Part shown: in pieces, positions 1 to 64,000 of the stretch
Position numbering within the stretch: the stretch's first letter is position 1
Layout: each line of letters begins with the position of its first letter
NCBI GenBank assembly: GCA_016196625.1
Contig: JACPXH010000004.1
Location: 1,711 to 65,710, forward strand
DNA from: Candidatus Parcubacteria bacterium
GTDB lineage: Bacteria > Patescibacteriota > Minisyncoccia > JACPXH01
DNA: 64,000 nucleotides
Direction: 5' to 3'
Notes under the pieces: generated by a model
Databases searched by the model: none
Told to the model about the DNA's origin: nothing
The model's input: only the letters and a program-made list of their open reading frames with translations
Made by a program: the position numbers and the translations under genes

Positions 1-2916
1 ACTGACCGGATTCGGTAAGGATACCGTAGGCACTCCCTTGTACAGGATGAAGGCTTGGCCTGTGTAGGTACCGGACTTGCTGCCTTTGGCGATCTTGGTC
101 GCTGACTGCACCCCGACTCCAGCATAGGCATCATCGTCGATGCCCGTTGAGATGCCGCGACCCGCGACTCCAGCCAAGTTGGTGCCAATCTGGTTCCAGT
201 CAGCCTTGAGCGTAACCTGCTTGCCGGTCGAGCCTTTCAGAATTCGGAGCGTGCCCTGGGTCAGAATGAAGGTAACCGGGGTTGACGCTTCGGTGCTCGT
301 GGGCGTTACCTCTGCCAACTTCGTTGTGCCGTCGTAGAGGTAGAACTTGGCCACCTGATTTCGCGTAACACCGGTGTTTTGAGTCGTGGTCGTTACATGC
401 AATTCAGTGATGTCAATGTCCTCGTTCGTTGCGGTGAACCGAATCTCGCCCAGCGTAAAGCCTGTCTGCCCTGACACGGCCAAGGCCGAGGTGGTCGGGT
501 TGGCAGCATCGGTGGCCACGGTGAGCGAACCTGTGGAAGCCGTGGTCATTGCTTGACCAGTTGAGTCGGTTACCGTGGGAGTTACCGAGGAGGCGGTTAC
601 ATTACCTATTCCTACCACTCCGGTCTGACCGGAGATGCCAAAGGAGTAGGTCTGGGAGGTGCCTGCGTTCGCACTCATGTCGCCCTTTAGACGGATCGTT
701 ATGGTCGTGCCCTTCGTAATAACGAGGGGACTCGAGAGCGTGAATGTGGTTGTGGCCGTGCTTTCGGTCGGCTGCACTATAGGCTGCAAGGCCGTCTCAG
801 TGCTGCCGGAGACCGTGAACAGCTGCTGGTTGACCACGTCATCTTCGGTGGCGGCTGTGCCAACCGTGTTCTTGGGCTTGATGGCCGTCACCCGAACATC
901 TTCGCCCGCGTCTGACGCATCGAACGTCCACTCGGCGAAGGTGAAGGCATTAGTCCCCACAATGATGGTCTGCGCGGCCGGAGTGGCATTGGTCGTTACC
1001 TTCAGATTCGCCGCCTTGACCGTTACGGTGTCGGTCGTCACGTCGGTCGTCGGGTTGGGTGTCAACGTGTTATTCGTCACCGACCCCTTGGCCGTTACCG
1101 TAGCTGCTGGTGCGGCAACGCCAACCTGTATCGTGTCGTTGTTCGCGTAGGTCGTGCTCAAGTTGCCTTTGATCGTGTAGACCGCAGTGCCCGTCGGGAA
1201 GACAACCGTATCGGTTGAAGTGGCGCGGCCATCGAATGAACCAGACGCGCGCACGGTCGGATCAATGGGCCCTAACACTGCCGCGCCGGCGCTGTCGAAG
1301 ATAGTCAAGTTCGTCAGGTTCGAGAGCGCCTTTGAGCTTGAAGCGTAAATCACCAAGCGCGTCACATTAATTGACTCGCCTTCCACCGTGGTTTTGAACT
1401 TACCCAACACCTGCCCGTTGCCACCTGACGCAACGTTGAGGGACGTGATCGGATCCTTAGAGAAAGTGAGCGTGCCCGTGCCTATAGTGGTCGTGTCAGA
1501 CGGGTTGAAGCGTGGGTCAGCCGAGTTCGGATACGTGGGTGTAATGAAGTAACCGTACTTGAGGCCCTTGACAACCAAGTGCGTGGATTTCTCAATCACG
1601 AAGTCAACCGTACGGCTCGAACCAGACTTGATGTCGCCACGGATCGAGAACTCGCGCGACTCACCTTTCGGGATTTTGATCTTGGGGCTCACGTTGTAGG
1701 TAACGTACTTGGCCGTAGGCTTGGACACCGTCGCGAGCACGGTTGAACCGTCTTGCAACAGCTCAAGATCAGTCACGTCATCGTCGCCTGCGGTGCCGTT
1801 CTCAAACCACGTGATCTGGCTTACTTCAATATCCTCGGCCGAACCGGCCGTTACTTTGAAGGACGAGAAGAGATAGTCAGTCTTGCCCACGCGTTGGGTC
1901 GTTGCTGACGGATCAAGTCCGCCGACGGCCACGGTGGCAACACCTATCGTGAGTGTGGCGTTCATCGTCATGGCGTTGCCCGCAATCGGAAGCGTGACCG
2001 AAAGCGTGCCGGACTTCATCGCCACTGCCGTCACTTCAAGTCTGGCCACTTCAGCCGCATTGAGGGAACTCGCCATGTTGGCCGCCACGGTGAGGTACTT
2101 CGTGCCGGCTTTGACCGTGATGTCGTCGTTGAAGACGGTGTCATCTTGAGAAGACAGGGTCTTGGCCGAGCCGATCTGCGTATCGTTATCGCTGTTGTCG
2201 AGAAGAATGATTTCCGAGAAGTTAGCGTTCGCAGAAGCGCCCGTGCGCTTGACCGTGATCGAATCAATCACCGCATCGCCGCCTGAAGCGCTGAGCATCA
2301 GTTTTGTGAAGCCCACGCGCGCGGCGTTTTGCGGAATGGTCGTCGCAGCCGGCGTATCAGAAGCCAAGCTCACGCTGAGCGTCCCGGCCGGGCCACTCGG
2401 AGTCGACGGAGTGCCGAGGTCAGCGCCGGTCGTATAGAAGTCGCGCTCGGCGGTATTGGTCACATAGACCGCATTCCACTTGTACCCGCGGGAATTGAAT
2501 TCCGCGAGGGTCGTGACCCAGCGCTTGGTTGCGCCCACGCCTGCCACTGCCGTTGCCGGATCAGTCCAGTAGACTTTCGTGTCGCCGTCAGCCCTAGTCA
2601 GCCACGATTCCTCGTAGCTGGCGACTGTCTCCGGCGAAACTACTTTAACTTTCGAGAATCCAAGGTGCAGGTAAAAGTTGAACATCTGGGGTCCAACGAA
2701 CCAGCGCCTGTATTTCTCGGAGCCGACGAGTTTTACAATATAGACCTTGAAATCATTCGAGGCGCGAATGAGATCACCGTCTACGATCGTTTGCGCTGAA
2801 GCTGAAAGTGGCACGAGGAGCGAAACGCCCGAGAGCCAGACAGTTGTGGAAACCGCCAAAGCTCCGGAGACAAAACGCTCGAGCACGCCACTTCGTTTTC
2901 TAAACGATTGAGGCAT
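1..2916 (-). CDS. Very large secreted surface (S-layer-like) protein, 3' end truncated at window start
   Basis: Reverse-complement reading gives an uninterrupted ORF starting ATG at 2916. AAGGAG RBS lies 7 nt upstream. N-terminal signal peptide MPQSFRKRSGVLERFVSGALAVSTTVWLSGVSLLVPLSASAQT. The rest is T/S/V/A/G-rich beta-rich repeat sequence typical of cell-surface proteins. Not in the ORF track because no stop is reached within the window. Confidence 0.55.
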   Translation of the reverse strand, partial: MPQSFRKRSGVLERFVSGALAVSTTVWLSGVSLLVPLSASAQTIVDGDLIRASNDFKVYIVKLVGSEKYRRWFVGPQMFNFYLHLGFSKVKVVSPETVASYEESWLTRADGDTKVYWTDPATAVAGVGATKRWVTTLAEFNSRGYKWNAVYVTNTAERDFYTTGADLGTPSTPSGPAGTLSVSLASDTPAATTIPQNAARVGFTKLMLSASGGDAVIDSITVKRTGASANANFSEIILLDNSDNDTQIGSAKTLSSQDDTVFNDDITVKAGTKYLTVAANMASSLNAAEVARLEVTAVAMKSGTLSVTLPIAGNAMTMNATLTIGVATVAVGGLDPSATTQRVGKTDYLFSSFKVTAGSAEDIEVSQITWFENGTAGDDDVTDLELLQDGSTVLATVSKPTAKYVTYNVSPKIKIPKGESREFSIRGDIKSGSSRTVDFVIEKSTHLVVKGLKYGYFITPTYPNSADPRFNPSDTTTIGTGTLTFSKDPITSLNVASGGNGQVLGKFKTTVEGESINVTRLVIYASSSKALSNLTNLTIFDSAGAAVLGPIDPTVRASGSFDGRATSTDTVVFPTGTAVYTIKGNLSTTYANNDTIQVGVAAPAATVTAKGSVTNNTLTPNPTTDVTTDTVTVKAANLKVTTNATPAAQTIIVGTNAFTFAEWTFDASDAGEDVRVTAIKPKNTVGTAATEDDVVNQQLFTVSGSTETALQPIVQPTESTATTTFTLSSPLVITKGTTITIRLKGDMSANAGTSQTYSFGISGQTGVVGIGNVTASSVTPTVTDSTGQAMTTASTGSLTVATDAANPTTSALAVSGQTGFTLGEIRFTATNEDIDITELHVTTTTQNTGVTRNQVAKFYLYDGTTKLAEVTPTSTEASTPVTFILTQGTLRILKGSTGKQVTLKADWNQIGTNLAGVAGRGISTGIDDDAYAGVGVQSATKIAKGSKSGTYTGQAFILYKGVPTVSLPNPVS

Positions 2917-3594
2917 AACGTTTCTCCTTAATATAGTGATGGACATCTCCTCTCCTCCCGGGAAACGACCTAACGCCTAATCCTGGGCCGAGGGAGATTC
3001 TTTATTCGTCCCGCCACACCGGGCGGCTACCGAATAAACTCTAGTTGATAAAGATTAACATGGCTGATTTTGAGGAGCCAAGTCCGTTCCGTCCTGAACG
3101 GGCGGAACACCGACCCGACCTCGAACTCCGCAATCAGAATTTGAAGGAAGTAATTTGAGACTCTAGTTTGCCGGAGTACTCTTGAATTGTCAACGAACAA
3201 GATAAATCTTTGTCATCATACATGCCTGCAATCAACTCTGCAACACTGTGGGCAATCCTTCTAATCGATTGTCAAATGATTGAATTGAGTCGTTCGCACT
3301 ACGAACACGAAAACACTCTCACGCCACCATTCTCTGCGCATCTCTGCGCACGCGTAACCATTAAATATATCTCGCCTCGCCATTATATGCCGGGCAGCTA
3401 TTCGGAGCAAGGCTTTAGAAAGCCATTTTGTGGATAAGTGCAGCTAGCTGAATTTCTGGCCACACGCTGCTAACCATGCCCACAAACGCATACTCAACAT
3501 GCAGGCTGCTTATCCCGACCAACCAAGAATTTTCTCCATTATAACAGTCAAAAAAAGCCTCGCAAACAACTCTTGTGGATAACTAAACAAGCAT
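2917..3594 (-). promoter_or_regulatory. Long AT-richer upstream/5' UTR region of the surface-protein gene
   Basis: About 680 bp of non-coding, lower-GC sequence upstream of the minus-strand surface-protein start. Contains the direct repeat tctctgcgca-tctctgcgca. Long leaders are typical of highly expressed S-layer genes. Confidence 0.3.
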
Positions 3595-4239
3595 TTAAGC
3601 CCCGCTTTGACGAACAAGAAAATACATACTGCTTGCGCCAAATCCCTGTCTCATTATAAGCCCTCCTTGGCAAAGATCGTTCAGATCTCTCCGGATGGTA
3701 CGCGCAGAAACGCCAGCTAAGGCCGAAGAAAAATCGCGCAGGCGGCAAGAACCGTCCTGCCGGAGAATGGCCAGAATGTTGGCTTGGCGCCTGCTTCGGA
3801 CGCCTTCCTCCGCAGCTCTATTTGATTTTGTTGCTCCGGTATGACTTTCGGCAAACCTTGCCGCTTTCTGGCTCTGCTGCTCAATCAACTGCGGCCAGTG
3901 CTGCCAGAGAGAGCGGTAAGCTGAAATGAGCACGGTGAAATTCTCCGGCGCTGCAAACCCCAATGGCGAAGCTAAGCGCAAGAGAGCAACAAGCTGGGAG
4001 AACACCTGGAGGCCGTTTTGCCTGTCCAGATGCGCGCTTGAAGCAACGCTTTCAATAACGAGCTGCCGCAGTTTTTCGCGGAGCGGCTCATCTGATGGGA
4101 ACTTCTGCGTTACCCTATACACGGCCAGACCAATTCGAATGGCCTCATTGACTCGACCCGCAGAAATGTCCTTATTGGCATCTCCAAGGCCTTTCCTGCC
4201 GCGCACGCCCAATGGGCCAAGAGAATCTGTGGCGTCCAT
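3595..4239 (-). CDS. DeoR-like HTH transcriptional regulator (C-terminal HTH)
   Basis: C-terminal segment QANILAILRQDGSCRLRDFSSALAGVSARTIRRDLNDLCQGGLIMR matches the DeoR-type HTH signature TIRRDL...L...G.I.R. Confidence 0.4.
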   Translation of the reverse strand: MDATDSLGPLGVRGRKGLGDANKDISAGRVNEAIRIGLAVYRVTQKFPSDEPLREKLRQLVIESVASSAHLDRQNGLQVFSQLVALLRLASPLGFAAPENFTVLISAYRSLWQHWPQLIEQQSQKAARFAESHTGATKSNRAAEEGVRSRRQANILAILRQDGSCRLRDFSSALAGVSARTIRRDLNDLCQGGLIMRQGFGASSMYFLVRQSGA

Positions 4240-4399
4240 ATGCCGGCATTGTATGTCCTAATTCTTTTCTGGCGCAACTCCACCAAATTTCCAGACTGAA
4301 AAAGGACCGCTTCGCCGCCGGTCCTTTTCTCCCCGCCCTCGCAGAGGGCCACGGGCTCTGCCCTATAGAACTTCACTATCGATTGTCGGCCGCCCAAAA

Positions 4400-5479
4400 C
4401 TAAAGCTCTACGCTCGAGTAATCCCCAACCACCAACTTGTGCCCAGACGGTCTGGTAGCTTGATGAGATTGCAGAATGCAGTTTCGGCCAAGAATACTGT
4501 CTACAATACGGACAGGAGTTTCGATTCTCGCGTCATTGAGGACAATAGAATGATCGAGTTCGGCGCCTTTGGTTTGTACATTGTCCCCAATGGCGGTAAA
4601 AGGCCCAATATAGCTGTCCTCGATGACAGAATTTTCTCCAATAAGGACAGGGCCCCGAACGAATGATGTCCCTTTTATATAAGAGCCTGTCCCTATTCGA
4701 ACCCGACCTTGAACAGTAGCCTGATTGTCCACTTGACCCAAAATTTCAGAAACAAAAGCAGCCGGATCACTCATCACCAGCTGATTGCCCTCAAGCAAAT
4801 CCTGGGGCAGCCCCGTATCTTTCCACCAACCAGTAATCACGGAATATCCGGCCTTAAAGCCACGCTCTATAAGCATGGTGTTGAAATCAGAAATTTCGTA
4901 TTCCCCCCGCCGGCTAGGCCGCAAATCATCCAAAACCGGCCAGACGTCAGGCCGGTAGAGATAAATGCCCGCCTGGGCCAGATCGCTGGCCGGATTTTCA
5001 GGCTTTTCAATGATTCGCCGCAGCGTGCCATCTGAGGCAAACTCCGGCACACCGAAGCGCTGGGGATCTTTGACTTTGACAAAGTTGAAGTGGCAATGGA
5101 CCCCGCTCGAGGTAAACTCCTTGACAATATTCCCTAAACCCTCCACCAAAAGATTATCGCCCAAGTAGAAAATGCACGGCTCATCCCCAATGAAGTCACG
5201 TCCGGTGCCAAGCGCATGCGCAAGGCCCAAAGCACCGCCATGCTGCTCGAGATACGTAAGTTCAACCCCCCACTGCTCGCCCCTACCCAAGGCCTCACGC
5301 AGTTCTGTCTCGCCGGGATTTACGATGATACCCACTTCACGAATGCCCACCGCGGCCATCTTTTCAATGGCATAAAATATCATGGGTTTGTTGGCAATCG
5401 GGATGAGGTGCTTGTTGATGGTGAAGGTCAGCGGCCGCAGCCTCGTCCCTCGCCCACCGCCAGTAATGAGTGCTTTCAT
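4400..5479 (-). CDS. rmlA: Glucose-1-phosphate thymidylyltransferase, long form with C-terminal beta-helix
   Basis: N-terminus MKALITGGGRGTRLRPLT is the nucleotidyltransferase G-loop. 359 aa, with a hexapeptide-repeat-like C-terminus. Confidence 0.75.
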   Translation of the reverse strand: MKALITGGGRGTRLRPLTFTINKHLIPIANKPMIFYAIEKMAAVGIREVGIIVNPGETELREALGRGEQWGVELTYLEQHGGALGLAHALGTGRDFIGDEPCIFYLGDNLLVEGLGNIVKEFTSSGVHCHFNFVKVKDPQRFGVPEFASDGTLRRIIEKPENPASDLAQAGIYLYRPDVWPVLDDLRPSRRGEYEISDFNTMLIERGFKAGYSVITGWWKDTGLPQDLLEGNQLVMSDPAAFVSEILGQVDNQATVQGRVRIGTGSYIKGTSFVRGPVLIGENSVIEDSYIGPFTAIGDNVQTKGAELDHSIVLNDARIETPVRIVDSILGRNCILQSHQATRPSGHKLVVGDYSSVEL

Positions 5480-5757
5480 GGATCCTTTACTTGGTTACCC
5501 AATACCCTCGGGCGCTGCCTCGAAAAGACGTGTCGCTCGCCCCAGCGAGGCTCGCGCACTCTCGCTCGGCCAAAAGGAATGCCCGGGGCGTTGCGTCCGG
5601 TCTCGCGCCGCTTCGCGGCAAGCTCGACCGGCAACGCCCGTGCGGAGCGAAGCAGCTCGCTCCGCACCCCGCTCATCCTGCGCGACGCTTTTCTCGGCAG
5701 CAGCCCTCGGGGTATTTACGTTCTTACACTCGCCATCTTGGATAATAGGAGAAAACT

Positions 5758-6771
5758 TTAAAGATATTCCACCTTTCCCTCCCCAATAATTTTCTGCCAC
5801 CACCACGGATTCTCCGTGTACCACCGCACCGTCTCCTGCAACTCATCTTCGAACGATCGCTCGGGCATCCAGCCCAACTCGCGGCTGATTTTACCCGCAT
5901 CAACGCCGTAGCGAAAGTCGTGCCCGGGTCTATCCTCAACGAATTCAATGAGTCGCGGGGGCTTGCCCAATAGATACGCGATGCTGAGCGCCACCTCGAT
6001 GTTGGGCTTCTCCACGGCGCCGGCGATATTATACACTTCACCATTCTGCCCGCTGCGCAAGACCGCATCAATGGCGGCGGCATGGTCTTCGACCGCGAGC
6101 CAAGTGCGGATGTTGAGACCGTAACCATAAACCGGGACGGTCTTGCCCGCCAGTAAACGGGTTACGGTCCGGGGGATAAACTTTTCCGGGTGCTGGTGCG
6201 GGCCAAAGGTATTGCTGCCCCGGGTTATCGCCACCTCAAGACCGTACGTATGCGCAAACGAGAGTACCAAATGTTCTGCTCCGGCCTTGCAAGCCGAGTA
6301 AGGATTAGCCGGGTTGAGCGCGGCAGTTTCGGTGCAGTAACCCTCGCTGATGCTGCCGTACACTTCGTCGGTTGAGACCTGAACGAAACGCTTGGCCCCG
6401 AACTCGCGGGCGACCGCAAGCAGCACGCCCACCCCCAACACGTTCGCCTCAAGGAACGGCCGCGGATCGTGAATGGAGCGATCAACGTGAGTTTCAGCGG
6501 CAAAGTTGACTACGGCTTCAACTTTTTCCCGCGCCATGACCTCGCGGATCATGGCTTCGTCCGCGATGTCTCCCTGAACGAAAACGTAGCGCGGACTGTC
6601 GCGCTTCCCCTCTTGAGCCACCTTTTCTTCGACATCCCGAAGGTTGTCGAGGTTACCCGCATAGGTCAGCTTGTCGAAGTCGACCACACGGTCTTCCGGA
6701 TACGTGTTGAGCACGTGCCGGATGAAATGCGACCCGATGAAGCCTGCGCCACCGGTTATAAGTATTGTCAT
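5758..6771 (-). CDS. rmlB: dTDP-glucose 4,6-dehydratase
   Basis: MTILITGGAGFIGSH Rossmann motif and YxxxK SDR extended family. 337 aa, adjacent to rmlA. Confidence 0.8.
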   Translation of the reverse strand: MTILITGGAGFIGSHFIRHVLNTYPEDRVVDFDKLTYAGNLDNLRDVEEKVAQEGKRDSPRYVFVQGDIADEAMIREVMAREKVEAVVNFAAETHVDRSIHDPRPFLEANVLGVGVLLAVAREFGAKRFVQVSTDEVYGSISEGYCTETAALNPANPYSACKAGAEHLVLSFAHTYGLEVAITRGSNTFGPHQHPEKFIPRTVTRLLAGKTVPVYGYGLNIRTWLAVEDHAAAIDAVLRSGQNGEVYNIAGAVEKPNIEVALSIAYLLGKPPRLIEFVEDRPGHDFRYGVDAGKISRELGWMPERSFEDELQETVRWYTENPWWWQKIIGEGKVEYL

Positions 6772-6938
6772 GTAGGGAAAAGTGTTGTCGGATATTGAGT
6801 ATTCGTTGCGTTGAGGAGACGGTTATTCTTAACGCGAATTTGCTCAATGGGTCAAGCGCTGCGACTGCAGAACCCAAAAAGAAATGGCCTCGGTGGCCAT
6901 CTGGCCACCGAGGCGTACGTTTTGCTTCTCCCTCCTTG

Positions 6939-7826
6939 CTATGCCTTACGAACGAACCACACCTGCCGCTTGCCGTAAGCCGGCGGCGAGAACTGGTAAT
7001 CGCTCCACAGATTGACGATAGTGAAACCGCTGCGCTCAAGCAGATGCTGCATCTCGAAGCGGTAGAACCATCGGAGCGACAAACGCCAGTAATACTGGCG
7101 GAGCACTTGATCATCGGACGCAAGTTCCACAAACCGCCACTCTGCATGGAGAACCTGCTGCTCGACGATGTTCTCGCGCGCGTCAAGGAAGATCTTCCAC
7201 CGCAGCTTTGTTTCGGGATGCACCACCTCACCCACCATTTCTCTTGTCAGGCCTCCCCCGGGCAGACACATTTCCAGCTTCGGGTCGAAGACATCAATCA
7301 CGAGGTGCCCGTTTTCGGCAAGGTGATGGCGGATGCATTGGAGAGCCCGCATCTGGTTCTCGATCGCGAGCAGATGCTGGAACGCCGAGAACGGGACGAT
7401 AGCGAGCGGGAACTTGCGGCCGAGATCGAAGTCGCGCATGTCGCCCTCGACAAGCGAGATGTTCCGCTGTACCAATGCGGACTCTTTGGAGATATTCTCC
7501 CTCGCCTGCCGAAGCATGTTGGGCGAAATCTCGAGCCCAACCACCGGAATGTTTTGCTCCGCAAGGTAGCGGGCGACGCGGCCGGTACCTACGGCCAGTT
7601 CAAGCACCGGCCGGCGGCGCTTGGCCAGCTTGTGATATAGCACCCGATCATCACCATGGTCGAGCGGACCCGGGTGCAATGCATCGTAGAGATCCACCAA
7701 CGGATGCGGGTACTCAAGGAACTGTGGCGTGACACACCCTCCTGGTGATGGGTTGTTTGATCCAGATAAAGCGCGACCCGATGCCACACCTCGATCGCCT
7801 TTGGGGATAAAACCACCGAACACCAC
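6939..7826 (-). CDS. Class I SAM-dependent methyltransferase
   Basis: Motif I LELAVGTGRVARYL followed by VVGLEISPNML. N-terminal extent uncertain; true start may be internal. Confidence 0.6.
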   Translation of the reverse strand: MVFGGFIPKGDRGVASGRALSGSNNPSPGGCVTPQFLEYPHPLVDLYDALHPGPLDHGDDRVLYHKLAKRRRPVLELAVGTGRVARYLAEQNIPVVGLEISPNMLRQARENISKESALVQRNISLVEGDMRDFDLGRKFPLAIVPFSAFQHLLAIENQMRALQCIRHHLAENGHLVIDVFDPKLEMCLPGGGLTREMVGEVVHPETKLRWKIFLDARENIVEQQVLHAEWRFVELASDDQVLRQYYWRLSLRWFYRFEMQHLLERSGFTIVNLWSDYQFSPPAYGKRQVWFVRKA

Positions 7827-8219
7827 ATCGAAAAACGGTTCGTGTATGACCCCCTCCTTGTGAAAGTACTGCGTTTGCGCACCTAGATAAAAACCAAGAC
7901 CGCCTTGGCTCTACCTAGCCAAGACGGTCTTTGAAGAATACGGTTATGTGCGGCTTAGAAAATCTTCATGAGACAAAAACCACCTTGGCCAAATAGTCCA
8001 AAATCGCCCACATAGGTGGGATTAAAATCGGCATGACACCGACACCAGCACTGGCTGAGTGATTTTTGCATTGTGGCTAGGTTACCCGATCCATGAGGAG
8101 CTGTCAACCCCGTACTACAACGGCGGAGCAAAACTGCAGGGTCGGTGCGTCCATAACTGGTTGGACGGCGAGTTAAGCGCAAGTATCTGCGGCGCGTTGT
8201 AGTGCGGGGTCAACCCCAC

Positions 8220-9029
8220 TTACGCTCCGTACCGCGGCACTTTCAACCCATACTTACGAAAGTATTTGATCGCACTCAAGATGTGAATGCGCGTGTATGG
8301 ATTCAACAGCGCGTCGAAGACGGACCGCGAGCGCGATTGCTGCTGGTGGTAGTGGATGACTTTGGCCTGCGGGACATAGTGCACTTCCCAGCCCGCTTCC
8401 CAAAAACGCCGACACAAATCCACGTCTTCAAAATACATGAAAAAGCGCTCGTCAAAATGCCCAACCGCATTGAGCGCTTCGCGCCGGACGCAGAGCGCCG
8501 ACCCCATGAGCCAATCAACCGGTTCCGGGACAACGACCGCGGGTCGGTCGGCGCGCCGGAACGCCGCGAGCTTGCGCCGGAACCATTTGAGACGCCCGAA
8601 CCACGTGCGCCGAGACAGAATGACCGCGGGGCTATAGAAGCGGAACGCGGAATCCTGACGCGTCTCGTCAATGTTCAAAAGCTGTGGCCCGGCCACTGCC
8701 ACACGGGGGTGCGCGCGCATGTACTCGAGCAATGCCCCGACTGTGCCCTGGAGCACAATAATATCCGCGTTCAAAATGAGCACGAACTCGCCCTGGCTTT
8801 TTTGAAGTCCGTGATTGATCAACTTGGCGTAACCGACGTTCTCGTCATGCCACAACCACTCAACTTCCGGGTACTCGGCGGCGAACGCAGCCATGGGCCC
8901 AGCTTCAGTCGCCGAATCCGACACCGTAATCTGTGTCCGCCCGGAGCCAACCGCTCGGCGCACAGAATCAAGGCAGAGCTTAAGGAGCGGCCGCGAGCGG
9001 TAGTGAGAGATAACCACCGAAAGCTCCAT
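8220..9029 (-). CDS. Family 2 glycosyltransferase
   Basis: VVISHYRSRPLLKLCLDSV plus a DxD-like ILNADII region and a GT2-A fold signature. 269 aa. Confidence 0.7.
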   Translation of the reverse strand: MELSVVISHYRSRPLLKLCLDSVRRAVGSGRTQITVSDSATEAGPMAAFAAEYPEVEWLWHDENVGYAKLINHGLQKSQGEFVLILNADIIVLQGTVGALLEYMRAHPRVAVAGPQLLNIDETRQDSAFRFYSPAVILSRRTWFGRLKWFRRKLAAFRRADRPAVVVPEPVDWLMGSALCVRREALNAVGHFDERFFMYFEDVDLCRRFWEAGWEVHYVPQAKVIHYHQQQSRSRSVFDALLNPYTRIHILSAIKYFRKYGLKVPRYGA

Positions 9030-9032
9030 GCG

Positions 9033-9764
9033 CTACCGCTTAGCCAGCATGTCGGCGACGGCCCGCGTGTCAACTAATGCGAGCCCATCGTCCGAAGCAC
9101 TCTCCACCACGGCGGCCACCGCTCCCCCGAGTGTCGCCACCACCGAACCGACCACCGGCTCACGCCCAACCCTGATAGAAACCATAAACCCGTCATCCCG
9201 GAGACGACTCACAATGCCGTCGGAAACAAAGACGGTGGCCACCCCGGCTCGACGCTCAATCCCCGCCAGGAATACTCGTTCGCCCAACTCAAGCTCGTCG
9301 AAACGCCGCAGCTCAACCACCGGCAGGTTCACCGCCGGCACCCTTAAGAGCGCCAGACCCCGGGCGCTATCAACGCTCACGACTTGAGCTACCCAACTCT
9401 GCTCGCGGTAGAAAGCAGTCAGTTCTGCTCCGGGACTTATAAGCGCGGCACTGGTGATGAGGAGCCCGTCGGCCGTGGCAATAAAGCCGCTCCCCTGCCC
9501 CACGATTTCACCCCCCCGGCGCGCTTCGATCGTTACCAGCACCGGCCGCAGACGATTCAAACCTTCGGTGAGCGCCGTCTCTTCGGTAATCGTAACGCGC
9601 CGCGTCTGGTTGACGACCGTGGTGCGGCTCGTTAGCCGTCCCAGCAACGGGAATCTCGTAACCAAAGCGGTGCTACCCACAATCGGCAGCACCGCAAACT
9701 CAAAGAGCGCTGCTCCGAACATGCCGAGAAGTATGGCCCCAAAAAATTTTAGAACTCGGTTCAC
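9033..9764 (-). CDS. Membrane-anchored trypsin-fold (HtrA-like) protein with degenerate catalytic residues
   Basis: N-terminal TM helix. GQGSGFIATADGLLITSAALI resembles the DegP His-box GSGFI..DG.ILTNAHV, but His is replaced. No GNSGGP serine box is seen. Confidence 0.45.
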   Translation of the reverse strand: MNRVLKFFGAILLGMFGAALFEFAVLPIVGSTALVTRFPLLGRLTSRTTVVNQTRRVTITEETALTEGLNRLRPVLVTIEARRGGEIVGQGSGFIATADGLLITSAALISPGAELTAFYREQSWVAQVVSVDSARGLALLRVPAVNLPVVELRRFDELELGERVFLAGIERRAGVATVFVSDGIVSRLRDDGFMVSIRVGREPVVGSVVATLGGAVAAVVESASDDGLALVDTRAVADMLAKR

Positions 9765-9776
9765 GTTGATAAACTG

Positions 9777-10514
9777 TCAACGGCTCAAGGCTATGATGAG
9801 AGCTAAGAATATACTCCCAAGTACGAGCGCGAAAGCCAGCCGACCCCGACTCAAACGGCCCCCCAGCTGCTCGCGACTTAAGGCTGTAAGCACCGTGCCA
9901 ACCACCGCCACCACTGCGCCTCCCCCAACCCCCCCGATCGGCCAAAAGCTTACCACCCAAAATGTCTGTGCTACAAGCAGGCTCACCACCGCTGCCGCAA
10001 GCAGTGGACGGCGTGTGCCTACATCCTTGGCCCGGCTAACTTCGGGCCAAACGATAAAAAAGGAGGCAACCGCCATCGCCGCTACGCCCTTGGGAAACGA
10101 CAGCAGAAATCCCAGGCCAGCCCCCAAGAGCGTTGCCGCCCAAAGAAAAAACGCCACTGGCGCAACCAGCCGGGCGGCCTCAATCGTCGCGCGTCCCGCC
10201 GGAGCATAAGCAAGTCCCTTGCGCGTCGCCCACCCTTCGGCCAATAAACACCCAACACTCACTGCCGCCAGCACCGGCAGCACCGCGGCTGAGCCGCCGA
10301 GCCGCCCAAAAAACGCAACGCCGGCGAAGAAGGCCCCAATCACAGTCAAAAAAGAGAGTACCTCGCGCAAACGCCGGAAACTATACCAACCCCACAGGGC
10401 CGCGCCCGAGAGCACCGCCGCCATGATGGACATTGAGGGCGCGCGCGGCTCGGAAAAAATAAAAACGGCCGCCCCGACGGCCACGCTCGGCACCCAGATG
10501 CGCCAACCCATCAT
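9777..10514 (-). CDS. Polytopic membrane protein, unknown function
   Basis: 245 aa with 6-7 predicted hydrophobic helices. Translationally coupled to the flanking genes. Confidence 0.45.
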   Translation of the reverse strand: MMGWRIWVPSVAVGAAVFIFSEPRAPSMSIMAAVLSGAALWGWYSFRRLREVLSFLTVIGAFFAGVAFFGRLGGSAAVLPVLAAVSVGCLLAEGWATRKGLAYAPAGRATIEAARLVAPVAFFLWAATLLGAGLGFLLSFPKGVAAMAVASFFIVWPEVSRAKDVGTRRPLLAAAVVSLLVAQTFWVVSFWPIGGVGGGAVVAVVGTVLTALSREQLGGRLSRGRLAFALVLGSIFLALIIALSR

Positions 10515-13177
10515 GCGCCAACGGCGGCTTTCGCCCGCGGCGAGGACGCCACTTTTTTGGTGAGCGTAAACTCCCCCCGAGACACATCCACCATCACACT
10601 GTCTCCTTCCCGCACTTTGCCCTCAATAAGCTGCAGGGCCAGGGGGTCTAAGATTGTCCGCTGGATGATGCGCTTTAATGGCCGCGCGCCGTAAACCGGA
10701 TCGTTGCCCCGCTCGGCCAACAGTTCCTTGGCCGCACGGGTAACGTCAATTGAGACCCGCCGCACCTTGAGGCGCTCGCGCACGCGCAGAAGCTGCAGCT
10801 CCACGATCGCCGCAATGTCACGCTTAGTGAGCCGGTGAAAAATCACCACCTCGTCAATGCGATTCAAAAATTCGAGCTTGAAATACTCCGCCAAGAGATC
10901 CTTAATTCTTTCTTCTCGGCGCTCATCGGCTTTGCGCTCAACCTCCACATGATCCTTGGCCTCGGCAAACCCAAGTTCGGCCTTGGCCACGATCTCGTTG
11001 CCAATGTTGGAAGTCATAATGATAATCGTGTTTTTGAAGTTGACCGCCCGTCCCTTGCCGTCCGTAAGCCGGCCGTCGTCAAGAATCTGAAGCAGCATGT
11101 TGAACACCTCCGGATGCGCCTTCTCGATTTCGTCGAAAAGAACGATGCTGTAAGGTTTGCGGCGGATGACCTCGGTGAGCTGCCCGCCTTCTTCATAGCC
11201 CACGTAGCCCGGAGGCGAGCCCACGAGACGCGCGACGGAATGACGCTCCATGTATTCGGACATGTCGAGCCGCACCATGGCGTTCTCGTCGTTGAACATG
11301 AAAGCAGTCAGGGCGCGGGCAAGTTCGGTCTTGCCCACGCCCGTGGGCCCCAAAAAAAGGAATGAGCCGATGGGTCGGGCTTCCTCGGAAATGCCGGTTC
11401 TCGCCCGACGGATGGCGGCCGAGACGGCCTCCACCGCATGATTTTGACCGATGACGCGAGCCCGCAATGCCTCTTCCATCTTCGCCAACTTCTGGGCTTC
11501 GCCTTCCATAATCTTCGCCACCGGAATGCCGGTCCAGCGGCTGACCACCGCCGCGATGTCAGAAGGATCAACTTCTTCTTTCAGGATCTGACGCTTCTCT
11601 TGGATCGCCTGGAGACGTTTTTCCTCTTCGGTAAGCTCGCGCTCGAGCTTAGGCAAAACCCCGTAGCGCACTTCAGCCACTTTGGTGAGATCGCTTTGCC
11701 GCTCGGCAATTTCGGCCGCGGCGCGGTTAAGTTCGATCTGCTTTTTGGTCGCGCGAATTTTGGTGATGATTTCCTTTTCAGTCCGCCATTGAATTTCCAG
11801 CGCCTGGGTCTGCTCGCCAAGATCAGCGATGTGTTTTTGGATTCGCTTCAGTCGCTCCTTGGAAGCTGGATCTTTTTCCTTTTTGAGCGCTTCTCGCTCC
11901 ACCTCAAGGCGCATGATTTCACGATGGGCTTGGTCGAGCTCTTGAGGCATGGAATCAATTTCCATCCGGAGGCTGGAGGCAGCCTCATCAATGAGATCCA
12001 CGGCTTTATCCGGCAGAAAACGATCCGCAATGTAACGCTGGGACAATTCGACTGCCGAGACCAACGCGGGATCAGTTATGCGCACGCCATGATGCACCTC
12101 GTATTTCTCATTTAAACCCCGCAAAATTGCAACCGCATCTTCTGCGTTCGGCTCTTCAACGAGCACCGGCTGGAAGCGGCGCTCAAGCGCGGGGTCGCGC
12201 TCGATGTGCCGCTGGTATTCCTTCAGGGTGGTGGCACCAATCGCGTGCAGCTCGCCGCGGGCGAGGGCGGGCTTCAAAAGATTGGAGGCGTCAATGGCGC
12301 CCTCGGCCGCACCCGCTCCCACAAGCGTGTGCAGCTCGTCAATGAACAAAACGAACTTCCCTTCCGAGGCGTTAATCTCTTTGAGGAGCGCTTTAATGCG
12401 ATCTTCGAACTCGCCCCGATATTTGGTTCCGGCAACGAGCGCGCCCAGATCCAAGGCAATGAGCTCGCGATCCTTCAAGGTCTCGGGTACGTCTCCGGCC
12501 ACAATCCGTTGGGCGAGGCCCTCGACTATAGCGGTCTTGCCGACGCCGGGTTCGCCAATGAGTACGGGGTTGTTCTTGGTGCGCCGAGCTAAGACCTGCA
12601 TCACTCTCCGGATCTCCCGATCGCGGCCAATCACCGGATCGAGTTTCTTTTTGCGCGCGAGGTCCGTGAGATTGCGCGCGTACTTGTCCAGCACTTGGTA
12701 CTTTGACTCTGGCTCCGGATCGGTGACCCGCGTGCTGCCCCGCACTTCGGCCAGAATCCGGAGAATCAACTCATGGGTTACCCCTTGGCCCAACAGGAGC
12801 TGGCGCGCAGTTGACTCCACCTCGGCGAGTGCCAAAAGCAGATGCTCGGTGGAGATGAATTCGTCTTTAAAGTTTTGGGCTTCCTCACGGGCGCGCTCAA
12901 AGACCCGCCCGAGATCAGGCGTGAGGTACACCTGTCCGAACAGCACATTCGCCGTGCCTTTGGGGAGGCGCTCGACCTCTTCGGCCACGCGCCGGCGCAG
13001 GAGTTCTACGTCCGCTTCGAGCTTTTTTAAAATCATCTCGGTCGTGCCACTCTCTTGGGTGAGTAACGCTTCCAAGAGGTGCAAGACGTCAATCTGCAGC
13101 TGATTATGGCGCCGGGCAGCCTCGTGAGCGCGACCAATCGCTTCTTGGGCTTTGAAAGTAAAATTGTGGCCGTTCAT
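10511..13177 (-). CDS. clpB: ATP-dependent chaperone ClpB
   Basis: 888 aa. Clp N-domain, two AAA+ modules (GEPGVGKT and GPTGVGKT Walker A), and the coiled-coil M-domain. Confidence 0.9.
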
Positions 13178-13247
13178 TATCTAGCTGTTAGCTTCTAGCT
13201 TTTAGAAAGCGTCGGGGAAACATCTGACGATGATACCGCACGCGGAA

Positions 13248-13274
13248 GTAGCAGTCAAATGGTGAGAGTGCTAC
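13248..13274. promoter_or_regulatory. CIRCE-like inverted repeat (candidate HrcA operator) in the clpB-htrA intergenic region
   Basis: gTAGCAgTC-aaatggtga-GAGTGCTAc matches the CIRCE consensus TTAGCACTC-N9-GAGTGCTAA with a 9-nt spacer. Flanked by three copies of agctgttagcttctagc (two direct, one inverted). Confidence 0.4.
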
Positions 13275-13356
13275 TCTTGAGCTTTCAGCTGTTAGCTTAT
13301 AGCTTTTAGCTTCGGGCATTGACGATCGTCAGACCTAACAGCTAGAAGCTAAGAAG

Positions 13357-14580
13357 CTAGCCCTGCGGCCGTTCTACCAGTTTCGCCTTGACCGTAAACT
13401 CCGCCGACCCCCGCCTCACCTTAACCTCCACCTCGTCGCCAACCCGGTGCTGCTGAATGAGACGCGCCAGCGAATTCGCTGGGGTAATGCGCGCTCCGTC
13501 AAGCTCTAAAATCACGTCTCCCCCTTTGAGTCCAGCCGCCTCGGCCGGAGACCCTGGCGTTATAGCCGGCTCGTTGTTGTCTCCTGTGGTGATGAGCGCA
13601 CCGAAGTCAACTCCCAACTTTAGACGGTCAGCCACTTCTTTGGTAACAAGCGTATGCCGCACGCCAAGAAACGGCACGCTGATCTTGCCCAATGTTTTTA
13701 CATCCGCGAGATCCTTTTTGACCAACTGCGCGGGAATGGCAAACCCAATGCTCTGGGCGCCGATGACGGTCGCGGTATTCACGCCTACCACTTCGCCATC
13801 CAAGTTAAGGAGCGGCCCGCCTGAATTCCCCTGGTTGATCGCTGCATCCGTCTGGATCAAATTCTCCAGCTGCTCGGACACGCCCCCGCCTGATGCGGTG
13901 ATGGCGCGACGCAACCCCGAGACCACGCCCACCGAGACGGTGTTTTGGAACTCGCCCAACGCATTGCCTATCGCAATCACGGTGCGCCCAATCTCCAGTT
14001 TGTCGGAATCTCCCAGGATGAGAGTGGGAAAGTTGCTGCCCTCGATTTTGAGAATTGCCACGTCTTGGACCGGATCGCGCGCGAGCACTTTGGCTGGAAG
14101 GCGCCGTTGATCGTTTAGCAAGACGGTGTATTCAGCAACAGTATCAGCAACCACGTGTTTATTGGTAATCACGAGGCCGTCTTTCGAAACAATAAATCCA
14201 GAGCCAGCTCCGATCTGCTGCTTTTGCGTACCCCTCTGGCGCACCTCGGGAATCTGAATTTCCGGAAACAGATCGCCGAAACCTTCAAAAGGATTCACGA
14301 ACGTCTGCTCGAGCACCGGCAAATCCTTCGAGATAATGACCGAGACGACCGCCGGGGAGGCGCGCTTCACCACTTCCGCGATTTCCTCCTCGGTGGATTT
14401 TGCAATCGGCGTGGGGACGGGTGCCGCGTCCGGCTGCTGGGCCGATACGTTGCTCCGACCGGGTAACTGCAATGAAGGTCCGGCCGCGGGCTTGAGCCCT
14501 GACGCAATGAACAAACTGGACACCACGATCGCGGTGATGGCGCTCGTCGCAATGACGGTAAGGAAGGTAGAACGGTTCAT
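13357..14580 (-). CDS. htrA: HtrA/DegP-family serine protease with PDZ domain
   Basis: GSGFIVSKDGLVITNKHVV His-box and GNSGGPLLNLDGEVVGVNTA Ser-box. N-terminal TM. C-terminal PDZ. Confidence 0.85.
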   Translation of the reverse strand: MNRSTFLTVIATSAITAIVVSSLFIASGLKPAAGPSLQLPGRSNVSAQQPDAAPVPTPIAKSTEEEIAEVVKRASPAVVSVIISKDLPVLEQTFVNPFEGFGDLFPEIQIPEVRQRGTQKQQIGAGSGFIVSKDGLVITNKHVVADTVAEYTVLLNDQRRLPAKVLARDPVQDVAILKIEGSNFPTLILGDSDKLEIGRTVIAIGNALGEFQNTVSVGVVSGLRRAITASGGGVSEQLENLIQTDAAINQGNSGGPLLNLDGEVVGVNTATVIGAQSIGFAIPAQLVKKDLADVKTLGKISVPFLGVRHTLVTKEVADRLKLGVDFGALITTGDNNEPAITPGSPAEAAGLKGGDVILELDGARITPANSLARLIQQHRVGDEVEVKVRRGSAEFTVKAKLVERPQG

Positions 14581-14589
14581 GGGTGAGAA

Positions 14590-14640
14590 TGACGAATGCC
14601 TAATGACGAATGAATGTCGAATGTCTAATATCTAAAAAGA
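14590..14640 (-). promoter_or_regulatory. Direct-repeat element immediately upstream of the htrA start
   Basis: On the minus strand: cATTCGaCATTc-ATTCGTCATTa-ggcATTCGTCATTc directly precedes the ATG. Three TTCGxCA direct repeats with 11-15 nt spacing, typical of response-regulator binding sites. Confidence 0.3.
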
Positions 14641-14730
14641 CAGAACCTCTTCAATGCCCATAAACCTAGACGCTAAATGACGGCACCGAGTAACAAGGCA
14701 TCACTATTGTACCGAAAAACGAGTGCTGAT

Positions 14731-15771
14731 TCAATCGAGTTTGCCAACCCTCACTCCTATAAGCCGAACCGGCCGCTTGCCGAGAAACTGCCACAAGAGC
14801 TTCATGGTTGCGGCTTTGAGCGTGGGGAAACTCTGAGTGGCAGTTGGGAGCGTGCGGGATTTCGTATGCGTTTCAAAATCGGCGTACCGACACGTGACGG
14901 TTACGGTGCGAAAGTTCACCCTCTCTGCCATGATATCTCTGTGCACCTTTTCGGCGAGCTTCATCGCCGCGGCCAAGATGGGGCCGGGTTTTACGATGTC
15001 TTGTGCAAACGTGGTTTGCCGACCGATTGATTTTGCCTCTTCTGGCGCCTCGCTCACTGCCCGTTCGTCAATGCCGCGCGCCTGCCGGAAGAGCGCTCGG
15101 CCAAAGACGCCAAAAGTTTCGACCAACTCCGTCTCGGTATGCTCTTTCAGGTCGCGGACGGTCTGGATGCCGAGGCGTTTGAGATGTTCTTCGGTTTTGG
15201 GACCCACGCCGCGCAGCGCCCGCACGTGAAGCGGTGCAAGGAACGCCTCAACCATTTTCGGCTGCACCACGGTAAGGCCGTCGGGCTTATGAAAATCTGA
15301 TGCGATTTTGGCGACGAGTTTGTTTGGGCCGATGCCAACCGAAGCGGTAAGACGTTCCTGCCAAAAAATCGCCTGCTTGAGTCTTCGGGCGAATTGCTCT
15401 GCGACTTCAAAGCTGCCGCAGGAACTCAAATCAAGATACGCTTCGTCCACGCTTACTGCTTCAACCGCGCCGCCAATTTCTTTGAGCTCCCGCGTGAGCA
15501 GCGCCATGATTTTATCTGAAACCTCGCCGTAGAGCTGCCGGGGTCGGACGAACATCGCATAGGGACACTTGCGCCACGCCAAGGAGATCGGCATGGCCGA
15601 GCGAATGCCAAACTCCCGCGCTTTGTAATTCGCGGTTGAGACCACTCCACGACCGCGCCCACCCTCCGGATCCGCACCCACCACAATGGGCTTGCCATGC
15701 CATTCGGGATGCTCGCGCTCCTCGATCGCGGCAAAAAAAGCATCCATGTCCACGTGGGCTACAATTCGCAT
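14731..15771 (-). CDS. dinB: DNA polymerase IV (Y-family translesion polymerase)
   Basis: MRIVAHVDMDAFFAAIEE...KPIVVG and SVDEAYLD motifs. 346 aa. Confidence 0.85.
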   Translation of the reverse strand: MRIVAHVDMDAFFAAIEEREHPEWHGKPIVVGADPEGGRGRGVVSTANYKAREFGIRSAMPISLAWRKCPYAMFVRPRQLYGEVSDKIMALLTRELKEIGGAVEAVSVDEAYLDLSSCGSFEVAEQFARRLKQAIFWQERLTASVGIGPNKLVAKIASDFHKPDGLTVVQPKMVEAFLAPLHVRALRGVGPKTEEHLKRLGIQTVRDLKEHTETELVETFGVFGRALFRQARGIDERAVSEAPEEAKSIGRQTTFAQDIVKPGPILAAAMKLAEKVHRDIMAERVNFRTVTVTCRYADFETHTKSRTLPTATQSFPTLKAATMKLLWQFLGKRPVRLIGVRVGKLD

Positions 15772-15779
15772 ACAAACCT

Positions 15780-16714
15780 AGTTTAATCCGCACTGAACTT
15801 TTGTTCAACAGTTATCAACATTGACAGACAAGTGACCGGCCATACAAACTGAAATTAAGGCAGCTCCGCAAGGGGAGGACAGGCCCCCAATCCTGTCAGG
15901 GATGCCCGTCGGATACCCATTCTGATGGGTCCACTCGTAACCCCCTTGCCGGCCGCTGGTATCCAGCGGTCGAACACACTCTTGAGGAGCCTCCTCCCGT
16001 TCCTTGCCGCCCTCTCAACCAGATGCGTCCGCACATCTCCGCACTGGTGAGAGCCGCAGGCGCGCACGGGCAGCGTTCCCGCATCTCGCAGCGCCATCCG
16101 AGCGCAGGCACCGGATGGTCAGGCAGCGGGTGCACGCAACGCTGGAAGGCACTCCTCTGGTTGCCTTACCCCCGCCGGGCTTCGCCATCAGCGCGAAGCC
16201 CAAATTCTTTTTGATTCTAGAAGTAACTATCGTGTTGTTTTCATAGAACGAGTGCGCCCGAGCGGCGTCCGAGGCCGAGCGGGCATGGTGCCCGCCTAAG
16301 TTTTGTGAAGCAAAATTTAGGCGGGCGAGCGAGGCCGAGAAGCAGCGAAAATCCTCGCTGGGGATTTTCGCGTAGCGAGGGCGCACTCGTTCGATGATCT
16401 AGTACACGCGCTTGACATCACTTGAGAGTGGCGTAAGAATCAAATCGGCAAGGCGCCCTCCACCTCTCCTCGGAGAGTAACGGCGGCAGGCAGCAGCCGC
16501 AAAGCTGCCGAAGGTGTCGGCCTAGCCCAATACAGCAACCGTCGTCTGCCGCTAGCATCCAGCGGTTGAGCACCCCATAAGAGGAGGCTCCTCCTGTCCC
16601 TCTGTCTTATTTTACGAGGAAGGCGCCTCCGACCCATGGCCTTGCCGCTGGGCACCACGTCGCTGTGGTGCCCAAACCTTCTTTGAAAACCTGAATGCGA
16701 GGAGGTGATGACAA
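15780..16714 (+). ncRNA. Long ORF-free, hairpin-dense non-coding region upstream of the reverse transcriptase (candidate retron-like ncRNA region)
   Basis: About 930 bp with no credible ORF in a gene-dense genome. Two copies of a paired-hairpin module: CCGCTGG-tat-CCAGCGG plus GAGGAG-c-CTCCTC at 15947-16000, and CCGCTAG-cat-CCAGCGG plus GAGGAG-g-CTCCTC at 16541-16593. Additional hairpins include GGCACCAC-gtcgct-GTGGTGCC at 16648-16669. A second conserved motif ggcagcGGgtGCaCGCAAcGCTGgaagg recurs at 16105 and 16480. Confidence 0.35.
16240..16395. mobile_element. MITE-like palindromic element, copy 1 (shorter variant), inserted in the RT upstream region
   Basis: Terminal inverted repeats gaacgagtgcgccc (16246-16259) and gggcgcactcgttc (16379-16392). 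Core shared with copies at 28.3, 37.0 and 51.8 kb: gagcggc..ccgaggccgagcggg..gcgagcgaggccga..agcagcgaaaatcctcgctggggattttcgcgtagcgag. Confidence 0.6.
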
Positions 16715-17734
16715 GTGCAGCAGGCAAAACTCTCTCTCCCGCCGATGCCCGCTCCGTGGCCGGATGATTTCCGAACAGCGCTCGGCCTCGACGAAGCGGC
16801 ACTTGCCGACGCATGGTTGCACCGCGCCGACTACCAACCGCACCGCGTGCCCAAACGCAAGCCGCGCCGGATTGGACCGAAGCGCCAACCGAAGGCAATC
16901 AAGAAGAAGCGCCGGCCCATTGACGAACCGCACCCCGCGCTCCGGGTCGTTCAAGAGGCAATCCGGAAAAAACTTCTCAAACGGATTCCACTCTCATCTG
17001 CCGCACACGGCTTCCGGAAGGGACGGTCGGCAACAACCGCGCTCATCCCCCATCGGAAGTCCGCCGCGTTCTTCACGGTAGATTTCCGAAACGCCTTCCA
17101 CAAGGTAACGACGGCGATGCTCGCGGATGCGTTGCGCGAGTGCGCACCGATCATCAAACCGGATTGGGTCCCGCCGCTTGTCGCGTTCACCACCCACCGC
17201 GGCCGGCTGCCGCAGGGCGCGCCAACGTCGAATGGTCTGTTCAACATCGCCTGCCGCGGGCTCGACGCAAACCTTGCCGCCTTCGCGCAGACGAGAGGAT
17301 TCGCGTACACGCGCTACGCAGACGCGGTCATCATATCGGCAAAGGTGCCGCTGCCAACTTCGCTTCAGCGCGAGATCGAAGCGAAGATCCGAACGCACGG
17401 ATTCCCCCTTGCCGCGGAGAAAACCGGCTACACCGAACCGCGCTACGCGCATCCCGTCATTATGGGGATTGCGGTGGTTGCAGGACGGCTCCGCGTTCCG
17501 AGGCGCCAGCTTGACCGCGCCCGCGCGTTCCTGCACCGAGCTCGATACGATCCGGCGATCCCGATGAAGGTTGTGGAGGGCGTACTCGGCAATGTCCGCG
17601 GTCTCCTCGGCGGACTGCCCCAGCGACTCCTCAAACCCTACCGCGAACTCCTTACGAGCAGAAACCTGTGGGTACACCCGCGCCGGAGACGACTCGCACC
17701 TCCGTTGACTCCTTCAACTTCTTCACCACCGTAA
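16715..17734 (+). CDS. Retron-type reverse transcriptase, stand-alone, with non-canonical YADA active-site motif
   Basis: GTG start with GAGGAGGTGA RBS 7 nt upstream. Motif 1: IKKKRRPIDEPHPALRVVQEAI. Motif 2: HGFRKGRS. Motif 3: FFTVDFRNAF. Motif 4: LPQGAPTSNGLFNIA (Ec86 has LPQGAPSSPKLANL). Motif 5: YTRYADAVIISA (Ec86 has YTRYADDLTLSA). Motif 6: AEKTGY. 339 aa, retron size, no maturase or endonuclease domains. Confidence 0.8.
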   Translation: MQQAKLSLPPMPAPWPDDFRTALGLDEAALADAWLHRADYQPHRVPKRKPRRIGPKRQPKAIKKKRRPIDEPHPALRVVQEAIRKKLLKRIPLSSAAHGFRKGRSATTALIPHRKSAAFFTVDFRNAFHKVTTAMLADALRECAPIIKPDWVPPLVAFTTHRGRLPQGAPTSNGLFNIACRGLDANLAAFAQTRGFAYTRYADAVIISAKVPLPTSLQREIEAKIRTHGFPLAAEKTGYTEPRYAHPVIMGIAVVAGRLRVPRRQLDRARAFLHRARYDPAIPMKVVEGVLGNVRGLLGGLPQRLLKPYRELLTSRNLWVHPRRRRLAPPLTPSTSSPP

Positions 17735-17738
17735 AGCG

Positions 17739-17785
17739 CCCGATCCTCGCGATCGGGCGCTCTGTCTTTTTGCGGGGTCAGCGGC
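17739..17785 (+). terminator. Rho-independent terminator of the RT gene
   Basis: Perfect 11-bp stem AGCGCCCGATC-ctcg-GATCGGGCGCT followed by ctgtctttttgc. Confidence 0.65.
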
Positions 17786-17873
17786 AGTGTAGCGTGCACC
17801 CAACGAACTCAACATCTTTAAGCGATCGCTATAGAATGTTTTATTTGTTTTTCGACCTCGCCCCAACAACACT

Positions 17874-19241
17874 TCACACTCCCCTGCCGAGAAGCATAAT
17901 CTTCACAGTTTCCAACACGATGAGCGCGTCTAACACCAATGTCCGGTTCTTAATATAGTAAAGGTCATACTCAAGCTTCTCTTTCGAATCCTCCAGAGAA
18001 GCCGAGCTGAAAACATTGTTGACCTGCGCCCAGCCGGTGATGCCGGGCTTGGTCAGAAAACGCTCCTCGTAAAAAGGAATTTTCTCGTTCAAATCTTCGG
18101 CAAACTCCGGCCGTTCAGCGCGCGGGCCGATCAAGTTCATGTGCCCGAAGATAACGTTCAAAAGTTGCGGCAGTTCATCGAGATGGGTGCGTCGCATCCA
18201 GCGGCCAGCTTTCGTGATGCGCGGATCGTCCTTCTTGGTCCACGTAACTCCGGTGTCTTTCTCGGCGTTTGGCACCATGGAACGAAACTTGATGCACCAA
18301 AACGGTTGGCCGTAGCGGCCCACCCGGGTTGAGACGTAAAACACCGGACCGGGACTGGTCAGCTGCTGGCCCACGATGATGAAAGGCCACAGGGGAAGCG
18401 AAACGATGAACCCGGCCAAACCGACTGCAAACGAAGTCAACCGCTCAAATACGGATCGCGAGAAGCTGCGCGATTGAACTTCAAAAAACACCATCTCGGC
18501 CGGGCTCGTCCATGTAACCGGGAAGCGTCCGGTGAGCTCTTCGTACAGGTCTTGCGCCCGCACGACCCGGATGCCGCGCCGGCGCGCCACGGTAAGAAAC
18601 CGCACCTGCTGAGACGGCAACGCTCCGTCATGAGCAAGCGCGATCAGATGGATGCGCTTTTGCCGAAGCATCTCGCCGATCTCACGAAATAAAATCACCC
18701 TGCCCGAAACATTTGACACTTCATCGGGACTGGCCGCCACAAATCCTTCAAAGAAATAACTAATCTGCGTCTCGGGCGAAAGAATCTTAGCCACTGCCAG
18801 AGCCAACTGGCCCGTGCCGAACACCAGCACGTTTTCCCGCAGCACCGGCACCCGCACTACCAATCCAAACACCATCCGCCACGCGAATAGCAGCGCCACG
18901 GCGACAACCCCATAACTCAACAGGACTCGGCGCGAGAACTCCGGCGACCCCGGCAGAATAAACACAATAAACCCGACCGCGAGTGTTGCCAAGACCGCGG
19001 TCTGGCCCAACATTCGCAGACCCTTCACGTACTGGCGCGGAAACGCAATGCTGTACCCCTCTTGTAAAAAAATGATAATCGCCCACATGAGTGGAATCGC
19101 CGCCAGAAACAGGTAGTCGCGGCCGGGAATTTTTGCAAGGTACGTGGGGTAGGCAAAAAGCTGCGTGAGAAAAATCAAAATCAGCGCGAGGATGAATAGA
19201 TCCCCGATGAGCAGATAGAGTTGTTTGCGCAGTTGACGCAT
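17874..19241 (-). CDS. Polyprenyl-phosphate sugar phosphotransferase (WbaP/WcaJ-like bacterial sugar transferase)
   Basis: N-terminal TM helices. C-terminal sugar-transferase domain with DELPQLLNVIFGHMNLIGPRAERPEF and KPGITGWAQVN. Confidence 0.8.
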   Translation of the reverse strand: MRQLRKQLYLLIGDLFILALILIFLTQLFAYPTYLAKIPGRDYLFLAAIPLMWAIIIFLQEGYSIAFPRQYVKGLRMLGQTAVLATLAVGFIVFILPGSPEFSRRVLLSYGVVAVALLFAWRMVFGLVVRVPVLRENVLVFGTGQLALAVAKILSPETQISYFFEGFVAASPDEVSNVSGRVILFREIGEMLRQKRIHLIALAHDGALPSQQVRFLTVARRRGIRVVRAQDLYEELTGRFPVTWTSPAEMVFFEVQSRSFSRSVFERLTSFAVGLAGFIVSLPLWPFIIVGQQLTSPGPVFYVSTRVGRYGQPFWCIKFRSMVPNAEKDTGVTWTKKDDPRITKAGRWMRRTHLDELPQLLNVIFGHMNLIGPRAERPEFAEDLNEKIPFYEERFLTKPGITGWAQVNNVFSSASLEDSKEKLEYDLYYIKNRTLVLDALIVLETVKIMLLGRGV

Positions 19242-19362
19242 AACAATGCCTACTATTATTCAATACACTTCCGACGGCGTCAATATTCCCTCATCGGGCG
19301 CAACATGAAGACTCTCCTCGTAAAGACAACCGCCGCGCACCATCGGGTGCGCGGCGGGAACC

Positions 19363-19644
19363 TCAGCGAGAAGAACTCGCTTCGACCATGGCCGCGATAT
19401 CTCTCGGCAGTTCGTCGAGCCTGACCGAAACATCAAACTCCATCCCTTCCCTGGTGAGTAAAGCCGCGGTGCCAAGTTTCACGGCCTGGCCGCCCACTTC
19501 AAGGCAGCGACACGTGACGGGAATTTCTAGCGTTGCCTCACGACCCCCTTCCTCGGCCCACTTAAGCTTCGCGGTTATATCTGACAAAAGAACATGACCG
19601 TGTTTGCCCATCACCCGAATGACGACGTTGCTCGGCTTCTCCAT
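19363..19644 (-). CDS. Small hypothetical protein
   Basis: 93-aa ORF in a tight gene context between the sugar transferase and nth. No recognisable motif. Confidence 0.3.
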   Translation of the reverse strand: MEKPSNVVIRVMGKHGHVLLSDITAKLKWAEEGGREATLEIPVTCRCLEVGGQAVKLGTAALLTREGMEFDVSVRLDELPRDIAAMVEASSSR

Positions 19645-19658
19645 CCTTCACCCTCCCT

Positions 19659-20348
19659 TCAGCTAGGTTGTGTTGAGCCGGGAAACGTGAACGCTGCTGG
19701 GCAAATGTCGCTCAAGACGCACCGAAAACAAGCTGGCTTTTTAGCTTGACACGTGGCGCGTCCGTGCTCAATCAAGAGGTACGTGGTCTTAAACCAATCC
19801 CGCCGCGGGATCAATCCCATTAAATCTTGCTCGATCTTCACCGGATCGTCAAATCGGGTGAAGCCCAACCGCTGCGAGAGGCGCCGCACGTGGGTATCCA
19901 CCGCAATCCCTTCAACCACGCCATACGCATTGCCTAAAACCACGTTGGCGGTCTTGCGCGCGACACCCGGCACCTCGAGCAAATCTACCATGGTTCGAGG
20001 AACCTTGCCGCTAAATTTCTTTTCAATGAGTTTCGCTGCGGATAGAATATTTTTGGCTTTGTTGCGGTAGAAGCCCGTGGGTCTGATGTCGTGCGCAAAC
20101 TCTGAAGGATCGGCGCGTACGTAATCCTTGAGTGTCCGATACTTTCTGAAAAGCTTGTCCGTAACCTCGTTTACCTTTTTGTCGGTACATTGCGCTGACA
20201 GAATAACCGCAACTAACAGCTCCCAATTGTTCGAGTATCGAAGAACAATCCCGGCTTTGGGAAACGCGTGTTTCAACCGCCGGATAACCTCGGCGGCGCG
20301 CGTTTTTTTCTTGACAAACGATTCTTGCTTCAAATCAGATTTTGCCAT
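19659..20348 (-). CDS. nth: Endonuclease III (DNA glycosylase/AP lyase)
   Basis: HhH-GPD region LLEVPGVARKTANVVLG. Catalytic K/D. [4Fe-4S] cluster motif CQAKKPACFRCVLSDIC. Start taken at MAKSDLKQ; the ORF track extends further upstream. Confidence 0.85.
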   Translation of the reverse strand: MAKSDLKQESFVKKKTRAAEVIRRLKHAFPKAGIVLRYSNNWELLVAVILSAQCTDKKVNEVTDKLFRKYRTLKDYVRADPSEFAHDIRPTGFYRNKAKNILSAAKLIEKKFSGKVPRTMVDLLEVPGVARKTANVVLGNAYGVVEGIAVDTHVRRLSQRLGFTRFDDPVKIEQDLMGLIPRRDWFKTTYLLIEHGRATCQAKKPACFRCVLSDICPAAFTFPGSTQPS

Positions 20349-20531
20349 GGGACAGTGAATGTATGCCGTAGTCGGCGGCGCTGGCCCTGAAGCGACATCC
20401 ACAGCCGAGCAGCACGGTCCGAACATTCGACTCGCCAAGTGTTCGGTGCTCGGCGAGGACAGAGTGAGCGAGTCGCTGGACGAACGAACGCTCGCTGAAC
20501 GGGCCAGCGCCGCCGGCGTTACGAAAGCACG

Positions 20532-21506
20532 CTAAGGCACAAAAGCCTCATTGACAGAACTCACTGAAAAACCCGGCCGCTTGCCGCCCGCAATCGTATA
20601 GATGCGCTCACCCAATACTGCCGCGCCCAGACCGTGACGACCGGTCAGCATAGGAGCAGCGCCCAACCACTGATCGTGCTCCGGCCTGTAGACATCCACG
20701 TCGGCGAACGTACGCGTCGGCTCTTCGCCGCCAAACACGTAGAGCAGCCCCTCTGAATTGACGGCCGCAATGCCGCCCCGGGCGCGGGGCATGGATCGCA
20801 CCGCAGACCAGCTTCCGCTCACCGTATCGTACACCTCTACCGTATCCACATTCCGGGCCGGACTACCCTTTCGTCCGCCGATGGCCACGATACGACTTCC
20901 CGAAGCCACAACCGCCAGATGGTCGCGGGCCGTGGGCATGGCCGTCAACGTCTCCCACTGATTAAACTTGGGATCAAACCGAGCGAGCTCTCCCGTGGGC
21001 CCTGAAAACTCCAGCCCACCGATTAGATAAATGTAATCGCCCACCACGGCTGCGCCAGCCGCACCGCGGGCCAAGGGCATCACTTCAAGCTCGGCCCATG
21101 AATTCCGCGTGGGATCGTACTTCCAGGTGCGCTTGGTCGGAACGGCAGTCCACCCCTGTAGTCCCCCAAAAACGTAGAGCTCGCCGCGATAAGCGGCCAC
21201 CGCGGCATGGTGTACAGGTTTGGGCAGCGCTGCCAGCTCCTCCCAACGATTTAACTCCTCATCATATCGCCACAGCGCCCCACTCGTGCGCCCAAATCCG
21301 TCAATGCCCCCCACCAGGTAAATCGCCTTAGCCAAAGAAACTGCAGCTACTTCGCTCAGCGCAACCGGCAGTTTCGCGCGCTCGGTCCAAAAACTGCTCA
21401 CTTCAGATCGCTCCCAAAAACGAATCTCAACCCCGCGGACGTACCAAAAGTAAAAGCCAACCAACAACACGATTATAAAAACCAGAAACGTTTTTCGCAT
21501 GGTCAA
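20532..21506 (-). CDS. Kelch-repeat beta-propeller protein with N-terminal membrane anchor
   Basis: Repeated LYxxGG, W..L and Y..GG kelch blades. N-terminal TM MTMRKTFLVFIIVLLVGFYFW. Confidence 0.6.
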   Translation of the reverse strand: MTMRKTFLVFIIVLLVGFYFWYVRGVEIRFWERSEVSSFWTERAKLPVALSEVAAVSLAKAIYLVGGIDGFGRTSGALWRYDEELNRWEELAALPKPVHHAAVAAYRGELYVFGGLQGWTAVPTKRTWKYDPTRNSWAELEVMPLARGAAGAAVVGDYIYLIGGLEFSGPTGELARFDPKFNQWETLTAMPTARDHLAVVASGSRIVAIGGRKGSPARNVDTVEVYDTVSGSWSAVRSMPRARGGIAAVNSEGLLYVFGGEEPTRTFADVDVYRPEHDQWLGAAPMLTGRHGLGAAVLGERIYTIAGGKRPGFSVSSVNEAFVP

Positions 21507-21748
21507 GGCTAGCGCCGCTATGCTAAAGTATCGCCATGCCCAGTGCTACAACTTCGAACATGTTCGTCCGTGCGTACGCCTATGCCGATGCGCTCACGAA
21601 GTGCTGGACGGCATCCTATCGTGTGAGTTGTGAGGGGTCGAGGCGAACATTCGAAAATGGAACCTTTGAGGTGCGCGGCCCATGCCTTACAATAACGAAT
21701 ACTCTTTCCCCCTCGTCGATTTCTCATTCGAAGTTGTAGCAACTGGGC

Positions 21749-22228
21749 ATGCGCGCTATCCTCATTGGGCTTATGGCGCTGGGAGCGTTTTTCGCAGGAC
21801 TCTACCGACCGGCGCAGCGCGAACCGCTCGTCGCCATCCAGACCGACTCCGGCCCGGTCAACGTCCGCGTGGAAATTGCGGACAGTCCCCGGGAGTGGTC
21901 GCGGGGGTTAATGAACAGGCGCACGCTCGCGCCCGATGCCGGCATGCTGTTTGTGTTCCCCGACGACACGATCCGGACGTTCTGGATGAAAGATACCTTG
22001 ATCGCGCTCGATGTTATCTTCTTGGATGCGCAGGGCAGCATTGTCTCAATGAAAACCATGACTCCGTGTCTGCCTCGAACGAAGCCGCAAGCAGCAGTGT
22101 CCTCAGGCTGCCCCACCTACTCTTCCGAGGTACCGGCCCGCTATGCGCTCGAGGTTACAGGAGGCTTCAGCGAACGCTACCGGCTTAAAGCGGGCCAAAA
22201 GGCAACGCTCCCCGAGGCAGCGCGCTAA
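21749..22228 (+). CDS. DUF192 family protein
   Basis: SRGLMNRRTLAPDAGMLFVFPDDTIRTFWMKDTLIALDVIFLDAQGSIV matches the DUF192 core. N-terminal signal/TM. Confidence 0.6.
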   Translation: MRAILIGLMALGAFFAGLYRPAQREPLVAIQTDSGPVNVRVEIADSPREWSRGLMNRRTLAPDAGMLFVFPDDTIRTFWMKDTLIALDVIFLDAQGSIVSMKTMTPCLPRTKPQAAVSSGCPTYSSEVPARYALEVTGGFSERYRLKAGQKATLPEAAR

Positions 22229-23028
22229 AGGATCTCATACGTTACGGTGATGCTCGCCACCACCTCCTGACTGCCCGGTTCAATGGTCGCCGGCGCACCA
22301 CCGCCGCCCCGGCCTTCGGCAAAGTATCGTTCCGAATACGGCTGCGGGATTGAAGCGTACTCGCTGACGTTAATAATTCGCCCTAGCCGCACGCCGGCCT
22401 GACTGGCCATAGCCGCGGCTTTGTCACGAAGTTTCTGGAATGCTTCGGCGCGCGCGGTTGCCTTGAAGGGTTCTGGGTCATCCACGAAAAATGAAATGCC
22501 GCCTGTTTGATTCGCCCCACGGCTGGTTGCACCCTCGATGAGATCCCCGAGCCTCCCGATGTCACGAACCTTTACCGCCACCTCTTGCGTGAGGCTGTAC
22601 CCGACGATCTCTGGAGCCGGGAGCGTCCGGGGTATTTGCTCAAACGGATTTACCGCGCTCGACGAATACTTCGGGTACAAGTTGTAATTTGTCGTCGTGA
22701 TGTCCTTGTCCGCCACACCGAACGACTTCAAAAACGCGACCGCCGCGTTCATCTTGTCCGTGTTCTCCGAAACAACCTCAGCGACGGTTTTGCCCTCGGT
22801 TATGACCGAGAACGTCAGCCGCGCGGTGTCGGGACGGGCGGTCGCCTTGCCTTGCGCCTCCACGCTCATCGTGCGAGTTGCCTGCGCACCCTGACGGGTG
22901 GTTTGCGCCGTGCGCACGATGGTCTCGGTTGACAACGTAAAAAGGTAGAGCATAAGCACCGCTCCCACCGCGGGCCACACGCCGCGGCGGACAGTATCCC
23001 AGAGCGACTGGGGTGTTTGATCGTTCAT
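22225..23028 (-). CDS. SIMPL/DUF541 (BP26-like) periplasmic protein
   Basis: N-terminal TM, then TLTFSVITEGKTVAEVVSENTDKMNAAVAFLKSFGVADKDITTTNYNLYPKY, typical of the SIMPL family. Confidence 0.55.
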   Translation of the reverse strand: MNDQTPQSLWDTVRRGVWPAVGAVLMLYLFTLSTETIVRTAQTTRQGAQATRTMSVEAQGKATARPDTARLTFSVITEGKTVAEVVSENTDKMNAAVAFLKSFGVADKDITTTNYNLYPKYSSSAVNPFEQIPRTLPAPEIVGYSLTQEVAVKVRDIGRLGDLIEGATSRGANQTGGISFFVDDPEPFKATARAEAFQKLRDKAAAMASQAGVRLGRIINVSEYASIPQPYSERYFAEGRGGGGAPATIEPGSQEVVASITVTYEIL

Positions 23029-23858
23029 GAGCTTATCCCACTATGAATTATAGACGACGAAGGCGTCTCATACCGCTCGCCGGTGAGCGCGGCGGCGAGG
23101 ATCCGATCAAGACGAAAGCTGCGCACATCTCCGCGCAGATGACAAAACCCCTCCAGATACTGATTCGTGAGGCGATAGATATTCACTTTCCGTTTTTTCC
23201 GGCACGTCTCCCCCACGCGCACTCCGGCTGACACATAATCAATCTCCACGGTGCGCCGCTCGCTGTGCGCTTGCGCGAGAATGCCGGAGATGCCCTCTGT
23301 GCCTTGTTCCGACCCTGCATGCCACCGGGCCGGAACGCTCACGGTATCCATGCCAAAATTCGTTTCAGCCAAAAGCTCGCCGTGCTTCAACCCATACTCA
23401 TAGAGATTTTTGGTAAGGCGAACGTCGTCAAGGCAGTAGGTCTTGAGTTCTTCCATGCGCCCCTCCCGCCAGAACCGGATGGCTTCGAGCCCCTGCGCGA
23501 TCTTGCGCTCGCCCAAGGTGGCTGCCGCAAGACTGTTTAAACTCACGCGGTGGCCGGTAAAACGCACGACCTCTTCCATGAGGTCCAATACCGCGAGCGA
23601 ACCAAAATCTGTTTTGAGATAAGGCGCCAACACCGGCAAGTCAAACTGCCGGATGTTAAAGCCGATGATCTCGGGTTTGGCCGCAAGGCGCGCTTCCAAC
23701 TCCGGCAGTTCTGCCTCTTCATAACAGCGAAACGCGCCTGTCTCGTAGTCAAAAACTCCTGCCACCGACACCTTCAAGAGCCGCAGATTTTGCCTGCCGC
23801 CCACGTCGGCGAATGAGTTTTGCGTCTCCAAATCTAAAACGAGCTTGTTGGGATTCAT
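23025..23858 (-). CDS. DEDD-type 3'-5' exonuclease fused to a C-terminal WYL domain
   Basis: N-terminal LDLETQN, GFNIRQFDLPVL and YCLDDVRL exonuclease motifs I-III. C-terminal RRTVEIDYVSAG...KVNIYRL...YLEGFCHLRGDVRSFRLDRI is WYL-like. Confidence 0.6.
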   Translation of the reverse strand: MNPNKLVLDLETQNSFADVGGRQNLRLLKVSVAGVFDYETGAFRCYEEAELPELEARLAAKPEIIGFNIRQFDLPVLAPYLKTDFGSLAVLDLMEEVVRFTGHRVSLNSLAAATLGERKIAQGLEAIRFWREGRMEELKTYCLDDVRLTKNLYEYGLKHGELLAETNFGMDTVSVPARWHAGSEQGTEGISGILAQAHSERRTVEIDYVSAGVRVGETCRKKRKVNIYRLTNQYLEGFCHLRGDVRSFRLDRILAAALTGERYETPSSSIIHSGISS

Positions 23859-24088
23859 GTATGCTCAGTGATCCGGCCGAGCCTGACGGAAACAAATACG
23901 AGCACGAAGGTAATCACGAACGCATAGGTAAATTTTGCCGTAATTCCCTGCTGCTCCGGAAAAAATTCCTTGACGAGTGCCTGAATGGCTTCGTTCCACG
24001 CGAGTGCGACCACGAGCCCGAAAGACGTAATTATCAGCGTGATGACGCGTTCGAGGAAGACTCGGCGGACGCGCGGGGTGTCTACCAT
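23855..24088 (-). CDS. Small two-TM membrane protein
   Basis: 77 aa with two hydrophobic helices. Translationally coupled to the exonuclease-WYL gene. Confidence 0.4.
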   Translation of the reverse strand: MVDTPRVRRVFLERVITLIITSFGLVVALAWNEAIQALVKEFFPEQQGITAKFTYAFVITFVLVFVSVRLGRITEHT

Positions 24089-24328
24089 GATTTCGCCATT
24101 ATAGCCGACTGCGCGTGTTCGGGCAAATGGAATGCTTGACCCCGTACCACAACGCGCCGCAGATGCTTACTCTTAACTCGCCGTTCAACCAGTTATGGAC
24201 GCACCGCCCCGGGAATTTCGCTCCGTCGTTGTGGTACACGGGGTTGACGTAACCCACTATGATTGCTACGGTCCGTAACGCGCATACCGCTCTTTTCATC
24301 ATCAAACCCGCAGACGGAGGGAGATACC

Positions 24329-25054
24329 GTGAACTGGTATGAGGAAGCGAGGAAACGCATCGTGCTTGCGCTGGATGACCCGGAGGACACGGCTCTGCTC
24401 GAGGATCTCGGCCCTCGGGTCAAGATCGTCAAGCTCCACGCGCTGTGCGATACTCTAGGGGCCTCAGCTGTAATACAGCTCATCCGTCGCGCCGCGCCAC
24501 ATCGGAAGGGATTCTTCGATTGGAAGCTCCTCGATACCTCCGGAACCGTCATCGCCCGCGCGCGCATCGCCAAACACGCGGGCGCGAGCATGATGACCGT
24601 GCACGGACGAGGAGAACCCGCAATGATCCGCGGAGCGGTCCTGTACGGCCCGCCACACGTATTCGCGGTCATGCGGCTCACCACAGAAACCAAATCAGAT
24701 ATCGGAGGCCTGGACGCAGTCGGCGAATGGGCATCACGCGCGGTCAACGCTGGCGTGGCGGGGCTGGTAACTCCGGCAGAAGATCTTCCGTTTCTCGCCG
24801 AGAACCTCGCGCGCCTCAAACTCGATACTAGTCGGAAGGTAGCGTTCGTCGTACCCGGGATTCGACCAGCCGGTGAGTCAACTGATGAACACGCCTCGAC
24901 TGCCACTCCCCAATGGGCTATCCAGAACGGCGCAGATTTCCTTGTGATAGGACGACCCATCACGCGAGCACCCGATCCGGTCAAAGTCTTCGACGCGATC
25001 GTCGAAGAGGTGGCCCAAGCGCTCGCGGAACGTGCGCGGGGAGGGAAGCCATGA
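24329..25054 (+). CDS. pyrF: Orotidine 5'-phosphate decarboxylase
   Basis: IVLALDDPED, KIVKLH, DWKLLDTSGT and VIGRPITRAPDP motifs. GTG start at 24329 after GGAGGGAG. The ORF track extends upstream. Confidence 0.7.
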   Translation: MNWYEEARKRIVLALDDPEDTALLEDLGPRVKIVKLHALCDTLGASAVIQLIRRAAPHRKGFFDWKLLDTSGTVIARARIAKHAGASMMTVHGRGEPAMIRGAVLYGPPHVFAVMRLTTETKSDIGGLDAVGEWASRAVNAGVAGLVTPAEDLPFLAENLARLKLDTSRKVAFVVPGIRPAGESTDEHASTATPQWAIQNGADFLVIGRPITRAPDPVKVFDAIVEEVAQALAERARGGKP

Positions 25055-25833
25055 AACCGAGAAGCATCGAACAGCTCGAGCGGCGAGTCCCCAGACGGCG
25101 GCCAATGCCGTATACCGCCCGGGATGAGAAGCTGATCACGGAAATGATGGGGGTAGCTGGGTTCATCACCTACGACCCGGACCATGTGATCGTTCTCGTG
25201 TCGGGCGCCAAAACGCATGTGTACGTTCGGGGCCGAAGTGAAACCACCGACCATCCGGGATTCATGCATCAGATTGGCCGCAAGATCGAGGATGTCGTCT
25301 GGCAAGAATCCTGCTCCGTACGCCAACCATGCATCATCGGCGTACCAGACGCGGCAACACCACTGGCGGTTGCCACGTCAACCGCCAGTTTCACCGGCCG
25401 ATGCGGACGTCTCGGGTCTACCATCGCCTGCCGCATCATGCACAAAAGCCCGAAGGCACACGGCGCCGACGAAAAACGATGGGTAGACGGCACGCCCAAC
25501 CACCAAGCCCACGAATACTTCCTCCTCGAAAACGTAATCACGACCGGCGGCACCGTCATCGACGCAGCTAAGCATTTGCTCGATGACGGCTATTGCCTCG
25601 AAGACGTAACCTGCCTGGTGTTCGTTGATCGCGAGCAGGGCGGGATCGAAACGATTGAGCGCGGCGTGCCGTGGACGAACGAGAAGGACCAAGAGGAGCT
25701 CCGCACGTTCCGGAGGGTAGTCGCCATCTACCGACTCACCAAGCTCGTGAGCGCCTTCGGCGAGATGAACCTTTGGCCGCCGGAACACGTCGCGGCCGTC
25801 CACCAAGAGATCCACGCTACCACGGTGCGCTGA
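25051..25833 (+). CDS. pyrE: Orotate phosphoribosyltransferase-like (type I PRTase)
   Basis: PRPP-binding motif LLENVITTGGTVIDAAKHLLDDG. ATGA overlap with the pyrF stop. Confidence 0.65.
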   Translation: MKPRSIEQLERRVPRRRPMPYTARDEKLITEMMGVAGFITYDPDHVIVLVSGAKTHVYVRGRSETTDHPGFMHQIGRKIEDVVWQESCSVRQPCIIGVPDAATPLAVATSTASFTGRCGRLGSTIACRIMHKSPKAHGADEKRWVDGTPNHQAHEYFLLENVITTGGTVIDAAKHLLDDGYCLEDVTCLVFVDREQGGIETIERGVPWTNEKDQEELRTFRRVVAIYRLTKLVSAFGEMNLWPPEHVAAVHQEIHATTVR

Positions 25834-25857
25834 CAGATCAATCACTCTTTAGCACCA

Positions 25858-25977
25858 CCAGCGCCCGCCCAAGACGAGACTTCGTCTCATTGGGCGGGCG
25901 CAATTTCATTTGTATGGCTTAACCAACCAACGACCAAAGTAACATTTATCTGCGATCGCAGATAAATGTTACTTTCT
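25858..25977. terminator. Two hairpins between convergent pyrE and metallopeptidase genes (bidirectional terminator region)
   Basis: GC-rich hairpin cgcccgcccaa..ttgggcgggcg at 25860-25900. 17-bp perfect AT-rich palindrome gtaacatttatctgcga|tcgcagataaatgttac at 25944-25977. Confidence 0.5.
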
Positions 25978-26013
25978 GTTCTTCTGGCACGAACAAACAT
26001 TGGCACGGCGGGT

Positions 26014-26418
26014 CTACTGCTGCGATCGCGTCTTGCGCCGAGTCTCACGTTTGCGCTCAAGCTCGCGGATGCGTTTCTCGGAAATCCCAAAGTAGTGTCC
26101 TACTTCGTGCCAGACGACCTCGTCAACGATGGCGCGAATTCGCTCTGGATCGCCGCTGGCAGCACGTTCAATCGGACCCTGATAGATGGTGATTTTGTCC
26201 GGCAAGATTTTAAAATAGTGACTGCCGTAGACGGTGCCGGGCGTACCCTCGTACAAGCCCAAAAGCTCGCTGCCCGGCCCCACGCCTGTCTTTACTTTCT
26301 GTTCCGGCAAGGCCTCGGCTTCAACCACGATCGCCACGTTCTTGAGGCGTTCGAGGAAAGATATCGGTAGCGCGTCTACCGCCGCGCTCACCAGTTTTTC
26401 AAAGTCATCTCTCGTCAT
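26014..26418 (-). CDS. Zincin-like metallopeptidase (HExxH)
   Basis: VVWHEVGHYFG zinc-binding motif. 134 aa. Confidence 0.55.
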   Translation of the reverse strand: MTRDDFEKLVSAAVDALPISFLERLKNVAIVVEAEALPEQKVKTGVGPGSELLGLYEGTPGTVYGSHYFKILPDKITIYQGPIERAASGDPERIRAIVDEVVWHEVGHYFGISEKRIRELERKRETRRKTRSQQ

Positions 26419-27038
26419 TTGAGTAGCGGCCGGATAACCTTTTCAAGACGGTCGGCTATTTTCTGGTAGCCTTTGGCGTTGGGATGAATCGTGTCCACCT
26501 TGAGCGACGGATCGCCAATGATGCCTTTTAGAACATTCGGCACATAGGCGGTCTGATACTGACGCGCCAGACGCTTATACTCGGAAGCGAACTCATCGGA
26601 AAAAACGCCGCCGCGCACGCCAACGAGCACGACCACCGCACCTCTTGCCTGAAACGCTTCAATAATCCGCCCGAGGTTCTGCGCGGTTTCCTCTTTGGGC
26701 CGACGCTGCAAGAAGTCATTGCCGCCCAGCATCACGATTACAAGCTTTGGCCGCGGGTACTGCCCAAAGAGCGCGGGTAGCCGTACCAACGCACCAGCAG
26801 TCGTGTCGCCGGAAACTCCGGCGTTGACAATTGACACACCCAGCCGCGCCGAGAGCACCGCGACGTATGTCTCGGCGGACGCAACCCCGTCTCCGGCGGT
26901 CAAACTGTCGCCCAGCGCGATCAACGTTTCGCCCGTTGAAGGATAGTTCCTCACCTGCGGGGGCCTACCGAGCTGCCACAGAACTAGCCCAAGAAGGACA
27001 GCAATGCCGGAACCAATAAGGAGGGTTCGGCGCCTCAT
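26415..27038 (-). CDS. SGNH/GDSL hydrolase (lipase/acylhydrolase)
   Basis: LIALGDSLTAGDG block I and MLGGNDF block III. N-terminal TM/signal. Confidence 0.7.
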   Translation of the reverse strand: MRRRTLLIGSGIAVLLGLVLWQLGRPPQVRNYPSTGETLIALGDSLTAGDGVASAETYVAVLSARLGVSIVNAGVSGDTTAGALVRLPALFGQYPRPKLVIVMLGGNDFLQRRPKEETAQNLGRIIEAFQARGAVVVLVGVRGGVFSDEFASEYKRLARQYQTAYVPNVLKGIIGDPSLKVDTIHPNAKGYQKIADRLEKVIRPLLK

Positions 27039-28249
27039 GGTCTAGAAGCTGCCGCTGGTTTTCGGTACGGCACGAACAGCATGAGCCCGGCCGCGGCGGC
27101 AGAAGTTGCCGCGCCGTAGGCAAATGGTGCGGCAGGCCCGAAACGATCCCACAGGAATCCGGCGATGAGACTTGCGGGCAGCAACGCCAAGCCCACGCAC
27201 GCCGCAAACAGACCGAACGCCGCCCCCCGATTTTCTTCACTTACCACATCCGCAACGAACGCCCGCTGCGTGCCTTCGGCGATGGCCGCGTAAAAACCAT
27301 AACAGGCGAATAGCGGCCAGATGAGCGCGGGCGACGAAACCACGGCAAATCCAAGATAGACCAAACTGAAGATGACAAATCCGGCCGCGAGCAGCCGCCG
27401 CCGGCCAAAACGATCGGACGCGATGCCAGCCGGCACCGCCAAACTCGCGTAGACCACATTGAAGAGCACGTAGGCGAGCGGGACAGCGTACGCCGGCACG
27501 CCCGCATCCCGGGCGCGCAAAAGCAAAAACGCATCGGATGAGTTGCCAATTGCGAATAGGGTGGCCGCGATGAGAAACATGGTGAAGCGCGGCGTGAATA
27601 TCTTCCGAGACCGTAAGCCACCTAGCTGCCGCCGAAGGTCAGGAGCGATCGGAGACGGCGCGCCCCGCACTTCCCGAACAAACACCATCAGGTTGAGGAC
27701 CGCAACAGCGCTCGCGACGAACGAAAGCAAGAATACGTTTCGAAACCCAAACAGGGGCAGGAGCGCTGCGGCCAAGAGCGGTCCTACGACCGCGCCAATG
27801 GTATCCATGGTCCGGTGGAAACCAAACGAGCGGCCGTAGTTCGCCGTAGCCGTAGAAGACGCAATCAGGGCGTCGCGCGGCGCGGTCCGGACTCCTTTGC
27901 CGAGGCGATCGGTAAACCGGACTGCGAGCACGTGCCCGGGGAGCGTTGCAAAGGCCAAGAGGGGTTTAACCACCGCCGAGAGAGAATAACCGAGGACCGT
28001 AAGCCCCTTGCGGTTCTTGAACTTATCCGAAAGCCAGCCCGCGGGAATTTTTGCCAGACTCGCCGTTGCTTCTGCCACCCCCTCAATGAGCCCTACGGTT
28101 TTGAAACTGGCGTTGAGTACCGTCGTCAAAAAGAGAGGGATGAGCGGGAATATCATCTCGCTCGAGGCGTCGTTCAAAAGCGAGGTCAACCCGAGAAAAA
28201 ACACGTTGCGGGGAACGCCGAGCACATTTTTTGTCTCTGTTGGTTTCAT
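27035..28249 (-). CDS. MFS transporter
   Basis: 404 aa with 12 predicted TM helices and a GxLxDRxGRR-like loop (SDRFGRRRLL). Confidence 0.7.
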   Translation of the reverse strand: MKPTETKNVLGVPRNVFFLGLTSLLNDASSEMIFPLIPLFLTTVLNASFKTVGLIEGVAEATASLAKIPAGWLSDKFKNRKGLTVLGYSLSAVVKPLLAFATLPGHVLAVRFTDRLGKGVRTAPRDALIASSTATANYGRSFGFHRTMDTIGAVVGPLLAAALLPLFGFRNVFLLSFVASAVAVLNLMVFVREVRGAPSPIAPDLRRQLGGLRSRKIFTPRFTMFLIAATLFAIGNSSDAFLLLRARDAGVPAYAVPLAYVLFNVVYASLAVPAGIASDRFGRRRLLAAGFVIFSLVYLGFAVVSSPALIWPLFACYGFYAAIAEGTQRAFVADVVSEENRGAAFGLFAACVGLALLPASLIAGFLWDRFGPAAPFAYGAATSAAAAGLMLFVPYRKPAAASRP

Positions 28250-28267
28250 ATTTATATTTGTAAGCTT

Positions 28268-28473
28268 TTCGGGCGTTGTTTACATCAAGCGGGGTAGGCT
28301 CGAGCGGCTTCTGAGGCCGAGCGGGCAGGGTGCCCCGAGCCTGTCGAGGGGCGAGCGAGGCCGAGGAGCAGCGAAAATCCTCGCTGGGGATTTTCGCGTA
28401 GCGAGAGCCTATCCTGCTTGATGTCAAAGCGTACCATGTCTGTTTTTGTAAACAACGTTGGGATTTCTTACAT
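28268..28473. mobile_element. MITE-like palindromic element, copy 2 (full-length)
   Basis: Outer inverted repeats gggcgttgtttaca / tgtaaacaacgttggg. Inner inverted repeats acatcaagcggggtaggctc / gagcctatcctgcttgatgt. Conserved core with the cgaaaatcc-tcgctgg-ggattttcg hairpin. Confidence 0.65.
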
Positions 28474-28605
28474 TATATTCTACCAATTTTCATGGTTTGA
28501 CCGAGTGGACAAAACAAACTTGACATATCAATACTATGTGTTGTATATTAAAAGCCACACATAAACCCTTGCTGAAAAGACTAAAAAGAGCTTTAATACT
28601 GCTTT

Positions 28606-29268
28606 ATGGCCCATCTGCAGTCTCTGATAACAATGTGGCGAAAATTTGAGAAGCCTCGGGTCAACGTGAGGCTGATTTTGGCTCTGTGGAGCGCAACATT
28701 TGCCCTCATGCTCATCATCTTCTTGGGGTTTACAAGCCTCATGAAGCTCCCCGGTTCATCCGCGGGCGCATCTGACGAGCCGACACTCATTGCGCGTGCG
28801 CCTTCAAACGGCTTGGGGGTCAGTCCAAGCTCAGCGATCGTTGCCGGGACCGGCACCATCAAAATCGGAAAAATTGCGCTGGAAGCGCCGATTGTTTTTT
28901 CGCTCTCCGCTGATCTCAAAGACCTCGCGCGCGACCTGACCCAAGGAGTCGTCCATTACCCGGGTTCAGCCATGCCGGGTGGGGTGGGCAACGTCTTTAT
29001 CGCCGGACACAGCTCCGGACAAGTCTGGGATCCCAATCCCTACAAACGCGTCTTCGCAAAGTTGGGGCAGTTGAAGCGCGGAGACAACATCGTGATCGTC
29101 TCGACCGGCACGACGTATACGTACCGGGTGCGCTCGGTCATGGTGCTCCGACCCGATGAAATCCGCATCTTCCAACCGTCTACTTCGCCCATGCTCACGC
29201 TTTCGACCTGCTGGCCCATTGGTTCAGCCACGAACCGGTTCGTGGTGGAGGCGGATTTGGTTTCGTAA
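28606..29268 (+). CDS. Sortase (class E-like transpeptidase)
   Basis: N-terminal TM. Catalytic His region VFIAGHSSG. TLSTCWP active-site Cys motif. Conserved Arg near the C-terminus. Confidence 0.75.
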   Translation: MAHLQSLITMWRKFEKPRVNVRLILALWSATFALMLIIFLGFTSLMKLPGSSAGASDEPTLIARAPSNGLGVSPSSAIVAGTGTIKIGKIALEAPIVFSLSADLKDLARDLTQGVVHYPGSAMPGGVGNVFIAGHSSGQVWDPNPYKRVFAKLGQLKRGDNIVIVSTGTTYTYRVRSVMVLRPDEIRIFQPSTSPMLTLSTCWPIGSATNRFVVEADLVS

Positions 29269-29443
29269 TTCCATGTTCGGTCCCGCGTTTGTCCTGAGCT
29301 TGTCGAAGGACGCGGGGTCGCGATGGGTTTAGGAAACCCTTGTTCTCTCACAACAGAACGAACCACAAACAGGAGGGAGACATGGCCGATATGTGGGCGG
29401 TGTGCCCAGAGCTCGCCGTCGAACTCTGGAAACTCGAAGTTGA

Positions 29444-30580
29444 GTGGTGGTTCCAGGAACGCGAGGAGGCTTTGTTCGGCCTTCTCAAAAAAAATGGGGA
29501 TGGCAGAAACCCCAGAGGGAGGGACAAGCGATGTGTAAGATTCTGGACGAAGGCGAGTGGTTGTGGCTCAAGTGGGGGATGGGATTCGCCATCCTCGTCA
29601 CCGTACTCTTCACCGCAGTTGCCTGGCTCTTACTTTCGTTGGGCACGCTCATGAGCGCCTCTGGCGCCGAGGCGCGCGAGGAGCGCTCGGTGCCGTACGA
29701 CCGAAGCAAGATCGTTTCGAGCTCAATGCTCTTTGAGCCCGAAAAGTCCGTCATCGGGTGGAGTATCCTAGAGATCACCTTTATCGAATCCGGCAAGGCC
29801 GCGGCCACGCCTGAGCAGTGGGCCGAGGATCTTCGCAAGGCCGGCCGGATCGCCCAAGCGCAGTGGCGGGAGGCCCGAGCATATCTGGCCACCCTAAAGT
29901 GGGAGAAATACACCGCCAAAGAGTGGTACCGGATGTGTCGCGTCCTGCGACCGGTCGAAACGCTCCAACCGGGGAAACTTGACTGCGAAGGGTACGAGCG
30001 CGCCGCGGAGTCTGGCGCATGGGGACTGCATGATCCCAAGACCGGGGAACTCGTTGTGGATGGGAGCTCCGGCAATGTCGTGGTGAGAAAACTGACCACC
30101 GCGACAACCGTTGTTTCGCCGCCACCAGCCGCTGCAGCGCCCGCTAAGTTCTACGTGATCTGGGTGCTGCGCGATCCGAGGGATCGGTTACTGCGGCCCC
30201 ACCAAGAGAGCGCAAGCGTTGATGAGCGCCGCGCCCGAGAGCTCCTTGCCGACGCACAAAGCGGTGTGCAGCGCGTCAAGTTAGCAACGGGCGCATTCAT
30301 ACTCACCCTCTACGACCAGGCGTCCCCCAACCCGATGGGTCGCGGCTACAACTGCAACCTCGGATTTCAACAGGGCAAACCCTACGAGGTTGCAGTGAGG
30401 GAGGGATATGGCCTTGTCAGTCTCCCTCTCATCCAAAACCGGCAAGCTCGGTGCATCCGGGTCCAGATGATGCCCGAGTTGCGCCGGACCCTGTCGCTGA
30501 AAAATCCAGGTTCCGGTACGCTCGATTTCGTACCTTCCCAGACCACTGAAGCCACAAATCTGTGGTTCATGGTCTGGTGA
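29444..30580 (+). CDS. Hypothetical membrane-anchored protein between the sortase and its putative substrate
   Basis: 378-aa ORF with TM WLWLKWGMGFAILVTVLFTAVAWLLLSLG. True start probably internal near 29530. No recognisable domain. Confidence 0.4.
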   Translation: MVVPGTRGGFVRPSQKKWGWQKPQREGQAMCKILDEGEWLWLKWGMGFAILVTVLFTAVAWLLLSLGTLMSASGAEAREERSVPYDRSKIVSSSMLFEPEKSVIGWSILEITFIESGKAAATPEQWAEDLRKAGRIAQAQWREARAYLATLKWEKYTAKEWYRMCRVLRPVETLQPGKLDCEGYERAAESGAWGLHDPKTGELVVDGSSGNVVVRKLTTATTVVSPPPAAAAPAKFYVIWVLRDPRDRLLRPHQESASVDERRARELLADAQSGVQRVKLATGAFILTLYDQASPNPMGRGYNCNLGFQQGKPYEVAVREGYGLVSLPLIQNRQARCIRVQMMPELRRTLSLKNPGSGTLDFVPSQTTEATNLWFMVW

Positions 30581-30645
30581 TCTCTCGGGAGAGGCGCGCC
30601 TCTCCCCTCACCCCTGCTCACAAAATCTTGTGATCAGAGGCGAGC

Positions 30646-33600
30646 ATGATTCATAACAACCATAATTTTTTGATTGGACTTAATAAATCCCGCGCCTTCC
30701 TGCGGGGTATTAGGCCCCGCAGGAAGGATTTAGGTAACGCCAATTCATCCCCGCAACAAGCTGCGGGGTATTCTGGTAAGGTGCGGGATAAAAAGCCGCG
30801 GAAACTCGGGCGCTGTTTTGCTGCCCTTGTTGTTTTGGCGCTGGCGCTCGCAATCGTGGCCCCCTCGCTTGAAATTTCCTTGCATTGGCCAACCGTCCGT
30901 GCAGACAGCGCCGGCAACGATCCCGGCGGCCCGGGCGGCGACAACGGTGCTCCCGGCGGCGACAACGACCCACAACAATCAACGCCGCCGATCGTGCGCA
31001 GCTGGACCATGGATCAGTTTGTGCGCAACGTCTCGCAGGGCGGGGGGTTTGCCCAATCAATCACGGCCAACTCGGGCGACACGCTTCAATTCCGGTTTGT
31101 AGTCACTGCGGCTGGCAATGCCCCAATCACCGGCATTACCTTTCGGCTGAACCTACCCAACCAGCTCCAACGCCTGGCCGGCACCGCGTTCCTCGAAGGC
31201 CCCGGCGGCCGCACCCAGATTGACCACCTCATTTCGGTCATCACCAACGCCACGGTGCGGCCGGGTGAGACGTACGTTTTGGAACTCAGCGCCGCAGTGC
31301 CGCCGGCGAGTACCTTCTCTGCAGGTACCACGAGCATGATCAGCTCGCCCACCATGGAAGCCCCGGGTATGGTCAATCTCGCCGCCGCAATCTCCATTGC
31401 CGTGATGCTCCCGGCTCCGCCTCCGCCCCCTCCGCCTCCACCGCCGCAGCCAGTGGGTGTGCCGGCGTTAAACATCCTGGCACAGGTCAAAAATATCTCG
31501 CGCGCAGAAAGCACCTTGCGCGATCGGACCGGTGCCTCGCCGGGCGAGTCAATCACCTTTTCGATGCGAATTGATTCGGTGGGCACAGCTCCGGCGCGCA
31601 ATGTGCTCGCGCGAGATTTCCTGCCGGCTGGTTTTACGTTTGAAGCGGGCAGCACCAGGATTGATTTCAATTTTGCCGCCGGGGACCCCACCTCCGGGTT
31701 TTTCTCCCTGGGGGATCTCGCGCCGGGCCAGTCAAGAACGCTTCACTTTACCGCCCGCGTGGCGACCGGCTTTTTCGCCGCCGGCACAAACGCCGTAACG
31801 AACGTCGCGGTCGTGCAGGCTGACAGTGTGAGTCAAAGACAAGCGACTGCGTTCGTTGACGTAACAGTGGCCAGCCCGCCGCCGCCACCGACGGGCACAC
31901 CCGCACTCGCCATCTCCAAGCTCGGCCGCAACTTGAGCCGAGGTGAAGCCACGCTCCAAAGGACCGTCAACGCCGCTCCCGGCGAAGATGTCCTATGGTC
32001 AATCAGGGTTGATTCGATCGGGTCGGCCGCTGCCCGAAACGTAATCGTGCGCGATTCCCTGCCGTGGCAAGCCTCGTATCGAACCGGTTCAAGCCGGCTC
32101 GAGAGTAACGCGGTGGCCGACGGCATTGTGAATGGCGGCATCAACATCGGCGATCTTGCGCCGGGCCAAAACCGCATCGTTGCCTTCCAGACCACTGTCG
32201 GAGGCAGCAATCTGTTCGTACCCGGAATCAACACCCTGACCAACTTTGCGTTCGCGCGCGCCGACGGCCTGCCGAATGAAACTCAAGACAGCGCCCAGCT
32301 TGCGGTCACCGTCCCGGCCGCGGCACCGCCGCCGCCCGCCGGAGGACAACCATCGCTCGCACTTACGAAATCCACCCGCAACTTGAGCCGGAACGAAGTA
32401 GGCTTGGTTAGAGTTACAAACGCCTCGCCCTTGGAAACCGTAGAGTTCTCCGTGCGCGTAAGCTCCACCGGTACGGCTCCGGCCCAGAACATATCGGTAC
32501 AGGATTTCCTCCCCGGCGGGCTCACCTTAATTTCGGGTTCAGTGCGGTTGGACGGCAACGCGCAGCCTGATGCCATCGCCACCGGCATCGCCGTGGGGAC
32601 CATGCCGTCCGGCACAAGCCGCACGCTGACCTTCCAGGCGAATGTGCGCGACGCCAGCTTCTTTGCCGCAGGCGTAACCACACTCACCAACTTCGCCACC
32701 GCGAACGCAAGTTCAGCCTCAAGCCAATCCGACACGGCGAACGTGCTCGTTACGGTGAATCCGGCACCGGTCCCCAGCCCCAACCTATCCGTCTTCAAAA
32801 CCGTCCGCAACGTAACGCGCAACGAGATAAGTTTCGTTAAATCAACCGGTGCCGACCCCGCCCAAGAACTTGAATTCTCAATCCGCATAGACTCCACCGG
32901 CACCACTTCGGCCCAGAACGTAACCGTCTCCGACTTCCTTGATCGGATGACGTATGTCGCGGGCACGACCCGGCTCGACAACGCCACGACCACCGACGGC
33001 ATTGCCTCGGGCGGGCTTGCGATCGGGCCGATCCCCAACGGCACGAGTCGCACGGTAATGTTCCGGGCGCAGATCCGGGACGCCAGCCAGTTTGCCGCGG
33101 GCACCTCAGTACTCACCAACACCGCTACTGCCTCGGCCACCAACGTGCCCATCCGACAAGACACGGCCACAATCATTGTTACGGTCGGCGGCATTCCGCC
33201 GGGCGGCACGCCCAACCTCAACATCTTCAAGCAAATCCGGAACGCCACGCGCGGCGAATCGTTCGCCAAATCAACGAGTGCCGATCCCGGACAAGAACTT
33301 GAATTTTCGGTCCGCATTGACTCAAACGGCACGGCCCCGACCCAGAACGTCCGCGTTGCCGACGCGCTACCCGGCCGACTCACCTACCTGTCAGGCACGA
33401 CCCGAATCGACGGCGCGGCGGCTGCCGATGGCATTGCCTCGGGCGGACTCACCCTCGGCACCGTCCCCTCGAGCACCACTCGAACGGTTACCTACCGAGT
33501 TCGAATCGCTGACCGCAGCCAATTTTCAGTTGGGCAGACCGTGCTCAACAACTTTGCCACGGCTTCAGCCGACAACACCTTCTCCCGCCAAGATACTTCC

Positions 33601-34536
33601 AGCGTCCTTATCTCCATCTCGAGCGGCTCCTTCGGCAACCCTTCGATTTCGCTCACCAAACGCGTGGCCAACGGCAACCGGCCGAATGGCTCGGACTTCT
33701 TCAACGAAGGCCGAGCGAACGACCAACTCACCTACACGATTGAACTACGCAACACCGGCACCGCCGATCTCACGAACGCCCTCATTGACGACTATCTACC
33801 TTCGAATACCGCTTTCGTGTCCGTTTCCGGCAACGGCTTTCTCTCGGCTTCAAATCAGGTCCGCTGGTTCATGGGCACTATCGGTCCGGGCAGCGCGAGC
33901 ACCGTCAGCTACACCGTCCGAATAAACTCCGGACTTACCGACGGCATCTCCATTACGAACCGCGCGCAGGCCCGGGCAGACAACTTCAGCCAGACAGACT
34001 CCAACGAGGTAACGACGGTCATCCGAGAAACCGCGACCACGACGAATCTCCAAAAAACAGTTGACCGGCCGCAGGCTCGCCGAGGCGAGACTCTCACGTA
34101 CACGATCAACTACTTGAATACGAACAATGTTGACGTGCGCAGCCTGGTGTTCACGGACGTGCTGCCGCCGTGGGTAAGCTTAATTAGCGCCACGCCGCAG
34201 CCAACCAGTGTCTCCGGCCAACAGCTTGAGTGGCGCCTGGCCTCGGTCGCGCCGGGCGGCAGCGTCAACTTAACCATCCGCACCCGAATCTCCCAAAGCG
34301 CACCCAACGGCACCACGATGACAAACGTGGCCACGCTCACCTCGGTCAATCCCCACCCCCGCACCGCCCAAGCGCAAGCCTCAACGACAGTGATCCCGGA
34401 AGAAGTGGCGGTCGCGAAAACGACACTGCCGCCAACAGGCGCGGGTAAGTGGGTGAGTACCGTCGTGATGGCCTTTGTAGCAAGCGTCGCTGCGGTATTT
34501 GTGCTGTACCGGCGGTTTGTGGTCGCGGTGACATGA
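30646..34536 (+). CDS. Giant cell-wall-anchored surface protein with DUF11-type repeats, poly-Pro linker and LPPTG sorting signal
   Basis: Signal peptide-like LGRCFAALVVLALALAIVAPS. At least six repeats of roughly 150 aa of the form L.K..RN.SR.E....T.A.PGE...F..R..S.G...A.NV.V.D.LP. A PAPPPPPPPPPPQP tract. C-terminal DUF11-like LTYTIELRNTGTADLTN. C-terminus LPPTGAGKWVSTVVMAFVASVAAVFVLYRRFVV (sortase signal, TM, basic tail). Start codon uncertain. Confidence 0.7.
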   Translation: MIHNNHNFLIGLNKSRAFLRGIRPRRKDLGNANSSPQQAAGYSGKVRDKKPRKLGRCFAALVVLALALAIVAPSLEISLHWPTVRADSAGNDPGGPGGDNGAPGGDNDPQQSTPPIVRSWTMDQFVRNVSQGGGFAQSITANSGDTLQFRFVVTAAGNAPITGITFRLNLPNQLQRLAGTAFLEGPGGRTQIDHLISVITNATVRPGETYVLELSAAVPPASTFSAGTTSMISSPTMEAPGMVNLAAAISIAVMLPAPPPPPPPPPPQPVGVPALNILAQVKNISRAESTLRDRTGASPGESITFSMRIDSVGTAPARNVLARDFLPAGFTFEAGSTRIDFNFAAGDPTSGFFSLGDLAPGQSRTLHFTARVATGFFAAGTNAVTNVAVVQADSVSQRQATAFVDVTVASPPPPPTGTPALAISKLGRNLSRGEATLQRTVNAAPGEDVLWSIRVDSIGSAAARNVIVRDSLPWQASYRTGSSRLESNAVADGIVNGGINIGDLAPGQNRIVAFQTTVGGSNLFVPGINTLTNFAFARADGLPNETQDSAQLAVTVPAAAPPPPAGGQPSLALTKSTRNLSRNEVGLVRVTNASPLETVEFSVRVSSTGTAPAQNISVQDFLPGGLTLISGSVRLDGNAQPDAIATGIAVGTMPSGTSRTLTFQANVRDASFFAAGVTTLTNFATANASSASSQSDTANVLVTVNPAPVPSPNLSVFKTVRNVTRNEISFVKSTGADPAQELEFSIRIDSTGTTSAQNVTVSDFLDRMTYVAGTTRLDNATTTDGIASGGLAIGPIPNGTSRTVMFRAQIRDASQFAAGTSVLTNTATASATNVPIRQDTATIIVTVGGIPPGGTPNLNIFKQIRNATRGESFAKSTSADPGQELEFSVRIDSNGTAPTQNVRVADALPGRLTYLSGTTRIDGAAAADGIASGGLTLGTVPSSTTRTVTYRVRIADRSQFSVGQTVLNNFATASADNTFSRQDTSSVLISISSGSFGNPSISLTKRVANGNRPNGSDFFNEGRANDQLTYTIELRNTGTADLTNALIDDYLPSNTAFVSVSGNGFLSASNQVRWFMGTIGPGSASTVSYTVRINSGLTDGISITNRAQARADNFSQTDSNEVTTVIRETATTTNLQKTVDRPQARRGETLTYTINYLNTNNVDVRSLVFTDVLPPWVSLISATPQPTSVSGQQLEWRLASVAPGGSVNLTIRTRISQSAPNGTTMTNVATLTSVNPHPRTAQAQASTTVIPEEVAVAKTTLPPTGAGKWVSTVVMAFVASVAAVFVLYRRFVVAVT

Positions 34537-34553
34537 CCCGCCGCGGCGGGTTC

Positions 34554-34594
34554 ATAGAAACAGGCAGCGCCCTTTAGGGCGCTGCCTGTTTCTA
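34554..34594. terminator. Bidirectional terminator hairpin
   Basis: Perfect roughly 18-bp stem tagaaacaggcagcgccc-ttta-gggcgctgcctgtttcta between convergent genes. Preceded by the palindrome cccgccgcggcggg. Confidence 0.6.
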
Positions 34595-34617
34595 TGCCGA
34601 CGCTACACCCCGGGGCT

Positions 34618-34923
34618 TCAAAGTCCTTGCAGTTCGCTCAACACTTTACTCGCATCCGCATCCAAGTCAGAGAGCACCGTCGCGTTCAGATCCGCTTCGA
34701 TAGCCGAAATCTCATCCGAGCCAGACTGCTGCTCGAATGCCGTAACGCGGCTGTCTGACTCTAGCTGCGGCGCCGGCCGGGTAACAACCGATCCGCGGTA
34801 GTCAAGGTTGTCGCCCAGTTCCGCATACGAGGCCAGCGCGTAAGCGAGAATCACCGCGAACACTCCGACTAAAATCGCAAAGATAGCGGGATGATCCAGT
34901 TTGCGTTGGGTACTTTTGACCAT
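34618..34923 (-). CDS. Small membrane protein, unknown function
   Basis: 101 aa with one TM helix (AIFAILVGVFAVILAYALA). Confidence 0.35.
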   Translation of the reverse strand: MVKSTQRKLDHPAIFAILVGVFAVILAYALASYAELGDNLDYRGSVVTRPAPQLESDSRVTAFEQQSGSDEISAIEADLNATVLSDLDADASKVLSELQGL

Positions 34924-34927
34924 AGGC

Positions 34928-35425
34928 CTACCGCACGGCCTTCAAGGCCGTGATGATTTGCTTCAAGATGGTGTGCAGCTCCACGAGCGCTTTCTTCACG
35001 TTTTTGGTGGCGGCGTTCGCCTCTTGGGCGATTTGGCGGGGCTTGTCGCCTGTGCCGAGGGCTTCGTACTTTGCGCTCGCCTCTTTCACGGCGGCAATGG
35101 CTGCGTCGCGCTTGGCTTTGGCTTCGCTGACCAGGGGCTCAAGCGCCGCTACGTCTTTACCGGCCGCCCGGAGTTTTGCCAGACGACTTTCCACCCGTTC
35201 AATCATCCGCCGGAGCCGCTCAATGGCGGCTTGCTCCCGCCGGATCATGCGCCGTCCGTGCGCCTTGGCTCGTTCTATTTTTTCTGCGCGCTGAACCCGG
35301 AGATTGCCTTCCATCGTCCGGCCGCGACCCACCGCTTCACTTTGTGCTCCAACGACAAACGGCGCCACCGCGACAAACGCGGCGGTGAGCGCGGCTATTT
35401 TGAACAATGAGAATCGGCTCGTCAC
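34928..35425 (-). CDS. Secreted coiled-coil protein, unknown function
   Basis: Signal peptide MTSRFSLFKIAALTAAFVAVAPFVVGAQS, then an Ala/Arg/Lys/Glu-rich helical sequence. Confidence 0.4.
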   Translation of the reverse strand: MTSRFSLFKIAALTAAFVAVAPFVVGAQSEAVGRGRTMEGNLRVQRAEKIERAKAHGRRMIRREQAAIERLRRMIERVESRLAKLRAAGKDVAALEPLVSEAKAKRDAAIAAVKEASAKYEALGTGDKPRQIAQEANAATKNVKKALVELHTILKQIITALKAVR

Positions 35426-35497
35426 GGAAGTTATCTCGTCCTTTCAACAATCATACCATAAGAAATGAACCTGGTGTGGATAATGTTATGAGTTGCC

Positions 35498-35986
35498 TTA
35501 TGTCTTTGGGGATGTACGAATTCGTCTCTGCCAAAGCAAAACGTATACCAAGGCGAGCAGCGTATAGTTGACGCCGATGAACACCGGATGGTTCCAGTTG
35601 ACCACGGAAATTGAGGCGTCCGAGACCGGGAATAGAAATGTCGTCGCCGTAAAAGGCGGCACATTCGCATGGCTGAACACGTCAATGAGAATATGGAGAC
35701 CCCAGCCCGAAAACGGCACGAGCATATCCGGGCGCATCAGCCAGACGACGGCAGCCATAACCGCAAAGACGAGAACGCTGTGGGCAGTTAAGTCCAGCGC
35801 CACGAGGAAGGGCGGAATCGTATCCAGCGCCGGCAGGCCTTGACCCTTGAGTAGAGGCCAGGGGTTAAGCAAGAGTGCGGCGAGAATGGGCAAATCTGGA
35901 ACTACGCCGCAGACGACGGCAACCCAGCGCTTCGGATTTTTCCGGTAGAGCGCGCCTGTCCAAAGCGCATGCCCAAAAGTGTCCAT
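35498..35986 (-). CDS. Membrane-bound metal-dependent hydrolase-like (DUF457/YdjM-like)
   Basis: MDTFGHALWTG N-terminus and HILIDVFSH motif. 4 TM segments. Confidence 0.45.
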   Translation of the reverse strand: MDTFGHALWTGALYRKNPKRWVAVVCGVVPDLPILAALLLNPWPLLKGQGLPALDTIPPFLVALDLTAHSVLVFAVMAAVVWLMRPDMLVPFSGWGLHILIDVFSHANVPPFTATTFLFPVSDASISVVNWNHPVFIGVNYTLLALVYVLLWQRRIRTSPKT

Positions 35987-36106
35987 GATGTTGGGTAAAC
36001 CCCGTTAGAACGGGCGCTTCGCGATCGGCTGATGAAAGCATTATACTCCTATCTCTACCGCTGACAGAGTCGGTGACGTTCTAACGGGGTAAAGACCGCT
36101 GCGCCG

Positions 36107-36886
36107 TTAGCGAGACGCAACGCGAGCGAAAACTCCAAAATGGTCCGAGTAACCGGTGGAAAGCCGAGTGGCCGAAATGACGCACAGCGAGGGAGAGACA
36201 AAAACATAGTCCAGCCGGCGTTTAGCCGCCACAGATCCGGCCGGCCAGGTTGCGTGCTCGAGAAAATTTGCCGCGGTGATTTCCGGAGATGTGGTGAGCC
36301 CTGCGGTCGCAATCCGGAGCGCCTCATCGTCGTAACGCCCAGAGTTAAAATCTCCGGCCATGACGAGCGGCGGGTCAAAGTCTTCGAGCGCCCGGCGGAG
36401 CTTTCGGGCCTCAAGGCAACGGAGTGCTTCGTGATACGGATCAAAGTGCGTTGAGACCACCAACCCGACCCCGGCAATCTCGGCCGCGACAAACCCTCGA
36501 TTTGCGGAATATAAAAATGCCGACCACCCCCACCGGATGAGTTCCAACCCATGAAACTGTCCCGAGAGTACGCGCCGAAACGGCAAGCGACTTAAGATAG
36601 CGTTATTGTGGGGCAAGAACATGCGGGCAGAAACCGCGAGGTGGGGATAACCAATTCTTTTCTGAATGATGCGGACAATATCAGGCCAAAAAAACGCAGC
36701 CGCGTTGGTCTCTTGGAGACAGATGATGTCAGGCGACGGAGCAAGCTTTAACAGAAAATCACCAAGGCGCTCGGCGTTCTCGCGCATGGTTTGACGCCGT
36801 GCTCCCAACGCCCAATTGGCTTCGGCCGTTCCCTTGACCGGACCCTGGCCATGCCTAAGATTTAACGTGAACACGGAAAACTGCAT
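36107..36886 (-). CDS. Endonuclease/exonuclease/phosphatase (EEP) family protein
   Basis: FTLNLRHG and DIICLQE N-terminal EEP motifs. C-terminal SDHFGV. Confidence 0.65.
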   Translation of the reverse strand: MQFSVFTLNLRHGQGPVKGTAEANWALGARRQTMRENAERLGDFLLKLAPSPDIICLQETNAAAFFWPDIVRIIQKRIGYPHLAVSARMFLPHNNAILSRLPFRRVLSGQFHGLELIRWGWSAFLYSANRGFVAAEIAGVGLVVSTHFDPYHEALRCLEARKLRRALEDFDPPLVMAGDFNSGRYDDEALRIATAGLTTSPEITAANFLEHATWPAGSVAAKRRLDYVFVSPSLCVISATRLSTGYSDHFGVFARVASR

Positions 36887-36959
36887 GATCTTTTTGCCTC
36901 ATCCGCCGCGCCACCTTTGGACTCACTCCACCATTCTAATAGATATTAGATGTAAGATT

Positions 36960-37167
36960 TTCGAGCGTTGTTTATATCAAGCGGGGTGGGCTCGAGCGGC
37001 TTTTGAGGCCAAGCGGGCAGGGTGCCCCGAGCCTGTCGAGGGGCGAGCGAGGCCGAAGCGCTAGCGAAAATCCTCGCTGGGGATTTTCGCGTAGCGAAAG
37101 CCTGCTCCGCTTGATATCAAATCGTGTCATGTCTATTTTCTGTAAACAACGCTGGGATTTCTTACAT
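36960..37167. mobile_element. MITE-like palindromic element, copy 3 (full-length)
   Basis: About 85% identical to copy 2 across roughly 200 bp, including outer and inner inverted repeats and the core hairpin. Confidence 0.65.
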
Positions 37168-37190
37168 ATTAGAATGTGAACCGTTCTTGA

Positions 37191-37535
37191 TCACGGCAGC
37201 GCTCGGACTTCACGCAAAATATTTTCAGGCACCGGGTTGCGCTTCGGGCTCTCGCCCGGGTAGCGCCAAGCGGTGATGATTTTGATGAGCTTACGTCTCG
37301 GAACCAGTCGGTACATCGCCCAGATCTCTTGCTTGCGCCGCGTTGCAGCCGGCTGCATCGCCGCAACGGTGTTTGGCGCAATCCCCTCTTCAATGCGTTC
37401 GGGATGGCGGATGACGCGCCGCACGCGCGATTCAGAAAGTCGGTACTGGCGCATCTTTTCCTGCGCGTGGCGGGTCAAAAGGTACCGGCGCTCGCCGGTA
37501 CCCGAAAAAGGCTGCGGTGTCATGCGAAGCAACAT
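37191..37535 (-). CDS. DUF4258 family protein (putative toxin-like)
   Basis: LTRHAQEKMRQYRLSESRVRRVIRHPERIE...KIITAWRY matches the DUF4258 pattern (H..ERM..R.I....V...I...IITAYR). Confidence 0.5.
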   Translation of the reverse strand: MLLRMTPQPFSGTGERRYLLTRHAQEKMRQYRLSESRVRRVIRHPERIEEGIAPNTVAAMQPAATRRKQEIWAMYRLVPRRKLIKIITAWRYPGESPKRNPVPENILREVRALP

Positions 37536-37615
37536 ATCCAGACACAGCCTATACTGAACCCGCCCAAACAGAAAACCCCCCGCGTGCCTTGCAAGACACG
37601 CGGGGGCTCATAAGC

Positions 37616-39088
37616 TTACGTTCTCTTGCGCTCCTCCCGAAACGCGGTAAGGGCGCCGGCAAGTTTACCCAACCCCTCCAGGATCTCTCCGAGTCGCGCA
37701 ATTGCCCAATCCAGATCAGCCGGGCCCCGCCGAAGGAAAATGGTGGGTAGCCCCCGATCAGGATTCTCCAGTATCCGCGCCATTCCTTCCGAAGTCCGCT
37801 CGAGATACCGCTGGAGGTTCCGAAAGTCCTGATACGGTTCCCGGGCGCGAGCTGCGGCACCCTTCACCCCGGCCTGCCGCACCTCTGTTCGAATGAAGTG
37901 CGACGCTTCCGTTGTGGTCAACCGGAGCTCCACGATACGCCGGGCTAGGCTAACCTGCAGCTCTGGAGAAGGAACATACGCCAGCTGGGCGGCAACCGAA
38001 TAGACGAGCTCTCCCACCGGCTCAATCATCTCCTGCACTTCCGCGGGAAGCCGCAAAAGAACAAGATGCTGCTCTGCCCATCTGTCTGAGTATCCGAAGC
38101 ACTCGCCCAGCTGGGCCAGCGTAAGACCCATGCGGTCTTTGATCCGCTGGAGCGCATAGGCGGTGTCGAGCGGGGTGCACTCGTCGCGGTTGTGGTTCGC
38201 GATGGCCGCTTGCAAGAACCGCTCTTCTTCATTCGCGACCAGGGTGGTGACCACGCGCACGTGCGTCTGGCCAGCGCTCTTCGCTGCCCGCAGACGCCGC
38301 TCGCCGCTCATCAACTGGTAGTAGCCGGGTCTGCCCGGTATTGGCCAGACCACGAGTGTTTCCAGCACGCCCACCGCCTTGACGCTCGCCTCAAGACGCC
38401 TTTGCTTTTCAGGATCGAAGTACCGACGAGGCTGGCCAGACCAGGGCAGGATACGATCCACGGAAACGGAGATGCCGCCCTCCGTTCCCTCGGCCGTCGG
38501 CTTTGGCGGTTGAGCAACCGGCGCCGCAACATCTCGCAATGGCTGTGGGGCCGCCGCGGTATGCCGAACCTCCGGAGACGCTGATCGCCGCATAGTCTCT
38601 TGCGGCTCGACGAGCGTTCGCCGGTGAGGTCGTGACCCGGACAGTTCTGGTGTTGGCGCTGACCCCCGACCGTCATCCGAATCGCCAACCTCTCCAAGGA
38701 AATGAGGGTTCAACATCGCGCCCACGAGTGCCTCTTCTTCCCGTCTCGCCTCGCGGCCGTTCTCACGGTGGAACTGGCAGAGTCCTTGGACTGCATCCAC
38801 CACTACCGCATCTGCTCCGCGATACCCTTGCAACGTGCACGCCAGACATCGCCGCCACAGCGAGGCGCAGGAGCGAGCGGTGCACGTGCCGAGGTTGGTC
38901 TGATAGACCGACGATTTCTCAACGCACGTTGGTTCGCCAATACGGCGGCCCGGAAACAGCGGACACGCAAAGAGCGCGTGGCGCACTACCGGCATTACCG
39001 GGGCCGGAGCTGATGCACTTGCCTTCCTCGCCATGGCCGTCCCCCCTCCTTTCTTGGTGCTCATCGTAATGATTGATGAAAAGACCAC
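37616..39088 (-). CDS. ParB/Srx-fold (ParB N-terminal domain) protein with N-terminal Cys-rich region
   Basis: ParB box GVLETLVVWPIPGRPGYYQLMSGERRLRAAKSAG. HTH-like region downstream. N-terminal roughly 190 aa contain at least 6 Cys (possible Zn ribbon) and a low-complexity linker. True start may be internal. Confidence 0.55.
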   Translation of the reverse strand: MVFSSIITMSTKKGGGTAMARKASASAPAPVMPVVRHALFACPLFPGRRIGEPTCVEKSSVYQTNLGTCTARSCASLWRRCLACTLQGYRGADAVVVDAVQGLCQFHRENGREARREEEALVGAMLNPHFLGEVGDSDDGRGSAPTPELSGSRPHRRTLVEPQETMRRSASPEVRHTAAAPQPLRDVAAPVAQPPKPTAEGTEGGISVSVDRILPWSGQPRRYFDPEKQRRLEASVKAVGVLETLVVWPIPGRPGYYQLMSGERRLRAAKSAGQTHVRVVTTLVANEEERFLQAAIANHNRDECTPLDTAYALQRIKDRMGLTLAQLGECFGYSDRWAEQHLVLLRLPAEVQEMIEPVGELVYSVAAQLAYVPSPELQVSLARRIVELRLTTTEASHFIRTEVRQAGVKGAAARAREPYQDFRNLQRYLERTSEGMARILENPDRGLPTIFLRRGPADLDWAIARLGEILEGLGKLAGALTAFREERKRT

Positions 39089-39216
39089 CCCCTCTTTTCC
39101 TTAGAACATACAGTTAAAAACGCCAGCGGGGGTTGACTTACCCTCTGGTATCCGTATGGTAGTGGATACGGTTTCGAGTGTCCTTTTACCCCAGAACCCG
39201 CACACAGGAGGGAGCC

Positions 39217-39804
39217 ATGAATATGTTCCGGTGGGTTATCGGTTTGGTCTTCGCAGGAGCGATCTTGCTCGGACCAGCCCAGGCGTCGGCCATCACGATC
39301 ACGATCAGTCCAAGTGCGACCATGCAGGTGGGAACGAATAACACCGTTACGATCAGCCCCATTACGCTGCACACGCCGCTGCCGGGTTACCCTACTGGCG
39401 ACTACAGCGTTCAGTTCCGCTGGGACCCGGCGTACGGCGTGCTTGTGCCCACCGCGGCGACTCGGCTCGGCGGAGATGTCAGACCGATAGGAGGCGCTGT
39501 CGGTACAGAGGTCAATGGTGTCCTGATCGAAACCGAAACGTTCACCCCAGACTCTCTTATGGGCTGTACGTTCCGAGTTCAGGCGTTCAACCGGGCAGCG
39601 AACACGAAAAGTACCATCCTCTACTACAACGCGTTTAACGCAGCCGGCAACGGCATCGGGTTCGCGTACCTGTTCCAGTTGATGTCGCCAAACAGCCGAT
39701 CTACGCTCTCCACATTCTGGGTAACACCGACGAGCCAGACGATCCGCTGCAGCCAAATCGCCCGCTACGAACTCGATCTTTCCATCTCCAGCGCGCTGCC
39801 GTAA
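39217..39804 (+). CDS. Secreted hypothetical protein
   Basis: Signal peptide MNMFRWVIGLVFAGAILLGPAQASA. Normal codon usage. Preferred over the overlapping Arg-rich minus-strand ORF 39061-39984. Confidence 0.5.
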   Translation: MNMFRWVIGLVFAGAILLGPAQASAITITISPSATMQVGTNNTVTISPITLHTPLPGYPTGDYSVQFRWDPAYGVLVPTAATRLGGDVRPIGGAVGTEVNGVLIETETFTPDSLMGCTFRVQAFNRAANTKSTILYYNAFNAAGNGIGFAYLFQLMSPNSRSTLSTFWVTPTSQTIRCSQIARYELDLSISSALP

Positions 39805-40138
39805 CATCGCTCCAATCAGAGCGACGCGCCTCCAGCGGAATTCCGCGGAGGCGATAACCAGGGAGGGCCCAGGGATCGCTCTGGGTGGCAGCGGGACTGT
39901 TAACTGCTCCCGGATCGCTCGCTGCGAGCCTGATCCACTCTCTTCGGCGAACCCCCAAGTTCTACGAGGCATACTCGCCAACACCTCCGGCAGATACCGC
40001 CGGAGGTGTCACCTTTTAATAAAACGCTGCATCAACAAGAAGACCGCCAGCGAGTTGCTGGACGGCCATGCACACGGCGTCATTCTTTCTCGTTTTTATA
40101 TCATACGGGGAAGAAAAAACCAGCCGCCGGTATTCACC

Positions 40139-41113
40139 TCAATCCGCGAGCGCCTCGCGGCAGAACATTGATGCTGGCGTATATGTCTGGCAATCAGCTT
40201 GAAGCTCCCGGACTGATTTGGCGAACGTTCCCTGTAGGTAACTCGCGGCCACCGAAAAACAGTGGGCGCGGTCGGCGGCCGCGCTGACCGCCTCGCAAAA
40301 CGGAAAAGCATACCGGCCGTCCCATGTGTTGTCCGCAAGCGCATAGACCACTCCCCGAATGCAGGCGCGCTGTTCTTCGCCCGTACCGATCGCGCACCGC
40401 TGCGCGACGAACTTTGGGTCCTTGATGCGTGCGTCGTTCGAAAGATCCCGCCCGATTGATTGCATGCAAGCTTGGGCATACTCGCCGGCCTTGCGACACT
40501 CCATAAAAAGATACGCGGTATCGAGCCCCAGCTCGGACATGCGCGAGGTCTGCATCACGTAACAGTCCGGACGGTACTTCGCCCTGAGCTTGCTGCAAGG
40601 ATAGTGCAGATCCGTGGGGCTTACGTCGCGGCGTTCGGGTTCGGCTGCGGCAACTCCACGCAAGAACCGTTCGGTGGCTCCGTGGTAGCAGCCGGAGTGG
40701 CACGTCTGGTTGCAGGCCGCGAACGCAGCCTGAACCGTTCCCTGAATGCGAAACGTCTCGCGGCCGATCGCATGCGCGATCGGGTGGCACGCCAGCCGCA
40801 ACCCTCCATCGGTATCAATATGGGACTTTAGTATGGCCAGCGCTTCGACGGTTGAATGCTGCTTGAGAAAAGCATGAAACACTTCCCCCAAGCACGCATC
40901 TCTGTCGGCAGCTGCCCGGAGGCAATGAAGCAGCGTAGCCCGTGAGAGCGCAACGCTTGCGGCAGACGCTGGCGCTAGAGAACCCGAGCTCAACTGCCCG
41001 GTCCTCGCGGACAAACCAGTTGCCGATAAGTTTTCTACCAAAAACAGGACCGCACCGCCCGCGAGCAACAGAACGATAAGCGCGACAGACTTCGGTAAGG
41101 CATGCTGCACCAT
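40139..41113 (-). CDS. Membrane-anchored Cys/His-rich protein, unknown function
   Basis: N-terminal TM. 20 Cys with recurring C...H spacing (CHPIAHAIG, CHSGCYHG). 324 aa. Confidence 0.45.
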   Translation of the reverse strand: MVQHALPKSVALIVLLLAGGAVLFLVENLSATGLSARTGQLSSGSLAPASAASVALSRATLLHCLRAAADRDACLGEVFHAFLKQHSTVEALAILKSHIDTDGGLRLACHPIAHAIGRETFRIQGTVQAAFAACNQTCHSGCYHGATERFLRGVAAAEPERRDVSPTDLHYPCSKLRAKYRPDCYVMQTSRMSELGLDTAYLFMECRKAGEYAQACMQSIGRDLSNDARIKDPKFVAQRCAIGTGEEQRACIRGVVYALADNTWDGRYAFPFCEAVSAAADRAHCFSVAASYLQGTFAKSVRELQADCQTYTPASMFCREALAD

Positions 41114-41243
41114 GGCGTTGTACGCGGCTCAAAAAGCCGCACCCTCGGTCGGAGATGAAATAGAAAACTGCGCCATGCACCATATTATACCCTACTGTTG
41201 GCGAGGTGTCTTTTGAGGCGTTCTAAAAATACATAGAACCGCT

Positions 41244-42206
41244 TCATTTTTCAGTCTTGATCTGGTTTAACATTTTTTCTATGTTTTTTATGCTGTCGGG
41301 GTCGCTGATGGAGATCGCCATCGCGTGAGAATCTATTTTTTGGAGCGCCGATAATGTTTTCTTAATTTCTTCTGGCGTGGCGAGGTCGCTTTTCGTGAGG
41401 AAAATGCGTTCCGGTTTTTGAAGGAGCGCCTGGTTATACGCGCCTAGTTCCTTGCGAATAACCCGGTAGTCCTTTAGGGGAATGCGGGACTCCGCCGAAA
41501 TAAAATGGAAAAGAATGTGCGTCCGCTCGATGTGGCGGAGAAACTTGATACCCAGCCCTCGACCGCTTGATGATCCCTCAATGAGCCCGGGAATATCCGC
41601 GAGGATAAGTTCGTAGTATGCGCCTAAATTTGGTTCAAGCGTGGTAAATGGATAATTCGCCACCTTGCTTCTGGCATGCGTGAGTGTATTGAGCAAACTT
41701 GATTTGCCGACGTTCGGAAGCCCCACAAAACCGATATCAGCAATGAACTTAAGCTCGAGCCTGAACGCAAAACGTTCTCCCGGCGTACCCGGCTGCACGT
41801 GTGTGGGCGAGGTGTTGCGCGAAGAACGAAACTGGAAATTGCCTTTTCCGCCCAAGCCGCCTTGTGCGAGAAGAACCCGCTCACCGATTTTCTCAACGTT
41901 CATTTCGCTGCCGTTAGTAAGATTGTGGACTACGGCTCCAACGGGAAGCTTCAAGATAAGATCCTCTCCGTCGTGACCGTCGCGGAACTGGCCGCGGCCG
42001 TCCCGGCCATGCTCCGCAGAAAATTCCTTTTTAAAACGGAATTGCCGAAGTGCGCCCAGATCGGAGACGCCTTCGCCATAGACGCTGCCGCCCTTACCTC
42101 CTGACCCCCCGACAGGCCCGAGGCTTTTAAGGTTCGCATTAAACGCCACGGCACCCCTTCCGCCATGGCCAGCGTTTATTTTTATTTCGACGTCATCGAC
42201 AAGCAT
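41244..42206 (-). CDS. obg: GTPase Obg (short form without C-terminal TGS domain)
   Basis: Gly-rich Obg fold N-terminus (GHGGRGAVAF..GGSGGKGG). G1 GLPNVGKSSL, G3 DIPGLIEG, G4 NKSD. Confidence 0.85.
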   Translation of the reverse strand: MLVDDVEIKINAGHGGRGAVAFNANLKSLGPVGGSGGKGGSVYGEGVSDLGALRQFRFKKEFSAEHGRDGRGQFRDGHDGEDLILKLPVGAVVHNLTNGSEMNVEKIGERVLLAQGGLGGKGNFQFRSSRNTSPTHVQPGTPGERFAFRLELKFIADIGFVGLPNVGKSSLLNTLTHARSKVANYPFTTLEPNLGAYYELILADIPGLIEGSSSGRGLGIKFLRHIERTHILFHFISAESRIPLKDYRVIRKELGAYNQALLQKPERIFLTKSDLATPEEIKKTLSALQKIDSHAMAISISDPDSIKNIEKMLNQIKTEK

Positions 42207-42354
42207 TGCTTTTCAATCCTATCAAGCCCCCGCCCGTCCTGAACAAAATCCGACCTGCCCTCCGAAACTTTAGTGAAGGAGGGACTTTTTACCAAATGAA
42301 TCCCGACGACTGAAGCCGCGCCGCCGCTCGCTTGCGCTCGCTCGCCAAAACGCC

Positions 42355-42600
42355 CTACTTCGGATGCGCCATGAGATCGTGGAGGTGGTAGACGTCGCCC
42401 TCAATGGTAAAATAGAACCGCCAGTCCCGGCTCACCCGCGCCTGCCACAGGTCGCGAGCTTCGTCGTATTTATTGGCTCGGAGCGAGCGGTGACGCAAAT
42501 TCTGGAGGAGGAATGCGAGTTTCCGGTCGAAGGCCCGCTGTATGGCGGCGGGGGCTTCCGCATAGCTACGCCGAAAGCGTTCGCTGTAGAAAACGCGCAT
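42355..42600 (-). CDS. RelE/ParE-family type II toxin
   Basis: 81 aa. FDRKLAFLLQNL...WQARVSRDWRFYFTIEGDVYHL resembles RelE/ParE. Confidence 0.5.
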   Translation of the reverse strand: MRVFYSERFRRSYAEAPAAIQRAFDRKLAFLLQNLRHRSLRANKYDEARDLWQARVSRDWRFYFTIEGDVYHLHDLMAHPK

Positions 42601-42890
42601 CAGGCGATTTTCTTCCTACCCCTTTTCGTCCTCCGCGCACCTTGACGCAGCGACCGAACGGCCGCTTTGGCGGACGAAAATGGCCCGTGGGTACGGCCCC
42701 GCCGGAAGTCCTCGAAGCTCTCGGCGAGACGCTGCTCGATCGCTTTGTCAACGAGGGTCTTGGGCGTGAGCACAAGCTTACCGCGTTCAAGCTCGACTTC
42801 GAGGTAGTCTCCGGGGGTAAGCCCGAGTTCATCGTGGAGCTTCTTGGGGATGACCACCTGGCGGCTCACCCCGATCTTGACGGCCGGCAT
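42600..42890 (-). CDS. AbrB/MazE-family antitoxin
   Basis: VKIGVSRQVVIPKKLHDELGLTPGDYLEVELERGKLVLTP is a SpoVT/AbrB swapped-hairpin domain. Stop overlaps the toxin start (ATGA). Confidence 0.55.
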   Translation of the reverse strand: MPAVKIGVSRQVVIPKKLHDELGLTPGDYLEVELERGKLVLTPKTLVDKAIEQRLAESFEDFRRGRTHGPFSSAKAAVRSLRQGARRTKRGRKKIA

Positions 42891-43011
42891 GGCGCTCCCT
42901 CCGTGGAATTGTATTTTCATATATTTGGATAATCGGGCTTTCGGAGAGAGCCGTCAAGCTCCTCTCGGCATAAAACCGGGCCGTCCCTCGAAGATGTCGC
43001 TCCCTGAGATA

Positions 43012-43083
43012 GCTGCCGGGCAGGGATTCGAACCCCGATTGATGGATCCAGAGTCCATAGTCCTACCGTTAGACGACCCGGCA
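43012..43083 (-). tRNA. tRNA-Gln (anticodon CTG)
   Basis: Minus-strand cloverleaf: GCCGGGT acceptor, anticodon loop CTCTGGA, T-arm GGGGTTCGAATCCCT. Confidence 0.8.
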
Positions 43084-43168
43084 AAACGATTCCTATCATG
43101 ACGTAAAAGTGGCCGGAACACAAGGTAGCCGCGCATAAAAGCGCGGCTACCTTGTCGGATAGAAACCC

Positions 43169-44086
43169 CTACACCTTCAAATACCTCCGGACCGCGATGT
43201 AGCTCGAAAGCGCGCCCAACGCGATACCGACCGCAAGTTCAAGGCCGAGGATAACCCAAAAGTTCTGCTTGAAGTAGGCAAACAGGTTAGTGCCGGTAAG
43301 CAAAAAACCGGAAATCTTGGGTGAGACCGCGCCCACCACGGGGAGTAGGACCGCGGTTGTGGTGAGAGCCGCGATGATGCCGTAGAGAACGCCCGCCACC
43401 AAGAAAGGACCGCGAATAAACCAGTTGGACGCCCCCACCAACCGCATCACGCCAATTTCATCGCGCGCAGTGTAAATCGCAAGCCGAATCGTATTGAAAG
43501 CCACCAGCACCGCCACCGCGGCGAGCACGAACGAAAGGATCGCTCCCGAGCGCCGGATGCCGCCGATGATGCTCGAAAGGCGTCCAATCACCTCGGCGTT
43601 CTGCGAATAGTTGACCTTGTCAATGAGGGGCTTGTACATCTCGCGTTCTAGGAAACCCGCGATTGAAGCAAACTGGTCGGTCTCGCGCGCCTTGATGTTG
43701 AGCGTGGCCTCCAGCGGATTTTCGCCGAGCTCCGCCAACGATTCAAGCAATAGAGGGTTATCCTTGTGGCGTTCCTTGAAAACCGCCAGCGCCTCATCCG
43801 GCGTGACGTACTGAACGGACTTGACCTCGGTGAGCTGCTCCACGTCGCGTCTGACCTTCGCGATTTCATCTTCCGGCGTGCCCTGCTTGAAATACACGCT
43901 GATATCAATGCGATCCTGCAGGTTAAAAATGAGCGATTGCGTAATCACATTCAGCAACAGCAGACTGGTCATGACAAAAATTGTGAGCGCCATCACGCTA
44001 ATGGTGGCGGTAGACAGCCAGCCGTTGCGGACGAACGACTGCAAACCCGATCTGGTTACCCGTTTGATGGTTTCAACTAGAGGCAT
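43169..44086 (-). CDS. ftsX: Cell division permease-like protein FtsX
   Basis: 305 aa, 4 TM. Immediately downstream of ftsE. Confidence 0.8.
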   Translation of the reverse strand: MPLVETIKRVTRSGLQSFVRNGWLSTATISVMALTIFVMTSLLLLNVITQSLIFNLQDRIDISVYFKQGTPEDEIAKVRRDVEQLTEVKSVQYVTPDEALAVFKERHKDNPLLLESLAELGENPLEATLNIKARETDQFASIAGFLEREMYKPLIDKVNYSQNAEVIGRLSSIIGGIRRSGAILSFVLAAVAVLVAFNTIRLAIYTARDEIGVMRLVGASNWFIRGPFLVAGVLYGIIAALTTTAVLLPVVGAVSPKISGFLLTGTNLFAYFKQNFWVILGLELAVGIALGALSSYIAVRRYLKV

Positions 44087-44128
44087 AGCCGCGACCGGTG
44101 AGGTTTCTCGCGTTTAATGTTTGACTTT

Positions 44129-44809
44129 TCACAGGATGTACCTGCCCCGGGCTTCATCCCTGACCACCCGCCCCCGATCAAGGCTCACCACCCGACGCTC
44201 GATCGTGTTGATGATTTCGCGATCGTGCGTGGCCAAAATCACGGTGGTGCCCAAATCGTTAATCTTCATGAGCAGCCGAATGATGTCCCACGTGTTCAAG
44301 GGATCAAGGTTGCCGGTGGGCTCATCAGCCATGATGATATCGGGCCGATGGGCGAGGGCTCGTGCGAGCGCGACCCGCTGCTTTTCTCCACCCGATAGCT
44401 CCCGGGGGAAATTTCCGGCTTTATCCTTGAGGCCAACGAGTTCGAGCACCTTAGGAACGTCCCGCTCAATCTCCTCGTTAGTCGCGGCAGCCACCTCCAT
44501 GGCAAAGGCGACGTTCTCATGGGCGGTACGTTCCGCGAGCAAACGGAAGTCCTGAAACACCGTGCCGATGCGCCGGCGCAGAATGGAAAGTTTGGCCAGC
44601 GGGATCTGGTGGACGTCAATCGAATCAAGGAAAACGCGCCCCGCGCTGGGCTTTTCTTCGGCGATCAGCATCTTGAGCAACGTTGATTTCCCTGCTCCGG
44701 ACTGGCCCACGATTGAGACAAACTCGCCCGGCTGAATTTCCAAACTGACCCCCTCCAGTGCCACCGCGTGCTCGTTATAAATTTTTGAAACGTTGTCGAA
44801 TTTAATCAT
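44129..44809 (-). CDS. ftsE: Cell division ATP-binding protein FtsE
   Basis: Walker A GQSGAGKST, ABC signature LSGGEKQRVALARAL, Walker B IIMADEPTGNLD. Confidence 0.85.
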   Translation of the reverse strand: MIKFDNVSKIYNEHAVALEGVSLEIQPGEFVSIVGQSGAGKSTLLKMLIAEEKPSAGRVFLDSIDVHQIPLAKLSILRRRIGTVFQDFRLLAERTAHENVAFAMEVAAATNEEIERDVPKVLELVGLKDKAGNFPRELSGGEKQRVALARALAHRPDIIMADEPTGNLDPLNTWDIIRLLMKINDLGTTVILATHDREIINTIERRVVSLDRGRVVRDEARGRYIL

Positions 44810-45989
44810 CGCTAATCTGTTTTACCCGCCGCTCCACATCATACCGGGCTGCATCATCGCTCCGAAGCTCCGCCTCAATGAATTCGTCCAGTTCGCCGTC
44901 GAGCACATCCTGCACCCGAGGGGTCTCAACGTTCGTGCGCAGATCCTTAACCATTTTGTAGGGGTGGAGCACGTAAGAGCGAATCTGATGGCCCCACTCA
45001 ATTTTGACGCGCTTGCCTTTGAGTTTGGCGAGCTCCTGCGTTTTCTCCTGCTGCATCAGTTGGAAGAGCTTGGCTCGCAGCATGGCCATGGCCCGCTCGC
45101 GGTTGGAGGACTGCTGGCGTTCTTCTTGGGAGGCCACCACGATGCCGGTGGGCACGTGCGTAATGCGAACCGCGGTTTCCCGCTTATTTACGTTCTGCCC
45201 GCCGGGGCCGGATGAACGAAAAAGATCAACTGCAAGCTCGTCGGGTTTAATGGAAATGTCCGATTCACCCTCGGCAAAGACCGGCAGGACCTCAACCATG
45301 GCGAAGGATGTGTGCCGGAGCTTGTTGGGTGAGAAGGGAGAAATTCTAACGAGCCGATGGACGCCATTCTCGCCTTTGAGGTAGCCGTAAACGTATCTGC
45401 CCTCAACGTGGAAAGTTACGCTCTTGATGCCCTGCTCTTCGCCCCGCGACTCGGCAAGTTTTATCACCTTCCAGCCGCGCTCTTCGGCGTAGCGCGAGTA
45501 CATACGCGCGAGCATCTCGGCCCAGTCTTGAGCATCCACTCCGCCCGCGCCAGCGTACAAAGACAGCAGCGCTGCGTTCCGGTCATACGGCCCCGCGAGG
45601 AGCGCCTGCAGCTCTGCCTTCCGGAAGCGCCGCTCTATATCTTGCACCCGCGTTTCCCACTCTGTTTTAAGACCGGCAAATTCCGGATCGTCCAGATTGC
45701 CGTGGGTGCCGTCCAGCTCGGCGAGCGCCTGCCAGTCTTTGCGCAGAGCTTCAACCTCGGACGCAAACCCGTCCCACCGGGCCACCTCTTCTTTAATTTC
45801 CCTCAAACGTTGCTGGGTCTTTTGGGCCTCATCCGCGTTCTCCCAGAAGTCCGGCCGGCTCGTCTCCTGTTCGAGCTCGGCGATCTCGGTTTTTAGCTTG
45901 GGAACGTCAAAGACGGTCCGCCGTCTGGCGGATTTGAGCAGCAAGGCGATCGAGTCTTCCGGCCGGGTTTTCCATAACCCATCCATGGT
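44802..45989 (-). CDS. prfB: Peptide chain release factor 2
   Basis: SPF, GGQHVN (GGQ motif) and RF2-type N-terminus. Intact single ORF from MDGLWKTRPEDS; no programmed frameshift site. The ORF track extends upstream through non-coding sequence. Confidence 0.85.
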   Translation of the reverse strand, partial: TMDGLWKTRPEDSIALLLKSARRRTVFDVPKLKTEIAELEQETSRPDFWENADEAQKTQQRLREIKEEVARWDGFASEVEALRKDWQALAELDGTHGNLDDPEFAGLKTEWETRVQDIERRFRKAELQALLAGPYDRNAALLSLYAGAGGVDAQDWAEMLARMYSRYAEERGWKVIKLAESRGEEQGIKSVTFHVEGRYVYGYLKGENGVHRLVRISPFSPNKLRHTSFAMVEVLPVFAEGESDISIKPDELAVDLFRSSGPGGQNVNKRETAVRITHVPTGIVVASQEERQQSSNRERAMAMLRAKLFQLMQQEKTQELAKLKGKRVKIEWGHQIRSYVLHPYKMVKDLRTNVETPRVQDVLDGELDEFIEAELRSDDAARYDVERRVKQISDD

Positions 45990-46006
45990 ATCACACCCGG
46001 CTGGGG

Positions 46007-46160
46007 AAACGAAAGGGAGCCACCTCCCGGATTCGAACCCCGCACCAATTCCGAAGAGAAGAAGCCTCGGGCGGATGACGCGAGGCTCGGTATCGCCTCG
46101 GCTCACTTCAACCCTAATGAACGTATGCGGAAAGAATTGGTGCGGGGCGGGGACCTTCAC
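46007..46160. ncRNA. Structured RNA candidate between tRNA-Thr and prfB (prfB leader or SRP-like element; identity unresolved)
   Basis: Perfect 14-bp inverted repeat ccccgcaccaattc (46035-46048) / gaattggtgcgggg (46131-46144) enclosing 82 nt with three mutually exclusive GCCTCG/CGAGGC pairings. T-loop-like ggattcgaacc at 46023-46033. Segments TCCGAAGAGAAGAAGCC...GGCGGATGACGCG resemble E. coli 4.5S RNA domain IV, but the fold does not fit. Confidence 0.3.
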
Positions 46161-46173
46161 GGCATTTATCCCG

Positions 46174-46248
46174 CACTTTTTCTGGAGCCGGAGGCGAGAT
46201 TCGAACTCGCGACTTGCTGTTTACGAAACAGCTACTCTACCGCTGAGT
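46174..46248 (-). tRNA. tRNA-Thr (anticodon CGT) with encoded CCA
   Basis: Minus-strand cloverleaf: GCCGGAG acceptor, D-arm ACTCAGCGGTAGAGT, anticodon loop TTCGTAA, T-arm GCGAGTTCGAATCTCGC, CCA. Confidence 0.85.
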
Positions 46249-46412
46249 TACTCCGGCATCCGTAATAAACCAACGGCCTTCTTGAGCTCTTTTGCTTGCT
46301 ACTCGATCCTTTCTACCATTCCCCCTGTTCAACCCGGCGTATGTAAAGGTGGCCAAGAACAGACGCACAGCGTAACAGCACTCACCCGAATATTCAACTT
46401 CGCCGGCGACGA

Positions 46413-47258
46413 TCACGCGCCATAGACGACCACGGCCGTAGCCACGTCTGCCCAGTCGTAAATTTTCTTGTCTGCGCCCGGCGCCATGCGGATGCAGCCA
46501 CCCGAGTACTGCGTGACGACGGCTTTGCCATTGGGATAGTACGGAATGGCGTGGAGATAATACGGCCCGTAAAACTGCAGGCTCAACGGCATCCACACGC
46601 GCGAGATGTTCGAAAAAATGGTACCTCGCTTTTTGAGAATTTTGAAGCGACCGGTGGGCGTTGGAGTTTTGTCCGGGTTGCCCTTGCCGGAAGCTTCGAA
46701 CACGCCCCTGCGCTGACCGTTGTCGAAAAGCTGAATCACCATCGTACTTAAATTGATTTCAATGGCTTTGCCGACGGACGTGCGCGGCCCGTCGAGACCA
46801 ACGCGCTCACCGTTCGCCTTCTGGAAGAATGCTATCTCGCTCGTAGGGAGCATGGGTGACGCCTCTCGCGCGGGCTCAACCGAACGGGCGGCGACCGGTG
46901 CCGCAGGAATCTCAGCGCTCGAACTTGCCTCGGGCACGAGACGCGCCATGAGCGACCCCGGTCCGGGCCAAACAAATCGGTAGCGCTGGCCAGGCTCGAA
47001 TGGACGCGCGGGCCGGAAGTGCAGCTCGCGCACATCGTCAAACCACATGGCCTCTCCCGAGACCGGCGGGACGAGACGAAAGTTGCGCACGGCCTCATCG
47101 CGGCTGACCGAAGGAGGAAAAGTTGCCACCAAGGCCTCGCCCATCTCAGCGCTCAGACGGTATTCGAGCTGTGGCTGGGACGGCACGGCGAGCGCCTCAA
47201 AGCCAATGGTCAAGACAACCCCTGCGGCTAAGGCAAAAAGAACAATGTGTCGGGCCAT
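46413..47258 (-). CDS. L,D-transpeptidase (YkuD domain)
   Basis: C-terminal HAIPYYPNGKAVVTQYSGGCIRM catalytic His/Cys motif. N-terminal TM/signal. Confidence 0.75.
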   Translation of the reverse strand: MARHIVLFALAAGVVLTIGFEALAVPSQPQLEYRLSAEMGEALVATFPPSVSRDEAVRNFRLVPPVSGEAMWFDDVRELHFRPARPFEPGQRYRFVWPGPGSLMARLVPEASSSAEIPAAPVAARSVEPAREASPMLPTSEIAFFQKANGERVGLDGPRTSVGKAIEINLSTMVIQLFDNGQRRGVFEASGKGNPDKTPTPTGRFKILKKRGTIFSNISRVWMPLSLQFYGPYYLHAIPYYPNGKAVVTQYSGGCIRMAPGADKKIYDWADVATAVVVYGA

Positions 47259-47392
47259 GGTGCTCGGGTTAAAACTGCTGCTGTAGGCAGCGGTCGTGGC
47301 GCGTTGCGAATTCGTGACGCGCGATGCGGTTTGTGATAATGTAAAGTACGCTTGACATACTGATCTCTAATTTCTATACTGTAACATATCAG

Positions 47393-47677
47393 GTGTATGC
47401 TATGAAAGAATTCATTGAGAATCAAGTTTACGAATTGCGAATAAAGTCCGGCATTACGCAGGAAGCGTTGGCGGGGGCAGTTGGCGTCACTCGCCAAACC
47501 ATTATTGCAATTGAAAAAGGAAATTATACACCTTCGGTAATTTTAGCTTTGAAAATTGCCAAATTTTTTTCCGCTAAAGGCGGATCCGCCTCCAGCGGAA
47601 AGAAATCCATCTCCGTAGAAGAAATTTTCTCTATCAAGTATGACCCCTCGATAAAAACTCGGGGTCATGGTGATTAA
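47393..47677 (+). CDS. XRE-family (Cro/C1-type HTH) transcriptional regulator
   Basis: [43 protein letters not shown]. Low-GC region. Confidence 0.7.
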
Positions 47678-47686
47678 GATCGAACC

Positions 47687-48052
47687 ATGAAAAATAATCT
47701 CATTCAGGAAATCGCTATTTCCCTCGTTCTTATTATTTTGCTCGTGTTGTTTTTAAATCCATTCGGCTTTTGGATGCCGACTACGCTCTTAATGATGATG
47801 GTGCTTGGTCTGGTCGTTGTATTCGTCGTGTTCGCGAGTTTTGTCTGGAAAGAAAACACCAGAGATGAACGGGAAAGTCTTCATAAAATGATGGCGGGTC
47901 GAATTGCCTTTCTTGCCGGCACGGCTCTATTGGTAATCGGCATCATCGTCCAAAGCTTCAAACATGAACTTGATTACTGGCTCGTATTTACTCTTGGTAC
48001 CATGATTCTGGCAAAAATTATCGGGCTTACATATGGTCGAATTAAATATTAA
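47687..48052 (+). CDS. Small membrane protein partnered with the XRE regulator
   Basis: 121 aa, three hydrophobic helices, low GC. Confidence 0.45.
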   Translation: MKNNLIQEIAISLVLIILLVLFLNPFGFWMPTTLLMMMVLGLVVVFVVFASFVWKENTRDERESLHKMMAGRIAFLAGTALLVIGIIVQSFKHELDYWLVFTLGTMILAKIIGLTYGRIKY

Positions 48053-48089
48053 CGCACAAGGGTTCAAAACCATAACAATCAATAAATAT

Positions 48090-48812
48090 ATGACAAACAA
48101 TAACTCACAACCCATTCGACAAGCTCAGAGTGAAAAAAGTTTTGCGATGCCTCTCGTTATCGCAATAATTGCTCTTGTGGTGGTGATTGTGGGAGTCGGC
48201 TATTACGCTACTCGGAAACAACCGCAAACAGCGCAATCGCCAGCGAGTGAAAAGACGTTAGAGGACGGCACCGTAGTGAAAGCTGATGGCACCATGATCA
48301 AACCTGACGGGACGATGGTAAAACCGGACGGCACAATGATTAAGCCAGATGGAACTATGGTTAAACCAGATGGAACGATGGAAAAGAAAGAGGGAGAGAC
48401 CATGGTGAAAAAAGAAGGTGGAGCGATGATGGCAAAGTACACGGGAACAGTTCTGGCCGGCGAGTCTGCACCTCTTCTTGATTTTACGAAAGCAGATTAT
48501 GACACGGCCGTGAAATCGGACGCGTTAGTTGTCCTTTACTTCTATGCCAACTGGTGCCCGATCTGCAAGGCAGAATTTCCAGTAATGCAGAGGGTATTTA
48601 ATGAACTCTCGACGAATAAAGTAATCGGCTTTCGAGTGAATTACAATGACGACCAAACAGACAATGACGAACAGAACCTGGCCAAACAATTCGGGGTTGC
48701 ATACCAGCACACAAAAGTGTTCGTCAAAAACGGCCAAAGAATTCTCAAGTCGCCTGAAGGTTGGGACGAAACGCGCTACGACACGGAGATTAACAAGGCC
48801 TTAACTCAATAA
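48090..48812 (+). CDS. Membrane-anchored thioredoxin-fold protein with tandem heptapeptide repeats
   Basis: TM helix MPLVIAIIALVVVIVGVGYYA. Five to six KPDGTM(I/V) repeats encoded by a 21-bp tandem DNA repeat (48285-48400). Thioredoxin motif LYFYANWCPICKAEFP. Confidence 0.6.
   Translation: MTNNNSQPIRQAQSEKSFAMPLVIAIIALVVVIVGVGYYATRKQPQTAQSPASEKTLEDGTVVKADGTMIKPDGTMVKPDGTMIKPDGTMVKPDGTMEKKEGETMVKKEGGAMMAKYTGTVLAGESAPLLDFTKADYDTAVKSDALVVLYFYANWCPICKAEFPVMQRVFNELSTNKVIGFRVNYNDDQTDNDEQNLAKQFGVAYQHTKVFVKNGQRILKSPEGWDETRYDTEINKALTQ
48285..48400 (+). repeat. 21-bp in-frame tandem repeat (about 5.5 copies)
   Basis: gatggcaccatgatcaaacct / gacgggacgatggtaaaaccg / gacggcacaatgattaagcca / gatggaactatggttaaacca / gatggaacgatggaaaag. 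Confidence 0.7.
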
Positions 48813-48815
48813 TAT

Positions 48816-49547
48816 ATGACAGAAAGTCTTCTTATCGGGGCATTTTTAGGGGGACTCGTTTCTTTCCTTGCTCCCTGTGTGCTCCCAATAATTCCCGGCT
48901 TTCTTGCCTACCTTGCGGGATCAAGCACTGCAGAAACGGATTCCACAAGCTCACCGCAGGCGGGTCCAAAGCGCAAAGAAATATTTATTAACAGTGTTTT
49001 CTTTGTGCTTGGCTTTGGAGTCGTCTTTGCACTTCTCGGAGTGTTATTGAATACACTCCTTGAAGGAATTGCATATGATGTACAAACCTGGCTCTCGCGT
49101 ATTGGCGGAGTAATGATCATCTTTTTCGGCCTCTACCTAGTAGGACTTATCAGGATTCCTTTTTTAGAGAAGGAATATAAATTTGGAGTGAAGACAAAGT
49201 TCAAATCCCGCTATGCCACATCCTTCCTCTTTGGTTTAGCATTTGCCGCCGGCTGGACACCATGTGTCGGCCCGGCATTAGGGGTTATTCTTGGTCTCGC
49301 GACAACACAACCGGGGTCAGCATTTATTCTCCTCCTAACCTATGCACTAGGACTGGGTATTCCGTTTCTTATCGTTGGCGCTTTTACCGGCCAAGCTGCA
49401 GAGTTTATCAATCGCCATGCGGTGGGGCTCAAATATCTCAACATTGTTTTTGGAGTCATTCTTCTCGCTCTCGGTGTTCTTATTTTCACCCAAAAACTTT
49501 CTCTCATTGCCAACTTCAGTCTTCTCAATAAGATATTGCTCAAATAA
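48816..49547 (+). CDS. ccdA: Cytochrome c biogenesis/thiol-disulfide transporter CcdA/DsbD-like membrane protein
   Basis: Two conserved Cys in TM helices (LAPCVLP, GWTPCVGP). 6 TM helices. Confidence 0.7.
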   Translation: MTESLLIGAFLGGLVSFLAPCVLPIIPGFLAYLAGSSTAETDSTSSPQAGPKRKEIFINSVFFVLGFGVVFALLGVLLNTLLEGIAYDVQTWLSRIGGVMIIFFGLYLVGLIRIPFLEKEYKFGVKTKFKSRYATSFLFGLAFAAGWTPCVGPALGVILGLATTQPGSAFILLLTYALGLGIPFLIVGAFTGQAAEFINRHAVGLKYLNIVFGVILLALGVLIFTQKLSLIANFSLLNKILLK

Positions 49548-50714
49548 ATGAGCGCTTTAAAACCATACACCCTTATTGCGGTTGTTGTCCTTCTCGCTGG
49601 GACGATCTACTTCATTAACTCAAACAGTGTGAGAAAAGGTGGGTCAAGCGAACCGGTTTCAGTTATGCCACGATCCTCCTCTGGATCCAACGAAGTAAAA
49701 AAAGATACAATGCCCAGTAAATATCTTTCTGCGGAAGCAAAATCAAAACGCTATGAACTGGCCAAGGAAGTTACCACCCCCGATGGTTTTATAAATACGG
49801 ACGGGAGGCCCATAACGATCAGTGGCCTTATTGGCAAGAAGATTATTCTGGTTGATTTTTGGACATACAGTTGTATCAACTGTCAGCGTACCACCCCGTA
49901 TCTAAACGCATGGTACGAAAAATACAAGGACAAGGGCTTTGTTATTATTGGGGTGCATACGCCGGAATTTGAATTTGAAAAAGACTACAATAACGTAAAG
50001 GCGGCCGTGGAAAAATTTGGTATTAAATTCCCCATCGTGCTTGATAACGATTACTCAACGTGGACTGCGTACAAGAATCAATATTGGCCAAGGAAATACC
50101 TAATTGATATTGACGGCTACATCGTCTATGACCACATCGGCGAGGGTGGATATGAAGAAACGGAACAAAAAATTCAAGAAGTGCTGGGTGAACGGATGGC
50201 CGTCCTCGGCGAAAATGGGACTATTGATCAGTCAGTAACAAAAGAGATACCCGTTCCGGGCGGGTCCAGGAGTCCCGAAACGTACTTTGGTGCCAGCCGC
50301 AATCAACTCTTGGGGAACGGAACACCAGGTGTTGCCGGAGATCAAAAAAATCTCACCATCCCTGCCAAACTTAATCTTAATGCCCTGTATCTTTCTGGGG
50401 ATTGGGATATTACAAATGAATTTGCCCAAAATACCTCGCCCGAAACTCGCATCATATACAAATACAGCGCGAAGGATGTTTTCTTTGTTTCCCAATCAAA
50501 TACGGAGACAGTCATCGAAGTTCTGCGCGATGGAAAACCTCTTGGAGCAGAAGCGGGAGCGGATGCTATAAAAACTTCTGATGGAAAAACGGTTGTGAAA
50601 ATAAAAGAAGCGCGCCTCTACAAAATTATTCAAGACAATCAATCAGAAGTCCACACCCTCGAATTCAGAATTCCAAAATCGGGACTCAAAGCGTTTACCT
50701 TTACTTTTGGTTAG
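49548..50714 (+). CDS. Membrane-anchored thiol-disulfide oxidoreductase (TlpA/ResA-like redoxin) with C-terminal extension
   Basis: Redoxin motif LVDFWTYSCINCQRTTPYLNAWYEKYKDKGFVIIGVHTPEF (CxxC). N-terminal TM. Roughly 170-aa C-terminal domain of unknown function. Confidence 0.65.
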   Translation: MSALKPYTLIAVVVLLAGTIYFINSNSVRKGGSSEPVSVMPRSSSGSNEVKKDTMPSKYLSAEAKSKRYELAKEVTTPDGFINTDGRPITISGLIGKKIILVDFWTYSCINCQRTTPYLNAWYEKYKDKGFVIIGVHTPEFEFEKDYNNVKAAVEKFGIKFPIVLDNDYSTWTAYKNQYWPRKYLIDIDGYIVYDHIGEGGYEETEQKIQEVLGERMAVLGENGTIDQSVTKEIPVPGGSRSPETYFGASRNQLLGNGTPGVAGDQKNLTIPAKLNLNALYLSGDWDITNEFAQNTSPETRIIYKYSAKDVFFVSQSNTETVIEVLRDGKPLGAEAGADAIKTSDGKTVVKIKEARLYKIIQDNQSEVHTLEFRIPKSGLKAFTFTFG

Positions 50715-50932
50715 CTTTAAACCGCTGCCACTTCCAAGAACTTCAAGCGAGGACGCAGCTGGAAGGGCTTCGGCCGTGAACTCAGGACCCAACTGCTCAG
50801 CCGAACGGAGGGTGTATAGAGGCCAGCCCTGCCGCCGGACTCGTGAGCGGAATCATAATCAATGGGCGGCACACAGTGCCGCCCATTGATTCGTCGGTCA
50901 ATCCGCCAGCTGGCGGACGGAAAATCTAATTG

Positions 50933-51006
50933 TGGAGCGGGTGAGCGGAATCGAACCGCCGTTCCTAGCTTGGGAAGCTAGCGTACTACCACTGTACTAC
51001 ACCCGC
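50933..51006 (-). tRNA. tRNA-Gly (anticodon CCC) with encoded CCA
   Basis: Minus-strand cloverleaf: GCGGGTG acceptor, anticodon loop TTCCCAA, T-arm GGCGGTTCGATTCCGCT, CCA. Confidence 0.85.
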
Positions 51007-51138
51007 GGCACCCGCTCACATTGTCTAAAGCGTACACGGTTGCGTCAACCCCGCTAGAAAACAATGTCTTGTTTTGCGAAAATAGAAGGGCCTCTCTTAC
51101 AGACGAACGGACAGAAAAAGATGCAACGAACGAGTTTT

Positions 51139-51576
51139 CTAACGGGGCGGGCGCACGCCGAAAAAATAATCCCACCATGAGAGCGCGTTTGCCATGAACC
51201 CGGATGACGACGGGGGGCTTGGCGGCGCCGGGAGAGACTCGTTAGTCTGTGGCCGAGCCTGCTCTACAACCCCCGCGCCCGGCACGAGCACGACCACCCT
51301 CTCCCCTTCCCGGCGGAGGTTGAGCCTAACTTTTGCTTCGCGCTCAAGTGTGTCGGGGTTCTTGAGGGCGGCCAAGAGCGTACGCAACGCCTCGCGATTC
51401 GCTTCAAGCTCGGCTCGATCAAAGCGAACCTCTTGGGCGTGCCGCTCCACCACATAGCTACGTCTGAACTCCCGCCAGACCGCAACCCCCAAGGCCGAGC
51501 CGATCGCCACGCACACCACCACCAGCCACCAAACCTTGGTGGCGACGGGACGCTTTACTTGTCCATCTCCTACCAT
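51139..51576 (-). CDS. Septum formation initiator (FtsB/DivIC-like)
   Basis: N-terminal TM VWWLVVVCVAIGSALGVAV, then coiled coil (RAELEANREALRTLLAAL) and REGERVV. Confidence 0.5.
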   Translation of the reverse strand: MVGDGQVKRPVATKVWWLVVVCVAIGSALGVAVWREFRRSYVVERHAQEVRFDRAELEANREALRTLLAALKNPDTLEREAKVRLNLRREGERVVVLVPGAGVVEQARPQTNESLPAPPSPPSSSGFMANALSWWDYFFGVRPPR

Positions 51577-51751
51577 GAAAGTATAATCAAGTTCATGCGC
51601 GTACGGAAAAGAAAAACGGTTCGGATCCTGTGGGCGGTTATCGTGGTGATCACGTCGCTATCCATGATCATCTATTTGCTCTTGCCGATTTTCAGCGGCT
51701 TTTAGTTTTAGGTTGAGGTTTAGATTGAGGCACTAACGCGTAAGCAGTACC

Positions 51752-51946
51752 ATGGTTGTTTACGCCAAACACCGAGCAAACGAACTCTTGAGCGGCGTCT
51801 GAGGGCGAGCGGCCATGGTGTCCGCCAGCTGGCGGACGAGCGAGCCCGAAGAGCAGCGAAAATCATCGCTGGGGATTTTCGCGTAGCGAGAGAGCTCGTC
51901 TGTTCGGTGAGTCGACCACCTTCTGTTGTAAACGTGAACAACGCTC
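51752..51946. mobile_element. MITE-like palindromic element, copy 4 (variant carrying the 16-bp palindrome)
   Basis: Outer arms ggttgtttacg / gttgtaaacgtgaacaacgct. Core gagcggc..gagcgg..gcagcgaaaatcatcgctggggattttcgcgtagcgag. The central segment is replaced by tccgccagctggcgga. Confidence 0.55.
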
Positions 51947-51959
51947 ATAAATCTTGCAA

Positions 51960-53867
51960 TCAACGCGTTTTGAGCATCTCGAGGAAGGTTCTGGCCGGAA
52001 TCGTCATCTGCCCCAACGCTTTCAGCTTCGCTTTCCCGCGCTTTTGCTTTTCCAGAAGCTTGCGCTTTCTCGTATAGTCTCCGCCGTACAGATACCCGGT
52101 TACGTCTTTGCGTAGCGCCGGGATCGTTTCGCGCGCGACAATCGTCCCGCCCACCGCGGCCTGCAGCGCCACCGCGAAATTCTGGCGCGGCAAGACTGCT
52201 TTGAGTTTCTCCACGCGGCTGCGACCAATCTCTGGCGCCCGCTCGCGCGGCACGAGCAGGGCCAAGGCCTCGACGGGTGAACCGGCAACCAAAATCGAAA
52301 GCTTCACAATATCTCCCGGCCGGTACCCGACAAGTTCGTAACTCATGGAAGCGTAGCCCGAGGAGATGCTTTTGAGCTGATCGTGGAAGTCAACAATAAC
52401 TTCAGCGAGAGGTGCCTCCGCCCGCACCAAGAGTCGGCCCTCGCCGAAGGCTTCCGTGGAGAGCACCGCGCCGCGGTGGCGACGCAGGAGCTTCGACAGT
52501 TCACCGAAGAGGTTGAGGGGCGCAAAGATTTCCAGCCGCACCCACGGTTCACGCACCTCTAGATCGCTCGGGTTGACGGGGAAGTCGCCGGCAGAAACGA
52601 TTATGTCCGCAATACCGCCAGCGGTGCGAATTTCGTAGGCGACCGAGGGCGAGGTAACAACGACCTCGAGACCATACTCGCGCTCGAGGCGCTCACGGAC
52701 AATCTCAAGGTGCAACAACCCCAAGAATCCGCACCGAAACCCCCGACCCAGGGCTGAAGCAGATTCGGCGGTAAAGACAAGTGCGGCATCGTTGAGCTGC
52801 AACTTGAGGAGAGCATCGCGGAGCGCTTCGACAGGATCGCGCTTCTGGCGCCCGGCGCTGGAGGTTTGCGTCTGACTGGGGTAGAAACTGGCAAAGACCA
52901 TGGGACGCACCTCCTGATAGCCAGGGAGCGCTTCGGGGAATTTTGTGTTTTGTGCTTGGTGTTTTGTAATCGTATCACCCACGCGCACGAGACGCGGCTC
53001 CTTAAGACCCGTCGCCACATAGCCGATTTCCCCCGGCCCCAGACGCACTACGGCGAAAAGTTCGGGCGCGAACACCCCGACTTCTACCGCTTCGCACACG
53101 GCCTTGCTGCCCAGAAACGCCAGAGTATCTCCCGTCAATACCTCGCCGTCAACTATGCGCACGTAAGCCACAATGCCCTTATACGGATCGAAGTGCGAAT
53201 CAAAAATCAGCGCCCGGAGCGCGCCGCCGGGGATACCGAGAGGCGACGGGACGGCACGAACGATACGCTCCAAGAGTTCGGGCACGCCCTGCCCGGTTTT
53301 GCCCGAGATATAAAGGATGTCTTGGCCCGGAGTTCCACCGACGAGTTGCCTTAACTGGGTCGCGGTCGCCTCAACTTGCGCTGAAGCAATATCAACTTTG
53401 TTGACCACCGGCACCACCGTCAAGCGTTCTTCCTGGGCTAAGTGAAAGTTGGCGAGCGTCTGGGCCTGGACCCCCTGGGTGGCATCCACCAAGAGGACCG
53501 CCCCCTCAACCGCCGCCAGCGCCCGGGAGACTTCATAAGAAAAATCAGTATGGCCTGGCGTGTCTATCAGATTCAGAATAAATTCTGGGTCTGGAATGTT
53601 AAAACCGTTTTGGGTTTTGGGTTTTGCCTGCCCGCCGAAGCCTCGGCGCAGGCGGGGGTTTTGGGTTTGCGAATGCCAGCGCATCCGGACCGGCTGCATT
53701 TTAATGGTAATCCCCCGCTCACGTTCAAGCGGCATGGCATCCAAAAACTGCGCTCGCATCTTGCGCGGATCAACCGTGTTGGTAATTTCCAGCAGTCGAT
53801 CGGCCAACGTGGATTTCCCGTGATCCACGTGACTGATGATGACGAAGTTGCGAATCTGCGACTCCAT
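51960..53867 (-). CDS. lepA: Elongation factor 4 (LepA) with an in-frame roughly 28-aa insertion in the G domain
   Basis: ISHVDHGKSTLADRL G1, DTPGH G3, NKVD G4, and the LepA-specific C-terminal domain. Extra segment WHSQTQNPRLRRGFGGQAKPKTQNGFNIPDPE between the switch region and DTPGH. Confidence 0.85.
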   Translation of the reverse strand: MESQIRNFVIISHVDHGKSTLADRLLEITNTVDPRKMRAQFLDAMPLERERGITIKMQPVRMRWHSQTQNPRLRRGFGGQAKPKTQNGFNIPDPEFILNLIDTPGHTDFSYEVSRALAAVEGAVLLVDATQGVQAQTLANFHLAQEERLTVVPVVNKVDIASAQVEATATQLRQLVGGTPGQDILYISGKTGQGVPELLERIVRAVPSPLGIPGGALRALIFDSHFDPYKGIVAYVRIVDGEVLTGDTLAFLGSKAVCEAVEVGVFAPELFAVVRLGPGEIGYVATGLKEPRLVRVGDTITKHQAQNTKFPEALPGYQEVRPMVFASFYPSQTQTSSAGRQKRDPVEALRDALLKLQLNDAALVFTAESASALGRGFRCGFLGLLHLEIVRERLEREYGLEVVVTSPSVAYEIRTAGGIADIIVSAGDFPVNPSDLEVREPWVRLEIFAPLNLFGELSKLLRRHRGAVLSTEAFGEGRLLVRAEAPLAEVIVDFHDQLKSISSGYASMSYELVGYRPGDIVKLSILVAGSPVEALALLVPRERAPEIGRSRVEKLKAVLPRQNFAVALQAAVGGTIVARETIPALRKDVTGYLYGGDYTRKRKLLEKQKRGKAKLKALGQMTIPARTFLEMLKTR

Positions 53868-53878
53868 GGCGAGAGAAA

Positions 53879-55561
53879 TTACCGGAGATCTTCTTCCTCC
53901 CTAATCGCCGCGGGCACGAACTCCCGCCAGAATGCGAGCCGCCGGACGACCGGCGCCAAGATCATCATCTCGCGGCAACCAAACAAGTACGCCACAACCA
54001 CGTACGCCGTGAGCCCCATCGCTGCCGCACCAACTCCCTGCGTGAACACGCCGACGGTGGACTGCATGTTGACTACTGCGGCTAAAACTCTTAGGCCGCC
54101 GTAGGTGGCGAGAGCCAACGCGCCGGCGGCAACGAACATCTTAGCGAAGGCCGGGACCACCTCACGGTGAAAGCCATCTCTCATTTCCCGCGCCGCAAAG
54201 AGGTAAAGGAGAGTCGCATTGAAAAACGAAGCGAGCGAAAACGCCAGCACGAGCGCGAGTACTCTGGTGTCGGCCAGATCTTGAACCCGCAACAGTATGG
54301 CCAAGAAGTTTGACCCGGAGAAAACCGGCACGAGCGCTCCGGCGAGCACCACGGTCAACGCCACCGCTGCAATTCCGATCCCCACGGGTACGGCGGTTTT
54401 ATGCCGGCTATAGAAAGCGCGCACAAGGAGCGGAATCACCCCTTGGGCTACGATGGAAATTGCAAACAGACCCAGGGCAGCTGCGGTGAGCCGCGTATCA
54501 ACCCACCCAAACTTCCCAAAGCCGTAAAAAACGCGCACGATCTGCGCCCGGAGTATCACAAGTAACGCCGCGAGCGGCACGAGAAAAAAGAGGATTTCTC
54601 GCAGTGTGTGCGAGAGCGTTGTCCGGAACTTTACGATGTTCCCCTCGGCCCACGCCCGGCTCAACTTCGGAAACGCCGCGCTGGCAAAAGCCACGCCCAC
54701 CAGCCCAATGGGTACGCCCTGCAGATTGAGCGCAAGGTTGTAGACGCCAATGCTACCTGCGGCAAACGCCGAAGCCATGACCGCCACCACCACCTGCACG
54801 ATCTGGCCAAGCGCCAAGCCCACCGTCCGGGGTAAAGCCTGCGCAATAATCGTGCGCACCCCAACATGAAACATGCTTGAGAAATCCAAAAACCGAAAGT
54901 TGAGACCGGCTACGCCCACGAGGTGCAGGGCAAAAAAACTGATGGCACCCACTACCACTCCCCACGCCAACCCGGCCGGGCCGAGCACGGGCGTCAACAC
55001 CAGCGCGCCGAAGATAATGCCGAGGTTGTAGACCAGGGGTGCCGCGCTCACCATAAAGAAGCGCCGGAAATACTGCAAGGCACTGGCGAGCACGTTGGCC
55101 AACCCGAAGAAAACCGGGGAGAGAAACATAATCCGGGTGAGATCGACTGCGACTGCCCGGCGCTCGGGCGAAAAGCCTGGCACCACGAACCGCATGAAAT
55201 AAGGCGCAAAGAATATGGCGATTACAGCAAGCGCGCTAAACACAACCGCAAAGAGAGAAAATACGCCGCTCGCCACCCGCCACGCCTCGCCTTTGTCGCG
55301 CTCAAAATACCCGGCAAAGACCGGAATGAAAGCGGTCGAAATTGCGCCCACTACGAGAAGCGAATACAGCAAATCCGGCACCTGAAAGGCTGCGTAGTAT
55401 ACATCAAGGCCGGAAGCGCCAAACATCCCCGCCAGAATCCGATCCCGAACCAACCCCAACACCCGGCTCGCCAAGCCAAAACCGGCAATAAGAATGGCGG
55501 CACCGGTGATGGTCTCAGCCTCCAAACGCATGCCGTTGACCACTTTCTGCCACAACGTCAT
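53879..55561 (-). CDS. murJ: Lipid II flippase MurJ (MviN)
   Basis: Multi-TM MOP-superfamily protein. LASRVLGLVRDRILAGMFGAS N-terminal signature. The ORF track extends to 55699; start taken at MTLWQKVVNG. Confidence 0.75.
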   Translation of the reverse strand: MTLWQKVVNGMRLEAETITGAAILIAGFGLASRVLGLVRDRILAGMFGASGLDVYYAAFQVPDLLYSLLVVGAISTAFIPVFAGYFERDKGEAWRVASGVFSLFAVVFSALAVIAIFFAPYFMRFVVPGFSPERRAVAVDLTRIMFLSPVFFGLANVLASALQYFRRFFMVSAAPLVYNLGIIFGALVLTPVLGPAGLAWGVVVGAISFFALHLVGVAGLNFRFLDFSSMFHVGVRTIIAQALPRTVGLALGQIVQVVVAVMASAFAAGSIGVYNLALNLQGVPIGLVGVAFASAAFPKLSRAWAEGNIVKFRTTLSHTLREILFFLVPLAALLVILRAQIVRVFYGFGKFGWVDTRLTAAALGLFAISIVAQGVIPLLVRAFYSRHKTAVPVGIGIAAVALTVVLAGALVPVFSGSNFLAILLRVQDLADTRVLALVLAFSLASFFNATLLYLFAAREMRDGFHREVVPAFAKMFVAAGALALATYGGLRVLAAVVNMQSTVGVFTQGVGAAAMGLTAYVVVAYLFGCREMMILAPVVRRLAFWREFVPAAIREEEDLR

Positions 55562-58188
55562 GGTGTGGTTACGGACACGGAACTGAACCAATCCTCTGCC
55601 AAAACGCCCTCCTCCCGGCCCGAACCAGACAATTGCCAGCCCTGCGGCACAATCACCTCGTGGCTGAAACGGGCGGCCGTACCAGGCTGCTTTTGCCAAA
55701 GGAAGGTGTAAGGTTTGACACTATGCACCTGCCACGGCAGGCGATAGCGGTACTGAACCACCGTACTCTGGCCGGGACTCGTAAAAACCCAGTTGCCAAA
55801 CACGGTCTTGCCTGATTCGCGTGAGATTGTGGTGCCGGAAACCGGATCAACTCTGGTGCTCTGCTCGAGCCCTTTGATGTCCGCATCTTCCCTGAAGCCG
55901 GCCAGCTTATAATCGATCGGGTCTGGGACGTCGCCCCGGGTATAGCCTGAAGCCGAAACCAATTCGCTCCCCGCTGGCACGTACACCCGCAACCACTCGG
56001 TGTTGACCTGGTTCCAAAAAGAATACGGCGCATGCCCGCCGCGGTGGGTGCGGCGGATCGTGACCGTAGCCGTGAGCGAACCGTCGGCCTCGATCTGAAC
56101 CTCATGGCGCAGTTCGTCGTCGGTTACGTAGTCGCTCTTGAAGCCGTTGAGATTCGTGTGCACCACCGCCAAGTAGTCTCCGGCGCTAGAGCGCACCTCG
56201 CCGCCCCAGCCTCGGCGGACGGCTTCAGCCTCAAGTGCTTCGTCCACGAAGTAGAGCAAAATATCCTTGTGCTCAAGGCCGGCTGACCAGGACTCGACCA
56301 CCCGCGCAAGGCGAGCGCCGTCCAACCCTTCCAGTCGGGCCAACAGTTGCGGCACAAGATCGGCCAAAAACTGCTTGGGACGGTTGAGCGTGCGATCATA
56401 TTCCAACTCAACTTCGCGCTGGGCCACTTCGACAAAGTTATCGGCCGTAACCGTTTCGTGGTAGTCCGGCATCTCGATGGGGCCGGTAATCTTGAGTAGC
56501 CGAACGAGCACCGCCGGCGTCACGGCCATCACGCCGTCCACGCTCGGTTCGCCGGTTTTCTCGTAAAACCAAGCGATCTTCTGAGCCGAAGTGGGATAGT
56601 CGAAAAACCAGTTGGCATCATGCATTGACCACGCCGTGGAGATGCGCCGCACCGGTTTGGGCGGCACCACTTTGACCGAGAGCTGCCCGTCCGGGTTGAA
56701 AATGCCGTCAACGACCAAGCTCCTGAGACGCAAACGATCAAACTCGAGAATGCCATAAGTACCAAGGAAGCCGCCGGTCGGGCGCAGCTCGCTTGGGTTC
56801 TGGAAAAGCACGAGCAGCCGCGAAGGCCGATCCCTGCCGAGGAGCGGACTCCAAAAATCAAACTCGGATTTGAGAGCCCGCGCCCCCGAGAGCGTGGGCG
56901 GCAGGAATACTCCAAGCTCGGCGAAGGAACCGCGCGCTTCGGCCGGCACGTTGGCAAGAACAATCTGGTGCCTCAAGCGTTCAGCGCGCTCCAAGTTTGC
57001 AATCGCGCCATCCAGATGCACCTTGGCCTCACCCAAAGGCGAGGGCGAACCAGAAGCGTCGCCCAAAATAACGGTCAAAGACCTTCCGGACGTTAACAGT
57101 TCGCCTAGGGCAGCGGCGTGCTCACCGCCGGCTGCCAACGCCTCGCCGGTCGCGAGCGCTCGCTTTGCTTCCTTGACCGGAGAGCTAAACGGATACCACT
57201 GGAACGCGGCCAGTAGGAGCCGGCCGGCGAGGCCCAGCGAGGATTGCGCTTCGACAAACTTTAGACGAGCCGACCCAAAGACGCTCCGGGCGCCGAGAAA
57301 ATCTCTCGTCTGCAAACGCTCAACGCCTTCACTGATACTCCGAAAACCCTGGAAACTGCGGGTAACGATGATGGACTCGACCGCCATGAGGCGCCCCACC
57401 AGCGCTGCACCAACCAAGACAGCGGCAAGCCCCATGACCGCGCCAACAAATCCCTTGAGTTCCCGGCGCCGCTCGCGCCACGAGGGCCAGAGAGCCCCCG
57501 CGCGCGCGCTCGCAAGTCCGGCCAACTCCGTTGCCACGGCACTGGGGTGTTTTACCCAACGCACCAGAAGGCCATCAGCTCCTGCCGGTGGATGAATGGT
57601 TGGTGCGTAGGCCTTCGGTGCGGGGTTCCGCCCCGCCACCGAAGTACGAGGTGCCGCCGACTCCCGTCGGCGGGGCTCCACGTTGGGCAACCATACTCCT
57701 GCTCCAGCGAGAACTCCGTTCTTAACGGAACGATCTTCTGGTGGTAGCGAGGTAGAAGCCGGGGCAGACAGCCACGGGTCTTCAGTGGGCCCAACCTCCG
57801 GTTCAATCGCTTCCACCGCCACCGAGAATGGTTCAACTGCCTGCGCTCGTAGAGTGGAGACGACTGACAGCGGTAGAGCGCGCGGTTCTTTGGGTTTGGT
57901 CAGCGCCGGCCCAAGGTTCGTGCGCGCCAGAATGGCCTGCAGCTTTGCATCACGCCTATAGACAGCTTCGAGGTCGGCTAAAACCTGTTCCTTGGTAAGC
58001 GGTAGGTCCGCAGTTGGTTCGTCTGTGCTACCCGCGCGCACCCGAACTCGCACTCCAGTGTCGGGAGGGCGTTTGAAAACGCGGGTCAAATCTAAAATAC
58101 CCTCAACTCGCTTGATTGTTTCGATATCCACCTCCCCATCTCGTCGGCGAGGGCGTACATCGAAGAGTTGAGGAAAAACATTCCTCAT
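55558..58188 (-). CDS. Large membrane-anchored DUF4012-like protein in the glycan biosynthesis cluster
   Basis: 876 aa. Proline-rich N-terminal region, TM helix, then a large extracytoplasmic domain (SVDGVMAVTPAVLVRLLKITGPIEMPDYHETVTADNFVEV...) consistent with DUF4012. Confidence 0.45.
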   Translation of the reverse strand: MRNVFPQLFDVRPRRRDGEVDIETIKRVEGILDLTRVFKRPPDTGVRVRVRAGSTDEPTADLPLTKEQVLADLEAVYRRDAKLQAILARTNLGPALTKPKEPRALPLSVVSTLRAQAVEPFSVAVEAIEPEVGPTEDPWLSAPASTSLPPEDRSVKNGVLAGAGVWLPNVEPRRRESAAPRTSVAGRNPAPKAYAPTIHPPAGADGLLVRWVKHPSAVATELAGLASARAGALWPSWRERRRELKGFVGAVMGLAAVLVGAALVGRLMAVESIIVTRSFQGFRSISEGVERLQTRDFLGARSVFGSARLKFVEAQSSLGLAGRLLLAAFQWYPFSSPVKEAKRALATGEALAAGGEHAAALGELLTSGRSLTVILGDASGSPSPLGEAKVHLDGAIANLERAERLRHQIVLANVPAEARGSFAELGVFLPPTLSGARALKSEFDFWSPLLGRDRPSRLLVLFQNPSELRPTGGFLGTYGILEFDRLRLRSLVVDGIFNPDGQLSVKVVPPKPVRRISTAWSMHDANWFFDYPTSAQKIAWFYEKTGEPSVDGVMAVTPAVLVRLLKITGPIEMPDYHETVTADNFVEVAQREVELEYDRTLNRPKQFLADLVPQLLARLEGLDGARLARVVESWSAGLEHKDILLYFVDEALEAEAVRRGWGGEVRSSAGDYLAVVHTNLNGFKSDYVTDDELRHEVQIEADGSLTATVTIRRTHRGGHAPYSFWNQVNTEWLRVYVPAGSELVSASGYTRGDVPDPIDYKLAGFREDADIKGLEQSTRVDPVSGTTISRESGKTVFGNWVFTSPGQSTVVQYRYRLPWQVHSVKPYTFLWQKQPGTAARFSHEVIVPQGWQLSGSGREEGVLAEDWFSSVSVTTP

Positions 58189-58197
58189 TAGCTTTCA

Positions 58198-59331
58198 TTA
58201 TAGCACGTCCGGGGCACTCCCGGGCCCAAGCGCCTGCCGGTAGACGGCGTAGGTCTGGCGCGCAGTCTGGGCCCAAGAAAATTTTTCTAGCGGAAAGTAA
58301 GCTGATCGCTCTTCGCCGGTGGCAAGCGCTCTCAGGTCGCGAGCAAACCCTACCGGATCGCGCGCATCGGTAAAGAAGGCCGCCTCGCCCAACACCTCTG
58401 GCAGTGCGGTGCCACGGTGAGCGAGCACTTTCGTGCCTGCGGCCAACGCCTCCAGTGGCGGCAGACCGAAACCCTCATAGAGAGACGGACAGACGTAAGC
58501 AACCGCCGCCTCGTAGAGTGTGCGCAGATCGCTATCCGGGACAAAACCGATAAAGTGCACTCCGCGAATACCCGCGGTTCGAACCGCCTCGGCCAGACGT
58601 TCCGAAAAGCGATCACGGCTGCCCACAAGCACAAGATCCGGCGCTGCCGGCTCCCAACTCTGCAGCACACGGTAAGCCGCCACCAGCCCAGATACGTTTT
58701 TGTGGGGGTAGCAGCTGCCAACGTACAAGAAGTATGGCCGCGCGATTGAGTAGCGTTGCAAAACCGCACTGTGCGGCTCTGGGGCGCGCGCCAAGACCGA
58801 CACGCCCTCGGGGATAACCACGGTCCGCTCGGCGACGCGAGGCCACGCCGAAACAATCTGGGATTTTGTGAAGCGCGAGACGGCAATCACTGCGCGGGCA
58901 CGGCGCACCGCAGCACTAATCACCGCATGGTAGCCGAGACGTTTGAAGAGGTATGTCGGCCACGCGCGGGTCGAAGCAGCAATGGTCGGATAACGTTTTA
59001 AGATAAGATCGTGGATCGTAACCACGTAGGGAGTACGCGAAAACATCGGTACGTTGAAATGCAAAAAATGCACGAGGTCCACTCCGGCCGTCCGGATAAG
59101 CGCAGGAAACCGAGCTTGTTCAGCAATCGAATACCACGGGAAATCGGCCAGCACCTTTCGGAAGTTCGCACACTCGGGGCGGTAGGCGTCGTAGTTGTCC
59201 CGACGCAGAAAAACTAGGAACTCGTCAGCGGGCGTACTCTCGGCCTCGAGGTGCCGCACGAGTTCGGCGGTGTACCGACCCAGCCCCCGCCCGCCGGGGC
59301 CGTAAAAACGCGCATCAATGCCGACTCTCAT
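58198..59331 (-). CDS. GT4-family glycosyltransferase
   Basis: C-terminal EGFGLPPLEALAAGTKVLAHRGTALPEVLG (E-x7-E GT-B motif). Confidence 0.75.
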   Translation of the reverse strand: MRVGIDARFYGPGGRGLGRYTAELVRHLEAESTPADEFLVFLRRDNYDAYRPECANFRKVLADFPWYSIAEQARFPALIRTAGVDLVHFLHFNVPMFSRTPYVVTIHDLILKRYPTIAASTRAWPTYLFKRLGYHAVISAAVRRARAVIAVSRFTKSQIVSAWPRVAERTVVIPEGVSVLARAPEPHSAVLQRYSIARPYFLYVGSCYPHKNVSGLVAAYRVLQSWEPAAPDLVLVGSRDRFSERLAEAVRTAGIRGVHFIGFVPDSDLRTLYEAAVAYVCPSLYEGFGLPPLEALAAGTKVLAHRGTALPEVLGEAAFFTDARDPVGFARDLRALATGEERSAYFPLEKFSWAQTARQTYAVYRQALGPGSAPDVL

Positions 59332-60533
59332 AGGGTCTCTTCAAATACGCGAAGTGTGGCGGCGGCCGCGCGCGGCCACGAAAACTTTTTGGCTTGCGCG
59401 AGCCCCCGGCGTCGCAGCTCTTGGGCGCGGTGGCTGTCGACAAGCACCAACTCCATGGCGCACTTAAGCTCATCTTGTCGCCAGGGATCGACCATTAATG
59501 CTCCGTCCCCAACCACTTCTGGGAGCGAGGCCACATGGGAGCAGATGGTCGGCGTGCCGCACGCCATGGCTTCCAAGGGCGGAAATCCAAAGCCCTCAAA
59601 GAAACTCGGATAGACAAATACGGTCGCGGCGCTATAGAGAGCGGCCTTGTGCTCGGGGGGCACAAAACCCAGAAATCGAATCCGGCGGCGGACCGGACTT
59701 GCCCGGGCCGCGGCAAAAATTCCGCCGGCGTACCAGCCAAGCGTACCGGCCAACACGAGTTCCAGATCGCGGAACGTCTCAGGCCCAGAGCGAACGAGTG
59801 AGTCGAAGGCCCGGATGAGTCCCGACACGTTCTTGCGGGGCTCGAGTGTCCCCAAGAATAACACGAAGGGACGGGTGAGCTCGTAGCGTTTACGCACCGA
59901 GACCACTTGCGGATCAGCCGGGTCGAGCGGACGAAAATGCGAAGCTAACCCGGAATGCACCACGGCAACCTTATCCGGCGCTACGCGATAGAGATTCACT
60001 AAATCAGCCTTGGTCGAGTGAGAGACCGCAATTAGTCGTGAAGCCGCCTGCGCTTGTTGGCGCGGCTTTTGGGACCAATGCCAGAGACGTCGGCGTCTTG
60101 GAAAAAACTCCGGGTAGCGCTCAAAAGAAAGATCATGAAAGGTGATGACGCGCCTTGCGCGCGGGGAAACGGCGGCCGCCAGAAAATGCGGGCTCCACAC
60201 AATCTCCGCTCCGCCCAACCATTGATCAAGCTGGGGACGGTTCAAAAACGTGGAGCTTATCGCAAAGAGCCGATTTGGCACCGAGCCTATCCGGAGTGAG
60301 AGCTTAGGATGTCCGGAGAGTTCCCGGGGTACCGGAGCCCGCCGCCAAGCGTTGTAGAAACCCGTGATGGCCGGACCGTCGGGCAGTGCCAAAAGTGCTT
60401 GCAATAGTTCGAGCGTATACTCTTCGACCCCGGTTAGGGTGCCTCGAACCAGCACCCGTAAATCAACCCCTAACCGCATGCTCGTGCCAAAATCGTAGGC
60501 CGACCGCAACGAGAACGCCGGCCGCAAAACCAA
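59328..60533 (-). CDS. GT4-family glycosyltransferase
   Basis: FVYPSFFEGFGFPPLEAMACGTPTICSHVASLPEVVG. Confidence 0.75.
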   Translation of the reverse strand: MVLRPAFSLRSAYDFGTSMRLGVDLRVLVRGTLTGVEEYTLELLQALLALPDGPAITGFYNAWRRAPVPRELSGHPKLSLRIGSVPNRLFAISSTFLNRPQLDQWLGGAEIVWSPHFLAAAVSPRARRVITFHDLSFERYPEFFPRRRRLWHWSQKPRQQAQAASRLIAVSHSTKADLVNLYRVAPDKVAVVHSGLASHFRPLDPADPQVVSVRKRYELTRPFVLFLGTLEPRKNVSGLIRAFDSLVRSGPETFRDLELVLAGTLGWYAGGIFAAARASPVRRRIRFLGFVPPEHKAALYSAATVFVYPSFFEGFGFPPLEAMACGTPTICSHVASLPEVVGDGALMVDPWRQDELKCAMELVLVDSHRAQELRRRGLAQAKKFSWPRAAAATLRVFEETL

Positions 60534-61032
60534 ATATTACGTTGCGCAGAATCCGACGGGGGGTAGCGGCGCTAGTAACCGGACTGGCCACGAACCGAAC
60601 AGCAGTCTCCGGACTCACGCGTTCACCGAGGACGGCGGCCGTCGCACCCGCGAGCGCGGGCCCGGCGCGAGCATCCGTGGAGAGCGCGCGCACGGCCACC
60701 CCTCCCCCAACTAGTTCAGTGCTCCAACCTGATTCGTACGCAAAGGGGCGCGGCTCGATTGGACGCACACGAGCTTGAGCGTAGATTTCGGCGACAGTTA
60801 TGGGACTACGCAGAAATTCCCTGGCGCGACGCGCCAATTCACCCGTGAGTTGCACGGCAAAATATGCCGTCTCGAGTGTGGCGGGTGCTTCGGCCGCGGG
60901 CAGCGCTATGGTAAGCGAGAACGCATGCGTATACCGAGCCGGCAAATTCATAGACACCACCCCAGCAGTCGCCGCGGCCACAAGACCGAGCGCCAACGAG
61001 AACCAAACGAGGCTCGTGAACTTATACTTCAT
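60463..61032 (-). CDS. Bitopic membrane protein (possible chain-length determinant-like)
   Basis: 189 aa with N- and C-terminal TM helices flanking a periplasmic segment. Overlaps the upstream GT4 gene by 70 nt. Confidence 0.35.
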   Translation of the reverse strand: MKYKFTSLVWFSLALGLVAAATAGVVSMNLPARYTHAFSLTIALPAAEAPATLETAYFAVQLTGELARRAREFLRSPITVAEIYAQARVRPIEPRPFAYESGWSTELVGGGVAVRALSTDARAGPALAGATAAVLGERVSPETAVRFVASPVTSAATPRRILRNVIFGFAAGVLVAVGLRFWHEHAVRG

Positions 61033-62174
61033 ACTCTAGCGAACGTGGGCCGACTGGCTATTTCAATGGGTACGCGTACCCCGCGCCACTCCTGCCAAGC
61101 TCGTTCAATGAAGCGGCGCATGCGCTCCTCGAAAACTGACTCGTCAAAGGATCTCGCATGCGCGCGGATGGCGTGGGGATCAAAGTGGCTACGCTCAAGG
61201 CGCCTGACCGCCGTGATGATCGCCGCCGCTGATTGTTCTTCAAAAAAAATGCCCGTAACCCCTTCGACCACCGTCTCAAGCGCCCCGCCTCGCCGGAAGG
61301 CAGCCACTGGCCGGCCGCAGGCCATGGCTTCCACGGGTGCCAACCCGAAATCTTCCTCGCCGGGGAATATCAACGCTACCGCATGCCGGTAGAACCAGCC
61401 GAGTCGCTCGTCAGAAACCTTACCCACAAACTCGACGTTTCGCTTGGCGAGACGCCGCAAGCGCGCCATCTCCGGGCCGTCGCCGATGATTTTAAGAGGG
61501 TAGCCAAGCTCGTTGAATGCTTCAATGGCGACGTCAAAACGCTTGTAGGGCAACATGCGGCCGACCATGAGGTAAAAATTTTTAGGCGTCCCTCCCAGAC
61601 CAAACCTTTCGGTCGCCACCGGCGGGTAAATAACTGCGGCGGAACGGTTATAGAATTTTCCGATCCTCTCGGCCACGCACCTGGAATTCGCAATGAAGTA
61701 GTCCACGCGCGCCGACGCCTCCCGATCCCACAGGCGCAAGTAGTTGAGTGCAAGCGGCATGAGGCGACGCGCCAAGCGCGGCGCCGGAAATTCGGCGACG
61801 TGCTTATGAGTATCGAGCCACAGGTAGCGCGTGGGCGTGTGACAGTAGTTCAAATGCAGGGTGGTGGGTTTCGTGATGATGCCCTTGGCGAAACTGGCCG
61901 AATCGGAGATCACGAGATCATATTCGGCAAAGCTGAACGTTTCGATGGCCATCGGCATCGCGAGTAAAAACAGCCGGTGGTGCCGGCGGGCAAACGGCCA
62001 ACGCTGCAGGAAGCTGGTCCGGATGGTGCGCCCCCGGAAAGCTCGACCGGTGAGCTCGTCGTCGTAGACGAGCGTATAGATGGGGGCGGCCGGGAACATG
62101 CGGGCGAGCACGCCGAGCACGCGTTCAGCGCCGGCGAACTGATTCAAGTAGTCGTGGACGAGAGCAACGCGCAT
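61029..62174 (-). CDS. GT4-family glycosyltransferase
   Basis: GEEDFGLAPVEAMACGRPVAAFRRGGALETVVEGVTG. Confidence 0.75.
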   Translation of the reverse strand: MRVALVHDYLNQFAGAERVLGVLARMFPAAPIYTLVYDDELTGRAFRGRTIRTSFLQRWPFARRHHRLFLLAMPMAIETFSFAEYDLVISDSASFAKGIITKPTTLHLNYCHTPTRYLWLDTHKHVAEFPAPRLARRLMPLALNYLRLWDREASARVDYFIANSRCVAERIGKFYNRSAAVIYPPVATERFGLGGTPKNFYLMVGRMLPYKRFDVAIEAFNELGYPLKIIGDGPEMARLRRLAKRNVEFVGKVSDERLGWFYRHAVALIFPGEEDFGLAPVEAMACGRPVAAFRRGGALETVVEGVTGIFFEEQSAAAIITAVRRLERSHFDPHAIRAHARSFDESVFEERMRRFIERAWQEWRGVRVPIEIASRPTFARV

Positions 62175-62188
62175 ACCAAAATAAAATA

Positions 62189-63757
62189 TTAGTTCCTGTG
62201 TCTCCTAAAAAATATCACAAACGGCGTCTTGAATAGAATCGCAAAGTCGAGTTTCAAGGACCAATGTTCCATATAATAGATATCGAGTTTCACCTCATCT
62301 TCAAAATCGAGATCAGACCGACCGGAAATCTGGGCGAGCCCCGTCAGGCCGGGCTTCACAAAAAACACGAGCCGGTGGTGCGTGCCGTAGCGCTCCACTT
62401 CACGGGGCATGTGGGGACGCGGCCCCACGAGCGCCATGTGCCCCCGGAGCACGTTCACAAACTGCGGGAGCTCATCCAGGCTGGTGCGCTCGAGGAACCG
62501 GCCGACCGGGGTGCGCCGGGGATCGTCCATAACCTTAAAGACCGGCCCCCGGCGCTGGCTGCGTTCGGCTACGAGCTTCGCCTCGAACTCACGGGCCCAG
62601 CGCCACTGGGGGTAACGCTCGTCCGTGCAGTATTCCAGCTTCATGGTGCGAAATTTGAGCGTCTCAAAGGCGCCCCGCGGCCCCACTCGGCGGTTACGAT
62701 AGATGACCGGCCCGCCCGAATCAAGCTTGATGGCCAAAGCGATAGCCGCCATCACCGGAGCGAACAAGACAAGCCCAAAGGCCGCGCCCACAATGTCAAT
62801 GAGGCGCTTGGCAATTCTCCCCCAGCCTTCGAGGCGCGAGCGCTTTAGCTCCACCACCGGCACGCCCGCCACCGTCTCAACCGCAGCGTTCGTCGTAAGG
62901 GTCTGGAACAGGTTTGGCACGAATTTAAATGCAAGCCGCCGCTCAACAGCAAAATCAATAAGCTCAAGCACCCGCTCGCGCGGCCAGTCAGGATCGGTGA
63001 GTATGAGCTCGTCAACCCCCGGGTTGCCGATCGCCCGGTCAATCGCGACCAGATCCGGCTCGGCCAAGTGGGCGGCAATGTGGTAGCCACAGGCTGGGTC
63101 CTCGCTAATGGCCTCCACCACGCCGCGCGAGACCTCATCGCGGCCAATCACGAGAATTTTGTGCACGCCCATGTGGTAACGCACCACCAGAAATCGCCAC
63201 AGAACCCGCATGAGAAACCGCCCCAGCGTAACTGTTACCACCCCCAGCGCCCACCCGGCCAGAATGAGAAAGCGCGAATCGAAAAGCTGGCTGCTGAAAA
63301 AAATATAAAAAATTACGGCCATGATGCCGGCGGTCGAAGCAATGACAACTTTGGAAAACTCCTCGATCGGCCGTCTGGTTACTTCCGGCCGATACAGTCC
63401 CACCAGGGCAAAGGCGATGAGCCAGATGACAGCGACGCCGAGTACCAACGCGAAGAACTTCTCAAGGGGCAGTCGCGGCCCGAACAGCACCGGACCAACC
63501 ATCGCCCGACCGAACTCACTTGTCCGCAGCAGGTACACCACCACGCCGGCTGCCACCAACATAAGATAGTCAACCGGCACGAGGAGCGCGTGGAAAAGAA
63601 GTTCAGAGCGCTTCATTGCCCGCATTCTAGGCAGATTGCCGGCGAAAAAGCAATGATAAAGCCAAACCAAAAACCCGCTACAGGAGCGGGTGTTTGGCGC
63701 CAAGTGGGTCTGTAAGCCGAATTCTGTAAGGCGTGCGGCCCTTCCTCCCCGCCTCAA
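62189..63757 (-). CDS. Polyprenyl-phosphate sugar phosphotransferase (WbaP/WcaJ-like), second copy
   Basis: N-terminal TM bundle, central NAD/CoA-binding-like domain, C-terminal DELPQFVNVLRGHMALVGPRPHMPREVE..KPGLTGLAQISGR. True start probably MKRSELLF near 63617. Confidence 0.8.
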   Translation of the reverse strand: MRRGGRAARLTEFGLQTHLAPNTRSCSGFLVWLYHCFFAGNLPRMRAMKRSELLFHALLVPVDYLMLVAAGVVVYLLRTSEFGRAMVGPVLFGPRLPLEKFFALVLGVAVIWLIAFALVGLYRPEVTRRPIEEFSKVVIASTAGIMAVIFYIFFSSQLFDSRFLILAGWALGVVTVTLGRFLMRVLWRFLVVRYHMGVHKILVIGRDEVSRGVVEAISEDPACGYHIAAHLAEPDLVAIDRAIGNPGVDELILTDPDWPRERVLELIDFAVERRLAFKFVPNLFQTLTTNAAVETVAGVPVVELKRSRLEGWGRIAKRLIDIVGAAFGLVLFAPVMAAIALAIKLDSGGPVIYRNRRVGPRGAFETLKFRTMKLEYCTDERYPQWRWAREFEAKLVAERSQRRGPVFKVMDDPRRTPVGRFLERTSLDELPQFVNVLRGHMALVGPRPHMPREVERYGTHHRLVFFVKPGLTGLAQISGRSDLDFEDEVKLDIYYMEHWSLKLDFAILFKTPFVIFFRRHRN

Positions 63758-63775
63758 TGTGCTTGCGCCTATTGA

Positions 63776-64000
63776 GGGGGTTTACAGGCCGCATGCCCCG
63801 ATAGCCATTTATCTGGGATCGCAATTGCTCGCGACCTCTAGCGGCCTAACTTTTCGAATCCGCCAGCTGGCGGAAACGCTGGCCTTGCACCAGGCAGGGT
63901 TTTCCTCTTCTGGCGGTCACCCACCAGAACTGTGGGCTTTTACTTTACCCGCCGAAGCTCTGCTCTCGCAGAACTTTGGGCAGGCTATCCCGCGCGAAGG
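63776..64000 (+). ncRNA. Possible 5' portion of tmRNA (ssrA), truncated by the window end; low confidence
   Basis: Begins GGGGG. Mini-ORF gat cgc aat tgc tcg cga cct cta gcg gcc taa ends in the tmRNA-tag hallmark PLAA-stop. It is immediately followed by the hairpin tccgccagctggcgga. However the conserved 5' GGNUUCGAC element is not evident. Confidence 0.2.

What the first reader, a model, noticed from the sequence alone, without database searches (positions are those of the whole stretch)
15780..17790. Stand-alone retron-type reverse transcriptase with YADA active site and a 930-bp structured non-coding region, no effector gene
The RT is unmistakably retron-family: LPQGAPTSNGLFNIA and YTRYADAVIISA align with Ec86 LPQGAPSSPKLANL and YTRYADDLTLSA. 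It has the right size, a strong RBS and a clean terminator. Three things are unusual. First, the second catalytic Asp of the YxDD box is Ala (codon GCG at about 17316), and the retron NAxxH box is degenerate (TALIPH). Second, no effector gene is adjacent; the RT is flanked by convergent dinB and a sugar transferase. Third, about 930 bp of ORF-free, hairpin-dense sequence precedes it. That region holds two copies of a two-hairpin module (CCGCTGG-N3-CCAGCGG and GAGGAG-N1-CTCCTC) about 590 bp apart, a second duplicated motif (16105 and 16480), and a MITE-like insertion between them. The region could be a retron-like or DRT-like RT that acts through a structured ncRNA alone, as described for effector-less ncRNA-dependent defence RTs. 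Alternatively it is a decaying retron whose ncRNA was split by the MITE.
Basis: partly seen in the sequence, partly recalled or inferred. Interest (0 to 1): 0.85.

Follow-up and report, generated by a model that had tools for sequence, protein, structure and literature searches.

The report
Orphan retron-like RT with two ncRNAs
A candidate-phyla-radiation bacterium carries a well-conserved reverse-transcriptase gene that lacks one of the three usual catalytic aspartates, preceded by two copies of a structured non-coding RNA gene and with no partner toxin gene; it belongs to an apparently undescribed group of such enzyme-RNA pairs, whose function is untested.

Summary
Window 16715-17734 encodes a 339-aa retron-family RT (HMMs, AF2/Foldseek) with YADA in place of YxDD. 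The change is real: three independent lineages have YADA/YADA/YADT, and dN/dS is 0.14-0.19.

The 930-bp upstream region is not one split RNA. It holds two complete tandem paralogous ncRNA units, A (15856-16212) and B (16446-16686). Each has a TTGACA promoter-like site, a closing stem and a terminator-like hairpin. A palindromic insertion lies between them, not inside either. So "decaying retron" is rejected.

An exhaustive protein search shows that the RT belongs to a clade of ~300-aa retron-like RTs. All named members are CPR bacteria (Uhrbacteria, Portnoybacteria, Parcubacteria). The second motif-C Asp is E/N/Q/A/T across the clade, and all other universal polymerase residues are kept. Four sampled relatives are also effector-less. 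Each has a structured ncRNA, downstream of the RT, carrying the same 9-bp hairpin as unit A. No Rfam family matches these RNAs, and a model of canonical retron msr from Planctomycete relatives finds nothing here.

Best reading: a two-component retron-derived RT-ncRNA system, probably still polymerising. The mechanism is unproven. I rate it a new variant of a known kind.

The parts
15821..15848 (+). Promoter-like site of ncRNA A: TTGACA, 16 nt, TACAAA. The -10 hexamer is weak.
   Evidence: Read from the sequence. The -35 hexamer is kept in L001 (TTGACA) and L004 (TTGATA), and L001 has GATAAT as its -10. The consensus scan did not list this site. Identity to L001 jumps from 52% to 86-100% just downstream of it. 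The start site is inferred.
15856..16212 (+). ncRNA unit A. It has a closing stem P1 (15856-15865 with 16159-16168), a P2 multiloop with two hairpins, hairpin c, a variable G+C-rich 3' domain, and a terminator-like hairpin at 16177-16201 followed by a T run.
   Evidence: Fold z = -5.4, or -4.5 without the terminator. The same architecture appears in the L001 and L004 copies. Identity is 94% to L001 and 79% to L004, with 11-nt and about 125-nt indels inside loops.
15951..15971 (+). Hairpin c of unit A: GGCCGCUGG-UAU-CCAGCGGUC. It is the family-wide hairpin and the candidate RT-recognition element.
   Evidence: It is the only perfect match in the 64-kb window, on either strand, to a descriptor derived solely from four distant relatives. 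Shuffles give 0.02 expected matches. One stem pair runs C-G / U-G / U-A across the three lineages.
16215..16400 (.). Inserted palindromic (MITE-like) element between unit A and unit B. Its 19-nt inverted ends lie at 16241-16259 and 16379-16397.
   Evidence: Inverted repeat I1 is 95% complementary. The element is absent at this site in L004 and L002. It is present in L001 and L003 with different nested hairpin cassettes. No other copy occurs in the window or the loci.
16412..16440 (+). Promoter-like site of ncRNA B (and, by read-through, of the RT): TTGACA, 17 nt, AAGAAT.
   Evidence: It matches 10 of 12 consensus positions in the scan. The -35 hexamer is conserved in all five loci.
16446..16686 (+). 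ncRNA unit B. It has closing stem P1 (16446-16454 with 16639-16647), a 5' tetraloop hairpin, a P2 multiloop with two hairpins, hairpin c, a pyrimidine-rich variable 3' domain, and a terminator-like hairpin at 16649-16674 followed by a T-rich tail.
   Evidence: Present in all five orthologous loci. Identity is 83-87% in every pair, above the 76-81% of the CDS, and the first 100 nt are 96-98% identical. Consensus fold. Fold z = -2.9, or -2.7 without the terminator. Paralogy to A is supported by nhmmer at E = 1.5e-9 over 155 nt in L004.
16547..16567 (+). Hairpin c of unit B: UGCCGCUAG-CAU-CCAGCGGUU. This is a degenerate copy; the window has an A-C mismatch.
16676..16706 (+). Possible Shine-Dalgarno sequestering pairing. 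ACCUUCUU (16676-16683) can pair with GAGGAGGU (16699-16706).
   Evidence: Predicted in the RNAalifold consensus. The pairs are invariant in all three lineages, so there is no covariation. Inferred only.
16715..17734 (+). Retron-family reverse transcriptase, 339 aa.
   Evidence: Pfam RVT_1 at 2.9e-16. The best PADLOC matches are retron RT models at about 1e-39. NCBIfam retron_St85_RT scores 125 bits, below its cut-off of 235. PDB phmmer finds Ec86 at 1.9e-16. The AF2 model has pLDDT 90.7, and the top 18 Foldseek matches are retron RTs. dN/dS is 0.14-0.19.
17324..17326 (+). Codon GCG = Ala204, in place of the second Asp of the YxDD box.
   Evidence: This is the only column that is 100% conserved in 117 canonical relatives and changed here.
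17735..17771 (+). Terminator-like hairpin and T run after the RT gene.

Best explanation
The locus is a chromosomal, effector-less, two-component RT-ncRNA module derived from retrons. It belongs to a clade of small retron-like RTs whose named members are all candidate-phyla-radiation bacteria.

Shown:
- The RT gene is under purifying selection.
- Two tandem paralogous, strongly structured ncRNA units (A and B) lie directly upstream on the same strand. Each has a promoter-like site and a terminator-like hairpin.
- An unrelated palindromic element is inserted between the two units.
- The RT keeps every universally conserved polymerase residue except the second Asp of motif C.
- That position varies across the whole clade (E in most members; also N, Q, A, T).
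- Sampled relatives also lack an effector. Each carries a structured ncRNA with the same 9-bp hairpin, but downstream of the RT.

Inferred:
- The RT is still a polymerase that works with two carboxylates, the motif-A Asp and the first motif-C Asp.
- It recognises hairpin c of its ncRNA.
- It copies the variable, pyrimidine-rich 3' domain, held next to the 5' end by closing stem P1, into cDNA, as retron RTs copy msd.
- The RT is made at a low level by read-through of B's terminator.
- The biological role, most plausibly phage defence acting through the cDNA/RNP itself as in RT+ncRNA-only systems, is the least certain step.
For: RT identity and structure:
- Retron-family by HMM, PDB sequence search and predicted structure.

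Selection and conserved residues:
- dN/dS is 0.14-0.19 at dS 0.6-1.0. Motif C is YADA/YADA/YADT in three lineages.
- 45 of 65 columns that are at least 85% conserved in 117 relatives are kept. These include D123, Q167, G168, Y201, D203 and K236. D204 is the only 100%-conserved column lost.

The clade:
- The exhaustive search finds ~300-aa RTs with YVDE, YTDE, YADE, YxDN and YSDQ.
- They share DxxxAF, PQGAPTSN and a C-terminal EGxxGxVR...LPxRL motif with the window RT and group with it in a neighbour-joining tree.
- All named members are CPR bacteria.

The ncRNAs:
- Anatomy, promoters and terminators.
- A/B paralogy at E = 1.5e-9.
- Conservation above that of the CDS.
- Fold z-scores of -2.1 to -4.5 for six RT-adjacent RNAs, against about 0 for coding controls.
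- Hairpin c is 95.6% paired, 3 of 9 pairs show compensatory changes, and 0 of 500 shuffles reach this.
- A descriptor built only from the distant loci hits only unit A in the window, with 0.02 expected.

No effector:
- Relatives sit among unrelated housekeeping genes.
- The window's neighbours are dinB, a sugar transferase, HtrA and Nth.
Against: - There is no transcription or cDNA evidence of any kind.
- Loss of the second motif-C Asp inactivates characterised RTs (own knowledge: HIV-1 RT D186 mutants, and the YADD-to-YAAA dead mutants used for retrons and group II intron RTs). The window RT may therefore be inactive or very slow.
- The retron hallmarks NAxxH and VTG are also degenerate here (ALIPH, IMG).
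- The ncRNAs show no detectable homology to any Rfam family or to the canonical msr of Planctomycete relatives.
- A covariance model built from A and B alone failed to recover the distant hairpins, with E of 3 or more.
- P1 of unit B is invariant, so covariation does not support it.
- The ncRNA is upstream here but downstream in the four relatives.
- No consistent branching-G position was found.
- Only three lineages of the window's subclade exist in the searched collections.
- The near-identity of unit A between the window and L001 may reflect recent recombination rather than selection.
Confidence: 0.55

Rival explanations
1. The RT has lost polymerase activity. The RT-ncRNA particle was kept for a non-polymerase role, for example as an RNA-binding scaffold or chaperone. 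Alternatively, the CCUCC-rich ncRNAs act as regulatory sRNAs and the RT stabilises them.
For: D204 is invariant in 117 canonical relatives and is A/A/T here, so the residue at this position is not fixed even within the subclade. NAxxH, VTG, the first F of the DxxxFF box and R186 are also changed. A subclade-specific 15-aa Lys/Arg-rich insertion (about residues 49-66) has low pLDDT. Each ncRNA has its own promoter and terminator and could accumulate independently of the RT. Pyrimidine-rich CCUCC tracts complementary to Shine-Dalgarno sequences follow hairpin c in A, B and L018.
Against: All other catalytic and dNTP-binding residues (D123, F128, Q167, Y201, D203, K236, R67) are retained despite only about 30-39% identity to the nearest relatives outside the window's own three-lineage subclade. 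That is unexpected if catalysis were dispensable. Sister lineages mostly have Glu at this position, which keeps a carboxylate. Viral RNA polymerases with GDN show that palm-domain polymerases can work without the second motif-C Asp (own knowledge).
Confidence: 0.25
2. It is a classical tripartite retron. An msDNA-RT complex restrains a toxin effector that is encoded elsewhere in the genome. A weaker variant of this idea makes the HtrA-like protease two genes upstream the effector.
For: The RT is retron-family. Unit B occupies the canonical msr-msd position and has a closing stem at its ends. The literature recognises orphan retrons that may use effectors in trans (PMC7736814). The HtrA-like protease at 13357-14580 matches the protease half of the type XI retron RT-protease models at 3.6e-18.
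Against: No effector is adjacent in any of the five different genomic contexts of the clade. The protease has the ordinary Trypsin_2+PDZ HtrA architecture. It is on the other strand beyond dinB, lies in conserved clpB-htrA-dinB housekeeping synteny, and is absent from the relatives' loci. The retron RT signatures and the YxDD box are not met. The ncRNA is unlike known msr. In the relatives the ncRNA is downstream of the RT.
Confidence: 0.1
3. It is a decaying retron: an RT pseudogene in the making, with an ncRNA disrupted by the insertion.
For: Hallmark motifs are degenerate. An insertion element lies in the upstream region.
Against: dN/dS is 0.14-0.19 over dS 0.6-1.0, and the reading frame is intact in three lineages. 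Unit B is more conserved than the CDS. The insertion lies between two complete units. The motif changes are shared by a whole clade.
Confidence: 0.02
4. It is a member of the UG/Abi defence-associated RTs (DRT2- or DRT9-like) rather than the retron lineage.
For: It is a two-component RT+ncRNA gene set with no effector, as in DRT2 and DRT9 (literature listed). Foldseek also matches DRT2 and DRT9 RTs (ranks 24-25).
Against: The Drt2 model scores 30 bits against a 390 cut-off, and Drt3a gives E = 0.085. All top PADLOC, PDB sequence and Foldseek matches are retron RTs, by margins of 7-10 orders of magnitude.
Confidence: 0.03

Closest known systems
Retrons, in particular 'orphan' retrons without an associated effector (Mestre et al. 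2020, PMC7736814); best structural match retron Ec86 RT (7v9u)
   Same: The RT belongs to the retron family by sequence and predicted fold. A structured ncRNA gene lies immediately upstream on the same strand, closed by a terminal stem like a1/a2. Orphan retrons without effectors are acknowledged in the literature, and their mode of action is open.
   Different: YADA replaces YxDD. NAxxH and VTG are degenerate; only the H and the G are kept. The ncRNA is unrelated to known msr. There are two ncRNA units, each with its own promoter and terminator. A terminator-like hairpin sits between the ncRNA and the RT. In sister lineages the ncRNA is downstream of the RT. PADLOC gives no subtype assignment: all models score about 100-135 bits.
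Stand-alone retrons of Planctomycetes (P0004-P0009; loci L006-L014), found here
   Same: They are ~340-aa retron RTs with no adjacent effector, sit in conserved chromosomal synteny among housekeeping genes, and are about 35% identical to the window RT.
   Different: They have canonical YADD, NAxxH and VTG. Their ncRNA is textbook retron: a 13-bp a1/a2, a UUUAGC branch context, two msr hairpins and long msd hairpins, with fold z = -8.6. They score above 300 bits on retron models. In the tree they are distant from the CPR clade.
DRT2 / DRT9 (UG/Abi defence RTs that act with an ncRNA and no separate effector)
   Same: The gene content is only an RT and a structured ncRNA, and the working model has the cDNA product itself as the effector (literature listed).
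   Different: They belong to a different RT lineage, and their ncRNAs are not similar by Rfam. Defence activity and a cDNA product are demonstrated for them and not here.
G2L4 and other domesticated chromosomal RTs
   Same: It is a single-copy, apparently vertically inherited RT with an altered motif C (YIDD in G2L4), in a housekeeping and DNA-repair neighbourhood. In the window the neighbour is dinB.
   Different: G2L4 is group-II-intron-like, keeps both Asp residues and has no dedicated ncRNA. The dinB adjacency holds only within the window's subclade.

Membership tests
Retron | RT groups with retron RTs by sequence and fold | tested here: met
   The best PADLOC hits are retron RT models at 1.5e-39 to 8e-39. 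PDB phmmer finds Ec86 at 1.9e-16. Foldseek ranks 1-18 are retron RTs with TM 0.6-0.8. However, NCBIfam retron_St85_RT scores 125 bits against a cut-off of 235, and no retron subtype stands out.
Retron | NAxxH motif between RT2 and RT3 (region X) | tested here: not met
   The window has TALIPH where the Planctomycete relatives have TNAxPH. Ala is 96% conserved at position 110 of 117 relatives and is Leu here. Only H113 is kept.
Retron | VTG triplet in RT7 (region Y) | tested here: not met
   The window subclade has IMG. G251 is kept. The sister YxDE lineages keep I/V/L-T-G.
Retron | YxDD catalytic box | tested here: not met
   YADA (GCG at 17324-17326). The orthologues have YADA and YADT. Of the 120 word-index homologues, 115 have Y[AC]DD.
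Retron | ncRNA (msr-msd) contiguous with the RT on the same strand | tested here: met
   Unit B ends 29 nt before the RT start. It is conserved in all five orthologous loci, with a promoter-like site upstream.
Retron | a1/a2 inverted repeats closing the ncRNA, with a branching G at the stem end | tested here: inconclusive
   Both units have a 9-10-bp closing stem (B: 16446-54 / 16639-47; A: 15856-65 / 16159-68). B's stem is invariant, so there is no covariation. A G follows the stem in B and L015 but not in A, L018 or L019.
Retron | Production of msDNA (2'-5' branched RNA-DNA) | not testable with these tools
   Needs expression and nucleic-acid analysis.
Retron | ncRNA similar to described retron RNAs | tested here: not met
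   No Rfam family matches at gathering score or at E up to 10 in 15700-17900. A covariance model of the Planctomycete relatives' msr scores at most 4.6 bits in the region.
Retron | Associated effector gene or fused domain (tripartite system) | tested here: not met
   The neighbours are dinB, Bac_transf, HtrA and Nth. The only PADLOC hits are generic matches to a trypsin domain and an HhH-GPD domain. None was found in the relatives' loci. About 25% of retrons lack a predicted partner (PMC8632793).
UG/Abi defence RTs (DRT) | RT matches a DRT/UG family model | tested here: not met
   Drt2 scores 30.1 bits (cut-off 390) and Drt3a 12.2 bits (cut-off 200). No DRT model appears among the top 25 PADLOC hits.
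Diversity-generating retroelement | Template/variable repeat pair, with the variable copy inside a target gene and differences at adenines | tested here: not met
   Both repeat copies lie in non-coding units. Differences between A and B are of all kinds and include compensatory stem changes. The RT matches retron models, not DGR models.
CPR Y-x-D-[E/N/A/T] RT-ncRNA clade (defined here) | Clade-specific RT motifs: D-x-x-[DN]-A-F, PQGAPTSN, and C-terminal EGxxGxVR...LPxRLxxxY | tested here: met
   Alignment of 28 sequences. The window RT groups with these sequences in the neighbour-joining tree.
CPR Y-x-D-[E/N/A/T] RT-ncRNA clade (defined here) | Adjacent same-strand ncRNA carrying the 9-bp / 3-nt-loop hairpin GGYC...GG-NNN-CC...GGYY | tested here: met
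   A descriptor derived from L015, L016, L018 and L019 gives a single perfect hit in the window, at 15951 (+), with 0.02 expected. Covariation is shown. A model built from A and B alone did not recover the distant copies.
CPR Y-x-D-[E/N/A/T] RT-ncRNA clade (defined here) | ncRNA located downstream of the RT | tested here: not met
   It is downstream in L015, L016, L018 and L019. In the window, L001 and L004 it is upstream and duplicated.

The most novel reading that the evidence does not exclude
The CPR clade is a distinct, previously unrecognised two-component RT-ncRNA system, not a retron in the strict sense. Its polymerase operates with only two catalytic carboxylates, or not as a polymerase at all. 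It partners a family-specific ncRNA and needs no protein effector. In the window's lineage the system has become a stably inherited chromosomal module with two ncRNA paralogues, possibly serving a host function in these minimal-genome bacteria rather than abortive-infection defence.
Probability: 0.3. Interest if true: 0.8.

Novelty: new variant of a known kind. Interest (0 to 1): 0.66.

Why it matters
Retron-type RTs are being mined both as defence systems and as genome-editing tools, and how effector-less ('orphan') retrons work is an explicitly open question (PMC7736814).

This locus offers three things:
- It points to a compact clade of ~300-aa RTs, whose named members are all CPR bacteria, that tolerates E/N/Q/A/T at a position considered catalytically essential.
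- It adds a conserved partner RNA that is absent from Rfam.
- It gives natural variants (YxDE against YADA; one against two ncRNA copies; ncRNA upstream against downstream) that make the role of the third carboxylate and of the RNA directly testable.

If the YADA enzyme still polymerises, the accepted minimal catalytic requirements for RTs change. If it does not, this is a rare bacterial case of an RT fold kept for a non-polymerase RNP function.

Tried and rejected
1. Rfam. I scanned the whole window at gathering score, 15700-17900 at E up to 10, and five related loci at E up to 1. Only tRNAs and chance hits came up.
2. A covariance model of the canonical msr from four Planctomycete retrons, searched with default filters and with filters off. 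Nothing matched in the CPR upstream region. My by-eye resemblance of unit A's 5' end (UUAAGGCAGCUCCGCAAGGGGAG) to their UUUAGCGCACUUCCGCAAGGAAG is therefore unsupported.
3. A covariance model built from the six A/B hairpins only, searched in the distant loci. It failed, with E of 3 or more. It was replaced by a descriptor test run in the opposite direction.
4. More orthologues. One genome-contig scan returned only a duplicate of L002, two metagenome scans returned nothing, and one viral scan with the unit B 5' sequence returned nothing. A phage tblastn search found only hits below 30% identity.
5. DGR reading of the two repeats: rejected (see the membership test).
6. Coding potential of the upstream region. 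The antisense ORFs of 123 and 152 aa have no Pfam hit and are broken by lineage-specific indels.
7. A second copy of the MITE, to prove mobility: none found.
8. MAFFT Q-INS-i structural alignment was not installed. The automatic six-sequence A+B alignment misaligned the 3' halves. Whole-RNA covariation was therefore not quantified; only hairpin c was.
9. The supplementary tables of Mestre et al. are not held, so I could not check whether this clade was in their data set.
10. Literature searches for YVDE RTs and for retron-like RTs in Patescibacteria found nothing relevant.


Full report
**What is at the coordinates.** The + strand ORF 16715-17734 (GTG start, 339 aa) is preceded by GGAGG at 16701-16705. 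It is followed by a terminator-like hairpin at 17735-17761 and a T run. The ORF is an RVT_1 protein.
- Its best PADLOC matches are all retron RT models: RT_X, RT_outgroup, RT_III-A and RT_other, at about 1e-39 with no clear subtype.
- NCBIfam's best match is retron_St85_RT, at 125 bits against a cut-off of 235. The DRT models are far weaker.
- By sequence, the ten PDB chains matched are all retron RTs, with Ec86 the best at 1.9e-16.
- An AlphaFold model built on 120 homologues has mean pLDDT 90.7. Its 18 best Foldseek matches in the PDB are retron RTs, with TM 0.6-0.8.
HtrA and Nth lie further out.

**Is YADA real, and is the gene alive?** The nr entry identical to this protein is named Candidatus Parcubacteria. 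Two other lineages exist: P0002 (83% identity; loci L001-L003) and P0003 (81%; L004).
- At residue 204 they carry GCG (Ala) and ACG (Thr), so the loss of the second Asp is not an assembly error.
- Pairwise dN/dS is 0.14-0.19 at dS 0.6-1.0, which means strong purifying selection.
- The synteny clpB-htrA-dinB / RT / Bac_transf is shared with L001.
- Further scans of genome and metagenome contigs gave no additional orthologues.

**The upstream 930 bp.** Aligning the five orthologous loci resolves the region into three parts.

Unit B (about 16446-16686) is present in all loci.
- It follows a TTGACA-17-AAGAAT promoter-like site at 16412-16440.
- It ends in a terminator-like hairpin at 16649-16674 followed by AACCUUCUUU.
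- It is 83-87% identical in every pair, more than the CDS at 76-81%. Its first 100 nt are 96-98% identical and its 3' domain 74-78%.

Unit A (about 15856-16212) is present in the window, L001 and L004.
- It follows a conserved TTGACA at 15821.
- It ends in a terminator-like hairpin at 16177-16201 followed by AAAUUCUUUUU.
- Sequence conservation starts abruptly at its predicted 5' end: 52% identity before it and 86-100% after.

Between the two units lies an insertion of about 160-190 bp with 19-nt inverted ends (16241-16259 / 16379-16397).
- It is absent from L004 and L002.
- In L001 it carries different nested hairpin cassettes.
- No second copy exists in any sequence I hold, so 'MITE' remains a description of its form.

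A and B are paralogues.
- A profile of B aligns to L004's unit A over 155 nt, from the P2 3' strand through to the terminator, at E = 1.5e-9. The terminator stem shows compensatory differences.

Both RNAs fold into the same architecture:
- a closing stem (P1) that joins the first nucleotides to the stretch just before the terminator;
- a multiloop (P2) with two hairpins;
- a 9-bp hairpin with a 3-nt loop ('hairpin c');
- a variable 3' domain.

Fold z-scores are -4.5 (A) and -2.7 (B) without the terminators, against about 0 for coding controls. The insertion therefore separates two complete units and splits neither.

**Where the RT belongs.** The word-indexed search suggested that the nearest relatives were ~340-aa Planctomycete RTs at about 35% identity. 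Those are bona fide stand-alone retrons.
- They have canonical YADD, NAxxH and VTG.
- Their upstream ncRNA is textbook retron: a 13-bp a1/a2, a UUUAGC context, two msr hairpins and long msd hairpins, with fold z = -8.6.
- A covariance model of their msr finds nothing in the CPR region.

The exhaustive HMMER scan of 1.84 billion representatives changed the picture. The best-scoring relatives include a set of ~300-aa RTs whose motif C reads YVDE, YTDE, YADE, YxDN or YSDQ.
- They share derived features with the window RT that are absent from canonical retrons. These are D-x-x-[DN]-A-F in motif A, PQGAPTSN in motif B, and a C-terminal EGxxGxVR...LPxRLxxxY motif.
- They group with the window RT in a neighbour-joining tree, far from the Planctomycete retrons. 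This is a crude tree with a long branch.
- Every named member is a CPR bacterium: Ca. Uhrbacteria (P0122, P0123), Ca. Portnoybacteria (P0131) and Ca. Parcubacteria.
- Like the window RT, they score only about 105-175 bits on every PADLOC retron model, with no subtype.

So YADA is one state of a position that is variable across the clade. Meanwhile D123, F128, Q167, G168, Y201, D203 and K236 are invariant.
- Among 65 columns that are at least 85% conserved in 117 canonical relatives, 45 are kept in all three orthologues.
- D204 is the only 100%-conserved column lost.
- Specific to the window's subclade are A/T at 204, IMG in place of xTG, and a 15-aa Lys/Arg-rich insertion.

**The partner RNA is a family trait.** I could fetch four relatives with genomic context: L015 (P0122), L016 (P0267), L018 (P0144) and L019 (P0128).
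- All are single RT genes among unrelated housekeeping genes, with no shared neighbour and no effector candidate.
- Each has a 270-410-nt intergenic region downstream of the RT. It folds into a multi-hairpin RNA ending in a terminator-like hairpin, with z from -2.1 to -4.0.
- Each contains a hairpin of the same form as hairpin c. Compare GGUCGGUGG-UAA-CCACCGGCU, GGUCGGCGG-UAU-CCGCCGGCU, GGUCAGCGG-UAA-CCGCUGGCU and GGUCGGCGG-AUU-CCGCCGGCU with the window's GGCCGCUGG-UAU-CCAGCGGUC.
- Over the ten copies, 95.6% of cells are paired and three of nine pairs show compensatory double changes. None of 500 shuffles reaches the observed covariation.

Tests of this link gave mixed results, and I report both.
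- A model built from all ten copies is circular.
- A model built from A and B alone failed to retrieve the distant copies, with E of 3 or more.
- The reverse test succeeded. A descriptor derived only from the four distant loci has exactly one perfect match in the 64-kb window on either strand. That match is unit A's hairpin at 15951. Dinucleotide shuffles give 0.02 expected matches (1 of 100 shuffles had any).
- The same descriptor hits only unit A's hairpin in L001 and L004, and nothing in the Planctomycete loci.
- Unit B's copy is degenerate.
- None of these RNAs matches an Rfam family.

In the window's subclade the RNA is upstream and duplicated. In the relatives it is downstream and single.

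**How it most likely works.**

Shown: a selected RT of the retron lineage, two selected or at least maintained structured RNA units with promoter-like and terminator-like signals, no effector, and membership of a clade with the same RT-plus-RNA pairing.

Inferred:
- The RT binds hairpin c.
- P1 brings the RNA's 5' end next to the 3' end of the variable domain, as a1/a2 does in retrons.
- The variable domain is copied into cDNA. That domain is pyrimidine-rich in B, A and L018 and hairpin-rich in the others.
- The RT is translated from read-through of B's terminator. A possible pairing of ACCUUCUU (16676-16683) with the Shine-Dalgarno sequence would limit translation (the pairs are invariant, so this is unsupported by covariation).

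I judge continued polymerase activity somewhat more likely than not.
- Two Asp residues and all dNTP-binding residues are invariant across a deeply diverged clade, while the third carboxylate position drifts through E/N/Q/A/T.
- That is the pattern seen in viral GDD/GDN polymerases (own knowledge).
- Against this, mutating the second Asp inactivates characterised RTs (own knowledge), and the retron-specific NAxxH and VTG signatures are also eroded here.

The biological role is not established.
- A patchy distribution in varied genomic contexts suggests an accessory, defence-like module.
- Conserved synteny within the subclade shows stable vertical inheritance over dS of about 1.

**Comparison with known systems, and novelty.**
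- It works most like an orphan retron or like the RT+ncRNA-only DRT systems.
- By membership it meets the retron criteria of RT lineage and contiguous ncRNA. It fails YxDD, NAxxH, VTG, similarity to known msr, and an associated effector. msDNA cannot be tested here.
- It is not a UG/Abi RT and not a DGR.
- The held literature has nothing on retron-like RTs of CPR bacteria or on YxDE RTs. A review notes that about 80% of CPR RTs are DGRs.
- I therefore rate it a new variant of a known kind, with moderate to high interest.

**Caveats.**
- All functional statements are in silico.
- Only three lineages of the subclade and four contexts of the wider clade were available.
- Whole-RNA covariation could not be quantified.
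- L002, the one locus that lacks unit A, is either a recombinant or a chimeric co-assembly. Its RT, unit B and downstream sequence are 99.7-100% identical to L001, but its dinB is only 80% identical.
- Unit A's 94-98% identity between the window and L001 may reflect recent exchange rather than constraint.

Noticed in passing
L006-L014 (e.g. L006:7751-7954; L009:7648-7851; L013:2129-2289): Planctomycete ~340-aa retron RTs (P0004-P0009) have textbook msr-msd upstream but no adjacent effector. They sit in conserved chromosomal synteny (PQQ-propeller, PPDK-like and HEAT-repeat genes). In two lineages the RT lies directly upstream of dnaE on the same strand. HEAT-repeat genes 4-7 kb away recall the accessory proteins of type XIII retrons.
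   Followed up: partly
L002/L005 (CAYPCM010000045.1) against L001: The RT, unit B and the downstream gene are 99.7-100% identical to L001, but dinB is only 80% identical to either L001 or the window. Unit A and the insertion are missing. This is either a recombinant genome whose junction lies at the unit B promoter, or a chimeric co-assembly.
   Followed up: partly
window 15856-16418 against L001 9050-9706: Unit A and the ends of the inserted element are 94-100% identical between the window and L001, while the flanks are 52-87% identical. This suggests recent recombination or gene conversion of this segment, or very strong constraint. Its boundaries coincide with A's predicted 5' end and B's -35 hexamer.
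   Followed up: partly
window 16260-16378; L001 about 9455-9665: The interior of the palindromic insertion is built of hairpin cassettes that differ between lineages. The window has 16-bp and 10-bp-arm hairpins at 16290-16326 and 16345-16371. L001 has other hairpins, such as CCCCGTATACAACAAC...GTTGTTGTACGGGG. This looks like nested small palindromic insertions.
   Followed up: no
P0121 (719 aa), P0126 (584 aa), P0154 (1381 aa): Among the best-scoring relatives are proteins with two retron-type RT domains in tandem (YLDD or YIDD, followed by YADD). The C-terminal domain scores highest on the type XIII retron model.
   Followed up: no
window 13357-14580 (-): The HtrA-like Trypsin_2+PDZ protease two genes from the RT matches the protease half of the PADLOC type XI retron 'RT-Protease' models (3.6e-18). 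It is probably generic trypsin-fold similarity in a housekeeping clpB-htrA-dinB block. The relatives' loci have no such gene.
   Followed up: partly
L016:5820-5903; L015:5814-5822: In L016 the RT lies directly after a tRNA gene with a long variable arm. In L015 the RT stop codon UAG overlaps the start of the downstream RNA (CUCUAGGCGCGC). In L018, by contrast, the downstream RNA has its own promoter-like site after an RT terminator.
   Followed up: no
window 16581-16612, 15984-16012; L018 about 2585-2615: Pyrimidine-rich tracts with repeated CCUCC/CUCC (anti-Shine-Dalgarno-like) follow hairpin c in unit A, unit B and the L018 RNA. They could be template sequence or mRNA-pairing sequence. This was not tested.
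   Followed up: no

Follow-up and report, generated by a model that had tools for sequence, protein, structure and literature searches.

The repeats dispersed over the 64-kb window (the whole stretch of a Candidatus Parcubacteria contig analysed here) are probably copies of a non-autonomous DNA transposon (MITE) of CPR/Patescibacteria, about 215 bp long, that carries a folded single-strand module under selection. They have characteristics by which bacterial MITEs are recognized: a size below about 400 bp without a transposase ORF, terminal inverted repeats, fixed-length duplications, dispersed copies with unrelated flanks, and presence/absence polymorphism at orthologous sites. The initial annotation had offered two readings of four repeat copies in the window: a non-autonomous element that is active or was so until recently, or a repeated module of regulatory or small-RNA type. 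The former proposal is supported by the terminal repeats, the duplications, the unrelated contexts and the absence of the element at orthologous sites, and the latter gains partial support, from covariation in the core and from a conservation of the core above that of the terminal repeats.

Copies of the element in the window

All four annotated copies were recovered by sequence comparison within the window, all on the + strand. A 35-nt segment of the 3′ core and a 31-nt segment of the 5′ core each have four matches at no more than two mismatches, against 0.00 expected from shuffles. The annotated locations are right and every copy lies between ORFs as claimed, but the starts given for the full-length copies fall about 9 nt inside the true ends. 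The full-length copies are c2 (28259–28472, + strand, 214 bp) and c3 (36951–37166, + strand, 216 bp), which are 91% identical and score 165.7 and 149 bits, respectively, against the covariance model of the fold described below. On the + strand of c2, the left terminal repeat (28259–28284) is followed by the 5′ strand of the closing stem P1 (28284–28301), the core (28302–28404), the 3′ strand of P1 (28405–28422) and a right arm (28423–28472). Copy c4 (51739–51958, + strand) is older, with the degenerate ends CGTAAG...CTTGCA, and c1 (approximately 16222–16406, + strand) is immobilised: its left arm is degenerate, its right arm is truncated, and it lacks a duplication; its core spans 16260–16378 between P1 strands at 16246–16259 and 16379–16392.

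An additional, divergent fifth copy, v5, lies on the − strand at approximately 5490–5745, between an rfbB-like and a nucleotidyl-transferase gene and co-oriented with both, so that the orientation of copies in the window is 4:1 (+ vs. −). Tandem G·A mismatches abound in its long stem, and the canonical hairpin P5 is missing. Clusters of GAGCG[AG] motifs occur in the whole window only at c1, c2, c4 and v5; c3 falls one motif below the cluster threshold owing to a mutation in one motif. Neither the covariance model nor nhmmer recovered further canonical copies in the window.

The copies appear non-coding. The pseudo-ORF peptide RYAKIPSEDFR..., said to recur across the copies, is found in three of them but is broken by a stop codon in c3. 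All six frames are broken or unconserved among copies, and the 214–220-bp elements contain no transposase ORF. For copies that might have been miscalled as genes, concatenated six-frame translations of c2 were compared with a protein database, where they had no match.

Termini and target-site duplications

Both nested inverted repeats described in the initial annotation proved real when checked against the sequence. The termini of c2 and c3 read TGTAAG...CGTTGTTTACA and TGTAAACAACG...CTTACA, and recognizable versions of these terminal repeats are also present in L001 and L003–L005, which are among the related loci of other assemblies (labelled L throughout). Inspection of the flanks for target-site duplications revealed perfect 7-bp pairs at c2 (TTATATT, 28252–28258 and 28473–28479, the left one separated by 2 nt from the start codon of the MFS gene, 28247–28249) and at c3 (TATTAGA, 36944–36950 and 37167–37173). 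Such pairs at both copies, with the boundaries fixed, have a joint chance of about 5e-9. GTAAG(C/A) is present in the termini, and the boundaries that are perfect for both c2 and c3 give TGTAAG ends and a 7-bp duplication. In c4, the duplication has decayed (ACTAACG/ATCAACG, with 5/7 positions matching), and its right member (51959–51965) holds the lepA stop codon (reverse complement of 51960–51962). Perfect duplications are confined to two copies, being decayed or absent in older ones. The sharp terminal repeats together with fixed-length duplications suggest a DNA cut-and-paste mechanism.

Distribution and insertion polymorphism

Eight further distinct copies were collected from other CPR/Patescibacteria assemblies through an exact 19–24-mer, with one exact-pattern scan each of the genome and metagenome collections. 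These copies occupy unrelated gene contexts in both orientations; orientation relative to neighbouring genes is mixed across all loci, and the element is present in very divergent genomes whose genes have no nucleotide similarity. Segmental duplication of flanking genes, which the initial annotation had named as the explanation that would overturn its proposal, fails, since copies exist in other assemblies and their flanks are unrelated.

The element is also polymorphic between relatives. For example, c4 is missing at the orthologous 3′ end of lepA in L027, where a convergent small ORF directly follows lepA. In L025, the neighbouring reverse transcriptase (RT) protein is identical to that in the window and the element is absent, a state that looks like a deletion. 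Relatives yielded no empty site that was both precise and bordered by near-identical flanks, and no clean empty sites were found for c2 and c3, both of which lie at sites rearranged in relatives. Short-read contigs from the same strain break within c2, as expected of a dispersed repeat.

Search for a partner transposase and for known families

An autonomous partner with matching terminal repeats, which the initial annotation had suggested looking for, was found neither in the window nor in about 200 kb of related loci, nor in plasmid, phage and viral collections. Transposase domains were not detected by Pfam and NCBIfam among the approximately 40 window ORFs, or in the Pfam lists for L024, L027 and L031, and genes for RAYT, TnpA(Y1)/HUH transposases and Rep are absent from the window and the related loci examined. 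Rfam returned only tRNAs at the gathering score across the whole window, and a permissive search with c1 and c2 gave best E-value-mode matches of 11–16 bits against cut-offs of 37–100. The element was unmatched in plasmid and phage collections by permissive blastn (distant mode). Four scans of viral contigs gave no true members; the matches there were to the internal loop, lay in coding sequence, covered part of the model and scored at most 17 bits, and the terminal-repeat pattern was so short that it gave chance matches.

A branched fold common to the copies

The core hairpin noted in the initial annotation is real, with 10-nt arms that are 100% complementary, and it is part of a larger fold common to 12 copies. 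On the + strand, the roughly 140-nt module between the terminal repeats is Y-shaped, with a closing stem P1 of 14–20 bp leading to a compact three-way junction. The long arm (P2-P3-P4) has two kinds of conserved interruption, tandem G·A mismatches (GAGC/GCGA) and a 9-nt/2-nt internal loop, and ends in P4, which is wholly different from copy to copy and ranges from about 15 to about 114 nt. In c2, P4 (28332–28352, + strand) is the hairpin GCCCCGAGCCTGTCGAGGGGC, which has a tandem G·A inside it. The other arm, P5, is a near-invariant 10–11-bp hairpin, in c2 (28371–28397, + strand) GCGAAAATCC-TCGCTG-GGGATTTTCGC and then GTAGCGAG; its invariance is in part a collection effect, because the other copies were found through exact 19–24-mers inside P5.

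RNAalifold predicts 44 pairs, of which 18 have compensatory changes. In the covariance-model alignment, 95.4% of cells are paired and 21/44 pairs have changed on both sides, a level of pairing and double change matched by 0/500 shuffles, while slid controls pair at just 29–44%. P3 in L006 has been swapped for another complementary pair, AAUUGC/GCAAUU, and the long 114-nt P4 module common to the v5, L001 and L007/L024 copies has compensatory changes at 85–89% identity. For P1, a semblance of covariation could also arise if a DNA palindrome is repaired with its hairpin as template.

The fold is specific to the + strand. The + strand core folds 6–15 kcal/mol better than the − strand in 12/12 copies, and DNA energy parameters likewise favour it. 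With the covariance model, the ten standard copies score 133–166 bits on the + strand vs. at most 22 bits on the − strand, and for the two long-form copies the scores are 89 and 115 bits. The conserved 2 × 2 mismatches are 5′-GA/5′-GA; read on the opposite strand, they would be C·U. Counts of G·U vs. A·C as a strand test give a weak signal (18 vs. 11 and 13 vs. 8), and P1 has no strand bias (13 G·U vs. 8).

Further pairings were considered and set aside. Pairing of the P5 loop (CUCGCU) with the 3′ AGCGAG to form a pseudoknot is sterically implausible, since just 2 nt must bridge a 10-bp helix, and is not backed by the c4 variant; in v5, these strands pair as a simple hairpin, and the two may therefore be alternative pairings. 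The alternative hairpin GGGCA-UGG-UGCCC is disrupted in c4, whose P4 compensates instead. Within the element, matches to promoters or terminators are weak and non-conserved, with no fixed positions.

Apparent selection on the core

Pairwise identity between copies averages 0.85–0.86 in the core and 0.62–0.63 in the terminal arms, compared with 0.55 for random sequence. The core is retained in immobile copies that have lost their terminal repeats, and these comparisons suggest that selection acts on it even where a copy is no longer mobile. Between the L003 and L008 loci, the element is the sole similarity detectable by blastn. Further, c1 and its ortholog in L024 are identical at 146/148 positions outside P4, with flanks at 0.61–0.91 (binomial P ≤ 8e-5), which argues that c1 is under purifying selection.

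Taken together, we envisage that a transposase supplied in trans, whose type we infer, would recognize the terminal inverted repeats of about 26 bp (TGTAAG...CGTTGTTTACA) and would cut AT-rich intergenic targets with a 7-bp stagger, leaving 7-bp duplications. Between the terminal repeats lies the Y-shaped + strand module, which appears to be selected in its own right, as suggested by its near-invariant junction nucleotides, its covarying stems and a core that stays intact despite decayed terminal repeats; P4 is swapped or expanded freely. The module would work in folded, single-stranded form, most likely as RNA produced by read-through from neighbouring genes, and might act on local transcripts or as a protein-binding site; comparable roles have been proposed for bcr1, ERIC, BOX and Correia elements. 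It is also possible, if somewhat doubtful, that the Y-shaped core is a new CPR-specific functional structured nucleic acid (a protein-binding or catalytic RNA, or a folded ssDNA signal) that is borne by the MITE and domesticated at some loci. Candidates may be c1, beside a retron, and the L003/L008 copy upstream of an rseP-like gene, and the tandem G·A platform with the conserved 9-nt internal loop may be the active or binding site.

Alternative explanations for the core

A plain MITE, whose core acts only as double-stranded DNA, appears unlikely. Here, the GAGCG(G/A) boxes, four on one strand and one inverted in the P5 loop, would be binding sites for a transposase or an architectural protein of the host, and the fold would be a by-product of palindromic symmetry maintained by hairpin-templated repair. 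Each element does contain five AGCG(A/G)G hexamers, in clusters that are unique to the elements within the window, and the unbiased P1, the lack of promoter or terminator signals and the mixed orientation are compatible with such sites. However, the helix interruptions are not random mismatches but consistently 5′-GA/5′-GA, recurring in unrelated P4 variants and in P1 of v5, and the + strand core folds better in every one of the 12 copies. A fixed double-stranded site would not tolerate the P3 swap in L006, nor does this explanation account for a core kept in immobile copies that have lost their terminal repeats.

Among the motifs typical also of stable single-stranded DNA are GNA triloops, the GCGAAGC mini-hairpin and sheared G·A pairs in tandem, and the element abounds in tandem sheared G·A and in mini-hairpins of the GCGAAGC and GC-GNA-GC types. 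The module might then be a folded ssDNA element like those of REP/BIME-RAYT systems, IS200/IS605 ends or single-strand initiation signals, with an HUH enzyme or primase reading hairpins on one strand. The persistence of the strand-specific fold with DNA energy parameters and the 4:1 orientation bias in the window are in line with this possibility. Nevertheless, we consider it quite improbable, as single-strand transposition by HUH enzymes does not produce terminal inverted repeats and fixed 7-bp duplications, the window and loci have no RAYT, TnpA(Y1) or Rep genes, and orientation relative to genes is mixed across all loci. REPs, too, are abundant extragenic palindromes presumed to be recognized as single-strand hairpins, but they are 20–40 nt long and lack terminal repeats and duplications, whereas the element is about 215 bp with both; in addition, no RAYT gene was found in the window and loci. 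We therefore rejected a REP/RAYT assignment.

Copy c1 lies upstream of a retron-type reverse transcriptase in the window and in L024, L007 and L026, and could be taken for the template or ncRNA of the retron, or for a SINE-like RNA inserted by the RT. P1 followed by G-AGC superficially resembles the context of a retron a1/a2 stem and branching G; retron msr-msd RNA is likewise a structure that a long closing stem delimits and that precedes a retron-type RT, and the purifying selection on c1 would suit such a role. We nonetheless regard it as very unlikely. Copy c1 is flanked by a terminator-like hairpin (16177–16213) and by the putative promoter of the retron RT unit (16411–16445, with a promoter-like TTGACA-N16-TAAGAA), and these sites separate it from the RT. 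Nearer the RT than c1 lies another a1/a2-like pair (16457/16641). Moreover, the identical RT protein in L025 has no element, the remaining copies have no RT nearby, close RT homologs occur in three assemblies only while the element is more widespread, and the sharp terminal repeats and fixed-length duplications suit DNA cut-and-paste. A retron ncRNA is single-copy, closed by a1/a2 and located within the RT transcription unit, whereas the element is multi-copy, dispersed and flanked by duplications, with a promoter and another structured unit before the RT. Finally, a family of paralogous host small RNAs spread by duplication without being mobile would fit the strong covariation, the conserved unpaired nucleotides and the selection on c1, but is extremely improbable given the target-site duplications, unrelated flanks and mixed orientation, the absence of promoters or terminators at fixed positions and of the element from orthologous sites in relatives, and its presence in very divergent genomes without nucleotide similarity between genes.

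Comparison with known elements

Structured MITEs with compensatory changes have a precedent in bcr1 of the Bacillus cereus group, which is about 155 bp long, dispersed, non-coding, flanked by short direct repeats and not conserved in its strain distribution, and in which compensatory base-pair changes maintain a branched fold at the RNA level (PMC3184786). The CPR element is also small, dispersed and non-coding, with short direct repeats and compensatory changes in a branched fold. However, the two have no sequence similarity, the duplications are 5 bp in bcr1 vs. 7 bp here, and bcr1 folds into a two-hairpin cruciform, unlike the Y-shaped core with tandem G·A and a swappable P4. Further, the host of bcr1 is Firmicutes rather than CPR, and bcr1 is known to be transcribed.

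The enterobacterial ERIC/IRU, Neisseria Correia (NEMIS) and pneumococcal BOX/RUP elements are likewise intergenic imperfect palindromes of about 100–200 bp, which on co-transcription form long hairpins. Terminal repeats and duplications are present in some of them, and BOX is modular. They belong to other sequence families and hosts, Correia and RUP use TA duplications, and none is known to have a conserved three-way-junction core like that of the CPR element.

With regard to insertion sequences, the TGTAAG/CTTACA termini hold TGT...ACA and GTAAG signatures like those of IS481, IS21, IS3 and Tn552, and of IS66. IS66 has 8-bp duplications and GTAAGCG termini, the duplications of IS3 are 3–5 bp, and those of Tn7/Mu are 5 bp. 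A 7-bp duplication therefore does not place the element in IS66, IS3 or Tn7/Mu. The comparison covers the first 5–6 nt of the terminal repeats; a short fixed-length duplication is also shared, and no transposase gene was found in the window or the related loci.

Implications for CPR/Patescibacteria

No description of MITEs in CPR/Patescibacteria was found in the literature searched. The genomes of these bacteria are small and repeat-poor, and five copies in 64 kb point to ongoing or recent transposition. The element accounts for spurious ORF calls and for short-read assembly breaks at the sites of its copies, and its TGTAAG...GTTGTTTACA ends and 7-bp duplication provide a sequence handle for finding the CPR transposase. 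Conservation of the core exceeds that of the terminal repeats of the element and, at one orthologous locus, that of the surrounding functional non-coding DNA as well, which makes the core a candidate for a host-co-opted structured RNA on a mobile element.

Copies of the Element in the Window and Elsewhere

All four copies (c1–c4) of the MITE-like repeat proposed in the initial annotation, an element of ~215 bp at full length, are present in the window, all on the + strand, where a 35-nt segment of the 3' core and a 31-nt segment of the 5' core each gave four matches at ≤2 mismatches against an expectation of 0.00 from shuffles. Reading the sequence also bore out the core common to all copies, the two nested inverted repeats, the intergenic location and the pseudo-ORF peptide that recurs across copies. 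The core hairpin is real, but its stem has 10 bp rather than the 9 bp proposed, and the full-length copies stand with corrected start coordinates, since their true ends lie ~9 nt further out, giving 28259-28472 (+) for c2 and 36951-37166 (+) for c3. When related loci were compared with the window, a fifth copy emerged, the divergent v5 (about 5490-5745, - strand). Clusters of the motif GAGCG[A/G] occur in the window only at c1, c2, c4 and v5, c3 falling one motif under the cluster threshold since a mutation has altered one of its motifs. Neither the covariance model nor nhmmer found further canonical copies in the window.

Exact-pattern scans recovered eight more distinct copies (L001 to L008), whose assemblies carry the label Candidatus Saccharibacteria or, in one case, Portnoybacteria, the window's contig being labelled Candidatus Parcubacteria. 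The gene contexts of these copies are unrelated, and with respect to neighbouring genes both orientations occur. No match was found in plasmid, phage or viral-contig collections.

Evidence for Mobility

The two copies c2 and c3 are 91% identical and share the termini TGTAAG...CTTACA, set in imperfect ~26-bp terminal repeats with a common box, CGTTGTTTACA. Each is flanked in AT-rich target DNA by a perfect 7-bp direct repeat (TTATATT for c2, TATTAGA for c3), and the joint chance of both duplications at fixed boundaries is ~5e-9. The ends of c4 are degenerate and its duplication matches at 5/7 positions (ACTAACG / ATCAACG); the lepA stop codon lies within the right half of this duplication, which places the insertion of c4 at the extreme 3' end of lepA. 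In a related genome (L027), a convergent small membrane ORF directly follows the lepA stop and the c4 element is absent. Contigs assembled from short reads of the same strain are broken within c2, as a dispersed repeat would predict. Given the terminal repeats, the 7-bp duplications and the copies in unrelated contexts elsewhere, the earlier interpretation of a mobile element holds.

A conserved small membrane ORF (MRVRKRKTVRILWAVIVVITSLSMIIYLLLPIFSGF) is also found in the window at approximately 51597-51707 (+), as read from the sequence, convergent with lepA and missing from the list of ORFs of at least 80 amino acids; in L027, its stop codon overlaps that of lepA. The c2 and c3 copies form direct repeats around an 8.5-kb block (28259-37166) coding for a sortase, an unknown 378-aa protein and a 1296-aa DUF11-repeat surface protein. 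Since c2 and c3 each have their own duplication, this block does not represent composite transposition. The MFS gene adjoining c2 is absent in the related locus L024.

Neither the window nor the related loci yielded a transposase, and no autonomous partner was found. The TGT...ACA / GTAAG termini and the 7-bp duplication do not appear to place the element in an IS family.

A Conserved Branched Fold

The same + strand fold was found inside the terminal repeats of every copy. A closing stem, P1 (14-20 bp), with its own sequence in each copy, is followed by a tandem G·A step and two G-C pairs (5'-GAGC / 5'-GCGA) and opens into a three-way junction with linkers of 1, 1 and 3 nt. The first, long arm comprises, in order, P2 (5 bp), a bulge, G·A/A·G, P3 (GGCC/GGCC), a further G·A/A·G, GC, an internal loop (GGGCAUGGU opposite GA) and P4, and the second arm is the hairpin P5 (GCGAAAAUCC-UCGCUG-GGGAUUUUCGC), the invariance of which is partly due to the collection of copies with a 19-24-mer inside P5. 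P4 is hypervariable. In its short form it is a hairpin of ~15-21 nt, which often has a closing GNA or GAA triloop or contains a further CGAG/CGAG tandem G·A; at the other extreme, L001, L007/L024 and v5 have a branched module of 114 nt.

RNAalifold predicted 44 pairs from ten copies, and compensatory changes affect 18 of these pairs. A covariance-model alignment of 12 copies, itself fitted to the model, gave stronger values: 95.4% of cells pair and 21 of the 44 pairs changed on both sides; none of 500 shuffles reached any of the pairing measures, and sliding the partners by 1-3 columns reduced pairing to 29-44%. Independent support for the fold comes from individual replacements: P3 is AAUUGC/GCAAUU in L006 vs. 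GGCC/GGCC, P4 of c4 has a U-A pair in place of the C-G of the others, and the long P4 module has GGGCGUUGC/GCAACGCCC vs. GGGCGGCGC/GCGCCGCCC and CGGUC/GACCG vs. CGGCC/GGCCG.

Further palindromes were observed in several places. The P5 loop of the c1 ortholog (L007 about 2680-2716; L024 within 9432-9688) contains a perfect 35-nt palindrome, CCCCGTATACAACAACTAGTTGTTGTTGTACGGGG, flanked by a 4-bp duplication, CTCG, and resembling a nested mini-insertion. As an isolated palindrome, the P4 hairpin of c4, GTCCGCCAGCTGGCGGAC, also occurs at window positions 50902-50919 and 63859-63874, one site adjoining a tRNA gene. In unrelated metagenome contigs, the perfect hairpin GGGGATTTTCGC-NNN-GCGAAAATCCCC (L015 5002-5026 and 6151-6175; L016 5357-5381) and a near-perfect version (L019) sit centrally in other long AT-rich palindromes, their arms being those of the element's P5 in swapped order.

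Strand Preference: RNA or DNA

The core folds better on the + strand by 6-15 kcal/mol in 12/12 copies, and covariance-model scores on that strand are 133-166 bits in the ten standard copies and 89 and 115 bits in the two long-form copies, compared with ≤22 bits on the - strand. This preference arises mainly because all conserved 2x2 interruptions are 5'-GA/5'-GA, which is stable as sheared G·A pairs, while the opposite strand reads C·U. P1 alone shows no strand bias (G·U pairs, 13 vs. 8). DNA energy parameters favour the + strand too, less strongly, and both the GCGAAGC-type mini-hairpins and the tandem G·A are features that stable single-stranded DNA typically shows as well. Neither a promoter nor a terminator was found to be conserved with the element. 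These analyses show that the folded + strand is under selection, as RNA or as DNA.

Selection on the Core and the c1 Locus

Mean pairwise identity over the 12 copies is 0.62-0.63 in the outer terminal arms, 0.67-0.73 in the P1 strands and 0.85-0.86 in the core outside the ascertained 19-mer, against a baseline of 0.55 for random window sequence. Since the parts of one copy are equally old, this gap is not neutral decay. The Y-shaped, G·A-rich core is selected more strongly than the terminal repeats.

The clearest instance is c1, a copy whose arms are degenerate and which lacks a duplication. Synteny surrounds its ortholog in L024, with genes 68-86% identical in nucleotide sequence, and outside P4, which was replaced wholesale, the two are identical at 146/148 positions. 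Among the flanks, identity is 61% in the dinB leader, 73% in the promoter region and, in two structured units on either side of c1, 87% in unit B and 91% in unit A, the last being above the flanking genes; compared with the best-conserved flank, the conservation of c1 has a binomial P ≤ 8e-5. Because P1 of c1 has a sequence present at no other locus, this conservation is not explained by gene conversion from other copies. At least one immobile copy thus appears to be under purifying selection. In L003 and L008, the element lies directly upstream of an rseP-like gene, antisense, and is the sole nucleotide-level similarity between these 8-kb loci; the placement reflects either selection on an old insertion or a site that was targeted more than once.

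The gene downstream of c1 (RT, 16715-17734) encodes a retron-type reverse transcriptase, and c1 was considered as the retron's own non-coding RNA. This was rejected, as a terminator-like hairpin lies before c1 and a promoter-like site (TTGACA-N16-TAAGAA) after it, a separate a1/a2-like pair lies closer to RT, an identical RT protein occurs in L025 without c1 and without the upstream unit A, and close RT homologs were found in three assemblies only. Based on the terminator- and promoter-like separation, L025 and the few homologs, we treat the adjacency of c1 and RT as an insertion that was later conserved. The 943-bp region between dinB and RT (15772-16714) holds the two units flanking c1, which are paralogous and include direct repeats (15943-16004 and 16539-16601); GCCCAAA..TTCTTTGA follows the hairpin at the end of each unit.

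Other Features of the Window

A second repeated structured element, unrelated to the MITE, is present at 8105-8215 (+) and 24135-24245 (-) as two 102-nt copies, 87% identical, inverted and 16 kb apart. Its closing stem covaries (CCCCGUACUACAACG/CGUUGUAGUGCGGGG vs. CCCCGUGUACCACAACG/CGUUGUGGUACGGGG), a small DUF5654-type gene lies downstream of one copy, and a comparison with Rfam gave no match; it is a candidate cis-regulatory RNA. A low-GC block (47687-50714; 0.446 vs. about 0.58 elsewhere) carries + strand thioredoxin, DsbD and redoxin genes amid an otherwise - strand region and may have been horizontally acquired.

Comparison with Known Elements

Structured bacterial MITEs are the closest known kind of element, and bcr1 of the Bacillus cereus group offers the best single parallel: its duplications are short, its distribution is not conserved, it is transcribed, and compensatory changes maintain its branched RNA fold (PMC3184786). 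The resemblance to ERIC, Correia and BOX elements is looser. The element matches no Rfam family, and no report of MITEs in CPR bacteria was found in the literature. It is unlikely that the core represents a genuinely new class of functional RNA or single-stranded DNA; the element constitutes a new family of MITEs in CPR bacteria.
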